From: an uncultured Thermococci archaeon
GTDB taxonomy: Archaea; CAYQAE01; CAYVLA01
Assembly: GCA_964549615.1 (NCBI GenBank)
Contig: CAZJVP010000020.1
Coordinates: 96,001-160,000, forward strand
Length of the DNA: 64,000 nucleotides
Direction: 5' to 3'
A program made the position numbers and the translations under genes. Below are positions 1-64,000 of this stretch, piece by piece. The notes below the pieces were generated by a model that was not told where the DNA came from, did no database searches, and saw only the letters and a program-made list of their open reading frames with translations. How positions within the stretch are numbered: position 1 is the first letter of the stretch; every line of letters begins with the position of its first letter.

Positions 1-697
1 CCTGTCCTTCGCGGAGGGCGCGGACAAGTTGTTCTGGTTCAACCTTAACGCGGCCCCGCCACCGGAGGAGAGCTCCGGGCTGATCGAGCACGATCTCACA
101 CCAAGGCCGGCCTTCTGGGCCCATAAGGCCCTAGCCGATATCGTAGGACCGGCAGAATACCGGTGTAGGGTCAAGCTTGGCACGGGAATCCATGCCCACC
201 TTTTCCACCGGGAGGGAACGTACGTCATGGTCCTCTGGGCCCCCAACGAGACCGCCGAAGTCAGACTCAGAATGGCATCGAGGAGTTCCAGCCCCCGCCT
301 CTGGGACATGTTCGGCAAGGCGATTCAGCCATCCATCAAGGGACGGTTCATTTCGCTTGAAGCGTCACCACACCCGATCTTCATCTCGAATCTGAGCGAG
401 GACGATGTTCAAGCACTGCTGGCCCGACGGGGTTGGATTCCGTTTGTGAGCTTGGCCGCGCTGGTCGCCGCGGTCGGATGCTCGATGGCATACCTTTGGG
501 TGCGGCGACGCCGTGGCCCAGCTCCTACGCAGCGGGCCGATGGGGAGAAGCCGCCAACCAGGTCCGCGACGAAGTTCGGAGATGTGCCGGCCGAATGCCA
601 AAAGGCTTTCAAGGACACGGTCTGCCTCAAGTGTAGGCACTACGTGATCCAGGGAGGAACTGGACGTTGCAGGAAGTTCGGCATAAGGTTGGACTAG
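1..697 (+). CDS. Membrane-anchored glycoside hydrolase-like protein (clan GH-A-like C-terminal part), 5' truncated by the window edge
   Basis: Frame is open from position 2 (LSFAEGADKLFWFNL...GLIEHDLTPRPAFWAHK), resembling the last barrel strand of GH39/GH5-like enzymes; followed by a beta-rich domain, TM helix, RRRR and a Cys-rich tail. Confidence 0.55.
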   Translation, partial: LSFAEGADKLFWFNLNAAPPPEESSGLIEHDLTPRPAFWAHKALADIVGPAEYRCRVKLGTGIHAHLFHREGTYVMVLWAPNETAEVRLRMASRSSSPRLWDMFGKAIQPSIKGRFISLEASPHPIFISNLSEDDVQALLARRGWIPFVSLAALVAAVGCSMAYLWVRRRRGPAPTQRADGEKPPTRSATKFGDVPAECQKAFKDTVCLKCRHYVIQGGTGRCRKFGIRLD

Positions 698-1899
698 CCC
701 TCCTTGCCTGCGCAGCCATCACGATGGGATTCTTGGCCCCGGCTTCAGCCGCCCGCCACGACCCCCAGACCGGGCGTATCAGGATACTCTTCATCGGCCA
801 GCTCGTCGGCGCGGTGAACCTCTTCACCTCTTGGTACACGATCGAGCCGAGGATGACCGTTCAACCGGTTCCCTGCTCGCTCCAGCAAGTGTTGTTGACG
901 GAGGCCAAACGCCTCGTCCGCCTTTACGTTCCACGCACCTACCAGGAGATGGTTGGGAAGTACGACTGCGTCGTGGTCCAGGACCTAGGCCCCGACGTCC
1001 TCTCACCCAATTTCCTACCAGACTTCCGGAGAGCCATCGAAGAGGAGGGCCTGGGCGCAGTCCTCGCGGAGTTCGTGTACTGGGTTGGAAACGGCAACAG
1101 GATAGACCTCTGGATGGCCTCGACCTTCTATGATATCGTGCCTGCAGACATACTGTTCGGGATCGAGATCCCACAAGGCCAGAACTCCTTCTACAAGCTG
1201 GTTGGAAATAACCCCATCCTGCAGCTGCCCCAGATCGAGAAGTACCAGATGAACGGCGGCCACCACGGGCCCATGATAGCCCGCCAGGGCAGCGAGGTCC
1301 TGGCCATCTGGAGGGGCCTCGAGTACCCGGCGGTGACCTTCAGGAATTCGGGACGCGGCGCGCTCATCCAGATAGGACACGGATTTGACAATATCCCATC
1401 ATCCACCTTGTACGACTGGACATACTCCCAGGACTACGCCTACAACCTCGTCTACGGCGCGACCCAGGAGGAGATCCCCAAGGATCTTGAGTTGGTGAGG
1501 AAGGCGAGGTCGCTCTTCACCTCGGCCGCTGAGAAGAAGTCCCTGGTCTTCGCGATCCTGGAGTTCGCCGAGAGGTTTGGGGCCAACACCCACCCGATAA
1601 CGAGGGAGATCGGAAATCTGGCGGAGAGGTACGCTGAGGGCAACTCCCACTACATCGACGGAGACTACGAACAGGCTGCCGCGGTCTACGAGGAGATCAT
1701 CGAAGAGTATGACAGGCTTGAGGCCAAAGCGCTCGCGCTGAAGGACAGGGCGCTTCTCTGGGTCTACACGATTGAGTGGCTCTCCGTGTCAGGCACCTCG
1801 ATGCTCTCGGGGTTTGTCCTTTACTCGCTCATGGTGAGGCGAAAGATGTTCCGGGCAGTTGATTCCACCAGGACGGCCTCCAAACGGAGATCGACATAG
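667..1899 (+). CDS. Exported class I glutamine-amidotransferase-like fold protein with helical stalk and C-terminal TM anchor (paralog family copy 1)
   Basis: Signal-peptide-like N-terminus (..PASA|ARHDPQTG), RILFIG and YDCVVVQD strands, C-terminal TM plus LMVRRK; aligns by eye with 20493..21725. Confidence 0.7.
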   Translation: MQEVRHKVGLALLACAAITMGFLAPASAARHDPQTGRIRILFIGQLVGAVNLFTSWYTIEPRMTVQPVPCSLQQVLLTEAKRLVRLYVPRTYQEMVGKYDCVVVQDLGPDVLSPNFLPDFRRAIEEEGLGAVLAEFVYWVGNGNRIDLWMASTFYDIVPADILFGIEIPQGQNSFYKLVGNNPILQLPQIEKYQMNGGHHGPMIARQGSEVLAIWRGLEYPAVTFRNSGRGALIQIGHGFDNIPSSTLYDWTYSQDYAYNLVYGATQEEIPKDLELVRKARSLFTSAAEKKSLVFAILEFAERFGANTHPITREIGNLAERYAEGNSHYIDGDYEQAAAVYEEIIEEYDRLEAKALALKDRALLWVYTIEWLSVSGTSMLSGFVLYSLMVRRKMFRAVDSTRTASKRRST

Positions 1900-1919
1900 G
1901 CCCCTTGGGCGGGAAGGCT

Positions 1920-1935
1920 GGTCGGACGGCCGACC
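1920..1935. terminator. Short hairpin between convergent genes
   Basis: GGTCGG-ACGG-CCGACC inverted repeat in the 50-bp gap; no U-tract. Confidence 0.25.
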
Positions 1936-1949
1936 GAGCTTGAGACGCC

Positions 1950-2741
1950 CTAGGTTCCGCTTCCGGCGGCTCCCGCTCCCGAACGCCTCCAGCCCTTGAC
2001 GGATGCCAAGGCAAGGCTTGCGCCCGCGGTTATGAATGACGTGTCGCTGTCGACAGCGCAAAACCTGAAACCCATATCGATCGCGTCGTTTACGGTTTCC
2101 CGGGTGCAGTGCATGCCGGGCGCCACGCCATGCCTACGACAAGCCTCGACCACGTTCCTGAGGGTTTTCCGAAATTCCGCGTCCTTCCACGGCGGCGGAG
2201 GGCCGACCCCAAGGTTCATTGAGAGGTCCCAAGGACCTATGAAACAGGCATCGATGCCCTCAACGGCGAAGATCTCGTCCAAGTTGTTCAGGGCCTGACG
2301 AGTCTCGATCATTGCCGCGACGAGGATCTCGCGGTTGGCCGTACCGAGGTACTCGGGATCCCTCAGCATTGCCCTCCTTGGCCCAACGCCGCGGATGCCC
2401 TCCGGAGGGTATCTGCAGGACCTGACGGCGGCGAGCGCCTCTTCGGGGGTATTCACCATCGGCACGATGACTCCGAAGGCGCCGATGTCCAAGACCCGCT
2501 TGATGAGGACGGGATCGTTCCACCTGAGCCTCACCAGGGGCACGCAGTCCTTGGTGAAGCCCATGGCCTGCATCATCACCTGTACGGTCTCAAGGCTCAG
2601 CGGGCTGTGCTCAATGTCGAACGTAAGCCAGTCAAAGCCTAGGTCGGCCAGCCTCTCAGTCACATCCGGATGACCGATGGTAACCCAGGTGCCGATCGAG
2701 ACGTCACCGGCCTTGAGCTTGGCCTTCACGGGGTTTTTCAT
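1950..2741 (-). CDS. HpcH/HpaI family class II aldolase (2-keto-3-deoxy sugar-acid aldolase-like)
   Basis: GFDWLTFDIEHSP, LDIGAFGVIVPMV, YPPEGIRGVG, MIET, FIGPWDLS motifs; start trimmed to MKNPVKAKL. Confidence 0.9.
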   Translation of the reverse strand: MKNPVKAKLKAGDVSIGTWVTIGHPDVTERLADLGFDWLTFDIEHSPLSLETVQVMMQAMGFTKDCVPLVRLRWNDPVLIKRVLDIGAFGVIVPMVNTPEEALAAVRSCRYPPEGIRGVGPRRAMLRDPEYLGTANREILVAAMIETRQALNNLDEIFAVEGIDACFIGPWDLSMNLGVGPPPPWKDAEFRKTLRNVVEACRRHGVAPGMHCTRETVNDAIDMGFRFCAVDSDTSFITAGASLALASVKGWRRSGAGAAGSGT

Positions 2742-3152
2742 ACGACGCATGCCTCGACTATGACCGTTCTTGAAGGTTTCCCGTAAGTAGACATCTCGGG
2801 CATTGTGGGGCTCCGGCATGCGGCTTTCACCCGCCTCCTTGTAAAGCCGTCGTCTGACGATGAGAATCCGCAGGCTTACCTGGGGGGCCAATGGCTTGTC
2901 TGGTGCGACAGGTTTGCTGTGTCGTTCGAAAATCACTCCATCCCCCCGTTTTGGGTGTGTCGGTGGGCAAGCTGACCTACACAACGATCCGGTAGACGGT
3001 GCGATGCGAAGAAAAGGGTGGGATGACCAACAACGAGATCGCGGGAGCCTAAGAGATCAGCACAGGAAGACTCCAACAGCTGGGGGCCGCGGCGCGTTAG
3101 CATCGAACATTTATCTACAGCTCTCCGGGGTACGGGTCAGGGAGGCCACATC

Positions 3153-3815
3153 GTGGACAAGATACGAGTGCTCTGCTGGTCCGAGAGGACTGAACCCCCA
3201 AACGTCTATCCCAATGGCATCAACGGCGCAATCGCCGAGAGCCTCAACAGGCACAAGGATGTCTCGGCTAGGACTGCCTCGATATCAGATCCCGAGCAAG
3301 GATTGACGATGAACGCCCTCAGGGAGGCGGAGGTGCTCATCTGGTGGGGGCATGCGAAGCACGGGGAGGTCAGGGACGATCTGGTCGATCGCGTCGTCAA
3401 ACGCGTGAGGAACGACGGGATGGGCTTCATACCCGTCCACTCGGCCCACTACTCCAAACCTTTCAAGGTGCTCACCGGCATGCCATGCGACCTGGGCGGC
3501 TGGCGCGAGAAGGGCGAGTGGGAACGGATCAAGGTCATGGATCCCAACCACCCGATCGCGAGGGGCATCTCTGACTTCACCATCCCCCGCGATGAGATGT
3601 ACAAGGAGCCTTTCGGAATACCGGAGCCCGAGGCATTGGTCTTCCAGTCCACCTTCGAGGGCGGCGAGTGGTTCCGCTCGGGGGTTGCCTTCACCTTCGG
3701 GAAAGGCCGGGTCTTCTACTTCAGGCCCGGGCACGAAACGTTCCCGGTCATGATGGACAAGAACGTCCAGAAGGTCCTCTACAACGCAGTGCTCTGGGCT
3801 GCGCATAGGACATAG
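3153..3815 (+). CDS. thuA: ThuA-family trehalose utilisation protein
   Basis: VYPNGI, VLIWWGH, GMGFIPVHSAHYSKPF, EMYKEPF, YFRPGHET motifs; GGAGG SD upstream. Confidence 0.9.
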   Translation: MDKIRVLCWSERTEPPNVYPNGINGAIAESLNRHKDVSARTASISDPEQGLTMNALREAEVLIWWGHAKHGEVRDDLVDRVVKRVRNDGMGFIPVHSAHYSKPFKVLTGMPCDLGGWREKGEWERIKVMDPNHPIARGISDFTIPRDEMYKEPFGIPEPEALVFQSTFEGGEWFRSGVAFTFGKGRVFYFRPGHETFPVMMDKNVQKVLYNAVLWAAHRT

Positions 3816-3835
3816 CGGGCAACGGGGGTTGGCAC

Positions 3836-4825
3836 ATGCTCAAGGTTGGCGTCATCGGGATGGGAGGCATCGGAAACACCCACGCCGACATGTACAGGCA
3901 AAATGAACGCGTCAAGTTGGTCGCCGTATGCGACCTCATTAAGGAAAGGGCGGACAAGGCAGCGGCCCGGCTCGGCGTGAAGGCATACTACAGCGCCCCG
4001 GAGATGCTCGATGCGGAGGAGCTTGACATAGTAAGCGTCGCGACCGCAGGAGTTGAGAACGGTTCCGACCACTTCGAGCCCACGATGCAAGCCTTGGACG
4101 CGGGCGTCCACGTGCTCTGCGAGAAGCCTCTATGCAACGACGTCGCCAAGGCCGAGATGATGGTCGAGAAAGCCAAGGAGAAGGGCCTTTGTCTGGGTAC
4201 CAACCTCAACCACAGGTTCGTGCCACCAGCGGCGAGGGCCAAGAAGTACATAGAAGACAAGGAGCTCGGCGAGCTTCTCTTCGTCAACATGGCCCTCTGG
4301 ATAGACAACCCCAACGAGTCCTCCCCCTATTTCCACCTTCGTGCCCTCCATCCGCACTCCATCGACGTGATGAGGTACTTCTGCGGGGACGTGACCAAGG
4401 TGCATGCATTCTTCACCCGGCCCTCTTACCGAAAGATCTGGTCCAACGCACAGATCAACATGCTGTTCGCCAACGGCTGCATCGGACACCTGACCGGTAG
4501 CTACGACATGTCGGGCAATCACCCGATCGAGAGATGCGAGGTGGCGGGAACCGAGGGCAGGTTCATCATCGAGAACGTATTTGAGAGCCTGACGTTCATG
4601 CCCAGGAGAAGGCCGGAAAGGATCGTGTACAAGAACAACATCTTCAGTGGCGTCGGAAGCTTCAGGGACACGTTCAAAAACCGCATCAACCGCTTCGTGG
4701 AACAGATAGCCTCAGGCTGCAAGCCAGAGGAGATAGAGGCCTCAGGGGCGGATGGATTGGCCGCCCAGCGCATAATCGAAGCTGCCATAAAGTCCCACGA
4801 GACCGGCAGGGTCGTCAAGCTCTAG
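3836..4825 (+). CDS. Gfo/Idh/MocA family NAD(P)-dependent oxidoreductase
   Basis: VGVIGMGGIG Rossmann motif, HVLCEKP, HSID. Confidence 0.92.
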   Translation: MLKVGVIGMGGIGNTHADMYRQNERVKLVAVCDLIKERADKAAARLGVKAYYSAPEMLDAEELDIVSVATAGVENGSDHFEPTMQALDAGVHVLCEKPLCNDVAKAEMMVEKAKEKGLCLGTNLNHRFVPPAARAKKYIEDKELGELLFVNMALWIDNPNESSPYFHLRALHPHSIDVMRYFCGDVTKVHAFFTRPSYRKIWSNAQINMLFANGCIGHLTGSYDMSGNHPIERCEVAGTEGRFIIENVFESLTFMPRRRPERIVYKNNIFSGVGSFRDTFKNRINRFVEQIASGCKPEEIEASGADGLAAQRIIEAAIKSHETGRVVKL

Positions 4826-4840
4826 GCGAATAGTGGTCGC

Positions 4841-5698
4841 ATGCAAGACCTTACCGTCGCCGCGGTTCAGATGAACGCCGAGCTTGGACGAACGCAGCAA
4901 AACTTGCGCAAGGTGCGAGCTTGGACCGGCAAGGCCTCCAAATCGGGTGTGGATCTGGTGGTCTTCCCGGAGCTTGCAATAACCGGCCACTGGTGCAGCC
5001 CGGAATCCTGGAAAGCCTCGCAGGCCGTCCCGAACGGTCCCGCAGTCGTTGAGATCGAGGAACTGGCTAAGAAACACGATCTGCACATCTCCATCGGCAT
5101 CGCTGAGAGGGAGCACGGCGTGCAGTACAACAGCCAGATCCTTGTTGGGCCCCAAGGCTACATCGGGAAGCAGAGAAAGCTGCACATGTCAAGCGACGAG
5201 TATTTCTATTTCAGGGCTGGCGCCGAGATGCCCGTCTTCGACATCGGCAAGTGCAAGATCGGCACGGCGATATGCTACGATAACTTTTTCCCCGAGGTTC
5301 CCCGCATCCTAGCCCTGAAGGGTGCGGAGGTCGTGCTCAGCCGCCATGCGGCACGGTTCGGGAAGTGCAGGAAGAAAGGGCAGCGAAAGATCGTGGCGGA
5401 TCAAAAGAAGTTCTACCGAAAGGTCTACGCATCAAGAGCATACGACAACGGGGTTTTCTACGTCATCGTGAACCAGGCGGGGCGGGCGGGCGAGGATACT
5501 AGTCATGCCGGCGGCACCATGGTACTGGACCCCGAGGGGGAGGTCGTGGCGGAATCCAAAACAAAGGTCATCGAGGAGGAGATGGTGATCGCCGAGCTGA
5601 AGTCGTCCCTCTACGAGAAGAGACGCAGCTCAAGGTGCTTCAACCTCGTCACAAGAAGGCCCGAGATATACGGCGAGATCGCGCGTCCAGCAAGCTGA
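4841..5698 (+). CDS. Nitrilase-superfamily carbon-nitrogen hydrolase (amidohydrolase)
   Basis: E-K-C triad in VFPEL, RKLH, ICYD; C-terminal RRPEIY. Confidence 0.92.
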   Translation: MQDLTVAAVQMNAELGRTQQNLRKVRAWTGKASKSGVDLVVFPELAITGHWCSPESWKASQAVPNGPAVVEIEELAKKHDLHISIGIAEREHGVQYNSQILVGPQGYIGKQRKLHMSSDEYFYFRAGAEMPVFDIGKCKIGTAICYDNFFPEVPRILALKGAEVVLSRHAARFGKCRKKGQRKIVADQKKFYRKVYASRAYDNGVFYVIVNQAGRAGEDTSHAGGTMVLDPEGEVVAESKTKVIEEEMVIAELKSSLYEKRRSSRCFNLVTRRPEIYGEIARPAS

Positions 5699-5816
5699 TC
5701 TTTGAGGGGTTGGCGCGCGCGAGTGAAGCTTCGGGACAATTAACTCTCGGTAGGGCCCGTGGGGAGCTCCTCTCGCCGTCCGTGCCCGCCGCGCGCCTCG
5801 CTGATCCTGCAACCGT

Positions 5817-6518
5817 CTACGCGGCGGGGAATAGCATCACGGACAGGATTCCAGTTAGGAATATTCCATCAAAGGTGCCCGCCCCCCCAATGCTCACCAT
5901 GGGTGCTCCAAGACGGGATATCCTCCCAAGGTTCAGCAGATCGGCGCCGATCAGGACGCCTAAGACTCCTGATACGTATGCGATCCCCGCGACCTGATGG
6001 AACGGCAGACCTAGGATTCGTGTCACGACATAGGCCGAGGTTGCGGCGGACAACGGCGGGATGAGAACCGGGATAGAAATGCCGAAGCCGGGCACCGGCC
6101 TAGCCAACGAATGGCAAACGATGGTGACCATGATCGTCGCAGCCGCGAAGCCGGCGAGGGCGTTCGGAGCCATGACGAGAAGGAACAGGCAGATGGCTAC
6201 CGGTACGATGCACCCGCCCAGATTCACAGCTACCTTCGTTTCCTGGATGACCGTGTCAATGAACGGGACTGGATACAGGAAACCTAGAAAGGCCGGCCGC
6301 ATGGTGAGCGTCTGAACCCGCGAGGCCACCCTCGCGACAGGGATGTTGATCCAACTGCCGCCCAGCGAGATGAGAAGGGCCAGCATGGCATACTCTGGCG
6401 GGAGCCCGATTTGCCGAAAGGCGCTTCCGGCCACCCTGGTCACGATGAGGGCGAAAAGGAACATGGTCATGAGGAAGAGGAGCACCATGTATGGCGCTAT
6501 GACCGGCGGCGTTGCCAT
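5817..6518 (-). CDS. DUF1614 family membrane protein
   Basis: SLGGSWINIPV, VAVNLGGCIVP, GVLIGADLLNL, SIGGAGTFDGIFLTG; start trimmed to MATPPV. Confidence 0.88.
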   Translation of the reverse strand: MATPPVIAPYMVLLFLMTMFLFALIVTRVAGSAFRQIGLPPEYAMLALLISLGGSWINIPVARVASRVQTLTMRPAFLGFLYPVPFIDTVIQETKVAVNLGGCIVPVAICLFLLVMAPNALAGFAAATIMVTIVCHSLARPVPGFGISIPVLIPPLSAATSAYVVTRILGLPFHQVAGIAYVSGVLGVLIGADLLNLGRISRLGAPMVSIGGAGTFDGIFLTGILSVMLFPAA

Positions 6519-6695
6519 CGCGAGCGACCTAGGCCCTCTTGCCCTCATCGTATCATCAGGCCGACCAGGTTTCATAATTGTTACTGAAGGCGCGGAGCCG
6601 TAGCTTCGAGGATTTGTGATCGCGATCCGGCTGGGACCTTCCAAGAGCCGATAACCTTTTTCATCCGACCTTGAGCGTCGAAAGATGGTGCTTAC

Positions 6696-7718
6696 ATGAA
6701 GGCTGCGGTTCTTCACGCGATCAATGACATCAGGTTCGAGGAAATCCCGACTCCGAAGATACGTGAGAACGAAGTCCTGCTCAGGGTCAAGGCATGCGGG
6801 CTGTGCGGAACGGACGTGCACTTCCTGCGCGGCGAATGGGCGGTGAGGATGCCCTTGGTCCCTGGCCATGAGTTCTCGGGCGAAATCGCCGAGGTCGGCA
6901 GGGAAGTGACCAACGTTTCGGTGGGAGACAGGGTCTCCATAGATCCCAACGTCGTTTGTGGAGTGTGCAAGAACTGCCGCAGGACCGAAAGGAACCATTT
7001 GTGCTCGAACATCAGGGCCATTGGGGTCGACGTCGATGGCGCATTCGCGGAGTTCGTGAAGGCGCCTCGGGAGGTCGTGTATCGCCTTCCACCGAACGTT
7101 GACTTTGAGACGGGCGCAATGACGGAGCCCGTGGGATGTTGCATCAGGGGATTCGACAACACCAGAGCTGCGCTGGGGGATACGGTCGTGGTGATCGGAG
7201 CAGGCCCGATAGGGCTGATCCTGCAGCAGATGGCTCTCCTGCAAGGTGCGGCGAAGGTCCTGACGATTGAGCCCGTGGAAGGCCGAAGGCGAATGGCAAA
7301 AAAGTTGGGCGCGCACCGAACCATAGACCCCGCCACGGAGGATGTGCCCATGATCGTTGCGGATGAAACCGAGGGGAACGGGCCTGAGGTCGTCTTCGAG
7401 GCCGTTGGCTCGCCCAAAACCATTTCGCTGGCGCTCCAACTTGCTGGAAGGGGCTCAAGGGTGAACCTCTTCGGCGTCGCACCACAGGCCTCAGAGGTCA
7501 CGATCAAGCCGTTCATGCTTTACGACAAGGAGCTCAAGATCTCCGCATCGTACAGGGACCCTTTTACCTTCGATAGAGCGATACAGCTCTTGGCCAACGG
7601 CAGGTTGGATGTCAAGTCGCTCATCACCCACAGGTTCCCCCTATCCAAGGTTGGCGAGGCCATGGAAACCTTCGAGACGAAGAAGGAGGAAGCCATAAAG
7701 ATAATGCTCCGACCCTGA
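6696..7718 (+). CDS. Zn-dependent medium-chain dehydrogenase (sorbitol/threonine dehydrogenase-like)
   Basis: CGLCGTD, GHEFSG, structural Zn CGVCKNC...C, GAGPIG. Confidence 0.93.
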   Translation: MKAAVLHAINDIRFEEIPTPKIRENEVLLRVKACGLCGTDVHFLRGEWAVRMPLVPGHEFSGEIAEVGREVTNVSVGDRVSIDPNVVCGVCKNCRRTERNHLCSNIRAIGVDVDGAFAEFVKAPREVVYRLPPNVDFETGAMTEPVGCCIRGFDNTRAALGDTVVVIGAGPIGLILQQMALLQGAAKVLTIEPVEGRRRMAKKLGAHRTIDPATEDVPMIVADETEGNGPEVVFEAVGSPKTISLALQLAGRGSRVNLFGVAPQASEVTIKPFMLYDKELKISASYRDPFTFDRAIQLLANGRLDVKSLITHRFPLSKVGEAMETFETKKEEAIKIMLRP

Positions 7719-7893
7719 CGTCCCTCCACAGGGCAGGCAGAACGCAGGATGCCTTGGCCACAACGCGCTGAGCGCGAGTGGTGCTGGTCCGCCTTCTCGC
7801 TCACGATCCTTGATATCCAACCTGCTCGAAGCGGCGCCGGTTGCAGCTTGCGAAACAGGTTTATGCATGTACATACGCCGCTTGGTCCCGCAA

Positions 7894-8847
7894 ATGATGA
7901 TCTCCTATCTGGTCATAGCGGGTGCCACCTGGGTCGGGTTCAATATCGGGGCCAACGATGGCGCCAACTGCGTCGGAGCCTGCATCGGGGGAGGAGCCCT
8001 CGGATTCCGCAAGGCCGTTCTTCTCGGCGCAGCATTCGCATTCGTCGGCGGGCTCTTCGGGACAAAAGTCACCGCCACCATATCCCAAGACGTGCTGCTG
8101 CCTAGCGACCTCACGCCAATGGCCGCCGCCGCCTGCCTCTTCGCGGCCGGCTCAGTTGTAGCTCTCGCCACGACGTTCGGCATGCCCGTATCAACTTCCC
8201 ACGCGACCGTGCTCGCGATGGTGGGCGTCGGCCTCGGCACGAAGGCGCATATTGAAATGGCGAACCTCGCCAAGATAGTGTCCTCTTGGGTCATCCTGCC
8301 CGTAGCTATGATCGGCCTTTCATTCCTGATCATCACCGTCCTGAAGTCGCTCCTCTCGCGGGTCAGCTCGCTTGTGAACCTTGAGATCATACTGAAGTAC
8401 ATGTTGATCGCCAGCAGCATGTACGCTTCATTTGCTCTTGGTGCAAGCCACGCTGGACTCGCGGGCGGAATGGTGGAGGGGGCAGAAATCCTAGGCCGCT
8501 TCGGGGCGACGCTCTTAGGATCCTTTTGCATCGCGGCCGGCGTCTTGTTTTTCGGCGGTAGAGTCATAAGGACGCTCGCCGAGGGAATCACTCCCTTGAG
8601 TCCGGTCTCTGCCTTCGCGATGCAACTCTCCGCCGCCGTGGGGCTGAACGTGTGTTCGATCCTCGGATTGCCTGTATCCAGTTCACAGGCCATCGTCGCG
8701 GCCGCGGTTGGGGTTGGCCTCGCCCAGCGTGGGACGGCAGTGAACAGCAGGCAGATAGCCAAGATAGTCGTCTTCTGGATCGTTATCCCCATCGGCACTT
8801 TCCTAGCGACATATCTGTTCTTCCAGTTCATCGGTCACCATGGCTGA
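7894..8847 (+). CDS. Inorganic phosphate transporter, PiT family
   Basis: GANDGAN signature, GMPVSTSHA and GLPVSSSQA repeats, multiple TM segments. Confidence 0.9.
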   Translation: MMISYLVIAGATWVGFNIGANDGANCVGACIGGGALGFRKAVLLGAAFAFVGGLFGTKVTATISQDVLLPSDLTPMAAAACLFAAGSVVALATTFGMPVSTSHATVLAMVGVGLGTKAHIEMANLAKIVSSWVILPVAMIGLSFLIITVLKSLLSRVSSLVNLEIILKYMLIASSMYASFALGASHAGLAGGMVEGAEILGRFGATLLGSFCIAAGVLFFGGRVIRTLAEGITPLSPVSAFAMQLSAAVGLNVCSILGLPVSSSQAIVAAAVGVGLAQRGTAVNSRQIAKIVVFWIVIPIGTFLATYLFFQFIGHHG

Positions 8848-8894
8848 GGCAAAAGATTCTTCATTGGAAAGAATGTGGAAGGAGACGTGGTTAG

Positions 8895-9530
8895 TTGGTA
8901 GGAGCAAAAGAGAAACGTGCCATGGAAGGGATCAACACACACATGAAGCTGGTCGCTGATTGCACGACCCAGCTGGCGAAGGTGTATCAGCTGTACGTGG
9001 GGGGCGACCCTGAGAGATACCAACAGGAAGCCATGCGGATGCGCGAGATGGAGCGCGAGGCTGACGAGGTCAGGAGGCAGGTGGAGCTCACCATATACTC
9101 TGGTGCATTCATGCCCATCTACAGGGAGGACTATCTGTCCCTGACCGAGCTGATCGACGAGGTTGCAGATGGCTGCCTTTCAGCGGTAAACCTCCTGTCC
9201 CTAACGAGGGTCAGGATACCGAAGGCAGCGGTGGACAGGATCGCTGCGTTGATCGAGAAAACCATCCAGTGCGTCGATGCCTTGCGGCAGTGCGTATCGA
9301 TCTGCTTGAAGGACAGAAGGAAGGCAGCTGAGATGGCGGCACGGGTGGAAGAACTGGAGGAATCCATAGACCAAGACGAATTCGATCTGCGCTCTGCCCT
9401 TTACAGGATGCCAATAGAGGGTTACGACAAACTGCTGCTCAACGATGTGGTGGAAAGGATCGGGAGCATATCCGACACCGCCGAGGACGTGAGCGATAGG
9501 ATAGTCATCATGGTCAGCAAGAGGGGATAG
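8895..9530 (+). CDS. DUF47/TIGR00153 PhoU-like phosphate transport regulator
   Basis: EREADEVRR, FMPIYRED, ISDTAEDVSD; directly downstream of PiT. Confidence 0.9.
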   Translation: MVGAKEKRAMEGINTHMKLVADCTTQLAKVYQLYVGGDPERYQQEAMRMREMEREADEVRRQVELTIYSGAFMPIYREDYLSLTELIDEVADGCLSAVNLLSLTRVRIPKAAVDRIAALIEKTIQCVDALRQCVSICLKDRRKAAEMAARVEELEESIDQDEFDLRSALYRMPIEGYDKLLLNDVVERIGSISDTAEDVSDRIVIMVSKRG

Positions 9531-9687
9531 TCCCGTCCCGAACACGATGCCCGCGTAAACACCTGACCCGGTCAGGGGCCTGCCCGGATCTCGGCTTTCC
9601 CAAGCATAGCTAGCGGCTACCAAAAATCTTTAAGGCCACCCGGCGAGACCTTCGCGTTAATCCGTAGGTCGCGGTGCTGATAGCCAA

Positions 9688-10059
9688 ATGGGGCTGGCGA
9701 GCTTCGTCCAAGAGATAGGTGAGGTCCTCGAAAGGAATCTGAAGAGCAAGGCCGTCATCGTCACCATCATGGTCCTTGCCGCCCTCTTCCACGTAGTCTG
9801 CTTCATAATCCTGGGAATCCTATCGTTCACGCTATACATCCGCTCCCTGAGAGGCCCGTTACCCCTCTTTCCGAAGCGTGATGATAAGGAGACCGGGACG
9901 ATAGTCATCGGGATCGTGCTTTTTGGTTTCGGCCTCTACTACCTCGTGAGATCGTATATCCCAGAATTCGGGTGGCAGATAGCGTTCGTGCTGGTCGGTT
10001 CGTTCTTGATCGCCTTCGGGCTGAGCAGAGGAAGCGAGAGGCGTGAGGCGGGACACTAG
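9688..10059 (+). CDS. Small multi-pass membrane protein with LiaF/DUF5668-like TM pair
   Basis: Three hydrophobic segments; GIVLFGFGLYYLV...WQIAFVLVGSFLI pattern; BRE/TATA AAAAATCTTTAAG upstream. Confidence 0.5.
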   Translation: MGLASFVQEIGEVLERNLKSKAVIVTIMVLAALFHVVCFIILGILSFTLYIRSLRGPLPLFPKRDDKETGTIVIGIVLFGFGLYYLVRSYIPEFGWQIAFVLVGSFLIAFGLSRGSERREAGH

Positions 10060-10243
10060 GCGGGACAAGTACCTGCTCAGGGGATTCTTCGCAACCACCC
10101 TCGGCCTGATGTGGCTTGCGGCCGCAAAGCAACTTGTAGAGTTTCGGCCAGGACCGTACATCGCAGTCTTCTGCATGGCCTTTGGAGCGGAGATGGTCGC
10201 AATCGGGCTAATCAGAGAGCGCGCGAGAAGGTCTTTGCCTTGA
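10043..10243 (+). CDS. Small two-TM membrane protein
   Basis: 66 aa with two hydrophobic helices; overlaps both neighbours as in an operon. Confidence 0.5.
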   Translation: MRRDTRRDKYLLRGFFATTLGLMWLAAAKQLVEFRPGPYIAVFCMAFGAEMVAIGLIRERARRSLP

Positions 10244-11289
10244 AGATTGATCCGCTGCCATCCGCAATCGCCGTCGGCATCTTCTTGATCACGATCTCGG
10301 TCCTTGACCTTTCGTTGGCGCCCGAGACGAGCAAGGCCTATCTGGCGATCATGTGCGGAGCCATGTTCTTCGCCGCGTCCATTGTCTCAAGACGAGGAGG
10401 GGCTGCTGAGTTGGGTGCTCAGACCGTCGCCTCCTATGCCACGCTCTTGGTCGCCGCGCTCGTTTTCTTCTCGCTGCCCCTTCCGGTACCCATTTTTTCG
10501 CTCGTCACCGGGCAGGAGGCCGTCCTTAGCGAAGCCCATGAGGGAAACATCACGACTGCCAGGGTCCTCATCAGCTTGGATATGGTGAACCTTGAACTCT
10601 CGCTCGAGAACTCCAACACGTCGGGATACAGGATAAGCTCCGAGATGGCAGCCCGGGGCGTGACCAAGAAGGCAGCGTCCCGGGTCTTGGAGAAGTGCAG
10701 ACTCGAGATATTTGACGTGGGGGGCAACATCAGCGTCCGATTGACGGGGCCCAAGCGCCTGCAGATAAGGGTTAGGCCTCGCCTGACCATCCGGGTGCCG
10801 ACGAACGCCACCGTAAACCTCGAGGTCAGATCTACCAAGGGGTCGCTGAACCTGACCGGGCTCTCCTGCGGAAGGATAGGCGCTTGGATGAAAACGGGCA
10901 CCATCAGCGCCCGTTCTCTCAGCGCGTGGTCGTGCGAATTGGTCCTGGACAACGGTCCAATCGACATCGAAGTCGTGGCTCGACAGCTTCGCCTCCAGAC
11001 CATAATCGGCGACATCCGCGTCCTGTCGCTCAGGCCCGAAGCCGATCTGTCGGCAGAAAGCGTTAATGGCAAGATAGACGCTCGGCTGAACTTTTCGGAC
11101 GAGATCGGCTACTGGGTCGAGGCCGACACAATCGGTGGATCCATACAGGTCAACCTGACCAACGTTCTCGTGATCAAGCAGAAGACCGGCTTCATCTCCG
11201 TCAGAAGCCGAGATCTAGAGGAGAAGAAGGCGATCACCAACGTATATGCAAGGACGACAACGGGCAACATCACGATAGCTCAGGCCTAG
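10240..11289 (+). CDS. DUF4097 (Toastrack/adhesin beta-strand repeat) membrane protein
   Basis: N-terminal TMs then repeats STKGSL, KTGTI, DNGPI, TIIGDI, SVNGKI, TIGGSI, TTTGNI; TTG start overlapping upstream TGA. Confidence 0.8.
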   Translation: MKIDPLPSAIAVGIFLITISVLDLSLAPETSKAYLAIMCGAMFFAASIVSRRGGAAELGAQTVASYATLLVAALVFFSLPLPVPIFSLVTGQEAVLSEAHEGNITTARVLISLDMVNLELSLENSNTSGYRISSEMAARGVTKKAASRVLEKCRLEIFDVGGNISVRLTGPKRLQIRVRPRLTIRVPTNATVNLEVRSTKGSLNLTGLSCGRIGAWMKTGTISARSLSAWSCELVLDNGPIDIEVVARQLRLQTIIGDIRVLSLRPEADLSAESVNGKIDARLNFSDEIGYWVEADTIGGSIQVNLTNVLVIKQKTGFISVRSRDLEEKKAITNVYARTTTGNITIAQA

Positions 11290-11325
11290 CCGTCCAACCA
11301 CTTCGAAATGCCGACAGCGCACACA

Positions 11326-11670
11326 CTACTTCTTGGCCTTGGCCAGGCCCAGGCGTGCCCTCATGTCCTTGTTCCGGATCAGCTTTCCGACGATGTCTTT
11401 CAGCAAGGGATTCTCTCCGCCGCGGTTCTTCGTCTCGTACTCAAGGGCCATGAGCGTCTCACGAATCTTCTTCTTGACCGCCCTAGAGGCCAACGGCATG
11501 GACGCCTTCTGGTAGAGGGAAGAGCTCTCGTCGTAGCACACGATGGCCCTCTTCATGCATTCAACTCTGCCACCAGGGTTTGATGACTCCTTGTACGCCT
11601 TGAGCATGAGGAGGTCACCTTGACCCTCCAGTGACGAGGCTTCTAGCAATCCGGAGGAATCGATCTTCAT
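11326..11670 (-). CDS. Hypothetical alpha-helical protein
   Basis: 114-aa ORF filling the gap, with TTTAAG TATA-like element upstream; no family recognised. Confidence 0.6.
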   Translation of the reverse strand: MKIDSSGLLEASSLEGQGDLLMLKAYKESSNPGGRVECMKRAIVCYDESSSLYQKASMPLASRAVKKKIRETLMALEYETKNRGGENPLLKDIVGKLIRNKDMRARLGLAKAKK

Positions 11671-11716
11671 CTCAATCTAAGATCTGCGGCAGGATGCCGA
11701 ATCTTCTTAAATCTTG

Positions 11717-12655
11717 TCAACTCTCCCGACCCCGGTATGCGATCTCCACTCCTGTATCCCGCCTCCGTTCGGACTCTGCCACGACTAGGCCGGCGATTAT
11801 CGCTGCAGAACAGGCCAGTTGGACTGCTGAGAGCGAATCACCCAGAAACGCTCTCCCAAGTATCAGCGCGACGACCGGAACCAGGAATATGAAGCCCGCC
11901 GCCCTTGAAGCCTCCATGCGGCTGAGAGCCCCGACATAGCATGAATAGGCCAAAACCGTCGGAACCAACGCGAGGATGAGCAGCAGTCCTACCTCTGAAC
12001 CGGATAACTTGGCCACCCACCCGAGCGGTTCGGTCGCCGCCGCGAAAGCCAATAGAGGAATCGTCCCGCCGATCGAAGTTCCGGCAAGCAGCGACATGGG
12101 GTGCACCCTATCCAGTATGGACGCCCTCAGCGCAACGGTGTAGAAGGCGTAAGCCACGCTGCTGCCGACGATCAACGCCAGTCCGTATGCGGAAGCGTTG
12201 CCCGACCCTTTCGAACCGAACGAGAGCACCATCGTCCCCGAGAACGCCGCGATCGACCCAACCAACCTCCTTGCACCAAACCGCTCGTCCAGAAGAACCG
12301 CCGCGATGATGGCAGTGTAGATCGGGCCCGCCCCTTGGACGACCCCGGACAGGCTTGCGCTGAGATGGAGCATGCCGTAGTTTTGGAGGATGTTCGGCAG
12401 GAAGGTGCCCACGAAACCTATGGCGAAGAACCTTCCCCACAAGGCACGGCTGAGGAGCTGATCCCGCAGCCTCGGAATCGCAAGGGTCACGCATAGCAGG
12501 ACGAGCGCAGCGATCCCAAACCTTGCCGCTGCGAGTCCCGCCGGCGGCAGGGTGCCCAGCGCCATCTTTATCCACGTGAATGATGCTCCCCAGCAGACGA
12601 CGGATACGAGCATCAGGCAGCTCCCAACCAGGCCCGAGTTCGATCGGCTCTTCAA
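11717..12655 (-). CDS. EamA/DMT family transporter
   Basis: CWGASF, RFGIA, duplicated 5-TM halves, LLDERF; start codon uncertain. Confidence 0.9.
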   Translation of the reverse strand: MKSRSNSGLVGSCLMLVSVVCWGASFTWIKMALGTLPPAGLAAARFGIAALVLLCVTLAIPRLRDQLLSRALWGRFFAIGFVGTFLPNILQNYGMLHLSASLSGVVQGAGPIYTAIIAAVLLDERFGARRLVGSIAAFSGTMVLSFGSKGSGNASAYGLALIVGSSVAYAFYTVALRASILDRVHPMSLLAGTSIGGTIPLLAFAAATEPLGWVAKLSGSEVGLLLILALVPTVLAYSCYVGALSRMEASRAAGFIFLVPVVALILGRAFLGDSLSAVQLACSAAIIAGLVVAESERRRDTGVEIAYRGRES

Positions 12656-12791
12656 CGGCCGGTCCAGGAAATCCTTCGATAAATGTCTATCAGTCGGCGA
12701 GTCGGCGACTAGCCGGCCAGCCATCCTACGTTCGTTCTGCACCCCCTGGCAGCTTTCCAGTTGATTATCGTTAGGGCAACCTTCGGGCAGC

Positions 12792-12827
12792 GAGCCGCGA
12801 GCCGTGAGCCGTGAAACCTTTATTAGG
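12792..12827 (+). promoter_or_regulatory. Three tandem GAGCCGY heptamers followed by BRE/TATA (GAAACCTTTATTA)
   Basis: GAGCCGC GAGCCGT GAGCCGT abuts a TATA-like box about 40 bp before the ATG at 12863. Confidence 0.45.
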
Positions 12828-12862
12828 CCTAGTCCGTGCTGCCTCGCACGCGGGTGATCGCG

Positions 12863-13648
12863 ATGAAGTTGGCATGCCAGGAAAACTTGGTTCCGGGCAA
12901 GACCCTGAACGAGAAGCTCACCAAGATGGAGTCGTACGGATTCAGGGGGGCCGAATTCTGGGGCCGAGGACTGCCCGAACGGATGGATGAGATAAAGGAA
13001 GCCCTTGCCTCCACAAAGCTGAAGGCCTCAACGATATGTGCGGGCTATGGGGGGTGCCTGCTGGACACCGACAAGAACGAGAGGAAGAAGGCAATGGAGG
13101 ACATCAAGGCGCTCCTCAAGGCTGGAGCTGACCTCGGCGTGGTTGGGCTCATCACGGTTCCGATCTTCGGCGGGCCGCGCATCCCGGACCTCACCCCTTA
13201 CGCGCCTGCCGTGGAGATAGAGAAGAAGCTGCTCGTGCTGGAACTCAAGGAGCTCGGCAAACATGCACAGGACGTCGGGTGCCTTGTCCTGTTGGAGCCG
13301 CTGAACAGGTACGAGACGCATCTTCTCCGTACCCTGAACGATGCAATGGAGATCCAGAAGGCGGTGGGCATCGACAGCGTGAAGATAATGGCGGACTTCT
13401 TCCACATGAGCATTGAGGAGAGGGACATCGCAGCAAGCCTTCGGGAGGCTGGGGACGCTGTGAGCCACATACATCTGGCCGACAGCACGAGGCAGCTGCC
13501 CGGTTACGGGCATACCGATTTCAGGTCCGGCTTCGCCGCGCTCAAGAAGATTGGATACGACAAGTACATGGCACTCGAATGCGGCGTGCCCGGCGACCCC
13601 GAGGTTGAGCTTCCCAAGGCCGTCAAGTACCTCAAGTCGTGCATGTGA
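12863..13648 (+). CDS. Sugar phosphate isomerase/epimerase (xylose isomerase-like TIM barrel)
   Basis: LEPLNRYE, DFFHMSIEE, HIHLADS.RQLPGYG, ALEC metal-binding motifs; GGTGA SD. Confidence 0.92.
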   Translation: MKLACQENLVPGKTLNEKLTKMESYGFRGAEFWGRGLPERMDEIKEALASTKLKASTICAGYGGCLLDTDKNERKKAMEDIKALLKAGADLGVVGLITVPIFGGPRIPDLTPYAPAVEIEKKLLVLELKELGKHAQDVGCLVLLEPLNRYETHLLRTLNDAMEIQKAVGIDSVKIMADFFHMSIEERDIAASLREAGDAVSHIHLADSTRQLPGYGHTDFRSGFAALKKIGYDKYMALECGVPGDPEVELPKAVKYLKSCM

Positions 13649-13657
13649 GGCGATTAC

Positions 13658-14620
13658 GTGCCGGTCAGAGTCGGATTCGTCGGCGTAGGCGGAATAGCGC
13701 AGGGACACCTCAACAACGTCAAGAGGAATCCCCTGGCCGAGCTCGTCGCCGTCTGCGACATAGTTGAGGAGAAGGCGAAAGCGGCGTCCGAGAAGTTCGG
13801 CGCCAAGCCCTACACCAACTTTGCGGACATGATCAAGAGGGAAGATCTGCAGGCGCTCTACGTCTGCGTCCCGCCGCACGCACACGGCAAGGTCGAGTTG
13901 CTCGCGGCTGAGAAGGGGATATCCCTTTTCATAGAGAAGCCGCTGGCCTCCGACCCGCTCACCCCGGAGAGAATCGCAAAGGCCATCTCGAGAAAAGGGG
14001 TGATCGCAAGCGTGGGTTACAACTGGCGTTACAGCGACATGACGGACAGAGCCCTCGAAATCCTTAAGGACAAGACCATCGGACTGGTCCTAGGATACTG
14101 GATGGGCGGGCTGCCCGGGGTAGCTTGGTGGCGGGTGAAGGCCCAGTCGGGAGGCCAGGCCGTTGAGCAGACGACTCACATCTTTGACATGGCGAGATGT
14201 CTCGCCGGCGAGGTCAAGACCGTCTATGCATCGGCTGGGCTCCAGTGCATGAAGGACGTGGAGAACCTCGACGTGGAGGACGCCTCGGCCGTGAACCTCA
14301 CCTTCAAGAACGGGGCGCCTGGAGCCATAATCTCGACCTGCATGCTCAGCCAAGGCTATCGGGTGATGATCTCGGTCTTCTCGAGGGACCTAGCCTTGGA
14401 GCACACGCAGGGGACCCTCAGGATCATGACCCCTGCGGAGGAGAGGTTGCTCAAGTCAAGGGTCGACCCATATGCCAAGGAGGATGAGATCTTCATCGAG
14501 GCAGTGTCGACGGGAAATGCCTCAAAGATAAGGTCGCCCTACGACGACGCGCTCAAGACCCACCGGGTAACGATGGCGGCAAACCGCTCCATGCGAACCG
14601 GTAGGCCAGTGGCACTGTAG
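13658..14620 (+). CDS. Gfo/Idh/MocA family oxidoreductase
   Basis: GFVGVGGIA, FIEKP, SGGQAVEQTTHIFD. Confidence 0.92.
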   Translation: MPVRVGFVGVGGIAQGHLNNVKRNPLAELVAVCDIVEEKAKAASEKFGAKPYTNFADMIKREDLQALYVCVPPHAHGKVELLAAEKGISLFIEKPLASDPLTPERIAKAISRKGVIASVGYNWRYSDMTDRALEILKDKTIGLVLGYWMGGLPGVAWWRVKAQSGGQAVEQTTHIFDMARCLAGEVKTVYASAGLQCMKDVENLDVEDASAVNLTFKNGAPGAIISTCMLSQGYRVMISVFSRDLALEHTQGTLRIMTPAEERLLKSRVDPYAKEDEIFIEAVSTGNASKIRSPYDDALKTHRVTMAANRSMRTGRPVAL

Positions 14621-15100
14621 GATTCGGGTTGGCCGGCCTTCCGCCCGTCTTAGGCCTTCAGCGTGGCGATCGCCCCGGGGTCAGATGGCTAGAGCGCGCA
14701 AGGAAGGCTTCGTCGAACACTTCTCCGAAAGCATGTACAAACTGCGGGGGGCGAGCTCTTCGATCGTTGTCCAGGAACGCGTGAGGCCCTACTCGAGCAA
14801 GCGGCATCTTCGCGTCCCATCTCCTGGCGCCGACCCAGGCAAACAGCCGGTTGGCAAAGGCCCGGCGTCCGAAAGCTGGCCGCGAAGGCGAGCTTGGGCG
14901 GCATTATCTTGCCGAATGCCAAGCGTGCCACGAGGCATGGGCCTAGCAGCCCGAATCGCAAACCCAGTTCGACACTAGAAAGATTCAGAAGGGCAAGAAA
15001 GCAAGGTCCGTTAGAGAATCTGGCAGCGATACGAATCAAAAGCACGGAGAGAGCGCGGGGGGTCCTCTACAGATCCTACCCCCGGATCAGCGGCGGCAGC

Positions 15101-15670
15101 TCAGCCAACCGACACCTCGTTATCGCCCTTGCTGCCGACGGAGAAGGAAATGGGTCGTGCGGGGATCTCGAGCATCTCGTCCGGACGCAGCAGGGAGACG
15201 GCCGCCTCCCTTCCGATGATGTGTATGTAAAGGATTCTCTCGGGGCTCACTAGATCCGGGCGCGGCCTCGCGATGCGATGCCAAAGCACCTCAACCAGCC
15301 GGGCCAGGGCACTGGAGGGTCCGCCCGTCCTGTACACCACCATCTTCCAGCCTTCGCCCTCGCGGATCCCATCTGCGACCTTGGAGGCGAGCTCGGCGAC
15401 TCTGACCGGATCGCTCGTGCACCAGAAGTCTGCGGGAATCCAGCATCGGGTGTATGAGAACCTCTCCGGCTGGATGGCGTACAGATACCTGAGACGCCTC
15501 ACCACCCTGCGTGGCTCTTCTTCCACAGCAAGCTTCACGACGCCCTCCACGTCGGCGTCAAGCAGCGACGCCCGACTTCGAACCGCGCCCAGCAGGTCGC
15601 AGACCTCAAGCCTCGCCTCCGCCGGGCAGGCCCGATCGTACGTTGAGAGCAGGTTGGCCAGGCGCTCCAT
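15101..15670 (-). CDS. THUMP domain RNA-binding protein
   Basis: NLLSTY..., RCWIPAD, WKMVVYR, PDLVSPERILYIHIIG match the archaeal stand-alone THUMP pattern. Confidence 0.75.
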   Translation of the reverse strand: MERLANLLSTYDRACPAEARLEVCDLLGAVRSRASLLDADVEGVVKLAVEEEPRRVVRRLRYLYAIQPERFSYTRCWIPADFWCTSDPVRVAELASKVADGIREGEGWKMVVYRTGGPSSALARLVEVLWHRIARPRPDLVSPERILYIHIIGREAAVSLLRPDEMLEIPARPISFSVGSKGDNEVSVG

Positions 15671-15785
15671 CGAACCAATACAAGTCAAGCGGCTAGAAAT
15701 ATTGAACGCCTACACCCAGGAGATTCCCTGCGAGGGTCTCGGCGCCAGTCCAAGAGCCAGCCTTCAGTCCGCCGACCCATGGACC

Positions 15786-18485
15786 CTACTCCAATTCGGC
15801 GTGGAGGTCTTCAAAAAGCCCCGTGAAGGCGTTGATGTACTCCTTTCGCTGCCCGTCCTCTGAGGCGTAGGTGACCTCATAGTAGGGCATATGCACGAGG
15901 CGGACCCCCTCCAGTCGATATCCGGGGTAAATGGTTCGCACCAATGCTTCCACGCCGTCACGGTCGTATCTCATTTCGAGGACGCGTTCGGCCCTCAGCA
16001 CGGCGGTGCTGGGAAGCTGCCCCTTGACCGAGTCCGGCCTGGGAGGGAACCTGATCCCCTTGGACAGGGAGCCTCTGAGGCGCCCCTTCCTGTCCTCGGA
16101 AAGTTCTATGATCCCCTTGTCCGAAAGCTCCGTCATGGCCTCGCGTATCTTGGCCCTGCCCATGCCAAGCTCCGCCTCGCATTCCTCGGGCATCCTCCCA
16201 TGGATCACGCAGCGCAAGACGCCAAGATGCCTTTCGCCAAGCGAGGTCAGGGAACGAAGGTTGCTTGACCTCCTGAAGTCGCGGAAGTCCACGACGAGCT
16301 CCCTAAGGTATGCATCGAAGAGCACCGTGCACCTGACCACAAGCCTGCCCGTCAACCACCCCTGCTTCCGAAGCGACAGGGTCGATTCGAACATCGGGCA
16401 GTGAACCAACTGAACCGACTCTATGAACTCCTTTGGCCTGCCCGTCCAGCTCTTTCTTATTCTCTCGAGTGCCATGCCCTTGGCGGAGTCCAGACGGAGA
16501 ACCACCGGGTAGGACTCGACCTCCTGACCGTGCAACGCCCGCGCTTCTGCTGTGTGCGAGCGCACCTGGGATGTCTGGACAGCTGACGGTTCCGGCTTGG
16601 ATTCAGCCCCAATCGTAGGTTCCATGAGGCTCGAGAGGCCGACCTCTTCCTCCTGGGCCACCTCTTCCCTCTCAAGAGCCGGGAACTCCTCCGTCACCTC
16701 TTGCGACTCCGGACCGCTGACTATTAGGTGGTCCGCGTAGTATCTCGCCTTCCCGCGGCCGGCATGCTCCGAACCCAGGATGATCCTAGGAACCTTCTCC
16801 CCCTGCTCGGGCTGTTCCCCGGCGTCCGCACCAGACCCTTCACCCGCCTCCAGATCGCTCGGGAGGCCGGGTGGACCAAGCGGAAGTTGGAGCTCAGCCT
16901 CAGCGGGTTCTTGGGAAGCCGGCTCATCCGGGCTTGCGGAGACTATCTCCAGCGGCTCGGCCGGGGTTTTCTCCACGGTCGCGGAAGGCGGGACGCGACC
17001 CGCCTCCTCGCCCCATATGCTGGGTATGCTCGAAACTCTCCCTTCCTGGGTGGGGCCCGGTCCCGCCTTGCTCGATGTGTCGAGAGGCGGAAGTTGCTTC
17101 TGCGGCACTGACTCCTTTCCCGAATGGTGGGTGAGCCTGGGCCTTATCTGTATAAGGAAGGCGCGCTGCTGCGTCTTCTGGTCAGCAAGGATGGCAAAGC
17201 CGGACGGTATCCCTCGGACGAAGTCGGAATCGGCCAACTGGGGAGGAAGCTTGGCCGGCACCCTCCGCAGCAGCGCCGCTATATCATCCTCCAACCCGAG
17301 GCTGTGGCCGATCAGGATGTCCACCTGCGACAGTATGTCATCATCCGTCGCAGCCGGCCTCTGCGTCGCGAATACCAAGGCACAGCCAGGCTTGCGCCCG
17401 ACCTTGGCGTACTCGATGAGGGGCTTCGATGCCGCAGTCAACCCCCTCCTTGGGATCAGAAGGTGGGCCTCGTCTATCATGAGCCAGGTCACGGGGATTC
17501 TCGGACCCTCGCCAGCGAGCCCAAGCTCCTCCCTGCGGGCATTCTCCATCCTCGCTTGCAGGATCTTCTTCGCTATGATCCCTACTATCAACGCCCTCAT
17601 CTGGTTCTCAAGCTTGGGGTGGCTTACGTCGATCACCGTCACCCTGTCCCAGACGGAGATTTCCTCTATGGGGGTTCCCTCCCGGGAAAAGATGCCCCAG
17701 TTCTCGGCGGCCTTGAGTCTCGCGATCACGCTGCGCCGGGTCGAGCGCGCGTATCCCTTCTCCTCCGAACAGAGCTCGATATCCCTATCCATGACGTCGA
17801 TTATGTCCTCGATCGTGTAGTCACTGCCCTTCCCCGGGATGAATTCGACCTCGTTTAGGCCCTTCCTGACCTTGTACCCTTGCCTAACTTTCTCCAGCGC
17901 CTCACCTATGAGCAAGCCTTGAATCTTGAACCTGTCCAGGCCGAAGACCAGGCACCATTCCTCCGAGGTGAGCTCGGACGGCTTAATGGAGAAGGACCCA
18001 TCCAGAACGTCGTTACCTTGTCCGAAGATCCCGAGAGGCCCGAGGATGCGGACGTTATCCAAGGCTTGGGGCTTGAGCCCCCATCTTTCCAGCTCGCTGA
18101 TCTCCTTCCGGTTCTGGTTTTCCTTCTTCAGCGACCAGTAGATGCCTATCGGATCGACTATCACGGTCCCGATGCCGATCCTGGTTCTGCATAGTTCCTC
18201 GGCAATGACGCCCAGGGTGTAGCTCTTCCCGCCGCCCCTCTTCCCGCAGATGAAGATGATGTGGGGAAACTTGGCATCGACATAGACGCGGTACCCGTGG
18301 AAGGACTGCCCACTTGCCTGTTTCTCGCATACCGCCCCGATGTCAAGGAGGCCCTCGAATCCCTCCCGCTTCTGCTCTTTCTTGGTCCTCCCGACAATGA
18401 TCGCCTCCTTTCCCGGGTCAAAGACCGGGTCGAGGCGCTCGTCCACTATGGGCCGGAAGCTCGTGCTAGCGTAAAGTCTTCCCAA
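15786..18485 (-). CDS. HerA/FtsK-superfamily (DUF87-type) ATPase with acidic linker and C-terminal winged-helix region
   Basis: Walker A GKRGGGKS, Walker B WLMIDEAH, GRKPG, ATQRP; Pro/Glu-rich linker. Confidence 0.88.
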   Translation of the reverse strand: MGRLYASTSFRPIVDERLDPVFDPGKEAIIVGRTKKEQKREGFEGLLDIGAVCEKQASGQSFHGYRVYVDAKFPHIIFICGKRGGGKSYTLGVIAEELCRTRIGIGTVIVDPIGIYWSLKKENQNRKEISELERWGLKPQALDNVRILGPLGIFGQGNDVLDGSFSIKPSELTSEEWCLVFGLDRFKIQGLLIGEALEKVRQGYKVRKGLNEVEFIPGKGSDYTIEDIIDVMDRDIELCSEEKGYARSTRRSVIARLKAAENWGIFSREGTPIEEISVWDRVTVIDVSHPKLENQMRALIVGIIAKKILQARMENARREELGLAGEGPRIPVTWLMIDEAHLLIPRRGLTAASKPLIEYAKVGRKPGCALVFATQRPAATDDDILSQVDILIGHSLGLEDDIAALLRRVPAKLPPQLADSDFVRGIPSGFAILADQKTQQRAFLIQIRPRLTHHSGKESVPQKQLPPLDTSSKAGPGPTQEGRVSSIPSIWGEEAGRVPPSATVEKTPAEPLEIVSASPDEPASQEPAEAELQLPLGPPGLPSDLEAGEGSGADAGEQPEQGEKVPRIILGSEHAGRGKARYYADHLIVSGPESQEVTEEFPALEREEVAQEEEVGLSSLMEPTIGAESKPEPSAVQTSQVRSHTAEARALHGQEVESYPVVLRLDSAKGMALERIRKSWTGRPKEFIESVQLVHCPMFESTLSLRKQGWLTGRLVVRCTVLFDAYLRELVVDFRDFRRSSNLRSLTSLGERHLGVLRCVIHGRMPEECEAELGMGRAKIREAMTELSDKGIIELSEDRKGRLRGSLSKGIRFPPRPDSVKGQLPSTAVLRAERVLEMRYDRDGVEALVRTIYPGYRLEGVRLVHMPYYEVTYASEDGQRKEYINAFTGLFEDLHAELE

Positions 18486-18632
18486 CCGCGGCGGCTCCCG
18501 CGTCTCAAAAGATTGGCAATCCTCTTATATTTTTTCCAAGATCCAGCGCGCAATGGCAGCCACGATTCGCGCGACAGGGACCGCCGGTTGGCTACCGTCA
18601 CGACCTAAGAATGGGGCCCTCGACGAGCGAGG

Positions 18633-19625
18633 TCAGTGGTCGGCCGATTCCCCGCCTTTCCGATGGGCCAAGAAGCTCCACCGAATCATCGCCGCGATGC
18701 AGATCAGGCCCAAGGCCCAGAAGATGCCGAGGAGGACCATCCTGCGCATTCTCTGAGATCGAGCCCTGCCTTGGGAGCGGGCGAGAAGCTCATCCTGCGT
18801 CTTCTCCCGTTGGGCGACCACTTCATGGTAGTTCGCTGAGTACGCATGGAAGCGTACATTGCCCTCGCAGACCCAGCGGTAAGCATCGGCCAACAGAACC
18901 TGGAACTCGGGCTGCTCCAGGAGCTTGCCGTAGTAACTCTCCGCGGTGGGCTGTTCCCTCAAGAAAAGGCCCGTGAAGGTGGCCGACCGTCCCCCGCGCT
19001 CACCCTCATAGGCGATCACAAGCGGTGCCCCGGTCTTCTTCTCCCGGAACAGCACCGTCCTTTTCCCTGGCAGAGCTTGCACATCGACGAGCTTCTTGTC
19101 CTGGTCACTGGCATAGGCGAAGAACTGCCCTACGACGTCGAAACTGTCCGGAAGCCCGTCTGCGAAGCCTTCCAGGCGATCGGCCCTCACGTACTCATTC
19201 ACGTATGTGCCAGCCTTCCTCACGCCGCTCCCCGTGGTGTTGCCGAAGGCCGGGAAGACCAACCTGGCCAGGTCGCCCACCTGCGTCTGCCACGAACAAC
19301 CGTAGAAGCCGATGGCCGAGCCGCCGCTGCGGAAGTACTCGGTGACTGGTTCGACCAACGCCGTCAGATCGCCGGGGGCAACGGAGGTCAGGATCAAACA
19401 CTTGACGTTAGGGAGCGCTAGGAGGGACCCCACGAGGCTGGGATCGCTGGCCACGATGATCTCCTCCCCCTGAACGCACGAGGCGTTGAGAGCTGCCGCG
19501 ACCCCTTGCGCAAGGACCCTCATGCTCCCGTCGTAAACCACGATGATTGGCCGGAACTCTGCACAGAGGGATGGGGATATGAGTAAAAACGACGCCGCCC
19601 AGAGACAGAACGCTGCGCCCCTCAC
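18633..19625 (-). CDS. Exported ThuA/GATase-like fold protein with C-terminal TM anchor
   Basis: Signal-peptide-like N-terminus, YFRSGGSAIGF motif, ERGGRSATFTG, TM near the C-terminus. Confidence 0.6.
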   Translation of the reverse strand: MRGAAFCLWAASFLLISPSLCAEFRPIIVVYDGSMRVLAQGVAAALNASCVQGEEIIVASDPSLVGSLLALPNVKCLILTSVAPGDLTALVEPVTEYFRSGGSAIGFYGCSWQTQVGDLARLVFPAFGNTTGSGVRKAGTYVNEYVRADRLEGFADGLPDSFDVVGQFFAYASDQDKKLVDVQALPGKRTVLFREKKTGAPLVIAYEGERGGRSATFTGLFLREQPTAESYYGKLLEQPEFQVLLADAYRWVCEGNVRFHAYSANYHEVVAQREKTQDELLARSQGRARSQRMRRMVLLGIFWALGLICIAAMIRWSFLAHRKGGESADH

Positions 19626-20470
19626 TGCTTCACCCCCCTCTGCATCGGGTCCATCAACACGGCCTCCAGCGCGCCGTCGCAGTAGCCGGTGACCAGCTCA
19701 ATCAGGTATCTCTCGGGCGCCCAGGTCACGATCTGACGGAGGCCGTCTTCCGGGATATCGATCGTGAAGGATACCGAGAACCTTTCGTCTCTCTTAACGG
19801 CCTCGAAAACGAGGACGCCGTCCGCGGGCGCCTCCGATATGCGCGGCAATTGTTTCAGCATGGTGCCGGGCCTGACGTACTCCTTCTTCTCAGTGCCCCG
19901 AGAGATCGTGAGGTACTGCAGGCTCCGCTCCGGCTCCATGAAGAACCCGGGGTAGCCCTCAAAGTAGCGCACCTGGTCGCCCCTCACGAGCATCGCAAAG
20001 ACGAGCGGCAGCTTTGACATCATGGACCTATTGTTGAATGCCTCAAGGAACCTGGAGAAATCCGCGATCGTGGCTCTGTACCTAGTCCCGTTCAGTTCGG
20101 CGTCCCTTTCGATGATTTCGGCATATCCTCCCAACGCCGCCACGTAGCTTTCGAGCTTGGCAACGTTAGGTAGGTCACGTAGGTCCACCGATCCGGAGGC
20201 GTTCGCGCCAAGATCCTTCTCGTACAGGGACGAGAAGCGCAGCTCCACCCTCTCGAAGTCTCTCGTTGCCATGAAGGAAAACGACAGCTCGCTGTCAAGA
20301 CCCATGGCTTGCGCGCGCTTGACCAGCGCCAGGGGATACTCGTTCGCGAGCACCAACAACGCGTCCTCTTCCTTCGGCTTCACGATCGTGGCCACAAGCA
20401 GCGTGGAAAGTATCACGGATGAGGCGATTATGGCCCCAAGACGTGGATCAATCCTCGGCAAGTTCGCCAT
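19622..20470 (-). CDS. Hypothetical protein with N-terminal membrane anchor
   Basis: Single N-terminal TM; 4-bp overlap with the downstream gene; GGAGG SD. Confidence 0.7.
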   Translation of the reverse strand: MANLPRIDPRLGAIIASSVILSTLLVATIVKPKEEDALLVLANEYPLALVKRAQAMGLDSELSFSFMATRDFERVELRFSSLYEKDLGANASGSVDLRDLPNVAKLESYVAALGGYAEIIERDAELNGTRYRATIADFSRFLEAFNNRSMMSKLPLVFAMLVRGDQVRYFEGYPGFFMEPERSLQYLTISRGTEKKEYVRPGTMLKQLPRISEAPADGVLVFEAVKRDERFSVSFTIDIPEDGLRQIVTWAPERYLIELVTGYCDGALEAVLMDPMQRGVKQ

Positions 20471-20492
20471 CCTCCTAGACCCGAACCCTAGC

Positions 20493-21725
20493 TCACACCC
20501 TCTCAAGCCGCGTGAGTCGAACTTCGGCATACATCTTCCTACGGACCATCAGCGTATAAAGCAGGAAGCCGCACAGCAGGAACGTTCCCGTCACGGAAGC
20601 CCACTCGATCAGATAGACGTTGAAGAGCGCCTTCCTCGCCAGCGCCCTCGCCTCGTCCACCTTCTCGTTGACGAGCCTCATGGCGTTTTCGTAGGCCTCC
20701 AGCGCGGATGCGTATTCGCCCGAGAAATAAAGCCTGTCCGCCTCAGCCCTCGCTCTATCGCAGTCGATCGCCGCAGCCGTAACGGCAGCGAAGTTGCCCC
20801 CAAAGCTGTCAACGATCTCAACCATCGAGTCAAGCGTCGAACGGACGTCCCAGTACTGCCTCGCCCTGCGCCTTATCATGTAGACGACGTCAAGATCGTC
20901 AGGAAGCCTTCTTCCCGCGGTGAACATCACCATGTTTATGGCGAAGTCCGGGTAGTACTCCCAGGTCATGAAGATCATCCCCCCGGCAGGAGTCCAATCC
21001 GTGGTCATCGAGAAGCCCCTTCCCTTGCCGACATCCCACCAAGCCAGGTGCGGTATCCTTCCGTAGCTGAAGGTCTCACCCTCGGCGACTAGGTGCGAGG
21101 TTTGCTTCAGCACCGTGAGGTGCCCCTCGCTGAAGACGCCCTTCGTCCCCAGCGTATCCCACGGCAGGCTCTTTCCGAACTCGCCCTCGCGGTCAACGAT
21201 GACCATCCGGATTGATTGGTCGCAGTACCGGTGATCCAGCATTTCGACCGGCAGTACCTCGGCCACGGTCGTGGTGCTCCAGCTTGGCATCACCGTTCCC
21301 CTCCCCTCGTAGCTCTCGGCGCCGCCTATCATGATGATGCCAAGCCCGCTATCTGTGACGGCCTCGCTCATCCAGCTTATCTCAGCTGGCCTGAAGACGT
21401 CCTTGTTCGCATCGCTGAGGATTATGACGTCGAAGCCGTTCTTCAGCCGATCGGGAGTTCGTGGCATGTAATACCTCATCTGCTTGTTGATGAGATCATA
21501 GGTGGCGTGGAAGGTGCAGGCCGTGACGGGGGTGGCGACGAAGCTCGGCTCCAGTTTCATATAGGGAAAAGGGCTTCTGGCGGTGATCGCATCCCCCAGA
21601 TACAAGACTCGAATCTTGCCGGTCTGGGGATCGGACCTCATCTCCCTGGCCTGGCTTCCGCTTGTCGCCAGCATCAGGACACATGCCAAAGTAAGTCCGG
21701 TTGCCAGACTCCTTTGCACGGGCAT
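20493..21725 (-). CDS. Exported GATase1-like (DUF1355-type) protein with helical stalk and C-terminal TM anchor (paralog family copy 2)
   Basis: Signal peptide, RSDPQTGKIRVLYLGD, FDVIILSDA, GIIMIGGAESY, VAEVLPVEM, C-terminal EW..VTGT..LMVRRK. Confidence 0.78.
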   Translation of the reverse strand: MPVQRSLATGLTLACVLMLATSGSQAREMRSDPQTGKIRVLYLGDAITARSPFPYMKLEPSFVATPVTACTFHATYDLINKQMRYYMPRTPDRLKNGFDVIILSDANKDVFRPAEISWMSEAVTDSGLGIIMIGGAESYEGRGTVMPSWSTTTVAEVLPVEMLDHRYCDQSIRMVIVDREGEFGKSLPWDTLGTKGVFSEGHLTVLKQTSHLVAEGETFSYGRIPHLAWWDVGKGRGFSMTTDWTPAGGMIFMTWEYYPDFAINMVMFTAGRRLPDDLDVVYMIRRRARQYWDVRSTLDSMVEIVDSFGGNFAAVTAAAIDCDRARAEADRLYFSGEYASALEAYENAMRLVNEKVDEARALARKALFNVYLIEWASVTGTFLLCGFLLYTLMVRRKMYAEVRLTRLERV

Positions 21726-21741
21726 GGTTTGGGACGGATCC

Positions 21742-21755
21742 TGGATATATATCCA
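21742..21755. promoter_or_regulatory. 14-bp perfect palindrome containing the TATA box of the 21725 gene
   Basis: TGGATATATATCCA is self-complementary and lies 17-30 bp upstream of the ATG. Confidence 0.5.
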
Positions 21756-22297
21756 ACCCCTGAAGCCCGGAACCCAAGCCCGTCCGAAGTTGCAAGGAAA
21801 GGGCGCGATCAACCCGGTAGGTTGCGATTTGCCGAAGCCGGCTGCACATCGAGGTTGTCCGCCATGAGGTTCTGCCCGGATGCTTACACAGTCCACATTC
21901 CGTACGTACCGGGGAATAGCAGACTGTCCGGATTACAAACTCCCTTTGGGGAGGTTAGGTAGGGCGTCTCTGCAAACGGTTGCGCCTGGACCTGAGGATC
22001 CGAGCTGGCGGTTGCCCCGGCAAGAGGTGCACCACGCGGCACATTGGCTTCGACCTTCTTCCGACGTATCTCATAAGGGCTTAGCGGCCATTTGCCTTAG
22101 AGTTCCTCGATGGACACCTCCAACTTGGCAATTCTCGCAGCGTGGGTGAACGGTGACCCACGCCTAAGGGGCTGGCGACCGATGATTTCCTACGTGACCG
22201 CCACAGGCGTGCCGATTCTTGTGCCGCAGAAGTTGCGGACGAGTTCTGCGTCTACTGGAGGGTGTTGCCCTCCGTCCGTGGCCTGAACGCCACAGGA

Positions 22298-22788
22298 CCG
22301 ATATGATGGCGAACGTCGTGCTGTATTCGCTCGACCTGCCGTTGGTCTTAGACGTTCGCGCAAGACGCGAGGCCGGCTTCCCATGTCAGACCTCAGAGCC
22401 CAGGAATCGCTGGTGGCCTCCATGATTGAGTACGCCGAGAAGTTCGGAGCCAACACCGTTCCGCTATCCGAGCGGGTCTCGAAGTCGGGCGCCGAGATGG
22501 GAACCGCCAAGCAGCACTATCTTGATCAGGAGTACGACAGCGCGATCACATCATGGACTCGATAACCTCGGCGATGGCCGAATAACCAGGGAAGCCGTGG
22601 ATTTGAAGAACGCGGCGATGCGGTGGGTTTTTCTGTCCGAGTGGCTGGTCGTCACGGGGACTTTCTGCATTTCCGGCATCTCTGTGTGGAGCCTTATGGT
22701 TCGTCGGAAGGCCTACAGGGCCGCCGCCACCACCCGCGTTTCCCCTGCGTACAGAGGCAGGGGGATATGGTCTGAGGAGAAGCGGTAG
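22298..22788 (+). pseudogene. Frameshifted 3' remnant of the exported GATase-like paralog family (copy 3)
   Basis: Homology is split over three ORFs: DMMANVVLYSLDLP / SLVASMIEYAEKFGAN...HYLDQEY / EAVDLKNAAMRWVFLSEWLVVTGT...LMVRRKAYR; no N-terminal domain recognisable. Confidence 0.8.
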
Positions 22789-22789
22789 G

Positions 22790-23626
22790 TCAAGGCGGCC
22801 TTCTCCGGTAGTAGAAGGGTGGAGGCTTCTTCCTCTCCTCCTCCAGAAATGCTAGGATCCCGTCCGCGCCCCCTCCCGATCGCGCCAACACAGCCAGACG
22901 CCCATCAAGCCTTCCGACGTCCAAGACCGCGGCGGACGCGGGGTTGAAGCGCTCAAGCTCCTCGTCAGCCAAAGGCTGTGCTATCAGACCCGTGGCTTCA
23001 TGTAGAGAGAAGGGCAACCTCTGTACCCCTTGGCTGGTGCCATAGTAGCGCTTCGGATGCATGACGCACCTCAACAGGTCCTCGGGGCACTGCTCGCCCG
23101 CCTTCCGGATCAGAAAGTGCTTAAGGTTTAGAAACAGCCTAGGGGCGACTGCCAGGAAGGGCCGTCCGTCGATCCGGTCAGGGAAGGCCGACGATGGGAT
23201 GTGGACGTGAAAGCCGCTGGAACCACTGAACTTGACCCAGTGAGGGACATCCAATTCCTCGAGGACGCCCGCGATGGATGCGGCGACCCTTCGCGCCGGC
23301 TCCAGGGATGTCCTGCCATCTATGTCCAAGAAGAAGTTGAAGGAGTCCTTTGTGCCCTCATCGCCGAACTGGGATGGCGGCCTCGCGTAGCCCGCGTGCG
23401 TCGCATGCAATCCAGGATAGCCTTGGGAAAGCGCCGGCAGGCCTTCCAGCAGCTTTCGAAACCCTTCCCTGCTGGAAGGGAATAGAGGCTTTGTGAACGA
23501 ACTCTCGATCTCGTCTTTCGCATAGTTGACAACGATGCCCCTTCCCCTAGCCACCCGGAACATCGCTTCTAGGATCTCAGCCGTACTGGCTAGGTATGAG
23601 TAGGGACCCTGGCCCAAATTCGGCAA
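22790..23626 (-). CDS. Archaeo-eukaryotic primase (AEP) superfamily catalytic domain protein
   Basis: Motif I FFLDID, motif II KFSGSSGFHVHI, RLPFSLH; GGAGGT SD before TTG. Confidence 0.8.
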   Translation of the reverse strand: MPNLGQGPYSYLASTAEILEAMFRVARGRGIVVNYAKDEIESSFTKPLFPSSREGFRKLLEGLPALSQGYPGLHATHAGYARPPSQFGDEGTKDSFNFFLDIDGRTSLEPARRVAASIAGVLEELDVPHWVKFSGSSGFHVHIPSSAFPDRIDGRPFLAVAPRLFLNLKHFLIRKAGEQCPEDLLRCVMHPKRYYGTSQGVQRLPFSLHEATGLIAQPLADEELERFNPASAAVLDVGRLDGRLAVLARSGGGADGILAFLEEERKKPPPFYYRRRPP

Positions 23627-23709
23627 GGGTCAGACCTCCCCTTCCTCCTGAATAGCAGGCCAGCTAAAAAAATGCTGACCTGTGCTCCGCTCTCCGCACT
23701 CCTAGCGCA

Positions 23710-24765
<1,056 letters not shown>

Positions 24766-24990
24766 TCATCGACCACGGGCTGCGAGCGGCAACGATCCCT
24801 TCCCCCAAACGCACCTCGATTCCTGCGCCGTCACTCCTCTTCGGAGATTCGACTCCGACGTCCTCAGCGGGACAGCCTCTCAGGGGTGCAGAAGCCAACC
24901 ACGGGCATAGGGACGGGACCCAGACGGGCGGTAAGGGACCAAAGCTTGCGGCAGACGAAGACGAAGCCAAGGCCTCTCGGCACGCGATGC

Positions 24991-25989
24991 CTAGCATGCT
25001 CGCAGGCCCAGTTCTTGCTTGATCCTAACCTCAAGCATCGCTCGTACGACTTCGAAAAGCTTGCGAGTGTCAACCAAACGCACCTCGGCGCCGCCGATCA
25101 TGCCCTTGACCTGGCCGCCCCGATCGTCCAGAGGTCCATCGACCTTGCGGAAATCTCCCAGGAACTCCTTCCAAGACTCGGGCAACTCCACCCCGCAGTC
25201 ACGAACTGCCACCCACTCCGCCACGTGTATCGTTGAGTTGACGCTGTGATCGACACCGATGAGCAGTATCTTTCCCCCCGCCTCCATCATCCTGTAAAGC
25301 GGATGATCCTCAAGCCTCTGTCCGGGTCTGTTGTCGTGTCCCTCCAGGATTCTGTTCGCCAGCTTCCCCCAGGCCGCAAATGAGCCTGAGTACTGGTGGC
25401 TCCTGATGGTCCCGGGACGCCGCCAGAAGGTGTCAGGAATGATTCCGGTCCAGGCCGGCATCCTCCATGGCCTAACTTCTTCGGCAGGAAGGGGCGGAGC
25501 ATTCCGGACGAGCTTGACGTCGGTCGAGCCCGTGAAAGTCGAACCCTCGAAGTGCATCTCCCATCCGTTCCGGTCCATGATGCGCTTCCTCTCGCCCAGA
25601 AAACGCCGGTAGAGGTCTTCCACGGACGCGAACGGATACCTGATTCCGGCCTCCTCGGATATGGCCTTGAGCCGCTGCCACAAGGCTACTGCCTTGCCCT
25701 CGAAAACTATCCCTCGTCCGGAGCCTTCGGAGCCATTGATCCCGGCTTGGAGAGCAAGGGCCTCCAAGAAGTAGATCAGCTCCCCGCTGTAGGTTGGCAT
25801 AACCAGAGTTCCCTCAGGCGTCAACACTTCCTGCAGCGCATCTATCACTGCATCGGCGCCTCCCACCACGTACCCCAGACTGCTGAGGCGGCTATGGACA
25901 ACGACGTGATCCCCAGAAGCCAGCCCCATGGATCGTAGTCCCGAGGCAATTTCCTGCTTTCCGACGACCACCCCTCGCCCACCGGCCAT
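24991..25989 (-). CDS. AAC(3)/YokD family N-acetyltransferase with a large insertion
   Basis: VVVHSRLSSLGYVVGG, GTLVMPT, TGIIP, SFAAWG, GKILLIGV..NSTIHVAE. Confidence 0.85.
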   Translation of the reverse strand: MAGGRGVVVGKQEIASGLRSMGLASGDHVVVHSRLSSLGYVVGGADAVIDALQEVLTPEGTLVMPTYSGELIYFLEALALQAGINGSEGSGRGIVFEGKAVALWQRLKAISEEAGIRYPFASVEDLYRRFLGERKRIMDRNGWEMHFEGSTFTGSTDVKLVRNAPPLPAEEVRPWRMPAWTGIIPDTFWRRPGTIRSHQYSGSFAAWGKLANRILEGHDNRPGQRLEDHPLYRMMEAGGKILLIGVDHSVNSTIHVAEWVAVRDCGVELPESWKEFLGDFRKVDGPLDDRGGQVKGMIGGAEVRLVDTRKLFEVVRAMLEVRIKQELGLRAC

Positions 25990-26337
25990 CGAATCCCTGC
26001 GGGTTCAAAGCGCCATATCACTTTTTCCCCAAGACGCCAAGCCAAAGGTCGGCCGCCACCAAGATCAGGGGCACCCTCAACGAGACTAACACGGTTGCCG
26101 CTCGCGGTCATCCTCGTTCTTGCCTTTTGAGCCCTCATGCCTTACACGCGATGCTCATTGCGATGCGGATAGTCGGCATCTAGATGGCCTGCGTCTAGGA
26201 CGCGATCATGCCACTGCCCACCGACCAGCTCACCGACCGGCATCATTCTGGGGCTGCAACCTCGATCGCCATCCTTTCGTCCCCTTCGGCGCACCAGCTG
26301 CTTACCGGCTTGTGCTCAGAAACCTTGCTCTTTTGAG

Positions 26338-26691
26338 CTAGTCAGCGCGCCTTCGCATTTGACCGAAACTCGGGCCGGTGCGCACGCGCCGAGCAGGATA
26401 GATTCCGAACGTCACCGTCCCACCATCTGTGTAAGGGTCCCCGGGGTCGGGACATTGCACGTATGCTACCCCGCCATCTGGCCCCAGCCCGAGGGAGGCC
26501 GGACTCATGCCCCGGCTTAAACAGGCCAGGAACGGAAGGATGGAGCCCAACGCGTGCGAACATAGGGCGTCGCTTCTACGCAGGTCAAGCCTATACCCCT
26601 GTCGGAAAATCATTCGATCGCCGGCCTTGTAGACTGGGCAGCGCCCTCGAATCCTCTCAACCTTAACCAACAGATCGCATCCCTTCTCCAT
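26338..26691 (-). CDS. TIGR04076 family protein
   Basis: IRGRCPVYKAGD, LCSHAL, YVQCPDPG...GGTVTF. Confidence 0.85.
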   Translation of the reverse strand: MEKGCDLLVKVERIRGRCPVYKAGDRMIFRQGYRLDLRRSDALCSHALGSILPFLACLSRGMSPASLGLGPDGGVAYVQCPDPGDPYTDGGTVTFGIYPARRVRTGPSFGQMRRRAD

Positions 26692-26763
26692 GCAATTCCC
26701 CTCGCCGCCGCGCCCCAACGCGAAGCTGAAAAACGTTTTCAACCTCGGTGGCACCGGGGCTCC

Positions 26764-28071
26764 ATGAACGCGCCGTCCCTTTGTCCGAACGTCGATAGGA
26801 TTCGCACGATCCTCTCCAGCCAAGCCGTCGGAAAAGCGACGTCGATAAGGGGGTGGGTTCACCGGATCCGATGGAGCAAGAACGTGACCTTCGTGGTCGT
26901 GCGTGATCCGACGGGGATCATCCAGTGTACCGTTAAGCCAGACTGTCCCGACTTTGAGGCATCGAGGGACCTCACGATCGAATCATGCGTGGCCCTGGCC
27001 GGAGTGGTCAAAGAAGATGAGAGGGCACCGGGCGGGTTTGAAGTTTCGGTCTCCTCGCTCAAGGTCATCGGGAAGGCGCAGCCATTCCCCATAACCGAGG
27101 ACCAAAGCACTCCCTTGATCCTCGACAACAGCCATCTGTGGGTAAGGTCGCGGGAGATGACGAACGTGATGATAATCAATGACTCGGTGAACCGGGCGAT
27201 CAGGGAGTATTTCCGACAGCACGAGTTCTACCAAGTCGACCCCCCGATCCTAATAACGGCCGCGGTCGAGGGCGGATCCACCCTCTTCTCTTTGGACTAC
27301 TTCGGAATGAAGGCCTATTTGACCCAGAGCTCCCAGTTTTACCTTGAGGCCTTCATCCAGAGCTTGGAGAGGGTCTACTGCTGCGCCCCCTCCTTTAGAG
27401 CCGAGAAGTCCCGCACCCGGCGCCATCTCACCGAGTTCTGGCATCTGGAGGCCGAGGAGGCATTCTGCGACCTTTGGGGTTCGCTGAAGACGCAGGAGGA
27501 AATGATCGCACATGTCGCACAGTACGTCGCGAGGGAGAGGCCCAGAGAGCTGCGCGAGCTGGGAAGGGACCCGTCGTATCTTGATTCTATCGAAGCTCCC
27601 TTCGAGAAGATTCCCTACGACGAAGCTATCGCCATCGTCCAGAAGAAGGGACTTGAGATGGAGTACGGCCAGGACTTTGGCGTCGATCAGGAGAGGGCGC
27701 TCGTCGAAGAGTTCGATCGGCCCTTCTTCGTCCACAGCTTCCCGAGCGAGGCGAAAGCCTTCTACCACCGGCCGGACCCGAACAATCCCAAAGTCGTGCT
27801 TTGCGCCGATCTCCTCGCGCCGGAGGGAAACGGCGAGATCATCGGCGGCGGCGAGAGGATATATGAGCTCGACCTCCTGCTTCAAAGGATAGAACAGGCG
27901 GGGCTGAACCCGGCCGACTACGCTTGGTACGTGGATCTGCGGCGGTATGGCACATGCCCCCACGCGGGGTTCGGGCTGGGGGTTGCGCGGCTGGTGAAGT
28001 GGTTCTGCAAGCTCGACCACATCAGGCAGGCCGTACCGTTTCCCAGGACGATCAACCGTATCTATCCCTGA
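26764..28071 (+). CDS. asnS: Asparagine--tRNA ligase
   Basis: OB fold IRGWVHRIR, YLTQSSQFYLE, FRAEKSRTRRHLTEFW, PHAGFGLG (AsnRS rather than AspRS signatures). Confidence 0.93.
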   Translation: MNAPSLCPNVDRIRTILSSQAVGKATSIRGWVHRIRWSKNVTFVVVRDPTGIIQCTVKPDCPDFEASRDLTIESCVALAGVVKEDERAPGGFEVSVSSLKVIGKAQPFPITEDQSTPLILDNSHLWVRSREMTNVMIINDSVNRAIREYFRQHEFYQVDPPILITAAVEGGSTLFSLDYFGMKAYLTQSSQFYLEAFIQSLERVYCCAPSFRAEKSRTRRHLTEFWHLEAEEAFCDLWGSLKTQEEMIAHVAQYVARERPRELRELGRDPSYLDSIEAPFEKIPYDEAIAIVQKKGLEMEYGQDFGVDQERALVEEFDRPFFVHSFPSEAKAFYHRPDPNNPKVVLCADLLAPEGNGEIIGGGERIYELDLLLQRIEQAGLNPADYAWYVDLRRYGTCPHAGFGLGVARLVKWFCKLDHIRQAVPFPRTINRIYP

Positions 28072-28092
28072 AGACAAGTTAGGGCACGAGTC

Positions 28093-29706
28093 TTACCCAG
28101 GGCCCATCATCCCAGCCGCCTCATACGCGGACAGCCCGACCGTGTCTACGTTGGTGGCGAACCCGGGCCCGCCAGCAGCCACGTAGCCGTAGCTGGCGCC
28201 AAGCGGACTCGGTGTGATCCAGAAAGCATACAGCCGGCCCTCCTTGAGGCAAAACCGAAGCCGAACCGCCTTCCCGGCTAGGTCCGAGAGGTCCTCCCCC
28301 CCTTCCCATCGAACTTCGCGCAGGGTGGAATCGCACGAAACGGGGATACATCGGGCGAGCGAGAACGGTTCGATCACATTCCCCTTCCTGTCGAGCACTT
28401 CTACGCGGAGCTCGCCTTCCGCTGAGTCAACGTTGACGAAGAGGTGCCGTCCCTTGAACCTGACCATCCGGGTGACCAACGTGCCCCAGTCCTTGCCCGC
28501 ATCCATCGAGGCGAAGCCATCCCGTCGCAACACCGCTAGGCCCGTGCCGCATGCTCCCGACTTGGACGTGCCTCGCACCCCGGCTCGACCGCTCACGTAG
28601 AAGAAAAGCCGGTCGCCCACGACCAGGCAGCAGCCCCCAGCTGATTGAACGTTGCCCCAGTTCCAGTCACCATACCTCTCCGACACGGGGATGAACGGGG
28701 TGCGGACCGGCCGATGCCAGTGGAAACCGTCGCGGCTGAAGCCCACGACGATCTCGTTAATCTTAGGCCGGTCCGTTGGCTGGCCCCGCCAAACGCTGAA
28801 AAGCCCGAGCAACAGGCTCTCGTACGCGACGGCGTCTAGGTTGTAGAGCTCCGGCCTCGTCATCAGGCTGGGGTGCTGCAGGTCAAGGCCGTCAGCCCGC
28901 GTCCAGAGGGGAGGTTGGCCAGCTTCCCAACGGGCCCCCGCAAGAACGTCCCGGTTCTCCCAGTATCGGCGAAAACGCCCCATCGTATCGGGCTCGTAGT
29001 CTCGCAGGCTAAAGACCCAGACCCGGCGGAAAGGATTCCAGAAGACGGTCGTGCGATCGCCGCAGGGACCGCTCCGGGCCGCAGCATCGGACCAGTGGAT
29101 GCCATCCGCCGAGAAATGTATGGAGAGTCCCCAGGCGCCTTCGCGGTGGGAACGAAACATCTTGTAGCGCCGCGCCGGATCTGCCTCTTCCAGGTCCATC
29201 CATATCGTGACGGAATCCCGGTCTCCCCTATGGACGATGTTCGTGGGAGGACAAACGTCCAGCGACGGTTTTTCCCAGTGGATGCCGTCCCGCGAGACCG
29301 CATAGCAGGTCGAGCTGAAACCCGCCATGTACCACATCCTGAATGAGCTGGATTCAGGATCGTACCAGACGCCGTCGCTAAATACCATTGCAAGGGGGGA
29401 GTCGCTGTCGTTCTCCCAGAGCCTGTCAGGTTTCAGAACGGGATTGATGGGCAGATACTCCGCGGCGTGGAACGTTCGTCGGAGCGTCGTGTGCTCGATG
29501 AGAAAGTCGTCCACGAACAACTGGCGTCCGACGTCGATCGGGATGATCGCCGGAGGCCGAGCTAGGTAGGGGGGCAGCCCAGGATCCGAGGGAAGGGAAC
29601 GCCTTCCCGGCGGCCAGGTGCGGGGAAGCCGGATGCCGTTGTAGAGGGTCTGGCTTCCCGACTTGTTCGCTGTACGCACCGTTGTTCGTTTTCCCATGTC
29701 TTTCAT
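28093..29706 (-). CDS. GH32/GH43-like beta-propeller glycosidase-like protein
   Basis: GRQLFVDDFLI, Asp-box-like SRDGIHW / SADGIHW / SRDGFHW repeats, LRRDGFASM, C-terminal beta domain. Confidence 0.75.
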   Translation of the reverse strand: MKDMGKRTTVRTANKSGSQTLYNGIRLPRTWPPGRRSLPSDPGLPPYLARPPAIIPIDVGRQLFVDDFLIEHTTLRRTFHAAEYLPINPVLKPDRLWENDSDSPLAMVFSDGVWYDPESSSFRMWYMAGFSSTCYAVSRDGIHWEKPSLDVCPPTNIVHRGDRDSVTIWMDLEEADPARRYKMFRSHREGAWGLSIHFSADGIHWSDAAARSGPCGDRTTVFWNPFRRVWVFSLRDYEPDTMGRFRRYWENRDVLAGARWEAGQPPLWTRADGLDLQHPSLMTRPELYNLDAVAYESLLLGLFSVWRGQPTDRPKINEIVVGFSRDGFHWHRPVRTPFIPVSERYGDWNWGNVQSAGGCCLVVGDRLFFYVSGRAGVRGTSKSGACGTGLAVLRRDGFASMDAGKDWGTLVTRMVRFKGRHLFVNVDSAEGELRVEVLDRKGNVIEPFSLARCIPVSCDSTLREVRWEGGEDLSDLAGKAVRLRFCLKEGRLYAFWITPSPLGASYGYVAAGGPGFATNVDTVGLSAYEAAGMMGPG

Positions 29707-29956
29707 CTCGTGTGGACCGGGGCGGACCGCACAACTCCCGATAGGTCTTGCTCGGGGCAGTACGGCATCTCTGGGCGGAGACTTGCACTGCGCCCTTTTA
29801 TAACCGTTGCGCGATCAAGCGATCAAGCAGCCGGACGGTCAAGGGATGGGACCGCGGGGTTCGGGATGCGGCCGGTTTGTCGCAAGCTTCATCGAGCCGG
29901 TATCTGAACAAGGACTGCGAGCCCGAAGTTCTATGCTCAGCCTAGCAGTTTTGAGC

Positions 29957-30643
29957 CTACGCCCGAAGATCGATGAGAACGAGCGCACGATTCAGCGGAA
30001 GCGAAACGTTGCATATGCGAATGCCGTCAAGGTAGGCTTCTTTTGTGCCATTGTGCGCATGGGCATGGACAACGACGGTCGGTCTTCTCTCTAGGATTAT
30101 GGACTCGAACCGCCGGGTCCCGAGCCATGGAAAGCTTGACTTGGCCTCACCCTCCAAGGTCAAGTAGGTGGGGGCATAGTGGGTCAGGAGGATCTTGATG
30201 CCAGCGGGTTGCTCAAGGAGCTTGCCTACGGTCAAGACCCTGGCACGATAGATGTCCGTGATGTGTGGGATGTTTCGCTTCTGCCAGCTTGTCGGCCTTT
30301 CCAGGCTCCCGGTGGACCCGACGATCAGGGTGTCTGTGCCCCCGATGTCGAGCCTGGTTGCCTCGTCATCGAGAAACTTGACGGAGGGGTTCTGGCTACG
30401 TATGGCGGGCCTGTCCTCCTGAAACTCGGTGTTGCCGAAGGCAGCGATGATCGGGCACGCGACCCGGCGGCGGATGATCGATACCACGGTAGAGTAATCG
30501 GTGACCGCCCCAGGCTTGAGGACATCCCCTGCGATGAGGAAGACGTCCGGATCCCGATCTAGCGATCCCAGGGAGGACTCGAGAAGGCCGGTGTAGAGGG
30601 GATGGTGCATGTCCCCGACGGCCGCGACCAGCAACTCCTGCAT
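29957..30643 (-). CDS. Calcineurin-like metallophosphoesterase
   Basis: GDMH, AGD, GNTE, LTHYAP, HAHAH. Confidence 0.9.
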   Translation of the reverse strand: MQELLVAAVGDMHHPLYTGLLESSLGSLDRDPDVFLIAGDVLKPGAVTDYSTVVSIIRRRVACPIIAAFGNTEFQEDRPAIRSQNPSVKFLDDEATRLDIGGTDTLIVGSTGSLERPTSWQKRNIPHITDIYRARVLTVGKLLEQPAGIKILLTHYAPTYLTLEGEAKSSFPWLGTRRFESIILERRPTVVVHAHAHNGTKEAYLDGIRICNVSLPLNRALVLIDLRA

Positions 30644-30658
30644 CCTCCCGGTCCATCG

Positions 30659-30823
30659 CTAGGAGGCAGACCGGGGACGGATGTATTCTCCCTTTCCCTC
30701 GACTTCCGCGATCTCTCGCTTGACGAACCTGAACATGACCGGTGCTCCACATCTCGGGCAGTTCAGCAGATTCGGCTTGATCCTCGCGTTGCACCGTCTG
30801 CACCATGGCACCGCTACCTTCAC
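30659..30823 (-). CDS. Small zinc-ribbon protein
   Basis: CRRC-x9-CPRCG; GTG start after GGAG; 15 bp upstream of the phosphoesterase. Confidence 0.65.
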   Translation of the reverse strand: MKVAVPWCRRCNARIKPNLLNCPRCGAPVMFRFVKREIAEVEGKGEYIRPRSAS

Positions 30824-30954
30824 CCGATCAACTCCGCCCCTCAGATGGCCAACCCAAAAAGAAAATGGTTTCTCAATATGCGAAGGGACGCCTCGGGGCA
30901 GCCCGGACCGAAGATAATCCCTTGCAGCGCTCCGCGCTGGCACCGGGCCGGGCC

Positions 30955-30969
30955 CAAGAAATATTAAAG
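30955..30969 (+). promoter_or_regulatory. BRE/TATA promoter of tRNA-Val
   Basis: AAGAAATATTAAAG about 30 bp upstream of the tRNA 5' end. Confidence 0.6.
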
Positions 30970-30994
30970 AGAGTTTCCCCAGGACCCCGCCAAC

Positions 30995-31083
30995 GGGCCC
31001 GTAGTCTAGTGGTTGCCGGTCAGGCCACAGATGACGTCACCCTCACACGGTGAAGACCCGGGGTTCAAGTCCCCGCGGGCCCA
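30995..31083 (+). tRNA. tRNA-Val(CAC) with a 16-nt intron in the D-loop (31015..31030)
   Basis: Acceptor GGGCCCG/CGGGCCC-A, anticodon arm TCACC-CTCACAC-GGTGA, T arm CGGGG-TTCAAGT-CCCCG; removing GCCGGTCAGGCCACAG restores GTCTAGTGGTTATGAC; CCA not encoded. Confidence 0.95.
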
Positions 31084-31201
31084 CTCATATCCTGCCGGAT
31101 AGGCACCTCCAAAGCACGCCCAGTCTCGCATCCAGCCTATCCTGCCGAACGGGCCGAGCCCACCCCGGGGACAGGCCTCCCTGAAAACCCCGCTCCACCC
31201 A

Positions 31202-34200
31202 TCACTGGTGCGGTGCCTCGGAATCCTGCACCAGCCTCCTTCCCCAAACCACGAGCAAGGTTGGAAGGACGAACATTGTGGCGACGAAGCTGTACGTGAT
31301 CGTCAGGGCTACGATCCCACCGAACTCCTTGACGGGCGGCAGCAGGGAAAACACGAGCAGGCCAAATCCCGCCACGGTCGTTGCCGCGGAGCCGAAGATG
31401 GCCGACCCTGTGTGGGTGACGCTCTCTTTGCAGGACTTGTAGGGGTCGCCCGATATGCGTATCTCTTCAGCGTAGCGATGGGACAGGTGTATGCCATATG
31501 TTATGCCCAGACCTATGGTCAGGGCGGACACGGTCACAGTCATGACGGTGTAGGGGATGCCAAGCGCGTACATGCTTCCCAGGATCCAGGCGCTGCACAG
31601 AAGCACGGGGGTGGTGGTGATGGCGCCCAAGACGATCGACCTCTCAGTCACCCAGAAGACGACAGTAAGGATCAGGAAGGAGGCCACTATGGTGATCACG
31701 AAGGACATCGTCATGCTTTCCTGCAGGCCGTCCAAGATCCGCCGGATCATGATCGAGGACCCTGTTACGCTTACCCTGTCAAGTATCCCCTTGCTCACCA
31801 AGGATCTGAGAGGCGCCGCATCCGACTCAAGTTCCTGGTAGAGAGCATCCGCGATGTCCCTGCTCGCAGACTTGATGCCTATCCTCATCACCGTGCTATC
31901 ATAGCGGCCCTCGGCATCCCGGTGCAGAAGGGCGCGGGCCATCGAGCTTGTGAGCCTGCCCTCGTACAGGTGATCGAGCAGCTCTGTGATGTTCTCGGCC
32001 GGAACCGTCCCGTTCGGGGCCAGGCTTGACCGAAAGATCCGGCTGAACTCTTCGTCGTAGAGGTCAAGAGGGTCCGCGATGCGCCCATCGTCCGCCGCGT
32101 CCTGCATGAGGGAGAGAATTGATGATACGGCCGGCCGCATCCCGGCCGGGGTCGGAACCATCGAGATGTGCGCATCATCCATCATGTTGAGCGTGGTGGC
32201 CTGTATGGCTTGGAGCACCTCGGGGTCTGAGAGATTTCCCCTCACATAGATCTCCGAGCTAGCCGTCGTCACGTTGAAGTTCTCGAGGATGTAGCGGAGA
32301 TCTTGGGAGTATTTCAGATTGCGTGGCAGGAAATCCTGAAGTTCGAACCTGGTCTCAAGCCGCGTCGCGGCCACGAGGGCCACCGCGGTGACAAGGATGG
32401 TAGCCCCGATCACAAGCCTTCGCCGGCGCTCGGCGGCCGAAGCCCCGAGCGTCAAGATCGCGCCTGCCGCCAGGGAATGGCTTGACCTTCCTCTGGGGCG
32501 AGCATCCTCCCCGCCACCAGAGCGCCTGTCCAGGAGCTGCCTGCATGAGGGAACCCAGGCCAACATCACCACGAACGCCGAGCATATCCCAAGGCTGCAA
32601 AGGATGCCGAACTCCCTGATCACGGAAAGCTCGGACGTCACATTCGAAATGAAAGCGACCACGGTGGTGATGGTCGCAAGCAGAAGCGCCGATCCAACCC
32701 AGGCGACGGAGGCGTGGGAGGATTCAGCTGGGGAGGATCCCCTTACCCTCTCCTCCTTGTAGCGGAGGGTGAGATGTATCCCGTAGTCTATCCCCATGCC
32801 AACTATCAGCACGGGCACCGCCAGCGTGAGGGGGTTGAACACGAATCCAAGCGTGGTGCCCAGGCCGTACGTCCACACAACGGAGAACCCAAGGGCAGAC
32901 AGACTCAGAAGCACGTCCCACAAGCTTCGATACACGATGACCAGCACGACGACGATGAGCGCGAAGGCGCAGGGAAGCAGAATGGCCATCGATCTTCGGG
33001 TCGCGCTCAGAATCTGTTCCGATGTTAGATCGCCGGAGGCGACGCCCATAATCGTCGATCTGAGGTCCTGTTCCAGGATCGTTTTCTCCATAGCCCGCGC
33101 TGCGAGAAGAAGGGCATCGCCATTGGCATTTCCTTGTCTTGCCAACGTCGCGTTGAAACCAGCAAGGATGATCGTTCCCTGTGCCTCCAGTATCCCTTCA
33201 TCGGGCGAGAAATCCTTGGTCACGCTGGCGATGATCCCGGCCCTGGTCTGCTGCACGGCCGAGTCGAGCCTGGCAACCGTCGTGCGTATGTCCAGTTGTT
33301 GGACCATCTCCGCTGCCGAGGATATGGCATTCGACATCAAGGGGATCATGAGTTTGAGCGTTGCCACTGCAGCCAGGGCCCTTGAGTCGCCCATCACGGC
33401 CGGATCGGAGGCCGCGCGGGCCACCACCGCGTCCAGGCCACTGAGTTCCTCCGAGACTGCGCTGGCCGCGGACGCGGCCGCCTGAGCCGAAAGGACCATC
33501 GAGCCCGTCGCCGACCCATCGTAGGCCAGAACCTCGGATAAGAGACTCCTTACCTCATCCCAGCTCAAGGCCTGGGCCATCCTGATCTTCTCCGTGTAGT
33601 TCAAGGGCGCTGCGGTGCCTGGGGCTCCGCTCGGGGCCTGGAACGATCCCATCTGACCCGCCAGCCTGACTGCTAATTCGAGGATGGTGCGGTTTGCTTC
33701 CAAGACCGCCGGCCCTAACTCGGGGCTTCCCATTGCAGCCTCAATCCCGTTCCTTGAGACGAGTATGGCTTGCCGCAGGGTCCCAAAGGAACCGTTCATC
33801 TGTTCGAAAAGAGGACCGAGCTGTGCGGTCATGTTGCGTATGGTCTGGATCAGGCCCCTTGCCGAGATGATGGTGTCGGCGACGCTGGTCATCCTCATCG
33901 GATGGCCCTCGGGCAGCAGGAGGATCGAAACTTCAGGGTTCTCGGAAATGGCCTCCTCAACCCTCAGGATCTCGACCAAGCTCTCCGGTGCGAGGACGTT
34001 GCCGCCCTTGGCCCTTACCAGCACCTGGACCACCTCCGTGGTCTGGAAGTCTTTTTGGATCATCATTGAGGCGTTGACCAGATCCGAGCTTGGCATGAAC
34101 ATCATCTCGTTGGCCGCCATCTCCGCGCCTTCGAGGAGGTAGATCCCACCGAACAACAAGGTCAGAGCAGCCACGCCGACGACCATGGCAACCGGATGAT

Positions 34201-34234
34201 TCGAAACAGCCCCTGCAACTGCGAGTTTTGGCAA
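31202..34234 (-). CDS. MMPL/RND superfamily transporter
   Basis: Two halves with GMGIDYGIHL and GLGITYGIHL, LATITTVVAF / SAATTVAGF; start trimmed to TTG after GAGGAG. Confidence 0.9.
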   Translation of the reverse strand: MPKLAVAGAVSNHPVAMVVGVAALTLLFGGIYLLEGAEMAANEMMFMPSSDLVNASMMIQKDFQTTEVVQVLVRAKGGNVLAPESLVEILRVEEAISENPEVSILLLPEGHPMRMTSVADTIISARGLIQTIRNMTAQLGPLFEQMNGSFGTLRQAILVSRNGIEAAMGSPELGPAVLEANRTILELAVRLAGQMGSFQAPSGAPGTAAPLNYTEKIRMAQALSWDEVRSLLSEVLAYDGSATGSMVLSAQAAASAASAVSEELSGLDAVVARAASDPAVMGDSRALAAVATLKLMIPLMSNAISSAAEMVQQLDIRTTVARLDSAVQQTRAGIIASVTKDFSPDEGILEAQGTIILAGFNATLARQGNANGDALLLAARAMEKTILEQDLRSTIMGVASGDLTSEQILSATRRSMAILLPCAFALIVVVLVIVYRSLWDVLLSLSALGFSVVWTYGLGTTLGFVFNPLTLAVPVLIVGMGIDYGIHLTLRYKEERVRGSSPAESSHASVAWVGSALLLATITTVVAFISNVTSELSVIREFGILCSLGICSAFVVMLAWVPSCRQLLDRRSGGGEDARPRGRSSHSLAAGAILTLGASAAERRRRLVIGATILVTAVALVAATRLETRFELQDFLPRNLKYSQDLRYILENFNVTTASSEIYVRGNLSDPEVLQAIQATTLNMMDDAHISMVPTPAGMRPAVSSILSLMQDAADDGRIADPLDLYDEEFSRIFRSSLAPNGTVPAENITELLDHLYEGRLTSSMARALLHRDAEGRYDSTVMRIGIKSASRDIADALYQELESDAAPLRSLVSKGILDRVSVTGSSIMIRRILDGLQESMTMSFVITIVASFLILTVVFWVTERSIVLGAITTTPVLLCSAWILGSMYALGIPYTVMTVTVSALTIGLGITYGIHLSHRYAEEIRISGDPYKSCKESVTHTGSAIFGSAATTVAGFGLLVFSLLPPVKEFGGIVALTITYSFVATMFVLPTLLVVWGRRLVQDSEAPHQ

Positions 34235-34289
34235 CTGGTACTCCTCCACATCATTTGACGGATCGTAACCAAAGAAGCCGGTCCCAACG

Positions 34290-34805
34290 CTATGTCGCTT
34301 CCCGGGAGCCCTCGGGTCGGCCTCTTGAGCCCATGCCCTGCTCCAACCTGGCCTTGGTCCTGGCAAGGACGCGGATGAGCGCATCGAGGGCATCCACGAG
34401 CGACCGGAGCCTCTTCTCCCGGTCCGGCGGCGAAAGCTCATCCAAGAGTCTCAGGTGGGTCCGAATCCATTCACCGTCGTCCCTGTTCATTGCATCCACG
34501 AGGTGGTTCACTACGTCCTCCGCCTCCCCGAATAGGCGAAGGAGCTCAGACTGGCCCTTCGCAGTTATCGCATAGACCCTTCTTCTTGCCTCGCCCCTGG
34601 CCGGCTGAACAAGCCCCTCCCTCACCATATCGTGCAAAAGAGGATAGATATTGCCAGCTTTCGGGGCCCAGAAACCGTTGCTCTTCGCGGCTATCTGCCT
34701 TATTATTGCGTACCCGTGAAGGGGTCCCTTGTACAGGTTGGCCAGGATGAACAGCCTAAGGAATCCCTTCTTCATCTGGGAAGCCGACTGGGCCTGCTTC
34801 CGCAT
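34290..34805 (-). CDS. PadR family transcriptional regulator
   Basis: PLHGYAII, GNIYPLL, RRVYAITAKG. Confidence 0.92.
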   Translation of the reverse strand: MRKQAQSASQMKKGFLRLFILANLYKGPLHGYAIIRQIAAKSNGFWAPKAGNIYPLLHDMVREGLVQPARGEARRRVYAITAKGQSELLRLFGEAEDVVNHLVDAMNRDDGEWIRTHLRLLDELSPPDREKRLRSLVDALDALIRVLARTKARLEQGMGSRGRPEGSREAT

Positions 34806-34880
34806 GGAGATCCGCCCGCGTACATATGCCGGGGATATATATGTTCCCTATATACCGCCCCCTTGACTCTGTGGGCCTCA

Positions 34881-35246
34881 CTACGATCTGGCGTGAACAA
34901 GAACTACGCCCAGTACGATCAGGCACAGGCCGCCCGCTCTCAACGTCGTGAGCGGCTCGCTCAAGAGAAGCCTCGCCAGAACCGCCGTCACCAAGTAGCT
35001 CAGAGAGAGCAGCGCCACAACTCTGACCAGATCCGCATAAGAGATCGCGGCGATATAGAAGACCCCGGATGCCACCGTCAGCAGGGCCCCCGCAATCACC
35101 CACCTCGATGTTAGGAGCCCTCTGATAAAGGCCAGTGAGCCCATCGTTCCAACATCGACATCACCGAACCGACCGATGCCAAGTTTGAAGCAGATGTTCG
35201 AGAAGCCGAAGAGGACCGCCGATGCCGATGCTAGGACGATGGCCAT
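34881..35246 (-). CDS. Small EamA/SMR-like membrane transporter
   Basis: Four TM helices, LLSEPLT...GLCLIVLGV. Confidence 0.8.
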   Translation of the reverse strand: MAIVLASASAVLFGFSNICFKLGIGRFGDVDVGTMGSLAFIRGLLTSRWVIAGALLTVASGVFYIAAISYADLVRVVALLSLSYLVTAVLARLLLSEPLTTLRAGGLCLIVLGVVLVHARS

Positions 35247-35357
35247 GCCGACTCTCAACCGATCACAGGCCCCGCACCCGCTCGGTTCTCTCATATATTT
35301 ATTGCCCATTCAGCCGCTCGACCATTCAGTCCTCGGACGAACGATATCATTATCTCG

Positions 35358-36212
35358 ATGAATGCGGTGCGTACGACCATGTTTGGCCTGCCCTTCACCA
35401 GGCGGTGCCGGGTCTGCGGCTCCAAGGAGGGCCTTAGGGCGTGCGTGGTCTGCGGCAAGAACGCGTGCCAATTGCACATGGTTGGCGGCAAGTGCCATGC
35501 CTGCATAGAGAAGGAGCCGTTCACGATCCAACAGACAAGTGGCATCAGGCTCGAGCGGGAGGAACAGCGGAAGGCCCGTGCGGACGCTCTAAGGACCGAA
35601 CTTAAAATCAATGCGGACCCCCTGAGGCTTCTGGACGACCTTTACCTTCTCCTAGGGGGCAGGCCGGGAAGCCGGCGGTCGACGACGACTCTGGGATCGC
35701 TTCATCTTGACCAGGTCCGGCACAGCCTGATGTTTGACAGGAATATTGCGAGGAGGATAACCTGCACGTCCTTCGTGCACCTGAAGACAGCCGGCCTAGC
35801 CGAGGTGGAGACCCGGCGCCCCTCGGCCCTGTTCGGGTATCTGGATAAGGGGGCTCTGGCGATGATCGACTCGACGACGCGCCTCGCCCATGACCAACTC
35901 ATCAGGATGATCGACTTGGTATGCCTCAGCCTGTCAGCACAACGCGTCCAGTTGTTGGAGGGAGATGCCTTGCTTCAGGAAGTTAGAATAGGGGATGAGG
36001 TGCCTTGCCCGTATTGTGGAAACTGGCGGGGGGTTTGCCAGTGCCCCCGTAAGATAGAGGGGCTAATCGGTGCCTCTGACTACTTCAAGACCGCCATGGA
36101 CTCAAGCCTAAGGCAGAGAAGCGTTGCCCTCGAGATGCGTGGAGACCCGAAGAACGTTGAGCTTCGGGATCGTGTCGAGCGGTGGCGGCGGGCGCTGCAG
36201 TTCTATTACTGA
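35358..36212 (+). CDS. Hypothetical protein with N- and C-terminal zinc-finger-like Cys clusters
   Basis: CRVC..CVVC..CQLH..CHAC and CPYC..CQC; fills the gap between flanking genes. Confidence 0.65.
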   Translation: MNAVRTTMFGLPFTRRCRVCGSKEGLRACVVCGKNACQLHMVGGKCHACIEKEPFTIQQTSGIRLEREEQRKARADALRTELKINADPLRLLDDLYLLLGGRPGSRRSTTTLGSLHLDQVRHSLMFDRNIARRITCTSFVHLKTAGLAEVETRRPSALFGYLDKGALAMIDSTTRLAHDQLIRMIDLVCLSLSAQRVQLLEGDALLQEVRIGDEVPCPYCGNWRGVCQCPRKIEGLIGASDYFKTAMDSSLRQRSVALEMRGDPKNVELRDRVERWRRALQFYY

Positions 36213-36871
36213 TAGGTTCTGAAGCCGAAGGATATGTTCTGGCCGGTGTCGAGGGTCACGGAGATCCTCGTCCACTTGTTGTTCGTCGTCCCGACGGCGA
36301 AGCTTGAGATGACGTCCTTCTTTTCACCCGACGCCACGTGGACCTGTCCTTGATCCATGGCCTTTCCGGCCAGATAGGTCTTGTAATAGTATGTGTGATC
36401 CCTGCCCATCCTGTTCTCGATCGTGAACCTCAGGCGAACGCTGGTGAACTCCATCACCTCGCGCGGATACTCATAAAAGAGGCACTCTTTCGAGGTCGCG
36501 TCGGCAAAGACGAGGTATGTCTCGCCCAGCTTGAGGGTCTGGTATATGTTGAACCTTGACTCCTCGCCATCAAGGTCCAACACGAGGACCTCCTGACTGC
36601 CGTCGGGATCGAGAACCCAGAACTCGTGACCGAAAAGCTTCCCTGCCACCACGATTCCCGAGAAGTTGAAATCCCGCGGGCCCTGGTAGGGCTGAAGGGG
36701 GACCTTGTGGGTCACGAAATACAGCTCCGTGAACCTGTCAACACTCACCGGTTCTGAGAGGAAGACGGCTCCCAGAACGAACCCCACGAGGCATGCCCCA
36801 ACGAGTATGACCATGACCAAGTCATCGGTGTTCCGGTCAGACCCGTCCACGGAATCCCGCCCATCGAACAA
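36206..36871 (-). CDS. DUF1616-like membrane-anchored protein
   Basis: TM followed by DRFTELYF, YPREV, IENRMG..HTY. Confidence 0.65.
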   Translation of the reverse strand: MFDGRDSVDGSDRNTDDLVMVILVGACLVGFVLGAVFLSEPVSVDRFTELYFVTHKVPLQPYQGPRDFNFSGIVVAGKLFGHEFWVLDPDGSQEVLVLDLDGEESRFNIYQTLKLGETYLVFADATSKECLFYEYPREVMEFTSVRLRFTIENRMGRDHTYYYKTYLAGKAMDQGQVHVASGEKKDVISSFAVGTTNNKWTRISVTLDTGQNISFGFRTYQ

Positions 36872-36902
36872 CCTTTAAATCTTTGCCCGCCGATCCTCAA
36901 CC

Positions 36903-37526
36903 GTGGCCCTCCTGTCCCTTCCCTCGATCGAGGAGATCAGGAAGCTTCGCAGGAAGCTGGGGCTCACGCAAGCAGAACTCGCCAAGCTGGCGCAAGTTAG
37001 CCAGTCGCTCGTTTCGCAGATAGAGTCGGGCGAGGTCGATCCAAGGCTATCCACGCTAAGACGGATAGTCGATGCCCTAAACCGGGAGGAGACGGGACGG
37101 GAGGTATTCGCCGAGGACCTGCTCGTGAGGGACGTGGTATCCGTCTCCCCGGACGACCTGGTAACGACGGCGGCAAGCATCATGTGGGCGAAGAAGATAT
37201 CCCAGTTGCCGGTGTTGGAGGACGGGAAGAACCTCGGAAGCATTTCGGAGAAGACCATCACTGCCGAGATCGCGAAGGGCGGCACCAAGGACCTAGCTAG
37301 GCGAACCGTGAGGGAGGTCATGTCAGAACCCTTCCCCATGGTCGGCATGAGGTCAAGAATGGAGGTCGTCCTCTCGCTGCTCCAAGAAAGCCCAGCAGTG
37401 CTCGTGCTCGATGGCGGCAAGGTCAGCGGGATCATAACAAAGGCCGATGTTCTGCCGCGCGTGCGGAGCGTGCTCGCGCAGGGCGAAGAGGTTCAGGCGC
37501 GTCCGGCTACCAACAGCTCCAAGTAG
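36903..37526 (+). CDS. XRE-type HTH regulator with CBS domain pair (COG3620-like)
   Basis: LGLTQAELAKLAQVSQSLVSQIESGEVDPRLST, ISQLPV, GIITKADV. Confidence 0.92.
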   Translation: MALLSLPSIEEIRKLRRKLGLTQAELAKLAQVSQSLVSQIESGEVDPRLSTLRRIVDALNREETGREVFAEDLLVRDVVSVSPDDLVTTAASIMWAKKISQLPVLEDGKNLGSISEKTITAEIAKGGTKDLARRTVREVMSEPFPMVGMRSRMEVVLSLLQESPAVLVLDGGKVSGIITKADVLPRVRSVLAQGEEVQARPATNSSK

Positions 37527-38014
37527 GACCTCCTCTCGGTCTTCAGTCCCAGCTGCGCCATGATCCCCAGAAGCACGGGAAGCCTTTCCCTATCATGTGA
37601 TGCGGACTCCAGCTCAACGAATCTTCCCAACCCATCGACGTCGTCCAGGTAGAGCAGGGTATCCCCTTTCCTGAACCCCCTTCGCGCCTTGACGACCCGG
37701 GCCGCCTGGGAGAAGCCGAGCTTCTCCAGGATCGATGCGATCTCGGGGGACGTTGGTATCTCGATCTCCTCCCTGGTCTTGGAAACCGCGTCGAGCTTGG
37801 GTCCCTTGTAGGACAGAAACCATCTGCCCGGCTTTGGACCGATCCGGCGCAGCCTTAGAGCCTCGTCCGTCTTGGAGAATTCCCGGCACGGATGCGAGAA
37901 GTAGAGATCCTCTTGGACGACCTTGGGCAGCACCTTCCAGCCCCGCACAAAGCCCTCGATCCTGCGGAGTTCATCCGGGCAGGATACCCTTGCCTTCACC
38001 TCGACCTCGATCAT
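37493..38014 (-). CDS. cyaB: CYTH domain protein (class IV adenylate cyclase-like)
   Basis: IEVEVK, QEDLYF, DEALRLR, YKGPK, KTREEIE, LDDVDGLGRFVELE, SYLELL. Confidence 0.9.
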   Translation of the reverse strand: MIEVEVKARVSCPDELRRIEGFVRGWKVLPKVVQEDLYFSHPCREFSKTDEALRLRRIGPKPGRWFLSYKGPKLDAVSKTREEIEIPTSPEIASILEKLGFSQAARVVKARRGFRKGDTLLYLDDVDGLGRFVELESASHDRERLPVLLGIMAQLGLKTERRSYLELLVAGRA

Positions 38015-38077
38015 CCCGGCTGGCCGTTGATGCGGGCAGCTGAAAAATCTATTAGCCGTCGGTGCCAAGCTGGAACC

Positions 38078-38356
38078 GTGAAGGTGAAGATCTCCTACTT
38101 CGGCCACCTGCGCGAGAAGGCGCGGGTGAAGTCGGAGACGGTTGAGGTTGAGTCCTCCCTTAGCCTTGGAGACCTCTTGGAGCCAGTCTTGAGGAGGAGG
38201 AACATCCTAGAGGAGGTCTTCGGCACCGAGGATGAGCCCCAGATGCCGGTCAACATCCTGGTCAATGGGAGGAACATGAAGTTCCTTGACGGTATGGACA
38301 CAGCTCTAAGCGAGGGAGACGAGGTGAGCATCTTCCCGCCGACGGGCGGGGGTTAG
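38078..38356 (+). CDS. Ubiquitin-like MoaD/ThiS/SAMP family protein
   Basis: VKISYFGHLRE, NILVNGRN, LSEGDEVSIFPPTGGG with C-terminal di-glycine. Confidence 0.92.
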   Translation: MKVKISYFGHLREKARVKSETVEVESSLSLGDLLEPVLRRRNILEEVFGTEDEPQMPVNILVNGRNMKFLDGMDTALSEGDEVSIFPPTGGG

Positions 38357-38376
38357 CACCCACGGTAACGGGCTGG

Positions 38377-38688
38377 CTATCCCTTATAGACGAAGACGTT
38401 GTACATCAGGACGTAGATCACGAACCAGGTTAGCAGGTAGATGTAGAGCCCCTTGGTTAGGACCTTCAGCCTTCCGCCGGCCTCCTGTATGTTGGTCCCA
38501 AACCACTCCACGATGTATGTGCCCATGTAGCCGACTGCGAACACCAAAAACAATATGAGCGCGATAAGCAGCGGTGTCTTCGCTGCGCTCGTGTTGTTCC
38601 TCATTGCGATGTCGACGGAAGTGGTGACAGAGGCAGCGATGATTCCCACAAGGGCAAACGCCAGATACCTTCGAACTTCCTGATCCAT
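38377..38688 (-). CDS. Three-TM membrane protein, EMC6-like
   Basis: 103 aa, three hydrophobic helices, C-terminal KGLYIYLLTWFVIYVLMYN pattern. Confidence 0.55.
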   Translation of the reverse strand: MDQEVRRYLAFALVGIIAASVTTSVDIAMRNNTSAAKTPLLIALILFLVFAVGYMGTYIVEWFGTNIQEAGGRLKVLTKGLYIYLLTWFVIYVLMYNVFVYKG

Positions 38689-38716
38689 GATCAGCTAACT
38701 CCCGGGTCGATCGGAT

Positions 38717-40621
38717 TTGCGCCAGATGCACGCGGTTGATATAAATTGTATCGTCAGGGAACTCCAATCGATCATCGGTTCGAGGGTTGACAAGGTCTTC
38801 CAGGACAACCCAAGACAGATCAGGATTCGGTTCTACGGCGGGCCGTCTGGGCGAGCGGAGCTCCTGATCGAGGCGGGAAGAAGAATTCACCTGACGGAGT
38901 ACAGGAGGAAGAGCCCCAAGCTCCCGACGAGTTTCGCAATGTTCCTTAGGAAGCATTTGTCCAACCGAGTTTTGTCCGCCGTATCGCAGCACGATTTCGA
39001 TAGGATAGTGTTGCTCGAGTTCGGCGACATCACCTTGGTTGCGGAGATATTCTCCCAGGGAAACATCGTCCTCCTTGACCGCGACTCCCAGGTCATGCTT
39101 TCCCTCAAGAAAGGACCCGAGGATCGGGTATCCAAGGGCAAGCAGTATGCCTTTCCCAAGCCCCCCGTTTCCCCGTTCGAGATCGCGGACGTGAACGCCC
39201 TTCGCGCAAGCCTTCAACGCGCCGACCTGGTTCGATCGCTGGCCGTGGATCTTGGACTGGGCAAACTCTATGCAGAGGAACTCTGCGCAACCACGGGGTT
39301 GGACAAGGGGACGAAGCCGTCGGAGCTCACTGATCAGGAAGCGCTTGCCATAATCGACTGGATCAAGAAGCTGGAGAGATCCGTATCCGATCCCAAGGAA
39401 CCGGTCATCTATGGGCAAGCGGGGCCGGAGGAGTTCTCGCCCTTCCCACTCGAATCAAGAAAAGACGAGAACCCCACCATTGCAAGGAGCTTCAACGAAG
39501 CCGCGGATCGCTGCTACGCTCATGGCGAGGTGAAGGAGGCGGAGCAGGAGGCGGCCTTGCGAAGAGAGGATGCTTCTCGCAAGCTTGTGGAGAGGCTCCA
39601 GATCCAGCAGACCCAGCTGGAACAGCTTCGATCCAAGGCAAGACAACTGAGGGAGCTCGGCGACCTCGTGTACTCCAACTTCCAGGTCCTGTCGGAATTG
39701 GTGGAGGAGCTTCGCCGCCAGCCCAAAGTATCTAGGCAGAGCATCCTTGAGCCCCTAGCCAAGAAAGGTTTGCGCGACGGTCTCGTCGCTTACGACCCAG
39801 CCACCAGGACCATCACCCTTAGGATCAACGGCGTTGATGTCCCATTGAACCTTCGCCTCACTCTCGGAGAGAACGCGGCCGCATTCTACGACAAGGCGAA
39901 GGACCTAGAGGCGCGCGCGGAGGGAGCGGCACGGGCACTCGCACGCACAAAGATCGAGCTGAGCTCCTCACTTATTAAGGAAGAAGCCCCACCTGCCTTG
40001 GAACTTCGGCCGCAGAAGAAGGAGTGGTACGAGAAGTACAAATGGTTCTTCAGCTCCGACTTGAACCTGATCATAGCTGGGCGCGACGCCCGATCCAACG
40101 AGATCCTAGTGAGGAAGTACCTGGAGGACCAAGACATCTACGTTCACAGCGATACGCCGGGAGCCCCGTCGACGATTGTCAAGCCACATGACGGTCGGAT
40201 CGGGCCCCAAGCTATCCGGGAGGCATGCATCTTCGCATTGATCCACTCGAAGACATGGAAGGCAGGGACCACGTCCGGCGACGTGTACTGGGTGAGAGGC
40301 GACCAGGTTACCAAGAGGCCGACCCCTGGGGAGTATGTCGCCCGAGGCTCCTTCGTCATACGGGGCAAGAGGAACTATCTCAGGGGGCTTGAGGCAAGGT
40401 GCGGCATCGGATGGTTTGGGAATCGATTCATGTGTGGGCCCCTTGAAGCTGTGGCCCATCGATGTTCCCCCGTCCTGGAGATTGCTCCGGGCGAGCAGAA
40501 GAAGAGCGACGTTGCGAAGGAAGTTATCAGGCGTCTGGCACCCAGGGATGTGCCTGCGGACCTGGATCAGGTCATTCAGGTCCTTCCCGGCCGCACCCTC
40601 AGGATCATCGATCGGGCTTAG
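38717..40621 (+). CDS. rqcH: Ribosome rescue protein RqcH / NFACT family
   Basis: FAMFLRKHL, QHDFDRIV, ENAAAFYDKAK, WYEKYKWF, AGRDARSNE, GSFVIRGKRN. Confidence 0.95.
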   Translation: MRQMHAVDINCIVRELQSIIGSRVDKVFQDNPRQIRIRFYGGPSGRAELLIEAGRRIHLTEYRRKSPKLPTSFAMFLRKHLSNRVLSAVSQHDFDRIVLLEFGDITLVAEIFSQGNIVLLDRDSQVMLSLKKGPEDRVSKGKQYAFPKPPVSPFEIADVNALRASLQRADLVRSLAVDLGLGKLYAEELCATTGLDKGTKPSELTDQEALAIIDWIKKLERSVSDPKEPVIYGQAGPEEFSPFPLESRKDENPTIARSFNEAADRCYAHGEVKEAEQEAALRREDASRKLVERLQIQQTQLEQLRSKARQLRELGDLVYSNFQVLSELVEELRRQPKVSRQSILEPLAKKGLRDGLVAYDPATRTITLRINGVDVPLNLRLTLGENAAAFYDKAKDLEARAEGAARALARTKIELSSSLIKEEAPPALELRPQKKEWYEKYKWFFSSDLNLIIAGRDARSNEILVRKYLEDQDIYVHSDTPGAPSTIVKPHDGRIGPQAIREACIFALIHSKTWKAGTTSGDVYWVRGDQVTKRPTPGEYVARGSFVIRGKRNYLRGLEARCGIGWFGNRFMCGPLEAVAHRCSPVLEIAPGEQKKSDVAKEVIRRLAPRDVPADLDQVIQVLPGRTLRIIDRA

Positions 40622-40737
40622 TCTGCCGGACGATTCCAATCAGAAGCTCGAAATAGACACTTTTATTAGCGAACACGGGCCGCAAAAAACCGTTCACAAT
40701 TGGTCGTTTAAAGAACAGCTGAACAGAGGGCCGGCTG

Positions 40738-41280
40738 ATGTCTGAGATGCCTGTCAGGGAAGCAATGAAGAGCGACCTGGTCACCGTCAACCGTGGCGAG
40801 ACCATGGACAAGGTAGCCCGCCTCATGACGCAGTGGAACGTCGATGTCGTAGTCGTGATCGAGGGCGGCAAGCCCGTGGGCCTCGTAACAGGGAAGGATA
40901 TACTGACCCAGCTGGTCGCCGAGGACAAGAAGCCATCCAAGGTCCGCGTCCAAGACATCATGTCCTCGCCCCTCATCACGGTGTCGGGGGACGAGACGGT
41001 GTCGGACGCCCTGGACAAGATGATGGAGTTCGACGTCAGCCAACTGCCGGTCTTGGACGGCAACGATCTCATCGGCATAATCTCCAAGGAGGATATCTCG
41101 ACCGCAAAGGAGAAGAGCTATCGGCTGTACGAGCCGGTCGAGGAATACAGATCCGAGGAGGACTACCCGGGCCCGGCGATCTGCGAGATATGCGGCCAAC
41201 ACAACGTCCACCTGCGCGAGGTGAACGGTCGCTACGTCTGCGACGACTGCGCCAACATCGCGGAAACCGACAACTTCTAG
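40738..41280 (+). CDS. CBS-pair protein with C-terminal zinc ribbon
   Basis: Two CBS repeats, then CEICG...YVCDDC. Confidence 0.88.
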   Translation: MSEMPVREAMKSDLVTVNRGETMDKVARLMTQWNVDVVVVIEGGKPVGLVTGKDILTQLVAEDKKPSKVRVQDIMSSPLITVSGDETVSDALDKMMEFDVSQLPVLDGNDLIGIISKEDISTAKEKSYRLYEPVEEYRSEEDYPGPAICEICGQHNVHLREVNGRYVCDDCANIAETDNF

Positions 41281-42971
41281 GAACCTTTAGCGGTCAAGGA
41301 CCATCGAAGCCCCTTTATGGCCTTCCCCTCTTCCCCGATGATTCTGAAGTAGAATCCCCATGCACCGCGATGGTTGGTCACCTTCAGCATGATAGGGATC
41401 GTTCCCCCCGGTAGTTCGACCGTCATCCGGTCCTGATCGGGTTCGGCGCCCCTTATTTTGTCGAGCGCGAAGACCTGCCTGCCCCCGATCCAGAGCTTTG
41501 CCCCGTCGTCGCTTCCGAGGAGCACCACGCCCCTTGCCCGATCGCGGACATTAGCGTACGTAAGGGCGTACGCGCACATATGCTCATGCGGATGCATGAT
41601 TCGGCGCAGATCCACGAAACCCGTGCTCGCCACGCGGGCCGGGCGCCACCTAACCCTGCCCGATGCACCTTCATACGACGCATCAAGGTCGATCTCCATC
41701 TCCGGCGGGTACGCGGTCGAGAAGCCAACGCCTTCACGGTTGTCAAAGGGCCCAATGACGTTCCAAGCCTTCGGGGAACCCCAGGGGGACAGAAAGTCCA
41801 CCGTCTTCCCCTCGCGGATCCTGCGGGCAGCTTCGCGGATCCTTGAGTCGGGGAACGGCTCTGCTTTCCGCATGACGTCTATGTAGTCCTCAAGGTTCTC
41901 AACCACCGGCAGCTCGTCGCTCGCTTGCCCGTTGTATCGCACCATCTCGTCCTTGCTAAGCTGCCAGAGCGTTGAGCCATGGCAGTATATCCAGACGTAT
42001 CTCTTGCAGACCATGCGCGAGACTGCGAACTGCGTTCGGAACTCTTGGACGGAGTAGTTCTCGCTCTTGTCCGCATAAGACCCAACTATCCTGTCGCCAA
42101 ACTTCTCCCTCTTGCCCCCGTAGCCGAGGAACTTGCCCGTCTCGTCGAAGATCTGACGATAGTACCCCAGCGGCCAGAGCCCGAAGGAGATCGAACATCT
42201 TTGCCTCCAATACGGCCGCGATTCCCTGGCCAGGATCGCCTTAGCGAGCGCGTTTAGATCCTGTGCGTATCTGATGAGCCATTCGGGGTTAGTCCTAAGG
42301 TACGTCTCCTCGGTCAGGAGGTGCAGTCCCCCCGGGCAATCGCGGTCTGCCATCTCAACGCACATGCCACGGAAGAGGTCCGCAGCGAGCTCCCCGTAGC
42401 ACTCCGGTCCCTGAGGGAGGTGAAGGACTTCCATCTCCGGGAATTCCTCGACCATGGATCGCACTATCTGGGCTCCCCGTTGCTCGGACTTCTCGCGCAG
42501 ACGCGAGAACGGGTACCCCGGTTTCCTGTAGCCCTCCCACGATAGGTCGTAGATCTCACTGACGTACTCGATGTCTATGGCAAGCCCCCGGAAAAGGCCC
42601 TCGCGCGCAAAGATCGCGGCCTGCCTGAAGTTCTCCAACAACCGCGCCCATCCCGAATCGTCAAACCAGTCGGGCAGGCGGGTGTAAAAGGCTACCTTGA
42701 TGAAGTTCCGATCGATGCCTTGTTCCGCGCACGCCCGGTTCATCGCCCTGGTCCGTCGAAGAAGGGGATTGCTCGCCCCGACTATGCGTTTGCCATCCGC
42801 AAACCACACATCGCTGTCCCAGTTCGACATTATCTTGGCGAGCATGAAGCCCCGTATTCCGCGTTGCGCCCAAGCACCCGCAGTGTCCGCCACATACTCA
42901 AAGGGGATAGTGGCGAACAGTAGGGTGGCCGGATATTGCGAAGGCGCTTCCTGAGAATCCAACTCGATCAT
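41277..42971 (-). CDS. Putative TIM-barrel glycoside hydrolase with C-terminal PA14-like carbohydrate-binding domain
   Basis: FRGLAIDIEY motif; C-terminal WNVIGPFDN...AYA...GSDDGAKLW domain. Confidence 0.6.
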   Translation of the reverse strand: MIELDSQEAPSQYPATLLFATIPFEYVADTAGAWAQRGIRGFMLAKIMSNWDSDVWFADGKRIVGASNPLLRRTRAMNRACAEQGIDRNFIKVAFYTRLPDWFDDSGWARLLENFRQAAIFAREGLFRGLAIDIEYVSEIYDLSWEGYRKPGYPFSRLREKSEQRGAQIVRSMVEEFPEMEVLHLPQGPECYGELAADLFRGMCVEMADRDCPGGLHLLTEETYLRTNPEWLIRYAQDLNALAKAILARESRPYWRQRCSISFGLWPLGYYRQIFDETGKFLGYGGKREKFGDRIVGSYADKSENYSVQEFRTQFAVSRMVCKRYVWIYCHGSTLWQLSKDEMVRYNGQASDELPVVENLEDYIDVMRKAEPFPDSRIREAARRIREGKTVDFLSPWGSPKAWNVIGPFDNREGVGFSTAYPPEMEIDLDASYEGASGRVRWRPARVASTGFVDLRRIMHPHEHMCAYALTYANVRDRARGVVLLGSDDGAKLWIGGRQVFALDKIRGAEPDQDRMTVELPGGTIPIMLKVTNHRGAWGFYFRIIGEEGKAIKGLRWSLTAKGS

Positions 42972-43215
42972 CCTCGCCAGTAGCCCAGGTGCTGCGGATA
43001 ATTATTTCGCACCATTCCCGCGAAAGACTCCCGTGGTTGCGAGCATTGCCCGCTTGCCCAGTTTCGGGACGATCGTCCTAGTATCCGTGATATCGGGTTC
43101 AACTCTGATCCACAGGAGGAAGGCATCCTGCCCGAAGACATGGGTCCGACGGGCACCATCGGCGACGCCCGGTCCAAGCTGAAGGCGAGCCCGAGACCTG
43201 CCATCCCACCTAAGG

Positions 43216-44082
43216 TCAGGACTGCAGGCGAATTGCCTCCGGCCCCTTCGTTGCCCCGAGAACCAGTTTGTAAGGAACCTCCTCCATCAGGTTCTCGATC
43301 CCGGATCTGGACTCAAAGATCGACGGGTCAAGGAACTCCTCTATCGGCCCCTCTTCCTTTGCCTCGCGGGACACGCCGTACCAGTATACGATCATCCCGT
43401 GGCCATAGGCCTCTTCGTACCGGCTGACCTGGTATCTGTGGTGTCTGCGTATGTGCTGCAGATCGCCGAAGAAGGCCTTGCTCTCAATCCAACAGATGTT
43501 GTTCCTGCCGTCTATCCTCTGCGGTGACTGAAAGAGAAAGTCAGGGGTCGGAATGCCGGCTCCAGCCTTTTGGTCCTGCTCGGTCTGGAACTTCAGCCCC
43601 TTCTCGGAAAGCCAACTGGTCAAGAGGGCCTCGCCCACCTTGCCGAGCTCCCGGTAGATCTGGAGGGACCAAGGGGAGTCCATGTAGTCCGACCTGACCA
43701 CCCTGGCTATCTCGGATGCCATTCGCCTGTGATCCCTGGGGAGGTCGTGCTCGATCTCAGTGCCCATGACCATCTTGCGGAAGTCCGTCTTCGACACCCC
43801 GATCTCCGATGCTATGATGCGACCGATCACGATTGGGGGAAACGACCTCATTCGGGCGATCGTCTCAACCGTTTCACCCCTTCTCCACTGTCCCGCCAAC
43901 CTGGGCGAGAGAGCCTTCACCTTCCAGTAGTTTCGTATCACGTACCGCCTGTAGTCCTGGGTGTGGATGGCTACCAAAAGACCCGTTGGCAGGCCGGTTG
44001 CCCGGTGGATTCGAGGAATGTCGCCGATCCATCTGATGCGAGACGATAGAGCCCGGCACTCCCTCTCAGTGAGTTCCCTCAA
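43216..44082 (-). CDS. CDIN1/C15orf41 (TPD domain) PD-(D/E)xK nuclease-like protein
   Basis: TPDFLF, WIESKAFFGD, QVSRY...YGHGMIVYWYG. Confidence 0.85.
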   Translation of the reverse strand: MRELTERECRALSSRIRWIGDIPRIHRATGLPTGLLVAIHTQDYRRYVIRNYWKVKALSPRLAGQWRRGETVETIARMRSFPPIVIGRIIASEIGVSKTDFRKMVMGTEIEHDLPRDHRRMASEIARVVRSDYMDSPWSLQIYRELGKVGEALLTSWLSEKGLKFQTEQDQKAGAGIPTPDFLFQSPQRIDGRNNICWIESKAFFGDLQHIRRHHRYQVSRYEEAYGHGMIVYWYGVSREAKEEGPIEEFLDPSIFESRSGIENLMEEVPYKLVLGATKGPEAIRLQS

Positions 44083-44189
44083 GAAACCATCTTCGAAAGC
44101 GCGGCCGTTCTCGGGCCGCCCAAACTATATCCTTAGGTATTTTTGTGATCTGCCAGATAAATGTCTTACCAATGCCGACCTTGCGTGCA

Positions 44190-45155
44190 TCAAGATTTCG
44201 CCAAGTCGGCGCTCCGGCCCCTTCGGACCTTCTCGCCGTACCATCCTCCGGTAACGTGCAGGTAGGCATTTACCGCCGCGGTGATCCCTTGGCCCACAGC
44301 AACGCCGATCTGATGGACGCCACCCGTGATGTCCCCCGCAGCATAGACCCCCGGGACGTTCGTCTCCTGTCTCCGATTCACCACGATAAAGCCTTCCTCG
44401 TCGGTTGAGACCCCTGCATCCCTTGCCAGTTCACTTCGAGGCACCTCCCCGACGGCGATGAACACGCCATCAACCTCGATGCTCATGATCCTGCCGTCCC
44501 CAGTGTCCTGCAGGACCACTCGATCCACATCTTTCTCGCCCTGGATCTCCACGACCTGCTTGTTCCAGAGCATCTCGATCCCGCTGTCTAGGACTCGCTG
44601 CTTCAGGACAGCATCGGCCCTGAGATCCGATCTCCGGTGCGCCATGAAGACCTTCCCGGCGATCTGCCTTAGATACAGGGCCTCCATCGCCGCCGCGTTC
44701 CCCCCGCCCACCACCATCACTCTGCTCCCCCTGAAGAAAACGCCATCGCACACGGCACAGTAACTCACGCCGCGGCCCCTGAACCGCTCCTCTCCAGGGA
44801 CTCCCAGTCCCTTGTGGGTACAACCAGTAGCAATTATGACGGCGTCTGAGCGAATCTCATCAGAGGCGGTGACCACACGTTTGCTTTCCCTGCCAAGATC
44901 CAGCCGCACAACCGTCTCAGGGATGATTGTCCTGAGGCCGGCAGATTCAGCCTGCCGACGCATCCGGTCGACGAGTTCAAGCCCGCGGATCGCCTCGACC
45001 CCAGGGTAGTTCTCTACCAACCAAGCCTCAGCGGCCAGACCGCCTGCCACCTCACCTATCAGGATGGTCCGGATTCCAAGCCTGGCGCCATATAGGCCAG
45101 CCGAAAGGCCAGCCGGCCCCGCTCCGACGACCGCGAGGTCGCAATCCTGCGACAT
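44190..45155 (-). CDS. trxB: Thioredoxin-disulfide reductase
   Basis: GAGPAG, GVSYCAVCDG, GGGNAA, GVYAAGD. Confidence 0.93.
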   Translation of the reverse strand: MSQDCDLAVVGAGPAGLSAGLYGARLGIRTILIGEVAGGLAAEAWLVENYPGVEAIRGLELVDRMRRQAESAGLRTIIPETVVRLDLGRESKRVVTASDEIRSDAVIIATGCTHKGLGVPGEERFRGRGVSYCAVCDGVFFRGSRVMVVGGGNAAAMEALYLRQIAGKVFMAHRRSDLRADAVLKQRVLDSGIEMLWNKQVVEIQGEKDVDRVVLQDTGDGRIMSIEVDGVFIAVGEVPRSELARDAGVSTDEEGFIVVNRRQETNVPGVYAAGDITGGVHQIGVAVGQGITAAVNAYLHVTGGWYGEKVRRGRSADLAKS

Positions 45156-45410
45156 CCTCTCCTGAGCCTCACCGGAGGGGCACCAGAAAAATATGTCGCC
45201 AGGTATCTGAGCCCCGCTTCCCCGTGCGTGCTTGGCCCGCCTGTTGTCGCCTCAAGGACATTGCATTCGATGACATCGTCGCTTGGGCTATTCTCGATTC
45301 CAAGCATAAGCCTGGCCTGGCCAGGACCTGACTGCAACGGGGATTCGCGAACCCGCGGCAAGATACGCAAACTTGGCTTCATTTTTCAAGAAACGGTCCA
45401 ACTGCTCTAG

Positions 45411-47963
45411 GTGGGCCAAAGGATCGCTCCGTTGGACCTAGCAAGGCCCTTCGGATGTTTGGTTAGGAAGTCTCCCCACAAGGACGAGTTCACCATCTCA
45501 TTCTACCGCAAGGGTCTCATCCTCGCAGAAGCCCACATCGCCACCGTGGAAGACCTCAAACCCTTCAGGTGTCGAATCCATGCAAACGAAGTGGACTTCT
45601 TCATGCAGCCGAAGGAGCTCCTCGCAATAGTCAAGAAGGCAAGGCAGCTGGTCATGTTGGACGACGAAGCGACCAGAGCGGTGGGGCGACAACTCCAAGC
45701 TCTGTTTCATAGCGCTCCACAGGCCTGGGCGAAGCCTTGCAGGTTGTGCATGTTGCAGGGATCCGTCAAGATCCCGCTCCCGCCAATAAGGTATGGGGCC
45801 CAAGAGATATGTTTGAAGTGCGCCAAATCACAGTTGCTCAAGGAAGCACGTGCAAGAGGGTTCCAGGTGAACGACGCCTTGGCAGTTCACCTGGGGCGGG
45901 TGCTGGAGAGGGCGCGGGACTACGACACCGCCTCCAGGATCATCTCGGCTGAGTATGATCCGGACCGCGATTGGCATCTCAGCGTTTACGACGTGATCGA
46001 GAAGAAGCCGTCGAAAGGCGACAGAATGCCGATCGAGAAAATCGTCGATCTACACCCGAACCCGGATCATGCCGCCCAGCTAACATCAAGGCTCAAAGAG
46101 ATCGGCATCGAATCGCTGCTTCCCGTGCAGGCCGCGGCCGTCAAGGAAGGTCTTCTGAGCGGTCGTAACATCCTCATCGTTTCCTCCACTTCAAGTGGCA
46201 AGACCCTGATAGCGGAAATGGCTGGAATCCCGCGGGCCCTGGGCGGGGCCAAGTTCCTTTACCTGACGCCTTTGGTGGCGCTTGCCAACCTCCGATACTG
46301 TGAATTCGAGGGCAAGTACAGTGGGCTTGGCCTCAGGACTGCAATTAGGGTCGGAGTCGGCCGGATTAGGACGGGACGGAAGCTTGACCTCAACATGGAC
46401 ATCAAGGGCTCCCAGATAGTCGTCGGCACATACGAGGGGGTAGAGCAGACGCTGAGATCGGGCGCGGCCAGGCTCCTGGGCGAGGTAGGGGTCGTCGCGA
46501 TCGACGAGATCCAGAACCTTGCGGATAGCGAGAGGGGACCGAGGCTGGACGGTCTCATCAAGAAGCTCAAGGTTCTATTTCCCCGCGCTCAGTTCCTCTA
46601 CCTGTCTGCCACGGTTGGGAATCCGTCCGAGCTGGCAGCCCAGCTGAAGGCGCACCTCATCCTGCATGACGAGCGCCCGGTGCCCCTCGAGAGGCACGTC
46701 ATCCCCATATCGACGCCGGGCGAGAAGATGCGGCTAATGAGGAAACTGATCGAAAGGGAATTCGCCGCGGTCTCCCCCGAGGGTTACAGAGGCCAAACGC
46801 TGGTTTTCACGAACTCGCGCAGAAAGTGCCAACAGATCGCCGCCGCCCTCTCCAACCCCTCAGCGCCTGTCAAGGCCTACCACTCGGGACTTTCCTACGA
46901 GAGGAGGAGGGCGCTTGAGTCCGAGTTCATGAAACAGCAGATTGCGGCCGTTATCACGACCTCAGCTCTGGCAGCGGGTGTCGATCTCCCAGCCTCACAA
47001 GTTATCTTCGAGACCCTGGCAATGGGCATGGAATGGATCACCCCATCCGAATTCCACCAGATGCTGGGCAGGGCTGGCAGGTTGGGCTACCACGGAGCGG
47101 GGAAGGCCGTTATGCTGATCGAACCAGGCCGTACGTTCAGCAGGGCGGAGAAGCGTACGGAGGATCAGGTAGCGATGGATCTTCTCACGAGCAAAATCGA
47201 CCCGGTGAAGCCATCATACACCCAAGGACAGCTCGCCGAACAGATCCTTGCGGACGTGAGCACGTTCGGCGTTCTGAGTCCGTCCGAGCTTGAGCGGATC
47301 CAGGAAAACAGCGTGGGATTTGCATCCGAGACCGCGCCTCTCGTCGACGGGCTCGTGCGTTCGGGGATGGTCCGGAAAAGGGGCGGGTTTCTGGTGATAA
47401 CGAGCATCGGGCGGACCGCGTCCGAGTTCTTTCTCTCCGAGGAAGAAGTCGCCTTCATGGTAAGGGCCGTCAAGAAAGGTTCCCCTCCTTTGAGCACGGT
47501 CGTGGCAACGAGCGCCTTCGACCGGGTCTACGTATCCGAGAAGCTGCAGAAGAACATGGAGCGGTCATTCAAGAGGGAGACCTCCAGCAGATTCTTCGAT
47601 TCGGAGGTCCTGGACCTCCTATCGAGGCCCAAGGGCGTATTTTCAGACTGGTTCAAAGAAGCGATCGGGAGGATCACGCTCGACATCTTGGCCTGCGACT
47701 GTCGCGATTCGCCGCACTGCGAATGCCCCCCGAGGAAGCTATCGGCGATAATCCTGCAGCTGCGGATCTCCGGCCGCTCCCCGGAAGCCATATCGAACGA
47801 GATCATGGAGAGATACGGAATCGAGGTCTACCCGGGAGACGTCCTTGAGTACCTAAACGACGCCGCAAGGCTCAGCGAAGCACTGTGCAGGCTCTGCGAC
47901 GTATTGAACAGGCCCAAGCTCGCCGACAGATCCCACGAGCTCTACCTGAAGATCGTCGGATGA
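45411..47963 (+). CDS. Archaea-specific superfamily II DEAD/DEAH helicase (COG1202 / DUF5814 type)
   Basis: LLPVQ, TSSGKTL, IDEIQ, LSATVGNP, QMLGRAGR, C-terminal CDCRDSPHCEC and VYPGD. Confidence 0.92.
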   Translation: MGQRIAPLDLARPFGCLVRKSPHKDEFTISFYRKGLILAEAHIATVEDLKPFRCRIHANEVDFFMQPKELLAIVKKARQLVMLDDEATRAVGRQLQALFHSAPQAWAKPCRLCMLQGSVKIPLPPIRYGAQEICLKCAKSQLLKEARARGFQVNDALAVHLGRVLERARDYDTASRIISAEYDPDRDWHLSVYDVIEKKPSKGDRMPIEKIVDLHPNPDHAAQLTSRLKEIGIESLLPVQAAAVKEGLLSGRNILIVSSTSSGKTLIAEMAGIPRALGGAKFLYLTPLVALANLRYCEFEGKYSGLGLRTAIRVGVGRIRTGRKLDLNMDIKGSQIVVGTYEGVEQTLRSGAARLLGEVGVVAIDEIQNLADSERGPRLDGLIKKLKVLFPRAQFLYLSATVGNPSELAAQLKAHLILHDERPVPLERHVIPISTPGEKMRLMRKLIEREFAAVSPEGYRGQTLVFTNSRRKCQQIAAALSNPSAPVKAYHSGLSYERRRALESEFMKQQIAAVITTSALAAGVDLPASQVIFETLAMGMEWITPSEFHQMLGRAGRLGYHGAGKAVMLIEPGRTFSRAEKRTEDQVAMDLLTSKIDPVKPSYTQGQLAEQILADVSTFGVLSPSELERIQENSVGFASETAPLVDGLVRSGMVRKRGGFLVITSIGRTASEFFLSEEEVAFMVRAVKKGSPPLSTVVATSAFDRVYVSEKLQKNMERSFKRETSSRFFDSEVLDLLSRPKGVFSDWFKEAIGRITLDILACDCRDSPHCECPPRKLSAIILQLRISGRSPEAISNEIMERYGIEVYPGDVLEYLNDAARLSEALCRLCDVLNRPKLADRSHELYLKIVG

Positions 47964-47966
47964 TCT

Positions 47967-49472
47967 CTAGAGCATGTCGACGAAGGCCTGCAGCTCACGA
48001 TCTGAGTCGAGCCTAACCTTCATTATCGAGTGAATCCTGCAGAAAGCCTCGATCTCACCTGTTAGGTCTCCCGGGCTCGCCGAGTAGTGATTCGACCCGG
48101 CCGCGGAAATTAGAAGATCGCGGGGCGCGCTTATCTTAATGGGCGTGTTTGGCCACATCTTGCCCCAGACTATCTTCTCCCTTATGTCTTCGGTCATGCG
48201 CACTATCTGGCCCTTCCCGTACTGCATCCAGTATTCGCCGTCGATGCGCGTCAGCCGGGCAACCGTCACGTCCGAGGGCTTGCTGTAGAAGCCGACCGCG
48301 CCGCCGGAGGCCCCCTGGACTTGCCCCTTGATCCAAACCTCGGGGAGGCACTCGGATGCATGGGGTGAAAGGCAGGAATAGTAGATCGAGGCTGCTCCGC
48401 AGTTCGAGATTATCATGAGGTTGTCATCGACGTACTTCAGGTCCCCGAATAGCGGTGGCGACTCAGGATTCATCTGGTGAAGCAGCGCACAGGTCACCAG
48501 GCCCTTTACATCCCCCTCGCAAACCACGGGGATCGCTGGCTTGGGACCCTCGGCATCCTCCGGATACGGGATCAGTGCTGGGATGAGACAGGGCGTTACC
48601 CCGTATTCCACGGAGAGCTCTGGCTGGCATCTTATCGAAGCCCCCATGATCGGCTCACCGCCGGCCAATTTCTCCGAAAGGTCATCCTTGGCTGCAAGGT
48701 AGAGCGCCACTTCCTTCCTGAGCGATTCCTGCGTCAACATGCGGTCGTCGAACTCGATCTTGCATCCCAGCCTGCGAAGCCAGGAAATCGTCCTATCGAT
48801 CCGATTCGCCTCGCGCAATATCTTCTCTGCACGCCGTACCAAGCCCTGTTGTTCCTCCATGAAGAAGTCCCCGACCATGAAGCTCTTCAGCCTCGGTAGG
48901 TCGTCCTGAAGGTGCTCCATCCTCAGGCAGTACGAAGCACCCCAGAGGACCAGGGACCCCCGCGCCAGCCTAGAAGCCGCCGAAACGCCCCGTACCCAAG
49001 GAAGGATCTTTTCCGGCCGCCCCTGGAGCCGCTGATGCCTGAGCATGTTGTCGTTGGATGCGTTCTCCCAAAAGCTTGCGCCGGTTGAGGAAAGACACGT
49101 TGAGCCGGCCCACGCTGGATTATGTTCCGCGTACAGCAGCACGGGCAGATCCAACTCCCTCACCAGCATGATCGGCAACATCGGCTCCGTCCAGTGCCAG
49201 CAACCCAGTATGAGAGCCTCCGCACCCTCGGTTCTGAGGATACGCGCGGCCTGCTCCACCTCGCGTTTTGTGCGGAGACCGAACATGTCTTTCTCGGTCC
49301 ACCGCCTCCTAAGCCTCGACATCGGGTCGACGACCTTTATGCCGCTTCGCCTCAGGAAACTTGTCAAGGATCGATGCTTTTCGTGAAGATAGGCTTCGCG
49401 CTCCATGGCCAGTCCAGTGTCTCTCGGATCGGTGAAGGTGATCACGCCCACTACGGCTTTGGGTTCGACCAT
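47967..49472 (-). CDS. L-fucose/L-arabinose isomerase family protein
   Basis: WHWTEP, SIRCQPELS, CEGDVKG, SNCGAAS, VTVARL, GSNH. Confidence 0.85.
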   Translation of the reverse strand: MVEPKAVVGVITFTDPRDTGLAMEREAYLHEKHRSLTSFLRRSGIKVVDPMSRLRRRWTEKDMFGLRTKREVEQAARILRTEGAEALILGCWHWTEPMLPIMLVRELDLPVLLYAEHNPAWAGSTCLSSTGASFWENASNDNMLRHQRLQGRPEKILPWVRGVSAASRLARGSLVLWGASYCLRMEHLQDDLPRLKSFMVGDFFMEEQQGLVRRAEKILREANRIDRTISWLRRLGCKIEFDDRMLTQESLRKEVALYLAAKDDLSEKLAGGEPIMGASIRCQPELSVEYGVTPCLIPALIPYPEDAEGPKPAIPVVCEGDVKGLVTCALLHQMNPESPPLFGDLKYVDDNLMIISNCGAASIYYSCLSPHASECLPEVWIKGQVQGASGGAVGFYSKPSDVTVARLTRIDGEYWMQYGKGQIVRMTEDIREKIVWGKMWPNTPIKISAPRDLLISAAGSNHYSASPGDLTGEIEAFCRIHSIMKVRLDSDRELQAFVDML

Positions 49473-49640
49473 CAGGCCACCACGCGCCCACGGCCAAGGG
49501 GGCAATAAATATCTTTTTTCGCACGCGCTCGTTATTTTTCCAGACCATATCCGCCAATCGGTAAGTCAATGAAACCATTCATCGCCCCAGGCATATACTT
49601 ATAACTAACATCCGACTTCGTCGTCGCAAGGAGTCCAACC

Positions 49641-50672
49641 TTGACCCGGGCGCGCAACAACCTGCCGGCAACAATGATGCTCCTCGCAGCCGGTGCGTTC
49701 GTGGTGGTTCTCCTCGCGGGCTGGGTCGGCGGGAAGGGGTTCGTTAGGCGAATCGGCACGCTTTCGCCGGGTTACCTTCTGCTCGCCCTCTGCGTGGAGA
49801 TTTGCTTCATGCTTCTGGGAACGTTGAGATGGTCGATCATCATACGCGCCCAGGGAGGCAGAATACCAAGGGAGCTCCTGGCGATTAGCTTCTCAGGAGC
49901 CTTCCTCAACAACATCACCCCCGTATCCAGGACGGGTGGCGAGCCCGTCCGAGCCTACATGCTCAGTAGGGCAAACGGCACCACATTCGAGGAGGCAATG
50001 GCCACGGTCGTCGCGGACCGCGTCTTCGACATGGTTCCGTTCGTCCTGATCTGCCTCGTCTCTTTCGCACTCATCACGGCCTTCGGAGTTGCGCCCGGTC
50101 CCCTTGTGCTTGGTCTCATGTTGCTCGGTCTTGTCGCCGCGGCCGTCCTCTCCACCATCCTGATCGTGGCATCCCTAAGGAAGGAGGCGGGCGTGAAGCT
50201 TGTCCTGCTCGTGGTCGGAAGGCTTGAGCCGTTCGTGCGACGTTTCAGGCCGGGCCACGACATCAAGGCAGGGACTCTGCAGGTGCTCGAGAGGTTCTAC
50301 AGGGGCACCAGGAGCATAGCCGGTAGGAGGAGCGTGCTTGCCCGGGGGACCCTCATCTCCTTCATCCTCTGGCTAACCATAATCCTCAGGCTCAAGATAG
50401 TCTTCCTCTCCGTCGGTTCGGATCTTCCCCTCATCATAGTGAACGTCGTGGCCGTCGCATCCACGTTCTCCGGTTTCGCCCCCCTTCTCCCTGGCGGGCT
50501 AGGGGCAACCGAGGCAACGATGATCGCACTCTTCGTTGGATTCGGGACCCCAAACGATGTGGCAGCAACCGCCGTGCTGGTCGACAGGGTTGTATCGTAC
50601 TGGTTCGTGACCGCGATCGGCGCCTTAACCTCTGTCCGCCTATCCCTGAAACTCAGGGACGTGGAGCGATAA
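49641..50672 (+). CDS. UPF0104 / lysylphosphatidylglycerol synthase-like TM protein (putative flippase)
   Basis: RW, FLNNITP..TGGEPVR, DRVFD, PGGLGATE, DRVVSYW. Confidence 0.9.
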   Translation: MTRARNNLPATMMLLAAGAFVVVLLAGWVGGKGFVRRIGTLSPGYLLLALCVEICFMLLGTLRWSIIIRAQGGRIPRELLAISFSGAFLNNITPVSRTGGEPVRAYMLSRANGTTFEEAMATVVADRVFDMVPFVLICLVSFALITAFGVAPGPLVLGLMLLGLVAAAVLSTILIVASLRKEAGVKLVLLVVGRLEPFVRRFRPGHDIKAGTLQVLERFYRGTRSIAGRRSVLARGTLISFILWLTIILRLKIVFLSVGSDLPLIIVNVVAVASTFSGFAPLLPGGLGATEATMIALFVGFGTPNDVAATAVLVDRVVSYWFVTAIGALTSVRLSLKLRDVER

Positions 50673-50679
50673 GGGTAAC

Positions 50680-51177
50680 TCATCCAAGCTTCCTGGCAAC
50701 GACCTTGCGCAGCTTGGTGCCGCAGACGGGGCAAAAGACTCCCTGGCTGAAATCCCTCTCACAGGCCGGACAGGTCATCTTCCACTCGTACACTGACGCT
50801 ATCCCGCGGGTCCCTATCGATCTGTACCCGATTCCCAGGACCTTACACATATTCTGGAGCCCATAGTCGTCGGTCAGAATGACGGGGTAAAGCCCTGCCC
50901 CTCTCAGGTCCACGGCCAACGCGATGAGCTTGATATCCGTTTCGGAGAGTTCGCCGCCTATCCGGGCAAGCCTCCCCCTGACCAGCCTGACGCTCTCAGC
51001 GGAGGAATCCCAGACCCGCAGCCGCCCGGACTCGATGAAAGCGCCGACCAAGCCTGCAGCGGCCAGGCCACGGGCCTCCTCCACAACCTCTGGGACGGTA
51101 TAGTGCGCTGTCGAGGCAGTGGGAACATATCCGCTTATGACCGATGAAGTGTCCAAGACGAAGACCCGCGTCCTGAT
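50680..51177 (-). CDS. nob1: Nob1-like PIN-domain rRNA-processing endonuclease with zinc ribbon
   Basis: VLDTS, TVPEVVEE, LSETDIKLIALA, TDDYGLQN, CPAC..CPVCG; start uncertain (ATC 51177 or TTG 51240). Confidence 0.88.
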   Translation of the reverse strand: MRTRVFVLDTSSVISGYVPTASTAHYTVPEVVEEARGLAAAGLVGAFIESGRLRVWDSSAESVRLVRGRLARIGGELSETDIKLIALAVDLRGAGLYPVILTDDYGLQNMCKVLGIGYRSIGTRGIASVYEWKMTCPACERDFSQGVFCPVCGTKLRKVVARKLG

Positions 51178-51181
51178 GCGA

Positions 51182-52024
51182 CTATCCCCCGATCCTTTGA
51201 CGAAGCTTCGCCCAGAAAAGGTCCGGACGCAGCACAGCAAACACGGCTTTCGACTCCGACCTTCGGACCCTCACCTCATTGCCCTGGCCGGCGCGCCCGA
51301 CTACCCGCCCGTCCATCGCAAGGCAACACTCGTCGCCTGGAACAATGACTATCTCCTTCTCCGGCGAGACGACCAGCGGGCGAATTGGCCTGATTGCCCC
51401 AAGAGGTGCCACGACCATCGCATCCAAACCCCAGTCCACAACGGGGCCCCCGGCGGACAAGGAGTGTCCCGTCGAGCCGGTAGGGGTCGACACGATAACT
51501 CCGTCGCCCTCAAGCATGAAATCTCCGAGGGACTGGATGCCAACACTTGCCCGGAATATCTTGCCCGTTTTCGTTCCTTGAACCAGAAGCTCGTTCAACG
51601 CCGAGCCAAGCTTTTCGGCTCCTAGTCGGACCTCCACCTTCATCCGCGTAACCAACTCGAACTTGCCCGACGCAAGCCTCTTCAGCGACGGGAGCAGATC
51701 CCTGGGCTCCACCTGGCTCAGGAAACCAGTCCTTCCCATATTCACGCCGCATATGGGAACTGCAGAATCACCGAAGCACTGGACCGTGCGAAGAATGGTG
51801 CCGTCCCCGCCGAAGACTAGGACGAGGTCAACGAGGTCGGTCGCAGGATTCAAGCCTGCCAGAGAGGAAGATATCTTTCGGTTCCTTGCCGCTATGGCGG
51901 CAAGGAGGTGATCCTCGGCGAGCATCGATTCGACTTTGCCCTTCAGATAGGACACGGATTCGATCGCAAGATCAACAGCTCTGGGCGAATCGTTCGCCAT
52001 CATGCCCAGCTTCTTTATTTTCAT
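51182..52024 (-). CDS. nadK: NAD kinase
   Basis: GGDGTIL, GVNMGRTGFL, LNE, DGVIVSTPTGSTGHSLSAGGP. Confidence 0.95.
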   Translation of the reverse strand: MKIKKLGMMANDSPRAVDLAIESVSYLKGKVESMLAEDHLLAAIAARNRKISSSLAGLNPATDLVDLVLVFGGDGTILRTVQCFGDSAVPICGVNMGRTGFLSQVEPRDLLPSLKRLASGKFELVTRMKVEVRLGAEKLGSALNELLVQGTKTGKIFRASVGIQSLGDFMLEGDGVIVSTPTGSTGHSLSAGGPVVDWGLDAMVVAPLGAIRPIRPLVVSPEKEIVIVPGDECCLAMDGRVVGRAGQGNEVRVRRSESKAVFAVLRPDLFWAKLRQRIGG

Positions 52025-52085
52025 CAAATCCAACCTTCGCCAGACAGCAAGAGCGGACGGCGAGGCCGACCCATACCCGGGCCCC

Positions 52086-52102
52086 AAAAATATATTTATA
52101 TC
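52086..52102. promoter_or_regulatory. AT-rich BRE/TATA element between divergent nadK and aIF5A
   Basis: AAAAATATATTTATATC in GC-rich surroundings, about 35-50 bp before the aIF5A ATG. Confidence 0.6.
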
Positions 52103-52135
52103 TTGCTCGGGCGGCAGAGCAGGCAAGTCGGTAGC

Positions 52136-52525
52136 ATGGCCCGAAGGATCGCCGAAGTGCGGACGCTGAAGGTCGGATACGCCGTTATGATAGACGGTGA
52201 GCCGTGCAAGATCGTGAGCTACACAACGTCGAAACCCGGCAAGCACGGGGCCGCCAAGGCGAGGGTCGAGGCCATGGGAATATTCGACGGACAGCGCCGC
52301 GGCTTCATCTTGCCGGTAGATGCCAAGATAGAGATCCCGGTCGTGGAGAGGAAGACTGGCCAGTTCCTGGCGGAAATGGGCAATTCCATCCAGATAATGG
52401 ACCTGGGGGACTATTCTACCTTCGAGGTCCCCAAACCCGACATACCCGGCCTGACGCAGGGAGCCGAAATCGAGTACCTTGAATTCGAGGGAAGACGGCT
52501 CATCGAGCGCGCAAAGAGCGGGTAG
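52136..52525 (+). CDS. eif5a: Translation factor aIF5A
   Basis: SKPGKHGAAK hypusination loop, IDGEPCKI. Confidence 0.96.
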   Translation: MARRIAEVRTLKVGYAVMIDGEPCKIVSYTTSKPGKHGAAKARVEAMGIFDGQRRGFILPVDAKIEIPVVERKTGQFLAEMGNSIQIMDLGDYSTFEVPKPDIPGLTQGAEIEYLEFEGRRLIERAKSG

Positions 52526-52551
52526 GGACCCCTTCCTTCTGGGTTGGGCCG

Positions 52552-53514
52552 ATGAGAAAGAAGATAGAGGATGTCGAGATTTGGCCAGGCATGAGTGCCG
52601 CGGACGTCATGCGCGAGCTAGGTCGAAGCGGCGTATTCGGCGCAGGGCGAACCAGCAGGGCGACCGATATCCTGCAGAGTATGATGGAGTCGAATGCCAC
52701 CGTCTTCTTCGGCTTGGCCGGCGCGATGGTCCCCGCCGGCATGAGGCGCCTCGTTGCCGACATGGTTCGCGACGGAATGATCGACATCCTCGTCTCAACC
52801 GGGGCAAACGTCACACACGACCTCATGTGCGCCTTCGGGATAGCGCGCTGGCGTGACATCCGCTACTCCAGCGATGCTCAGCTGAGGCGCAGGGGCGTGA
52901 GCCGAATCCTCGAGGCGTTCATTGACGAGGAGGGCTTCGCGACCTTTGAGAAGAGGATAACCGAGCTGCTTGAGCTCTGCGTCGGCAGCAAGGGCGAATC
53001 CAAGATCTCGCCGAGCGAACTGTTGCGCGAGATCGGCCTGCATGTCGAGGATGAGTGTTCAATCGTCGCCAGCGCGGCAAAGGCGGGGGTACCCATCTTC
53101 GTTCCAGCATTCACCGACTCGATTCTTGGAATGCACACCTACTTTTACTCTCAAGCCCATCCGCTGGCACTGGACGTGCTCAAGGACTTGGGCAAGATCA
53201 TCGACCTGGCATACAGGGCTGAGCCATCGGGCGCAGTCCTAGTCGGGGGAGGAGTGCCCAAGAACTTCATCTTTCAAAGCAAGCTGGTGGCCCCGAAGGG
53301 CTTCGACTACTCGATCCAGATCACGACCGATAGGCCCGAGCCCGGCGGCCTTTCAGGAGCCACCCTGGAGGAGGCCATCTCCTGGGGAAAGGTCGACCCG
53401 AGAGCCCGGACCGTAACGGTTCACGGGGATGCCACCGTTTTCCTTCCGCTCATGGTCGCAGCCGTCCGCGAAAGGCTGGGCACCAAGCTCCCGCGCAGGG
53501 GAAAGCGTCCATGA
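52552..53514 (+). CDS. dys: Deoxyhypusine synthase
   Basis: STGANVTHD, PAFTDS, GGGVPKN, GGLSGATLEEAISWGK; adjacent to its substrate gene. Confidence 0.95.
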   Translation: MRKKIEDVEIWPGMSAADVMRELGRSGVFGAGRTSRATDILQSMMESNATVFFGLAGAMVPAGMRRLVADMVRDGMIDILVSTGANVTHDLMCAFGIARWRDIRYSSDAQLRRRGVSRILEAFIDEEGFATFEKRITELLELCVGSKGESKISPSELLREIGLHVEDECSIVASAAKAGVPIFVPAFTDSILGMHTYFYSQAHPLALDVLKDLGKIIDLAYRAEPSGAVLVGGGVPKNFIFQSKLVAPKGFDYSIQITTDRPEPGGLSGATLEEAISWGKVDPRARTVTVHGDATVFLPLMVAAVRERLGTKLPRRGKRP

Positions 53515-54722
53515 AGTACCTTGTCCTCATCCCCGACGGCATGGCCGATTACCCTCTTCGCCAACTATCTTGGCGAACGCCCTTGATGGCTGCCCGGGCC
53601 CCGAACATCAAGTCCCTAGGGTTCCGCGGCAGGATGGGACTCTACCGAAGCGTGCCGAAAGGATGTCAGGCGGGAAGCGATGTCGCCATCATGTCCATCA
53701 TGGGGTACGACCCAACCACGCAGCTCACCGGAAGGGGGGCAATCGAATCGGCCGCTCTCGGGATCGAGCTAGCGGAGGATGAGATAGCATTCAGATGCAA
53801 TCTCGTGACGTGCCGCCGCGGCCGCATATCAGACTACTCGGCGGGGTACATCAGCAGCACGGAAGGCAAGGCACTGATCCTCGCGCTGAATGAAAGGCTT
53901 GGAGACGAGGACGTGAGATTTCACCCTGGAAAGAGCTTCCGGAACATACTGGTGTTGAGAGGCCGGGAGTACTCGGACGACTTGGCCACCACGCCCCCGC
54001 ACGACATCGTTGGGCAGGCCTTCCAGCGCTACCTTCCCAACGCGCGATCGGGCGCCGCAAAGCGGACCGAAGAGAAGGTGAGGAACCTGATACTGGCCTC
54101 CAGGGATGTTCTGGCCGACCACCCAGTCAACCGGAGGAGGCAAAAGGAGGGGTCAAACCCCGGGAACATGATCTGGCCTTGGAGCCCGGGGCACCGCCTG
54201 AGCTTGATGCCGTTTGAGGAGATATGGGGCATGAGGTCCGCTGCCGTGGGGGCCGTGGACACCATAAAGGGTCTTGCGAGGAGCGCCGGGATGCTGGTGC
54301 CCGACGTTCCGGGGGCCACGGGCTTCGTGGACACCGACTACGAGGCCAAGGCCCGCGCTGCCCTGGACGCGTTGCGGACCTGTGAGGTCGCGTTCGTTCA
54401 TGTCGAGGGCATCGATGAGATGGGGCACTCAGGCGATTTCAAAGGAAAGATGAAGGCGATCGAGGACTTCGATTCGCGTCTGGTTGGAAACCTGTTTGCT
54501 GGCATGGACTCCCGGGGCTGGGAATACGACGTCGCGGTGATCCCCGACCACTATACCCCTTGCACGGTCCGCACCCATGTGAGGGATCCGACTCCCTTCG
54601 TCATCGCTGGGAAGACGTCTGCACCCACGAGGAAGATCGAGTTCAACGAAGAGAACGCGAAGCTGGGAGACCTTGGAACGTTGAAGGGCGACGAGTTCAT
54701 GCGCCACGTCCTCAAGGACTAG
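53511..54722 (+). CDS. apgM: Cofactor-independent phosphoglycerate mutase, archaeal type
   Basis: DGMAD, GSDVA, AFRCNL, HVEGIDEMGH, PDHYTP, TH. Confidence 0.92.
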   Translation: MKYLVLIPDGMADYPLRQLSWRTPLMAARAPNIKSLGFRGRMGLYRSVPKGCQAGSDVAIMSIMGYDPTTQLTGRGAIESAALGIELAEDEIAFRCNLVTCRRGRISDYSAGYISSTEGKALILALNERLGDEDVRFHPGKSFRNILVLRGREYSDDLATTPPHDIVGQAFQRYLPNARSGAAKRTEEKVRNLILASRDVLADHPVNRRRQKEGSNPGNMIWPWSPGHRLSLMPFEEIWGMRSAAVGAVDTIKGLARSAGMLVPDVPGATGFVDTDYEAKARAALDALRTCEVAFVHVEGIDEMGHSGDFKGKMKAIEDFDSRLVGNLFAGMDSRGWEYDVAVIPDHYTPCTVRTHVRDPTPFVIAGKTSAPTRKIEFNEENAKLGDLGTLKGDEFMRHVLKD

Positions 54723-55398
54723 GTCCGGCCTTTCTGCGGAGGTGTGCCCGATTGATGAGGTACTCCCCGCGGGACGTCTCCCACCTGACCTCAGCCGAGT
54801 CGATGACGATCCTGCTGGAGAAGAGAGGACAGTCCAAGACGACGGTTTCCGCCTCACCCCCCTCGAAGGAGATGTTAATGAGCCTCTTGGACCGAAGCTT
54901 CTTCAGGTCGTCTATCGTTGCCGCGTCGATGGTCCTACCCAGCCACTCGGGACCCATGCCGTCGGCGTAGACGCCGACGATCATTATGCAGTACGAATCC
55001 TGAAGCATCCGTCTGAGAAGGAGCTCAGGGTTCGACCCCCACAGAGGGGCAAGGACCGCAAGCCCAAGCTCTTCGCAGACGCTGGTCACCCTTGCGAGCT
55101 GGTAGTTTGACGCCACCGTCCCCGTGAGCACTCCATCCACATCAAGCCGACTCAGAGCCTCCTTGAGATCGGACAGCTCCTCCTCCTTGATGCCCGAGCT
55201 GTTCTGGCAAATGTGGCGGATGCCCATCGATGCGGTCTGCAGACGCGTGAGCCACAGATTGGGCACGTGGAACATGTATGAGTCATCCCGCTGCGGGAAT
55301 ATCGTCACGGCGTAGGGCACCTCATGCCCAGCCTCTAGGGCCCGCTGAATCGAATGCACGCTGTCCTTCCCCCCGGAGAGCAGCGAGGCAAGGCGCAT
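54712..55398 (-). CDS. Diphthine--ammonia ligase (Dph6 family)
   Basis: PP-loop SGGKDS, SYMFH, PLW, EGGEAETVVLDCPLF. Confidence 0.92.
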   Translation of the reverse strand: MRLASLLSGGKDSVHSIQRALEAGHEVPYAVTIFPQRDDSYMFHVPNLWLTRLQTASMGIRHICQNSSGIKEEELSDLKEALSRLDVDGVLTGTVASNYQLARVTSVCEELGLAVLAPLWGSNPELLLRRMLQDSYCIMIVGVYADGMGPEWLGRTIDAATIDDLKKLRSKRLINISFEGGEAETVVLDCPLFSSRIVIDSAEVRWETSRGEYLINRAHLRRKAGPSP

Positions 55399-55404
55399 GG
55401 CCCA

Positions 55405-56127
55405 TCAATCCCTGTCCCAGATGTATCGGTCCTTTTCCTTCCGCGTCTCGCAGATCTTGACGAAGTTCTTCTCGACCTGCTCCCAGTCCCGCTCGTAGAT
55501 GTGCAAGGCGGAGCTGATGTCCACGTAACGGCCGACCTCATACCCCAGTTTGTCGGCGAGCATCTTCTGCATCTTCGTGAAGGCGTACACGTTCAACCAC
55601 CACGCCTTCCAGAGGTCCCTGGACCTCCAATATGTGTGGAACTCAAGGCGTCCATCCACAACCCTGCACCATACCCTCTGCAAGCATGGCGGGTCGTCCT
55701 TCCACGGATCATGCACCGGAAGCCATGTGATCGCCTGAGCCCTTCTGGTGTGGGGGGCCTTTGACAGCTTCTTGACTATGTAGTCAACCTGGTCTATGAA
55801 CGGCGGCTGCGGATAGCCGTCCACGCCCGCGGGGTACCCGAAGAGCCTCTGATGGTAGGTGTACCACCAATCCTTGCCAACCCTGTGGTCCTCGATGCCC
55901 TCAAGGATCTCCCGCGTGTAGCTATCCTTAACGTGCCAAGCGAAGGCCGCCCTATGGATGATTGGCTGGCTCATGGGATCGGTTACCTCTATGCAACCGA
56001 TGACATCCTTCGACCTCTCGCCGTACTCCGTGGGAACTATCGACCCCTTCCTCCAGGTGTGGAGGACCGCTGCCTCCCACGCGCGGCCAATGCTCGTTTC
56101 CGATATGCACATGAATCGGTCAGACAT
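55405..56127 (-). CDS. thyA: Thymidylate synthase, archaeal ThyA type
   Basis: YTYHQRL, DQVDY, TRRA, PPCLQ, RSRD, SALHIYE. Confidence 0.88.
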   Translation of the reverse strand: MSDRFMCISETSIGRAWEAAVLHTWRKGSIVPTEYGERSKDVIGCIEVTDPMSQPIIHRAAFAWHVKDSYTREILEGIEDHRVGKDWWYTYHQRLFGYPAGVDGYPQPPFIDQVDYIVKKLSKAPHTRRAQAITWLPVHDPWKDDPPCLQRVWCRVVDGRLEFHTYWRSRDLWKAWWLNVYAFTKMQKMLADKLGYEVGRYVDISSALHIYERDWEQVEKNFVKICETRKEKDRYIWDRD

Positions 56128-56172
56128 TCGATCAGCTCACGACTCCTCTAACACCTCGAAGTCCGTTCCAAG

Positions 56173-57699
56173 CTACTCGGACCTGCGTCTCGGCCTTGCA
56201 TAGAACAGGGATTGAAACAGCATGAGAACCGGCAGTATCTCAAGCCTGCCCACCCACATGTTCATTATTAGCATCGCCTCAGCCACCGGATTCATTCCGG
56301 CCCGGGTTATCCCAACGGATAGGCCCACATTCCCCTGCGCTGAACAAACCTCGAAGAACACATCGCTAGCGGGAACGTCGGGGCCCACAGCGTGCAACAG
56401 CACGATGACCCCGACAAGGAGCAGGACCAAGTACATGAAAGAGAGGGTGGCCGCTTCCAGCACGACGCGGGAGGTTTCTTCCTCCGACAGCATGACTTTT
56501 CCCAGCTTCTTCGGCACATAGCCACCCGACGGCATGAAAGTCTCCATGAACTTCCATCCTGCCCCCTTGGTTATCAGGACCAGCCTGACAAGTTTTATGC
56601 CCCCGCACGTTGAACCGGCCGCGGCCCCTGCAACCATGGCCATGGAAAGAAGGATCTTCGCAGATGGCGTCCAGTTGCCAAGATGGGCGCTCTGGAATCC
56701 CGCGGTGGCGATGCCGGAAACGAACTGGAAGGACGACACTCGAAGCGCCCTTGAAAATGCTCCTGAGACCGGCCCCCCAAAGTAAAGCTCAGCCGTCAGC
56801 AATGCGATCCCGAGAATGCACAGGGTAAACAGCACCTTGTTCTGCACGTCCTCGACAAGCTCGCGAAGGCGGCCGCGGAAAACGCGATCGTGAACCACGA
56901 AGGAGATTGCACCCATCAAAACAAGGCCCATTATCGCCAGCTCAAGTGCTGGATTGCCGTAGCTCCCGATGCTGCCGTTCTTGACGGAGAACCCGCCGGT
57001 AGCGAGCGCCGTCATCCCATGATTTATCGAGTCCCACAACGGCATGCCCAAGGCGAAGAGAATGCCCACCCCCGCGATCGTGTAGATGGCATATATCCTC
57101 CACATCTGCCTTACCGTGCCCACTATCCTCGGCTCAAGCCTATCGGTCCTTCCCTCCCCCGCATACAGCTCGAAGGCGCCGGTGCCCGGCCTAGCCAAGA
57201 TGACCAACATCAGGACTATGATGCCCATGCCCCCCACCCATTCCATCAGGCTCCTCCAGAACTGGATGCTGCGGGGGAGCAGCTCCTGGCTCACCGCCAC
57301 CGAAAGGCCGGTCGCCGTCCAGCCGGACATGGCCTCGAAGTAACAATCCAGCGGCGTCATGTTCAAGATGAGTTCCGACCCTGAGGGCAGCGATCGCGCG
57401 GCCATGGCGAACGGTATCGCGCCGAACGCTGGAACGATCAGCCAGCATATCGCGGCCCCCATCATCCCGTGTTTGGTCCTCGCATCCGACGATCGCCTGA
57501 AGGGTAGATACAGAGCCAGACCAGCAATGAAAGACAGACCCGAACCAAGCAGGAAGCCTGGAGCGACGAAGGGCTCAGCGAATACGACGCACACGATCAA
57601 AGGAACGAGCATGACCGGTGCGGAAAGGATCAGGACTCTACCGACTATGTTGGAGAGTATTCCGAGATCCCGCCTCTGCACCAAGAGATGGCCTGCCAA
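56173..57699 (-). CDS. trkH: TrkH family potassium uptake membrane protein
   Basis: FEAMSGWTATGLS, WVGGMG, ATGGFS, GSTCGGIK, SAQGNVGLS, GRLE. Confidence 0.95.
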   Translation of the reverse strand: MAGHLLVQRRDLGILSNIVGRVLILSAPVMLVPLIVCVVFAEPFVAPGFLLGSGLSFIAGLALYLPFRRSSDARTKHGMMGAAICWLIVPAFGAIPFAMAARSLPSGSELILNMTPLDCYFEAMSGWTATGLSVAVSQELLPRSIQFWRSLMEWVGGMGIIVLMLVILARPGTGAFELYAGEGRTDRLEPRIVGTVRQMWRIYAIYTIAGVGILFALGMPLWDSINHGMTALATGGFSVKNGSIGSYGNPALELAIMGLVLMGAISFVVHDRVFRGRLRELVEDVQNKVLFTLCILGIALLTAELYFGGPVSGAFSRALRVSSFQFVSGIATAGFQSAHLGNWTPSAKILLSMAMVAGAAAGSTCGGIKLVRLVLITKGAGWKFMETFMPSGGYVPKKLGKVMLSEEETSRVVLEAATLSFMYLVLLLVGVIVLLHAVGPDVPASDVFFEVCSAQGNVGLSVGITRAGMNPVAEAMLIMNMWVGRLEILPVLMLFQSLFYARPRRRSE

Positions 57700-57848
57700 G
57701 AACCAGCTCCCGCGATGCGGTGGGCTGACTCTCTTTTATCTCTTTGTGCGGGTGCCTCTCGGCCTACTATGCGGCCACGAACCCGGGAGGACCCGGATAT
57801 GCAGGCAATTAATAAACGGATGGCCGATCCGGTGCGTGAGGGCGGGCG

Positions 57849-58895
57849 ATGAAAGAGGAACGGACCTACGCTGAGGCCGGAGTGGACATAGAAGCCTCAA
57901 GGAAGGCAATATCCACGCTGGGGCAGTGGCTTGACAAGACTCTTTCCTTCAGGCCGGAGAACACGTTCCCCGAGGTTAAGGGGCACTATTCGGGCTTGTA
58001 CCGCCTCGGCGATGGCAGTGTTCTCTCGATGAGCACCGACAGCGTTGGCACCAAGATGATCGTCGCATCCATGATGAAGAAGTACGACACCGTGGGCATA
58101 GACCTCCTTGGCATGTTGGCAAATGACATCATCTCGGTTGGTTCAACGCCCGTCTGCATGGTCGACTATATCGCCGTTCAGAAGGCAGACGCCGACCTGC
58201 TTGCCGAGATCGGCAAAGGGATATACGAGGGCTGCAGGCAGACGCGGGTTGTGGTCGTCGGCGGTGAGACTGCCACGGTGCCCGACATCGTGAAGGTCCC
58301 CGATCTGGCAGGGGCGATCGTGGGGATCTCGCAAGAGGAAGAGCTCATCACCGGTTCGGAGATAGCGGACGGCGACGTCATCGTGGGGCTCGGGTCATCT
58401 GGCATGCACTCCAACGGTTACACGTTGGCCCGCAAAGCGTTTTTTGCCTGGAATGACTTCTCGGTCCACGATCCGCTTCCGACGGATCCGTCGGTGACGA
58501 TAGGGGAGGCGCTGATGGTGCCCACGAGGATCTACGTCGATGTAGTCCTAGACATCACAAGGAACCTCAGGCCTCATGGGCTCGCCCACATAACGGGCGG
58601 GGCCCTCACCAAGCTTCGTCGCCTGAAGAGGGGCATGGGGTATGTCGTCGACAACCCGTTTCCCTCGCAACCGGTGTTTGAGGCGGTGCGAAAGCTTGGC
58701 CGCGTGCCCTGGGCCGAGATGTACAGGACCTTCAACATGGGCATGGGGTTTGCCGTGATAGTCGATCCCGCGGACAGGGACCAGACGCTGGAGATCAGCC
58801 GGAAGCACGGGCTGGAGGCGAAAGCTGTGGGAACCGCAGTCCGCGACGCTGAGGAAAGGATCCTCGTGAAAGCCCAGCAGAAGCTCGTGCTCTAG
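57849..58895 (+). CDS. purM: Phosphoribosylformylglycinamidine cyclo-ligase (AIR synthetase)
   Basis: YAEAGVD, TDSVGTK, GGETA, SSGMHSNGYTLARK, AHITGG, TFNMGMG. Confidence 0.96.
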   Translation: MKEERTYAEAGVDIEASRKAISTLGQWLDKTLSFRPENTFPEVKGHYSGLYRLGDGSVLSMSTDSVGTKMIVASMMKKYDTVGIDLLGMLANDIISVGSTPVCMVDYIAVQKADADLLAEIGKGIYEGCRQTRVVVVGGETATVPDIVKVPDLAGAIVGISQEEELITGSEIADGDVIVGLGSSGMHSNGYTLARKAFFAWNDFSVHDPLPTDPSVTIGEALMVPTRIYVDVVLDITRNLRPHGLAHITGGALTKLRRLKRGMGYVVDNPFPSQPVFEAVRKLGRVPWAEMYRTFNMGMGFAVIVDPADRDQTLEISRKHGLEAKAVGTAVRDAEERILVKAQQKLVL

Positions 58896-60253
58896 CCCTT
58901 GTAACCCCAGGACCGTCGGGCCAACTCCACCACCCGGTCGACCTGTTCCCGGGCCGTGCCCAGATATGTGAGCGGGTCCATAGCGGCCTGGATTTCGCTG
59001 GGACTCATTAGCCTGGATATCTCTTCGTCCTTCTCAAGCGCCTCGGCGAAGTGCAAGCCCCCGGAGATCGCACTCATCGAGGCCCTCCTCACCATCGAAT
59101 GAGCTTCCTGTCTTCCAACTCCCTTGTCCACTAGGAGCAGCATCACCCTCTCCGCCATGATCAAGCCTTTCGTAATCCCCAAGTTCCTAGAGATATTGTC
59201 GAGATTGAACACCAATCCGCGGAGAACCTCAGAGGCCAGTCCCAGGATGTAGTAAAGGTACATCGTCGCCTCCGGGAGCACGACCCTCTCGCACGAGGAG
59301 TTTGTCAGGTCCCGCTCGTGCCAAAGCACGTTGCAGAGGAGCTCAGGTTCGACCAAGGCCCTCACCGTGCGCGCCAAGCCGCATATCCTCTCTGACCGCA
59401 CCGGGTTCCTCTTGGAGGGCATCGTGGAGCTGCCCACCTGTTTTTCCCCGAAGCCCTCCCTCAACTCATCTATCTCGGTGCGCTGAAGATTCCTCACCTC
59501 AGTGAAGATCTTCTCAAGCGTCGTGGCGATCTGCGCTAAGCAGAAGAGGTAGTCCGCATGTCGATCCCTCTGCAGAACCTGATTGGTCACAAGGGGTTCG
59601 CCGAGCCCAAGCTCCTTCATCACCAGACTCTGGATCTCAAGCGCCTTCGGACCAAAGCCGGCCTGGGTGCCGACCGCGCCCGTCATCTTCCCGACGCACA
59701 CCCTCTTCGAGGCCTCGTCCAGGCGCTCTATGTTGCGCTGCATCTCGCAGGCCCAAAGCGCGAACTTGAGCCCGAAGGTCGTTGGGAGTGCGTGCTGGCC
59801 ATGAGTCCTCCCTATGCACACGAGCTCTTTCCTGTCCCGCGCATGATCCAGGAGGACGTCTCGTACATCGACAGCTGCCCTGCGCAGCAGCTGGATCGAA
59901 TCCCTAAGCCGCATGGCAAGCGCAGTGTCGGTGATGTCGTTTGACGTGGCCCCGAGGTGGACGTAGCGGCCCGCGTCGCCCTCGCACACCTCGGTCAAGG
60001 CCATCACCATGGCCATGACGTCATGGCCTATCTCGCGCTCGATCTCCTTGACCCTCTGCAGCGCAACGTGCTTGGAGCTAGCCTTCCTGCAGATTTCTTC
60101 CGCGGCCAACTCCGGGATGTTGCCGAGCTTGGCGTGTGCACGCGCTAGTGCCGCCTCCACACGCAGTTCGCAGTCGAGTTTGTGTTCCTCTTCCCATATG
60201 GAGGCCATATCTGGCCGTGAGTATCTCCCCGAGTCGATCGCAGTCACTGCCAA
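58892..60253 (-). CDS. purB: Adenylosuccinate lyase
   Basis: HDV, VHLGATSND, GRTHGQHA, GSSTMPSKRNP, HERDLTNS. Confidence 0.96.
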   Translation of the reverse strand: MAVTAIDSGRYSRPDMASIWEEEHKLDCELRVEAALARAHAKLGNIPELAAEEICRKASSKHVALQRVKEIEREIGHDVMAMVMALTEVCEGDAGRYVHLGATSNDITDTALAMRLRDSIQLLRRAAVDVRDVLLDHARDRKELVCIGRTHGQHALPTTFGLKFALWACEMQRNIERLDEASKRVCVGKMTGAVGTQAGFGPKALEIQSLVMKELGLGEPLVTNQVLQRDRHADYLFCLAQIATTLEKIFTEVRNLQRTEIDELREGFGEKQVGSSTMPSKRNPVRSERICGLARTVRALVEPELLCNVLWHERDLTNSSCERVVLPEATMYLYYILGLASEVLRGLVFNLDNISRNLGITKGLIMAERVMLLLVDKGVGRQEAHSMVRRASMSAISGGLHFAEALEKDEEISRLMSPSEIQAAMDPLTYLGTAREQVDRVVELARRSWGYKG

Positions 60254-60330
60254 CCGTGGACACCTCTAGTGTGGCCTCGGCCTGAACAGATAAATCGATC
60301 GGGGAGTTGGGCGTCCGAGCCTAGATTGCC

Positions 60331-60567
60331 CTAGAGGAACATTGCCTCCTCGACTTTCCGAATCTCACTCGGCAGCTTCTCGGGCGGAGCCTCGGCCTCG
60401 TCGGACTCCTCATCAGAGTAGGCGGGCACCACGCCGATGTTGTGCTCCTCGAACTTCTTGACCAAGACCTCGAGCCTGCTCATCTTCTTCTCGAAGTTCC
60501 TGGCGTTTATTATCTTCCAGACGAACTCCTCAGAGAATACGACGGTCAACTTCCAAGCACCGGGCAC
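60331..60567 (-). CDS. Hypothetical small acidic protein
   Basis: 78-aa ORF with host-like codon usage and its own TATA-like ATATTTAAG upstream. Confidence 0.55.
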   Translation of the reverse strand: MPGAWKLTVVFSEEFVWKIINARNFEKKMSRLEVLVKKFEEHNIGVVPAYSDEESDEAEAPPEKLPSEIRKVEEAMFL

Positions 60568-60632
60568 GAGTAATTAGCCATCAGGCTCTTAAATATGACT
60601 CCTAAGGGAGGCTTGATCACCTTTCCGGCCCC

Positions 60633-61400
60633 CTAGGGCTCCGGCACTATGAAGTCGTCCCCGGCCTCATAGACCATTTGGATCCCGTTGTAGAGATCCT
60701 CGAACCCCTCCCCCTCCTTTGCTGAGACCTTCACGAGGTCGAAGGGGCCCTCGATCTCCATGAGCAGGGAGCAGAGCTGCAACGCGAGGGACTTCGCAGG
60801 ACCCGCCTCGTCTTGAAGGGCACGGTAGAGCGTGTCGGGTTCTGAACACCAGGTGTCTATAGTTTCCCTTTGCTCGTCGGAGAGCATGTCGTACTTGCTG
60901 AGTACCCGGATCAGCGGAAGTCCCAGCCTAAGTTCGGCGGTTGCGGATAGGAGCAGAACCGACGTGAAACTCGAAGGCGTCTGAGCTAAGTAAGGATCAA
61001 CGAGGAACGCGGCGATCGTCTCCTCCTTCCCGAATGCCTTCGCTATGTAGGTCCCGGATGCTCTGAAAACGAAGAGCTCGAGCTGCCCTGGTGTGTCGAC
61101 CATGAGGTAGTCGGGGTCGTATTCCTCTATCTCCTTGAGGATGTCCCCGAAATCCTCGGCGACGAGATCACAGGAGACTATGATCGCCCCGTTCGGGCCC
61201 AGGCCATACCTATCCATGACTTCGTCCAACCGCACGTACTCCCTCACGTCGATGTCCGGGACGTAGGGCAACCTCTCGGCGCCCGGGTCTAGATTTGCCG
61301 TCATCACATTGACGCCCCTTTCTAGGAACCAGCTCTTGGCCGCGCTGGCCATCGAAGACTTGCCGGAGCCCGCCGTGCCCAAGAAGAAGATAACCCTCAT
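60633..61400 (-). CDS. GPN-loop GTPase
   Basis: GTAGSGKS, NLDPG, LGPNG, DTPGQLE, SKYD, VSA; start trimmed to MRVIFF. Confidence 0.95.
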   Translation of the reverse strand: MRVIFFLGTAGSGKSSMASAAKSWFLERGVNVMTANLDPGAERLPYVPDIDVREYVRLDEVMDRYGLGPNGAIIVSCDLVAEDFGDILKEIEEYDPDYLMVDTPGQLELFVFRASGTYIAKAFGKEETIAAFLVDPYLAQTPSSFTSVLLLSATAELRLGLPLIRVLSKYDMLSDEQRETIDTWCSEPDTLYRALQDEAGPAKSLALQLCSLLMEIEGPFDLVKVSAKEGEGFEDLYNGIQMVYEAGDDFIVPEP

Positions 61401-61654
61401 TTCTTCATCATGCTTCAACAGGCGCGATTGCTCAAAAGTGTGATCGGAGAAGGCACCGGATTGCCCGGACGAGGGAGAACCGTTGCCACAACGTGGCTGT
61501 TGCTGACCGCGGCCCGATGCCTTCCCCGAGCAGGGGAAATCGCAATGACCGGCCTTATCTGCCACTTCTCCCCTGATGAAGATTCCCTCCATTCATCAAC
61601 TCACCGCAGGGGCGGCAAAAACCGATATAAGAAGCGGTGAGGTGCTAGCCGACG

Positions 61655-62194
61655 GTGCTGCTGCCTAGCCAGATATCGAAGATGCAGATCGACGAGGTCG
61701 TTGTGAACGTGAAAGCTAGCGTGCGCCAGATCGATCTCGTCGCGGCCAAGATCGGTCCGTTTGCGGCGGGCACTGAGGTCAAGATGGAAAGGTGGCAGGC
61801 CGAGGTCCTCAGCAAATGGGGAATAGTTGACAGGCCCACCGACTCGAGGACCCTCCTCCTGAAAGCATACACCCTTCGAGACAAAGAACAAGCGACGAGG
61901 TCTTTGGAAGAGATGGAAGACGTCTTCCAGATCATTCCCGAGATTGTGCAAAGCCTTCAGGCCGAGGGGCAGTTAGTCCAGAAGATCGGGGCAGTCAGGG
62001 CCCTTCATGAGGACCTTTTGACTTCGCGCACGAACAAGATCACCAGGATCGCAAGGATGGGCCAGGACCCGGCGGAGAAGCTCAGCCCCGAAGAATTATG
62101 GCTGTACCACTCTCTGAGCAGGATATTCAGCGTCTGGCGGACTGAGACCGAGCGGTTGTTGGACCCCGGGAGAGAAAAAGGCGACGCCCTATGA
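61655..62194 (+). CDS. GINS subunit, Gins23 (Psf2/Psf3-like)
   Basis: N-terminal beta domain GPF..G..V..ERWQAEVL followed by helical domain (RTNKI, LSPEE); 4-bp overlap with mcm. Confidence 0.8.
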   Translation: MLLPSQISKMQIDEVVVNVKASVRQIDLVAAKIGPFAAGTEVKMERWQAEVLSKWGIVDRPTDSRTLLLKAYTLRDKEQATRSLEEMEDVFQIIPEIVQSLQAEGQLVQKIGAVRALHEDLLTSRTNKITRIARMGQDPAEKLSPEELWLYHSLSRIFSVWRTETERLLDPGREKGDAL

Positions 62195-64000
62195 AGGAGA
62201 GGTTTCTGGAGTTCTTCAAGTCCGCAGAGAAGGATGGGCAGCTGGTCTATCGCCAAGCCATCCGCGAGATGCTCCTTGCGGACGAGATATCGCTTGAGAT
62301 CGACTTCGGACACCTGAGGGGCTTCGATCCTGACCTGGCCGAGGAGGTTATCCGGAACCCGAAGCAAGCGATCGAGGCGGCCTCCCTGGCGATCAATGAC
62401 CTTCTAAGGCTGGAGGGCGAGGAGCCTCTCGAAGAGGTCCACGCAAGGTTCAAGTCATTGCCCAAGCTAACCCAGATCCGCGCGATCAGAGCGAAGGACA
62501 TAGGAACCCTGCTCATGCTGGAGGGCGTCGTCACGCGTGTGACCGATGTCAAGCCAGAGCTGAGCGAGGCCATCTACAGGTGCGAGCGATGCGGGGAGAT
62601 GATCGGGGTCATGCAGACGAGCAACCGTATCAAGACACCCGCTCTGTGTGAGAACCGTTCCTGCGCATCGCGTGGGCCCTTCACGCTTGTCGGGGAGCAA
62701 TCCAAGTTCACGGACTGGCAGAGCGCGCGAATTCAGGAAAAGCCAGAGACGTTGAGGGGCGGAAGGATGCCCGTCTACATAAACGCAATCCTCCGCGAGG
62801 ATATGGTGGAGAAGGTTCAGCCGGGCAACCGCGTCACCCTCACCGGCATCCTAAAAGCCACCCAGCCAATCCAGAAGGGCAGGGTCAGCGGCACCGTGCT
62901 GGAGAAGCACATCGAAGTGAACTACATTGAATGTCAGGAAAGGGGAATAGAGGAGATCGAGATAACCAAGCAGGACATGGTGGAGATAGAGAAGCTGGCC
63001 AAGGATCCACTGATCTGCCAAAAGATCATGAGATCGATCGCCCCGTCCATCTGGGGCTACGATCCAATCAAGGAAGCAATCGCCCTACAGCTCTTCTCAG
63101 GGAAGTACAGGCTTCTGCCAGACGGCACGTGGCAGAGGGGAAACATCAACATCCTCCTCATAGGCGACCCTGGGGCTGGCAAGAGCGCCTTGCTCACATA
63201 CACGAGAAACTTGGCCCCCCGCGCCGTATACGCATCCGGCAGATCCAGCTCGGCCGCCGGACTCACCGCGGCAGTTCTCCGCGATGAGATGAGCCTGGGA
63301 TTCGTTCTGGAGGCAGGAGCACTCGTGCTTGCCGACGGCGGGATCGCGTGCCTTGATGAGTTCGAGAAGATGAATGAGCAGGACCGCGCGGCCATCCACG
63401 AGATCATGGAGCAAGGCACACTCTCGATAGCCAAGGCGGGCATAGTCGCCACCCTCAATGCAAGGACCTCCGTGCTTGCTGCAGCTAACCCGAAGTTCGG
63501 GCGGTTCGATCCATACAGGAGCCTTGCCGACCAGATCGACCTCCCCCCCACGATCCTATCGAGGTTCGACTTGATCTTTCCCATCAGGGACGTTCCCAAG
63601 GAAGACAAGGATCGGATGATAGCCCAGCACATCCTCAGGTTCAGATCCATGCCTGAAGAAGGGATGAAGCAGGAGATAGACCCGGATCTTCTCAGGAAGT
63701 ACGTGAGCTATGCGAGGAAGAACATCAACCCCACGATAGGGCCGGAGGCCGCCAAGCGAATGGAGGACTTCTACGCCGATATGAGACGGGGAGGGGCCGA
63801 GGGTGCCAACCCGGTCCCCGTAACGCCCCGCCAGCTCGAATCCATCGTGCGCCTATCCGAGGCCAGGGCAAGGATGAGGCTCTCCACTGAAGTTTCGATC
63901 GAAGACGTCGACCACGCCATAGGTCTGATGGAGTACTGTCTACGGAATGTGGGGATCGACCCGGAGACGGGCAAGATGGACATCGACAAGATGCTGACGG
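62191..64000 (+). CDS. mcm: Replicative helicase MCM, 3' truncated by the window edge
   Basis: Translated by hand from ATG 62191: Zn finger CERC..CENRSC, Walker A GDPGAGKS, SSAAGLTA, Walker B CLDEFEKM, AANPKFGRF, SRFD, RQLES. Confidence 0.97.
   Translation, partial: MKERFLEFFKSAEKDGQLVYRQAIREMLLADEISLEIDFGHLRGFDPDLAEEVIRNPKQAIEAASLAINDLLRLEGEEPLEEVHARFKSLPKLTQIRAIRAKDIGTLLMLEGVVTRVTDVKPELSEAIYRCERCGEMIGVMQTSNRIKTPALCENRSCASRGPFTLVGEQSKFTDWQSARIQEKPETLRGGRMPVYINAILREDMVEKVQPGNRVTLTGILKATQPIQKGRVSGTVLEKHIEVNYIECQERGIEEIEITKQDMVEIEKLAKDPLICQKIMRSIAPSIWGYDPIKEAIALQLFSGKYRLLPDGTWQRGNINILLIGDPGAGKSALLTYTRNLAPRAVYASGRSSSAAGLTAAVLRDEMSLGFVLEAGALVLADGGIACLDEFEKMNEQDRAAIHEIMEQGTLSIAKAGIVATLNARTSVLAAANPKFGRFDPYRSLADQIDLPPTILSRFDLIFPIRDVPKEDKDRMIAQHILRFRSMPEEGMKQEIDPDLLRKYVSYARKNINPTIGPEAAKRMEDFYADMRRGGAEGANPVPVTPRQLESIVRLSEARARMRLSTEVSIEDVDHAIGLMEYCLRNVGIDPETGKMDIDKMLT

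Follow-up and report, generated by a model that had tools for sequence, protein, structure and literature searches.

The genes studied here encode a large, uncharacterised set of membrane-anchored surface proteins. They form an old family, enormously expanded in Hadarchaeota-type archaea, whose paralogues have been retained across species. Its heads diverged to ~24% identity, while the C-terminal tail was held at ~54% by selection at the protein level. We tentatively favour the explanation that this tail is a retained, family-specific docking or assembly module carrying diversified binding heads. Literature searches by family, domain and tail-model names found no publication on this protein family.

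Family members, architecture and distribution

The DNA analysed was a 64-kb stretch (the window). The following features bear on the family (aa, amino acids; TM, transmembrane):

667..1899, + strand: copy 1, intact ORF of 410 aa (ORF and translation)
667..753, + strand: copy 1 signal peptide, ~aa 1-29
754..1476, + strand: copy 1 PF07090-like ectodomain, aa 30-270
1477..1737, + strand: copy 1 three-helix stalk, aa 271-357
1738..1872, + strand: copy 1 conserved juxtamembrane-TM-cytoplasmic tail, aa 358-402
18633..19625, - strand: c4, 330 aa, distant family relative with a GATase1/ThuA-like ectodomain
19622..20530, - strand: c3, orphan of ~280-300 aa anchored by an N-terminal TM segment, immediately downstream of copy 2
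20493..21725, - strand: copy 2, intact, 410 aa counted from the Met at 21725
~20508..20642, - strand: copy 2 tail
22287..22788, + strand: remnant of a third paralogue, a pseudogene in two frames with a frameshift between them

Copy 1, copy 2 and the remnant are one family. A tail HMM run against all six-frame ORFs of the window matched exactly these three places, and copies 1 and 2 aligned end to end (27% identity, E 3e-43). Copy 2 sits in a longer ORF (20493..21896, - strand), in which the Met at 21725 is in frame. An earlier note on this DNA had described three dispersed copies. These were borne out, with all quoted stalk and tail motifs present as written, and the alignment confirmed the mature N-terminus common to copies 1 and 2 (DPQTG[RK]IR[IV]L), which follows a signal-peptide-like segment. 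The remnant carries its stalk motif in one frame (22287..22565) and its TM tail in another (22426..22788), and the ORF frames examined held no ectodomain upstream. It is thus a C-terminal pseudogene fragment disrupted by a frameshift, what is left of a third paralogue and not a derivative of copy 1 or copy 2.

The analysis also covered 49 loci. All 81 full-length ORFs of these loci have an N-terminal hydrophobic segment and lack an internal TM segment. The C-terminal TM segment passed a strict hydropathy cut-off in 71 of the 81; nine of the other ten came near it, and the tenth scored low because of a long C-terminal extension. The gene products are type-I membrane proteins, whose signal peptide exports a PF07090 domain of ~240 residues. 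An AlphaFold2 model of copy 1 (pLDDT 93.3, pTM 0.85) places helices at residues 274-303, 309-330 and 334-389. The last of these is predicted as continuous and confident, with the conserved motif inside it and no linker; according to this model, the final stalk helix crosses the membrane unbroken and has a short end in the cytoplasm.

For Hadarchaeota, which are uncultured archaea of the subsurface, the retrieved parts of two MAGs contained 44 and 41 ORFs with the tail, and the intact copies numbered at least 35-36 in each, in line with the proposal of an expanded and exported family. When 1.84 billion proteins were searched exhaustively with the tail profile, only 420 representatives came up, almost exclusively from Hadarchaeota-type archaea. 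The best identity between family members of one genome had a median of 40%, and for 38 of 71 members the closest relative was in another genome rather than in the member's own, which agrees with the tree.

Fold and catalytic residues of the ectodomain

The Pfam model PF07090 (GATase1_like) matched copy 2 above its gathering score (32.1 bits, cut-off 27) and all copy 2 orthologues (up to 86% identity), and gave no match to copy 1 alone. Across the family it recognised 30 of 91 members at E <= 0.01 (best 3.6e-17). Since two-thirds of the members escape this model, the tail is useful as a sequence tag for cataloguing the family; 45 of 46 matches found with the ectodomain only also carry it. The family profile matched three solved PF07090-type proteins with E values of 5e-19 to 4e-17.

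The copy 1 model shows a class-I glutamine-amidotransferase-like alpha/beta fold. Its best PDB matches (TM-scores by target 0.64-0.70) are those solved PF07090 members, namely STM3548 (2gk3), STM1381 (3soz) and 3rht, a Planctomyces protein. Next come the middle domains of GH42 enzymes, ThuA-like proteins and true glutamine amidotransferases. The three share both ectodomain fold and sequence family with the proteins described here. However, they are soluble, ~250 aa long and named cytoplasmic by their depositors, whereas our family is exported and has an added stalk and conserved TM tail. One report (PMC13432705) describes the function of these closest solved relatives as not known.

Other likenesses, to non-catalytic GATase1-like modules found on membrane or surface proteins, are at the level of fold. 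The TM-score by target was 0.58 for ThuA-like proteins and 0.63 for the IFT52 N-terminal domain (GIFT, IFT52/GldG-type), and structural neighbours in the Atlas included BatA/VWA/DUF7408 and DUF4350/GIFT clusters. The ThuA model (PF06283) matched one of 91 family members (E 0.001), and none of the 91 matched the GIFT, DUF4350 or BatA-VWA-DUF7408 families at E <= 0.01. All these proteins differ from the family in their anchors and domain orders.

Catalytic class-I glutamine amidotransferases possess a Cys-His-Glu triad with the Cys at the nucleophile elbow. In the alignment of 91 sequences, no ectodomain column had Cys or His above 30%, and the elbow columns were occupied by Gly or other residues, never by a conserved Cys. 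This supports the earlier note's inference that the ectodomain is not catalytic as an amidotransferase. The GG that it reported at the elbow of copy 2 was correct and aligns with a GG in STM3548 and STM1381; Gly-Gly replaces the catalytic Cys in all the solved relatives.

Tail conservation and comparison with sorting signals

If the tail were a plain membrane anchor, its sequence might be fixed by lipids or by the insertion route. Across the 91 sequences, mean pairwise identity was 0.54 in the tail, 0.27 in the stalk and 0.24 in the ectodomain, which upheld the proposed picture of a variable middle next to a more conserved stalk and tail. Same-codon use at conserved residues was 0.286 in the tail versus 0.295 in the ectodomain. 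Synonymous sites are therefore no more alike in the tail, pointing to selection on the protein, and gene conversion was rejected as the cause of the likeness. Four tail residues (E370, A362, M389 and T401) each show at least 96% conservation, and conservation of the tail continues 12 residues into the cytoplasm. It is not limited to one helix face (helical-moment p 0.14-0.25). Small and polar residues abound in the TM segment (a Thr/Ser-Gly-Thr stretch; G382 at 86%), which is only moderately hydrophobic. A tight homo-oligomeric bundle could also give such all-round conservation of the tail.

The neighbour c4 provided an internal control, since it has the same architecture (signal peptide, GATase1/ThuA-like head, long helix running into a C-terminal TM segment) and an unconserved TM tail. 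It is distantly related to the family (hhalign probability 76%, E 2.2e-5), its model (pLDDT 80.3) matched STM3548 and ThuA-like proteins, and its identity was 0.19 in the tail and 0.27 in the ectodomain. Its copy number is low, with 8 ORFs in the loci examined. As the TM segment of c4 is unconserved in the same membranes, lipid or insertion constraints alone do not fix the sequence. This weighs against the idea that the ectodomains are enzymes of unrecognised chemistry, for instance on glycans, on a tail that is a mere anchor. The abundance of carbohydrate-active enzyme genes around the family and the retention of R85, Y87, P89, R90 and W149 in at least 95% of ectodomain sequences would suit such enzymes, but a conserved nucleophile is absent and we consider this reading very improbable.

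Conservation around the whole helix and on either side of the membrane can be read as packing against a conserved partner. According to the docking explanation, the tail helix would be packed against a membrane partner common to all paralogues, and judged solely by the unbroken predicted helix and the conservation of the cytoplasmic part, the tail would be permanent and not removed. A shared membrane partner is a reasonable proposal, candidates being a transporter or transducing complex common to the paralogues, perhaps with further copies of the helix. Alternatively, stalk and tail may drive homo- or hetero-oligomerisation among the paralogues, as dimers, trimers or a TM bundle, with no need of a further partner and with conservation keeping the paralogues mutually compatible. 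The composition and moderate hydrophobicity of the TM segment are typical of packed helices, the stalk is a confident helical unit in the model, and related GATase1-like domains oligomerise GH42 enzymes, which are among the fold matches. But conservation spreads beyond one helix face, and a bundle leaves the conserved 12-residue cytoplasmic motif unexplained; we regard oligomerisation by itself as possible, though rather unlikely.

The earlier note had likened the tail to PGF-CTERM and PEP-CTERM sorting signals. According to Haft and Varghese 2011 (PMC3237569), tags of this type occur on proteins that are otherwise unrelated, and each pairs with an enzyme that processes it. If the tail were a true sorting signal, a dedicated enzyme would recognise its motif, remove the TM segment and link the rest of the protein to lipid or the surface layer; this enzyme could be archaeosortase-, rhomboid- or myxosortase-like, or new, and intramembrane or membrane-bound. 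There is a resemblance to known pairs (PGF-CTERM/archaeosortase A, PEP-CTERM/exosortase, GlyGly-CTERM/rhombosortase) and to PVV_CTERM, which share the terminal position, the order of motif, TM and Arg cluster, and the many bearers per genome. The family consensus shows a tripartite C-terminal tail (motif, TM helix, basic/Arg cluster at or near the C-terminus), each genome encodes dozens of proteins with it, and helix-weakening Gly and Thr lie in the outer half of the TM segment. Among the 150 database matches listed, the tail match ended 0-35 residues before the C-terminus. While full-length proteins matched no curated sorting-domain model, 20 of 79 tails run alone weakly matched NCBIfam PVV_CTERM (14-21 bits); CGP_CTERM and MYXO-CTERM each matched one of the 79 (E 0.04-0.2).

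However, every PVV_CTERM score was below the cut-off of 27, and the matches span the TM and basic part (profile positions 9/10-34), leaving the first 8-9 positions unaligned. Unlike the sorting tags, the tail belongs to a single cargo family: stalk and ectodomain accompany it in all 81 full-length ORFs of the loci and in 193 of the 200 database proteins in which at least 140 residues precede it. The other 7 look like remnants or fusions, and among the tail matches listed none was longer than 468 aa. Moreover, the motif lies within an uninterrupted predicted helix, and conservation runs through the TM segment into the cytoplasm, further than known tags require. Neither archaeosortase or rhomboid nor exosortase, rhombosortase or myxosortase was found among the 39 polytopic proteins of the window and the 49 loci (25 + 12 scanned, 2 placed in an MMPL cluster by similarity). 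Of the checks proposed earlier, the one for the tail on unrelated ectodomains went against the analogy, and the one for co-occurring archaeosortase or rhomboid genes gave no match within the window and the 49 loci. We judge a sorting signal distinctly unlikely. What stands of the original interpretation is an expanded, exported, non-catalytic family with variable heads and a constrained tail.

Genomic context and biological meaning

Two neighbours of copy 2 recur beside family members. ORFs related to c3 lie within 300 bp of a tail-bearing ORF in 10 of 11 cases versus 137 of 580 other ORFs, and all 8 c4 ORFs lie within 1500 bp of one. c3, for which a second Met at 20470 offers an alternative start, showed no Pfam match, no Atlas lead and no relation to the family. 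A subset of family members may work in a three-gene module with c3 and c4. No polytopic membrane protein recurred beside family members in the window and loci.

The loci and window contain genes for GH4, GH95, GH99, GH127, GxGYxYP and sulfatases, as well as FG-GAP/carrageenase-like propellers and GFO/AP_endonuc_2/ThuA genes. Sulfatases were no closer to family genes than background (6 of 15 within 1500 bp versus 228 of 580 ORFs), so the link to glycans comes from genome-wide content, not from operons. Because of this gene content, the diversified heads, as putative interchangeable ligand-binding modules of the docking explanation, would most likely bind glycan-derived ligands. One source counts Hadarchaeota among the main fermenters of macromolecules in sediments (PMC9979476).

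A bolder reading, which we consider unlikely, takes the tail as an address label: Hadarchaeota would have a membrane system specific to their lineage and not seen before. One conserved machine (a transporter, a signal transducer, or an enzyme like an insertase or sortase) would read the juxtamembrane-TM-cytoplasmic motif and so serve more than 40 interchangeable ligand-binding heads per cell. If so, the family would form a many-to-one receptor array with which the cells forage on complex glycans that may be sulfated, c3 and c4 being accessory subunits.

A family present as at least 35-36 intact copies per MAG part, with paralogues retained across species, is likely central to the contact between these cells and their surroundings. 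Its conserved anchor may serve as bait for finding the partner. The family also offers a test case for whether conserved TM tails confined to a single cargo act as assembly modules rather than as sorting signals.

Family members in the window and their head fold

The window encodes MCM, deoxyhypusine synthase, diphthamide synthase and NFACT, and is therefore archaeal. A tail HMM matched it in exactly three places, the three dispersed copies (two intact, one remnant) described in the earlier note:

667..1899, forward strand: copy 1, an ORF of 410 aa
20493..21896, reverse strand: copy 2, an ORF in which an in-frame Met at 21725 gives 410 aa with a signal-peptide-like start
22287..22788, forward strand: remnant, with the stalk motif in the frame 22287..22565 and the TM tail in the frame 22426..22788

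Copies 1 and 2 aligned end to end with 27% identity (E 3e-43). Within the remnant a frameshift separates the stalk frame from the tail frame, there is no ectodomain upstream, and the nearest sequences were other paralogues, not copies 1 or 2. Two further genes adjoin these elements. At 2..697 (forward strand), the C-terminal part of a protein running off the window start has its stop 30 nt inside copy 1; its TM helix is followed by an Arg cluster and, in the cytoplasm, by a Cys-rich end that resembles a zinc ribbon, and it gave no Pfam match. A protein with a LigD-type primase-polymerase domain (22790..23626, reverse strand) abuts the remnant.

We built an AlphaFold2 model of copy 1 from an alignment of 91 family sequences (A2). 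The model was confident (mean pLDDT 93.3, pTM 0.85) and ordered the protein into a signal helix, an alpha/beta domain (residues 38-265; copy 1 numbering throughout), two helices (274-303 and 309-330) and a helix (334-389) that is unbroken from the stalk through the membrane, followed by a low-confidence cytoplasmic end. An N-terminal hydrophobic segment was present, and an internal TM absent, in 81 of the 81 full-length family ORFs collected. A structure search with this model identified the head as a class-I-glutamine-amidotransferase-like fold, with STM3548 (2gk3), STM1381 (3soz) and a Planctomyces 'GATase1-like' protein (3rht) as top PDB matches (TM-scores by target 0.64-0.70). The same three relatives were retrieved by sequence profile (E 5e-19 to 4e-17); the available text of PMC13432705 assigns them no known function. 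Copy 2 reached the Pfam cut-off of PF07090, a model matched by only 30 of the 91 family members at E <= 0.01. The nucleophile elbow carries Gly-Gly or other residues, like the solved relatives, and no ectodomain column contains Cys or His above 30%. Thus, the heads are not amidotransferases, in line with the non-catalytic ectodomain that the earlier note had proposed.

Size, range and age of the family

We scanned 185,579 species-representative genomes with one peptide pattern derived from the tail. Relatives were encoded by 54 of the 58 matches, in 49 loci that all lie within three MAGs (contig prefixes CAZUNO01, CAYVLA01 and CAYWSC01) labelled 'Candidatus Hadarchaeota archaeon'; taxon labels are those of record titles and source names. 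Since one tail pattern was used, this apparent restriction is due in part to the search itself, which copies lacking the pattern and other lineages can escape. Applying the tail HMM to six-frame ORFs of the 49 loci and the window gave 103 matches in 100 distinct tail-bearing ORFs, confirming an expanded family; the search covered just the retrieved portions of each MAG, and the counts per MAG are lower bounds.

Tail-bearing ORFs by source (MAG counts are lower bounds)
Source; tail-bearing ORFs; full length
CAZUNO01; 44; 35
CAYVLA01; 41; 36
CAYWSC01; 12; 8
Window; 3; 2
Total; 100; 81

The remaining 19 ORFs were contig-end truncations, frameshifted genes or C-terminal remnants, and 57 of the 100 had another copy at most 3 kb away. 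In a second approach, a tail-only profile (A3) was run exhaustively over 1.84 billion representative proteins and yielded 420 matches at E <= 1e-3 (377 of them at E <= 1e-10). In all 150 matches listed of these 420, the match ended 0-35 residues from the C-terminus of a protein of at most 468 aa. A word-based search returned 283 matches; among the 120 listed, lengths ranged from 115 to 455 aa and no Pfam accession other than PF07090 was given. For a few word-search matches NCBI names a 'Theionarchaea archaeon' MAG as the source and calls the proteins hypothetical, and the Atlas clusters carry the label Archaea. We found no paper on the family in a full-text literature that has most subscription journals outside its reach.

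The best identity within a genome had a median of 40%, and only 5 of 71 members had a within-genome relative of at least 70% identity. Another genome's protein was closer than any in the own genome for 38 of the 71, and the tree pattern agrees. As judged from these sequence comparisons, the paralogues are old.

Stalk- and/or tail-only remnants were also seen at L021:9033-9617, L029:5180-5971, L034:9573-10247 and L049:2561-2773. Among the database proteins P0267, P0208, P0161 and P0228, some carry such a C-terminal piece fused behind a cytoplasmic-type enzyme. These cases suggest that family genes often decay or are rearranged and leave their 3' ends behind; the search was made by the tail, and 5' remnants would escape it. 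In P0010 (534 aa, on a 1,853-nt contig) an N-terminal Peptidase_M48 part (PF01435) precedes the last two-thirds of a family member; this protein may be chimeric or a genuine fusion.

Conservation of the tail and the c4 control

The tail consensus starts with a juxtamembrane KDRALLWVY-x-IEW, continues with a TM containing a Thr/Ser-Gly-Thr stretch and a near-invariant Gly, and closes with a cytoplasmic LMVRRRLYREV-xx-TR. Stronger conservation here than in the rest of the protein, on which the earlier note had staked its reading, was indeed observed.

Mean pairwise identity by region over 91 sequences
Ectodomain; 0.24
Stalk; 0.27
Whole tail; 0.54
Tail, juxtamembrane part; 0.63
Tail, TM part; 0.45
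Tail, cytoplasmic part; 0.55

The tail was also the longest conserved block in the information-content profile, with lesser peaks at an Arg-x-Tyr-x-Pro-Arg motif (residues 80-89) and a Phe-Gly-Ala-Asn stalk motif (300-309). Among tails, E370 was retained in 99% and A362, M389 and T401 in 96%. Variation and indels were concentrated in residues 140-250, the strongly divergent middle noticed earlier. Pairwise-conserved residues used the identical codon in 28.6% of cases for the tail, against 29.5% for the ectodomain (synonymous codon identity 0.286 versus 0.295). As these values are alike, gene conversion and a DNA or RNA element were rejected as sources of tail identity in favour of selection on the protein, which, at the level of sequence, is unusually strong for the tail.

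The neighbour family c4, which shares both loci and layout with the family (hhalign probability 76%; model and fold search), served as a built-in control. Its tail identity was 0.19, lower than the 0.27 of its own ectodomain. This opposes the view that the family is an enzyme whose anchor is fixed by membrane constraints, which we rank fourth and regard as very unlikely. A second neighbour, c3, is an orphan anchored by an N-terminal TM. Both follow copy 2 on the same strand:

19622..20530, reverse strand: c3
18633..19625, reverse strand: c4

A tail-bearing ORF lay within 300 bp for 10 of 11 c3 genes (versus 137 of 580 other ORFs) and within 1500 bp for 8 of 8 c4 genes (versus 228 of 580). We found for c3 no Pfam match, no Atlas lead (all scores <0.8) and no relation to the family; the c4 profile gave nothing useful against PDB sequences. 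Family member, c3 and c4 (a distant family relative whose TM is not conserved) make up a recurrent three-gene module, seen in the window (18633..20530, reverse strand) and in L001, L003, L004, L006, L007, L009, L010, L012, L022, L024 and L031. Gene order varies and the module adjoins family members of different clades; a single clade of adjoining members was rejected (10 changes on the tree versus 10.5 in shuffles). Directly downstream of c4 in the window, an 899-aa HerA-like (DUF87) P-loop ATPase is encoded on the same strand (15786..18485, reverse), with no relative seen in the other loci.

Proposed role of the tail and the heads

The earlier note had likened the tail to sorting signals such as PGF-CTERM and PEP-CTERM. 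Its tripartite, C-terminal form fits this comparison. However, PGF-CTERM, PEP-CTERM and GlyGly-CTERM are defined by being shared among proteins with no other relation and by occurring together with a processing enzyme (PMC3237569), whereas the family tail goes with one type of stalk and head. The same stalk and head were present in every full-length tail bearer of the loci (81 ORFs). Among 288 tail-bearing database proteins, 200 had 140 or more residues ahead of the tail; 193 of these carried stalk and head, 5 the stalk only and 2 neither. With 60-140 upstream residues, 47 of 52 had the stalk, and a further 36 were too short to judge. The exceptions were cytoplasmic-type enzyme sequences without signal peptide, fused to a partial stalk and tail, and resemble remnants into which gene callers have read; the tail was not otherwise found on unrelated ectodomains. 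Searching with the copy 2 head alone found 46 proteins, 45 with the tail and one partial on a 1,344-nt contig.

No sorting-domain model of NCBIfam or Pfam matched the whole proteins. Tails alone matched PVV_CTERM in 20 of 79 cases at 14-21 bits, under the cut-off of 27 and covering only the TM and basic part of the 38-position model. Neither archaeosortase nor rhomboid was detected in the window or among the 39 polytopic proteins of window and 49 loci, which include one M50 protease and several ABC-2 permeases, none recurring; such an enzyme may be encoded elsewhere in the genomes. The single type of cargo, the sub-cut-off matches and the lack of these enzymes in window and loci speak against a cleaved sorting signal, an explanation that we place third and consider unlikely.

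A simple packing face, with conservation on one side of the helix, was not found; conservation spans more than one face. The tail, we infer, stays on the protein and acts as a docking or assembly module. Because conserved residues encircle the helix and extend to either side of the membrane, and the helix is continuous with the stalk, we tentatively favour packing of the tail helix against a partner common to all paralogues. Pure self-association comes second and seems rather doubtful to us.

Family genes were scattered, often in small arrays. Their neighbours, identified in part by a Pfam scan of 79 of the 185 collected neighbour proteins, include sulfatases (16 ORFs in one cluster), FG-GAP/lambda-carrageenase-like propellers, GH4, GH95, GH99 and GH127 enzymes, GxGYxYP proteins, oligogalacturonate-lyase-like propellers, one acetyl-xylan-esterase-like protein, PF12831 oxidoreductases, GFO_IDH_MocA with AP_endonuc_2 and ThuA, and ordinary housekeeping genes. 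Sulfatases were no nearer to family genes than background ORFs, and an adjacency was rejected. The sulfatases, the four GH types, GxGYxYP proteins, carrageenase-like FG-GAP propellers, PF12831 oxidoreductases and GFO_IDH_MocA with AP_endonuc_2 and ThuA belong to a toolkit for complex or sulfated glycans, typical of PVC-group bacteria, that lies in the Hadarchaeota MAG loci (for example L016:968-3795, L022:5125-6801, L028:3422-5596 and L022:11499-13349) and at 3153-5698 and 12836-14620 of the window; no paper joining Hadarchaeota with sulfatase was found in the full-text literature. A conserved family of ~500 aa, c6, has neither a Pfam match nor a PDB sequence match; it is found repeatedly in loci rich in family genes, and in two cases sits immediately between such genes:

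28093..29706, reverse strand: c6 in the window
L036:9878-11479, L038:9929-11377, L040:1490-3049 and L047:14262-15734: c6 in the loci

The family consists of old, lineage-restricted and massively expanded type-I surface proteins with non-catalytic PF07090 heads. From the diversification of the heads and the gene content of the genomes, we infer that the heads may bind ligands in a glycan-related role.
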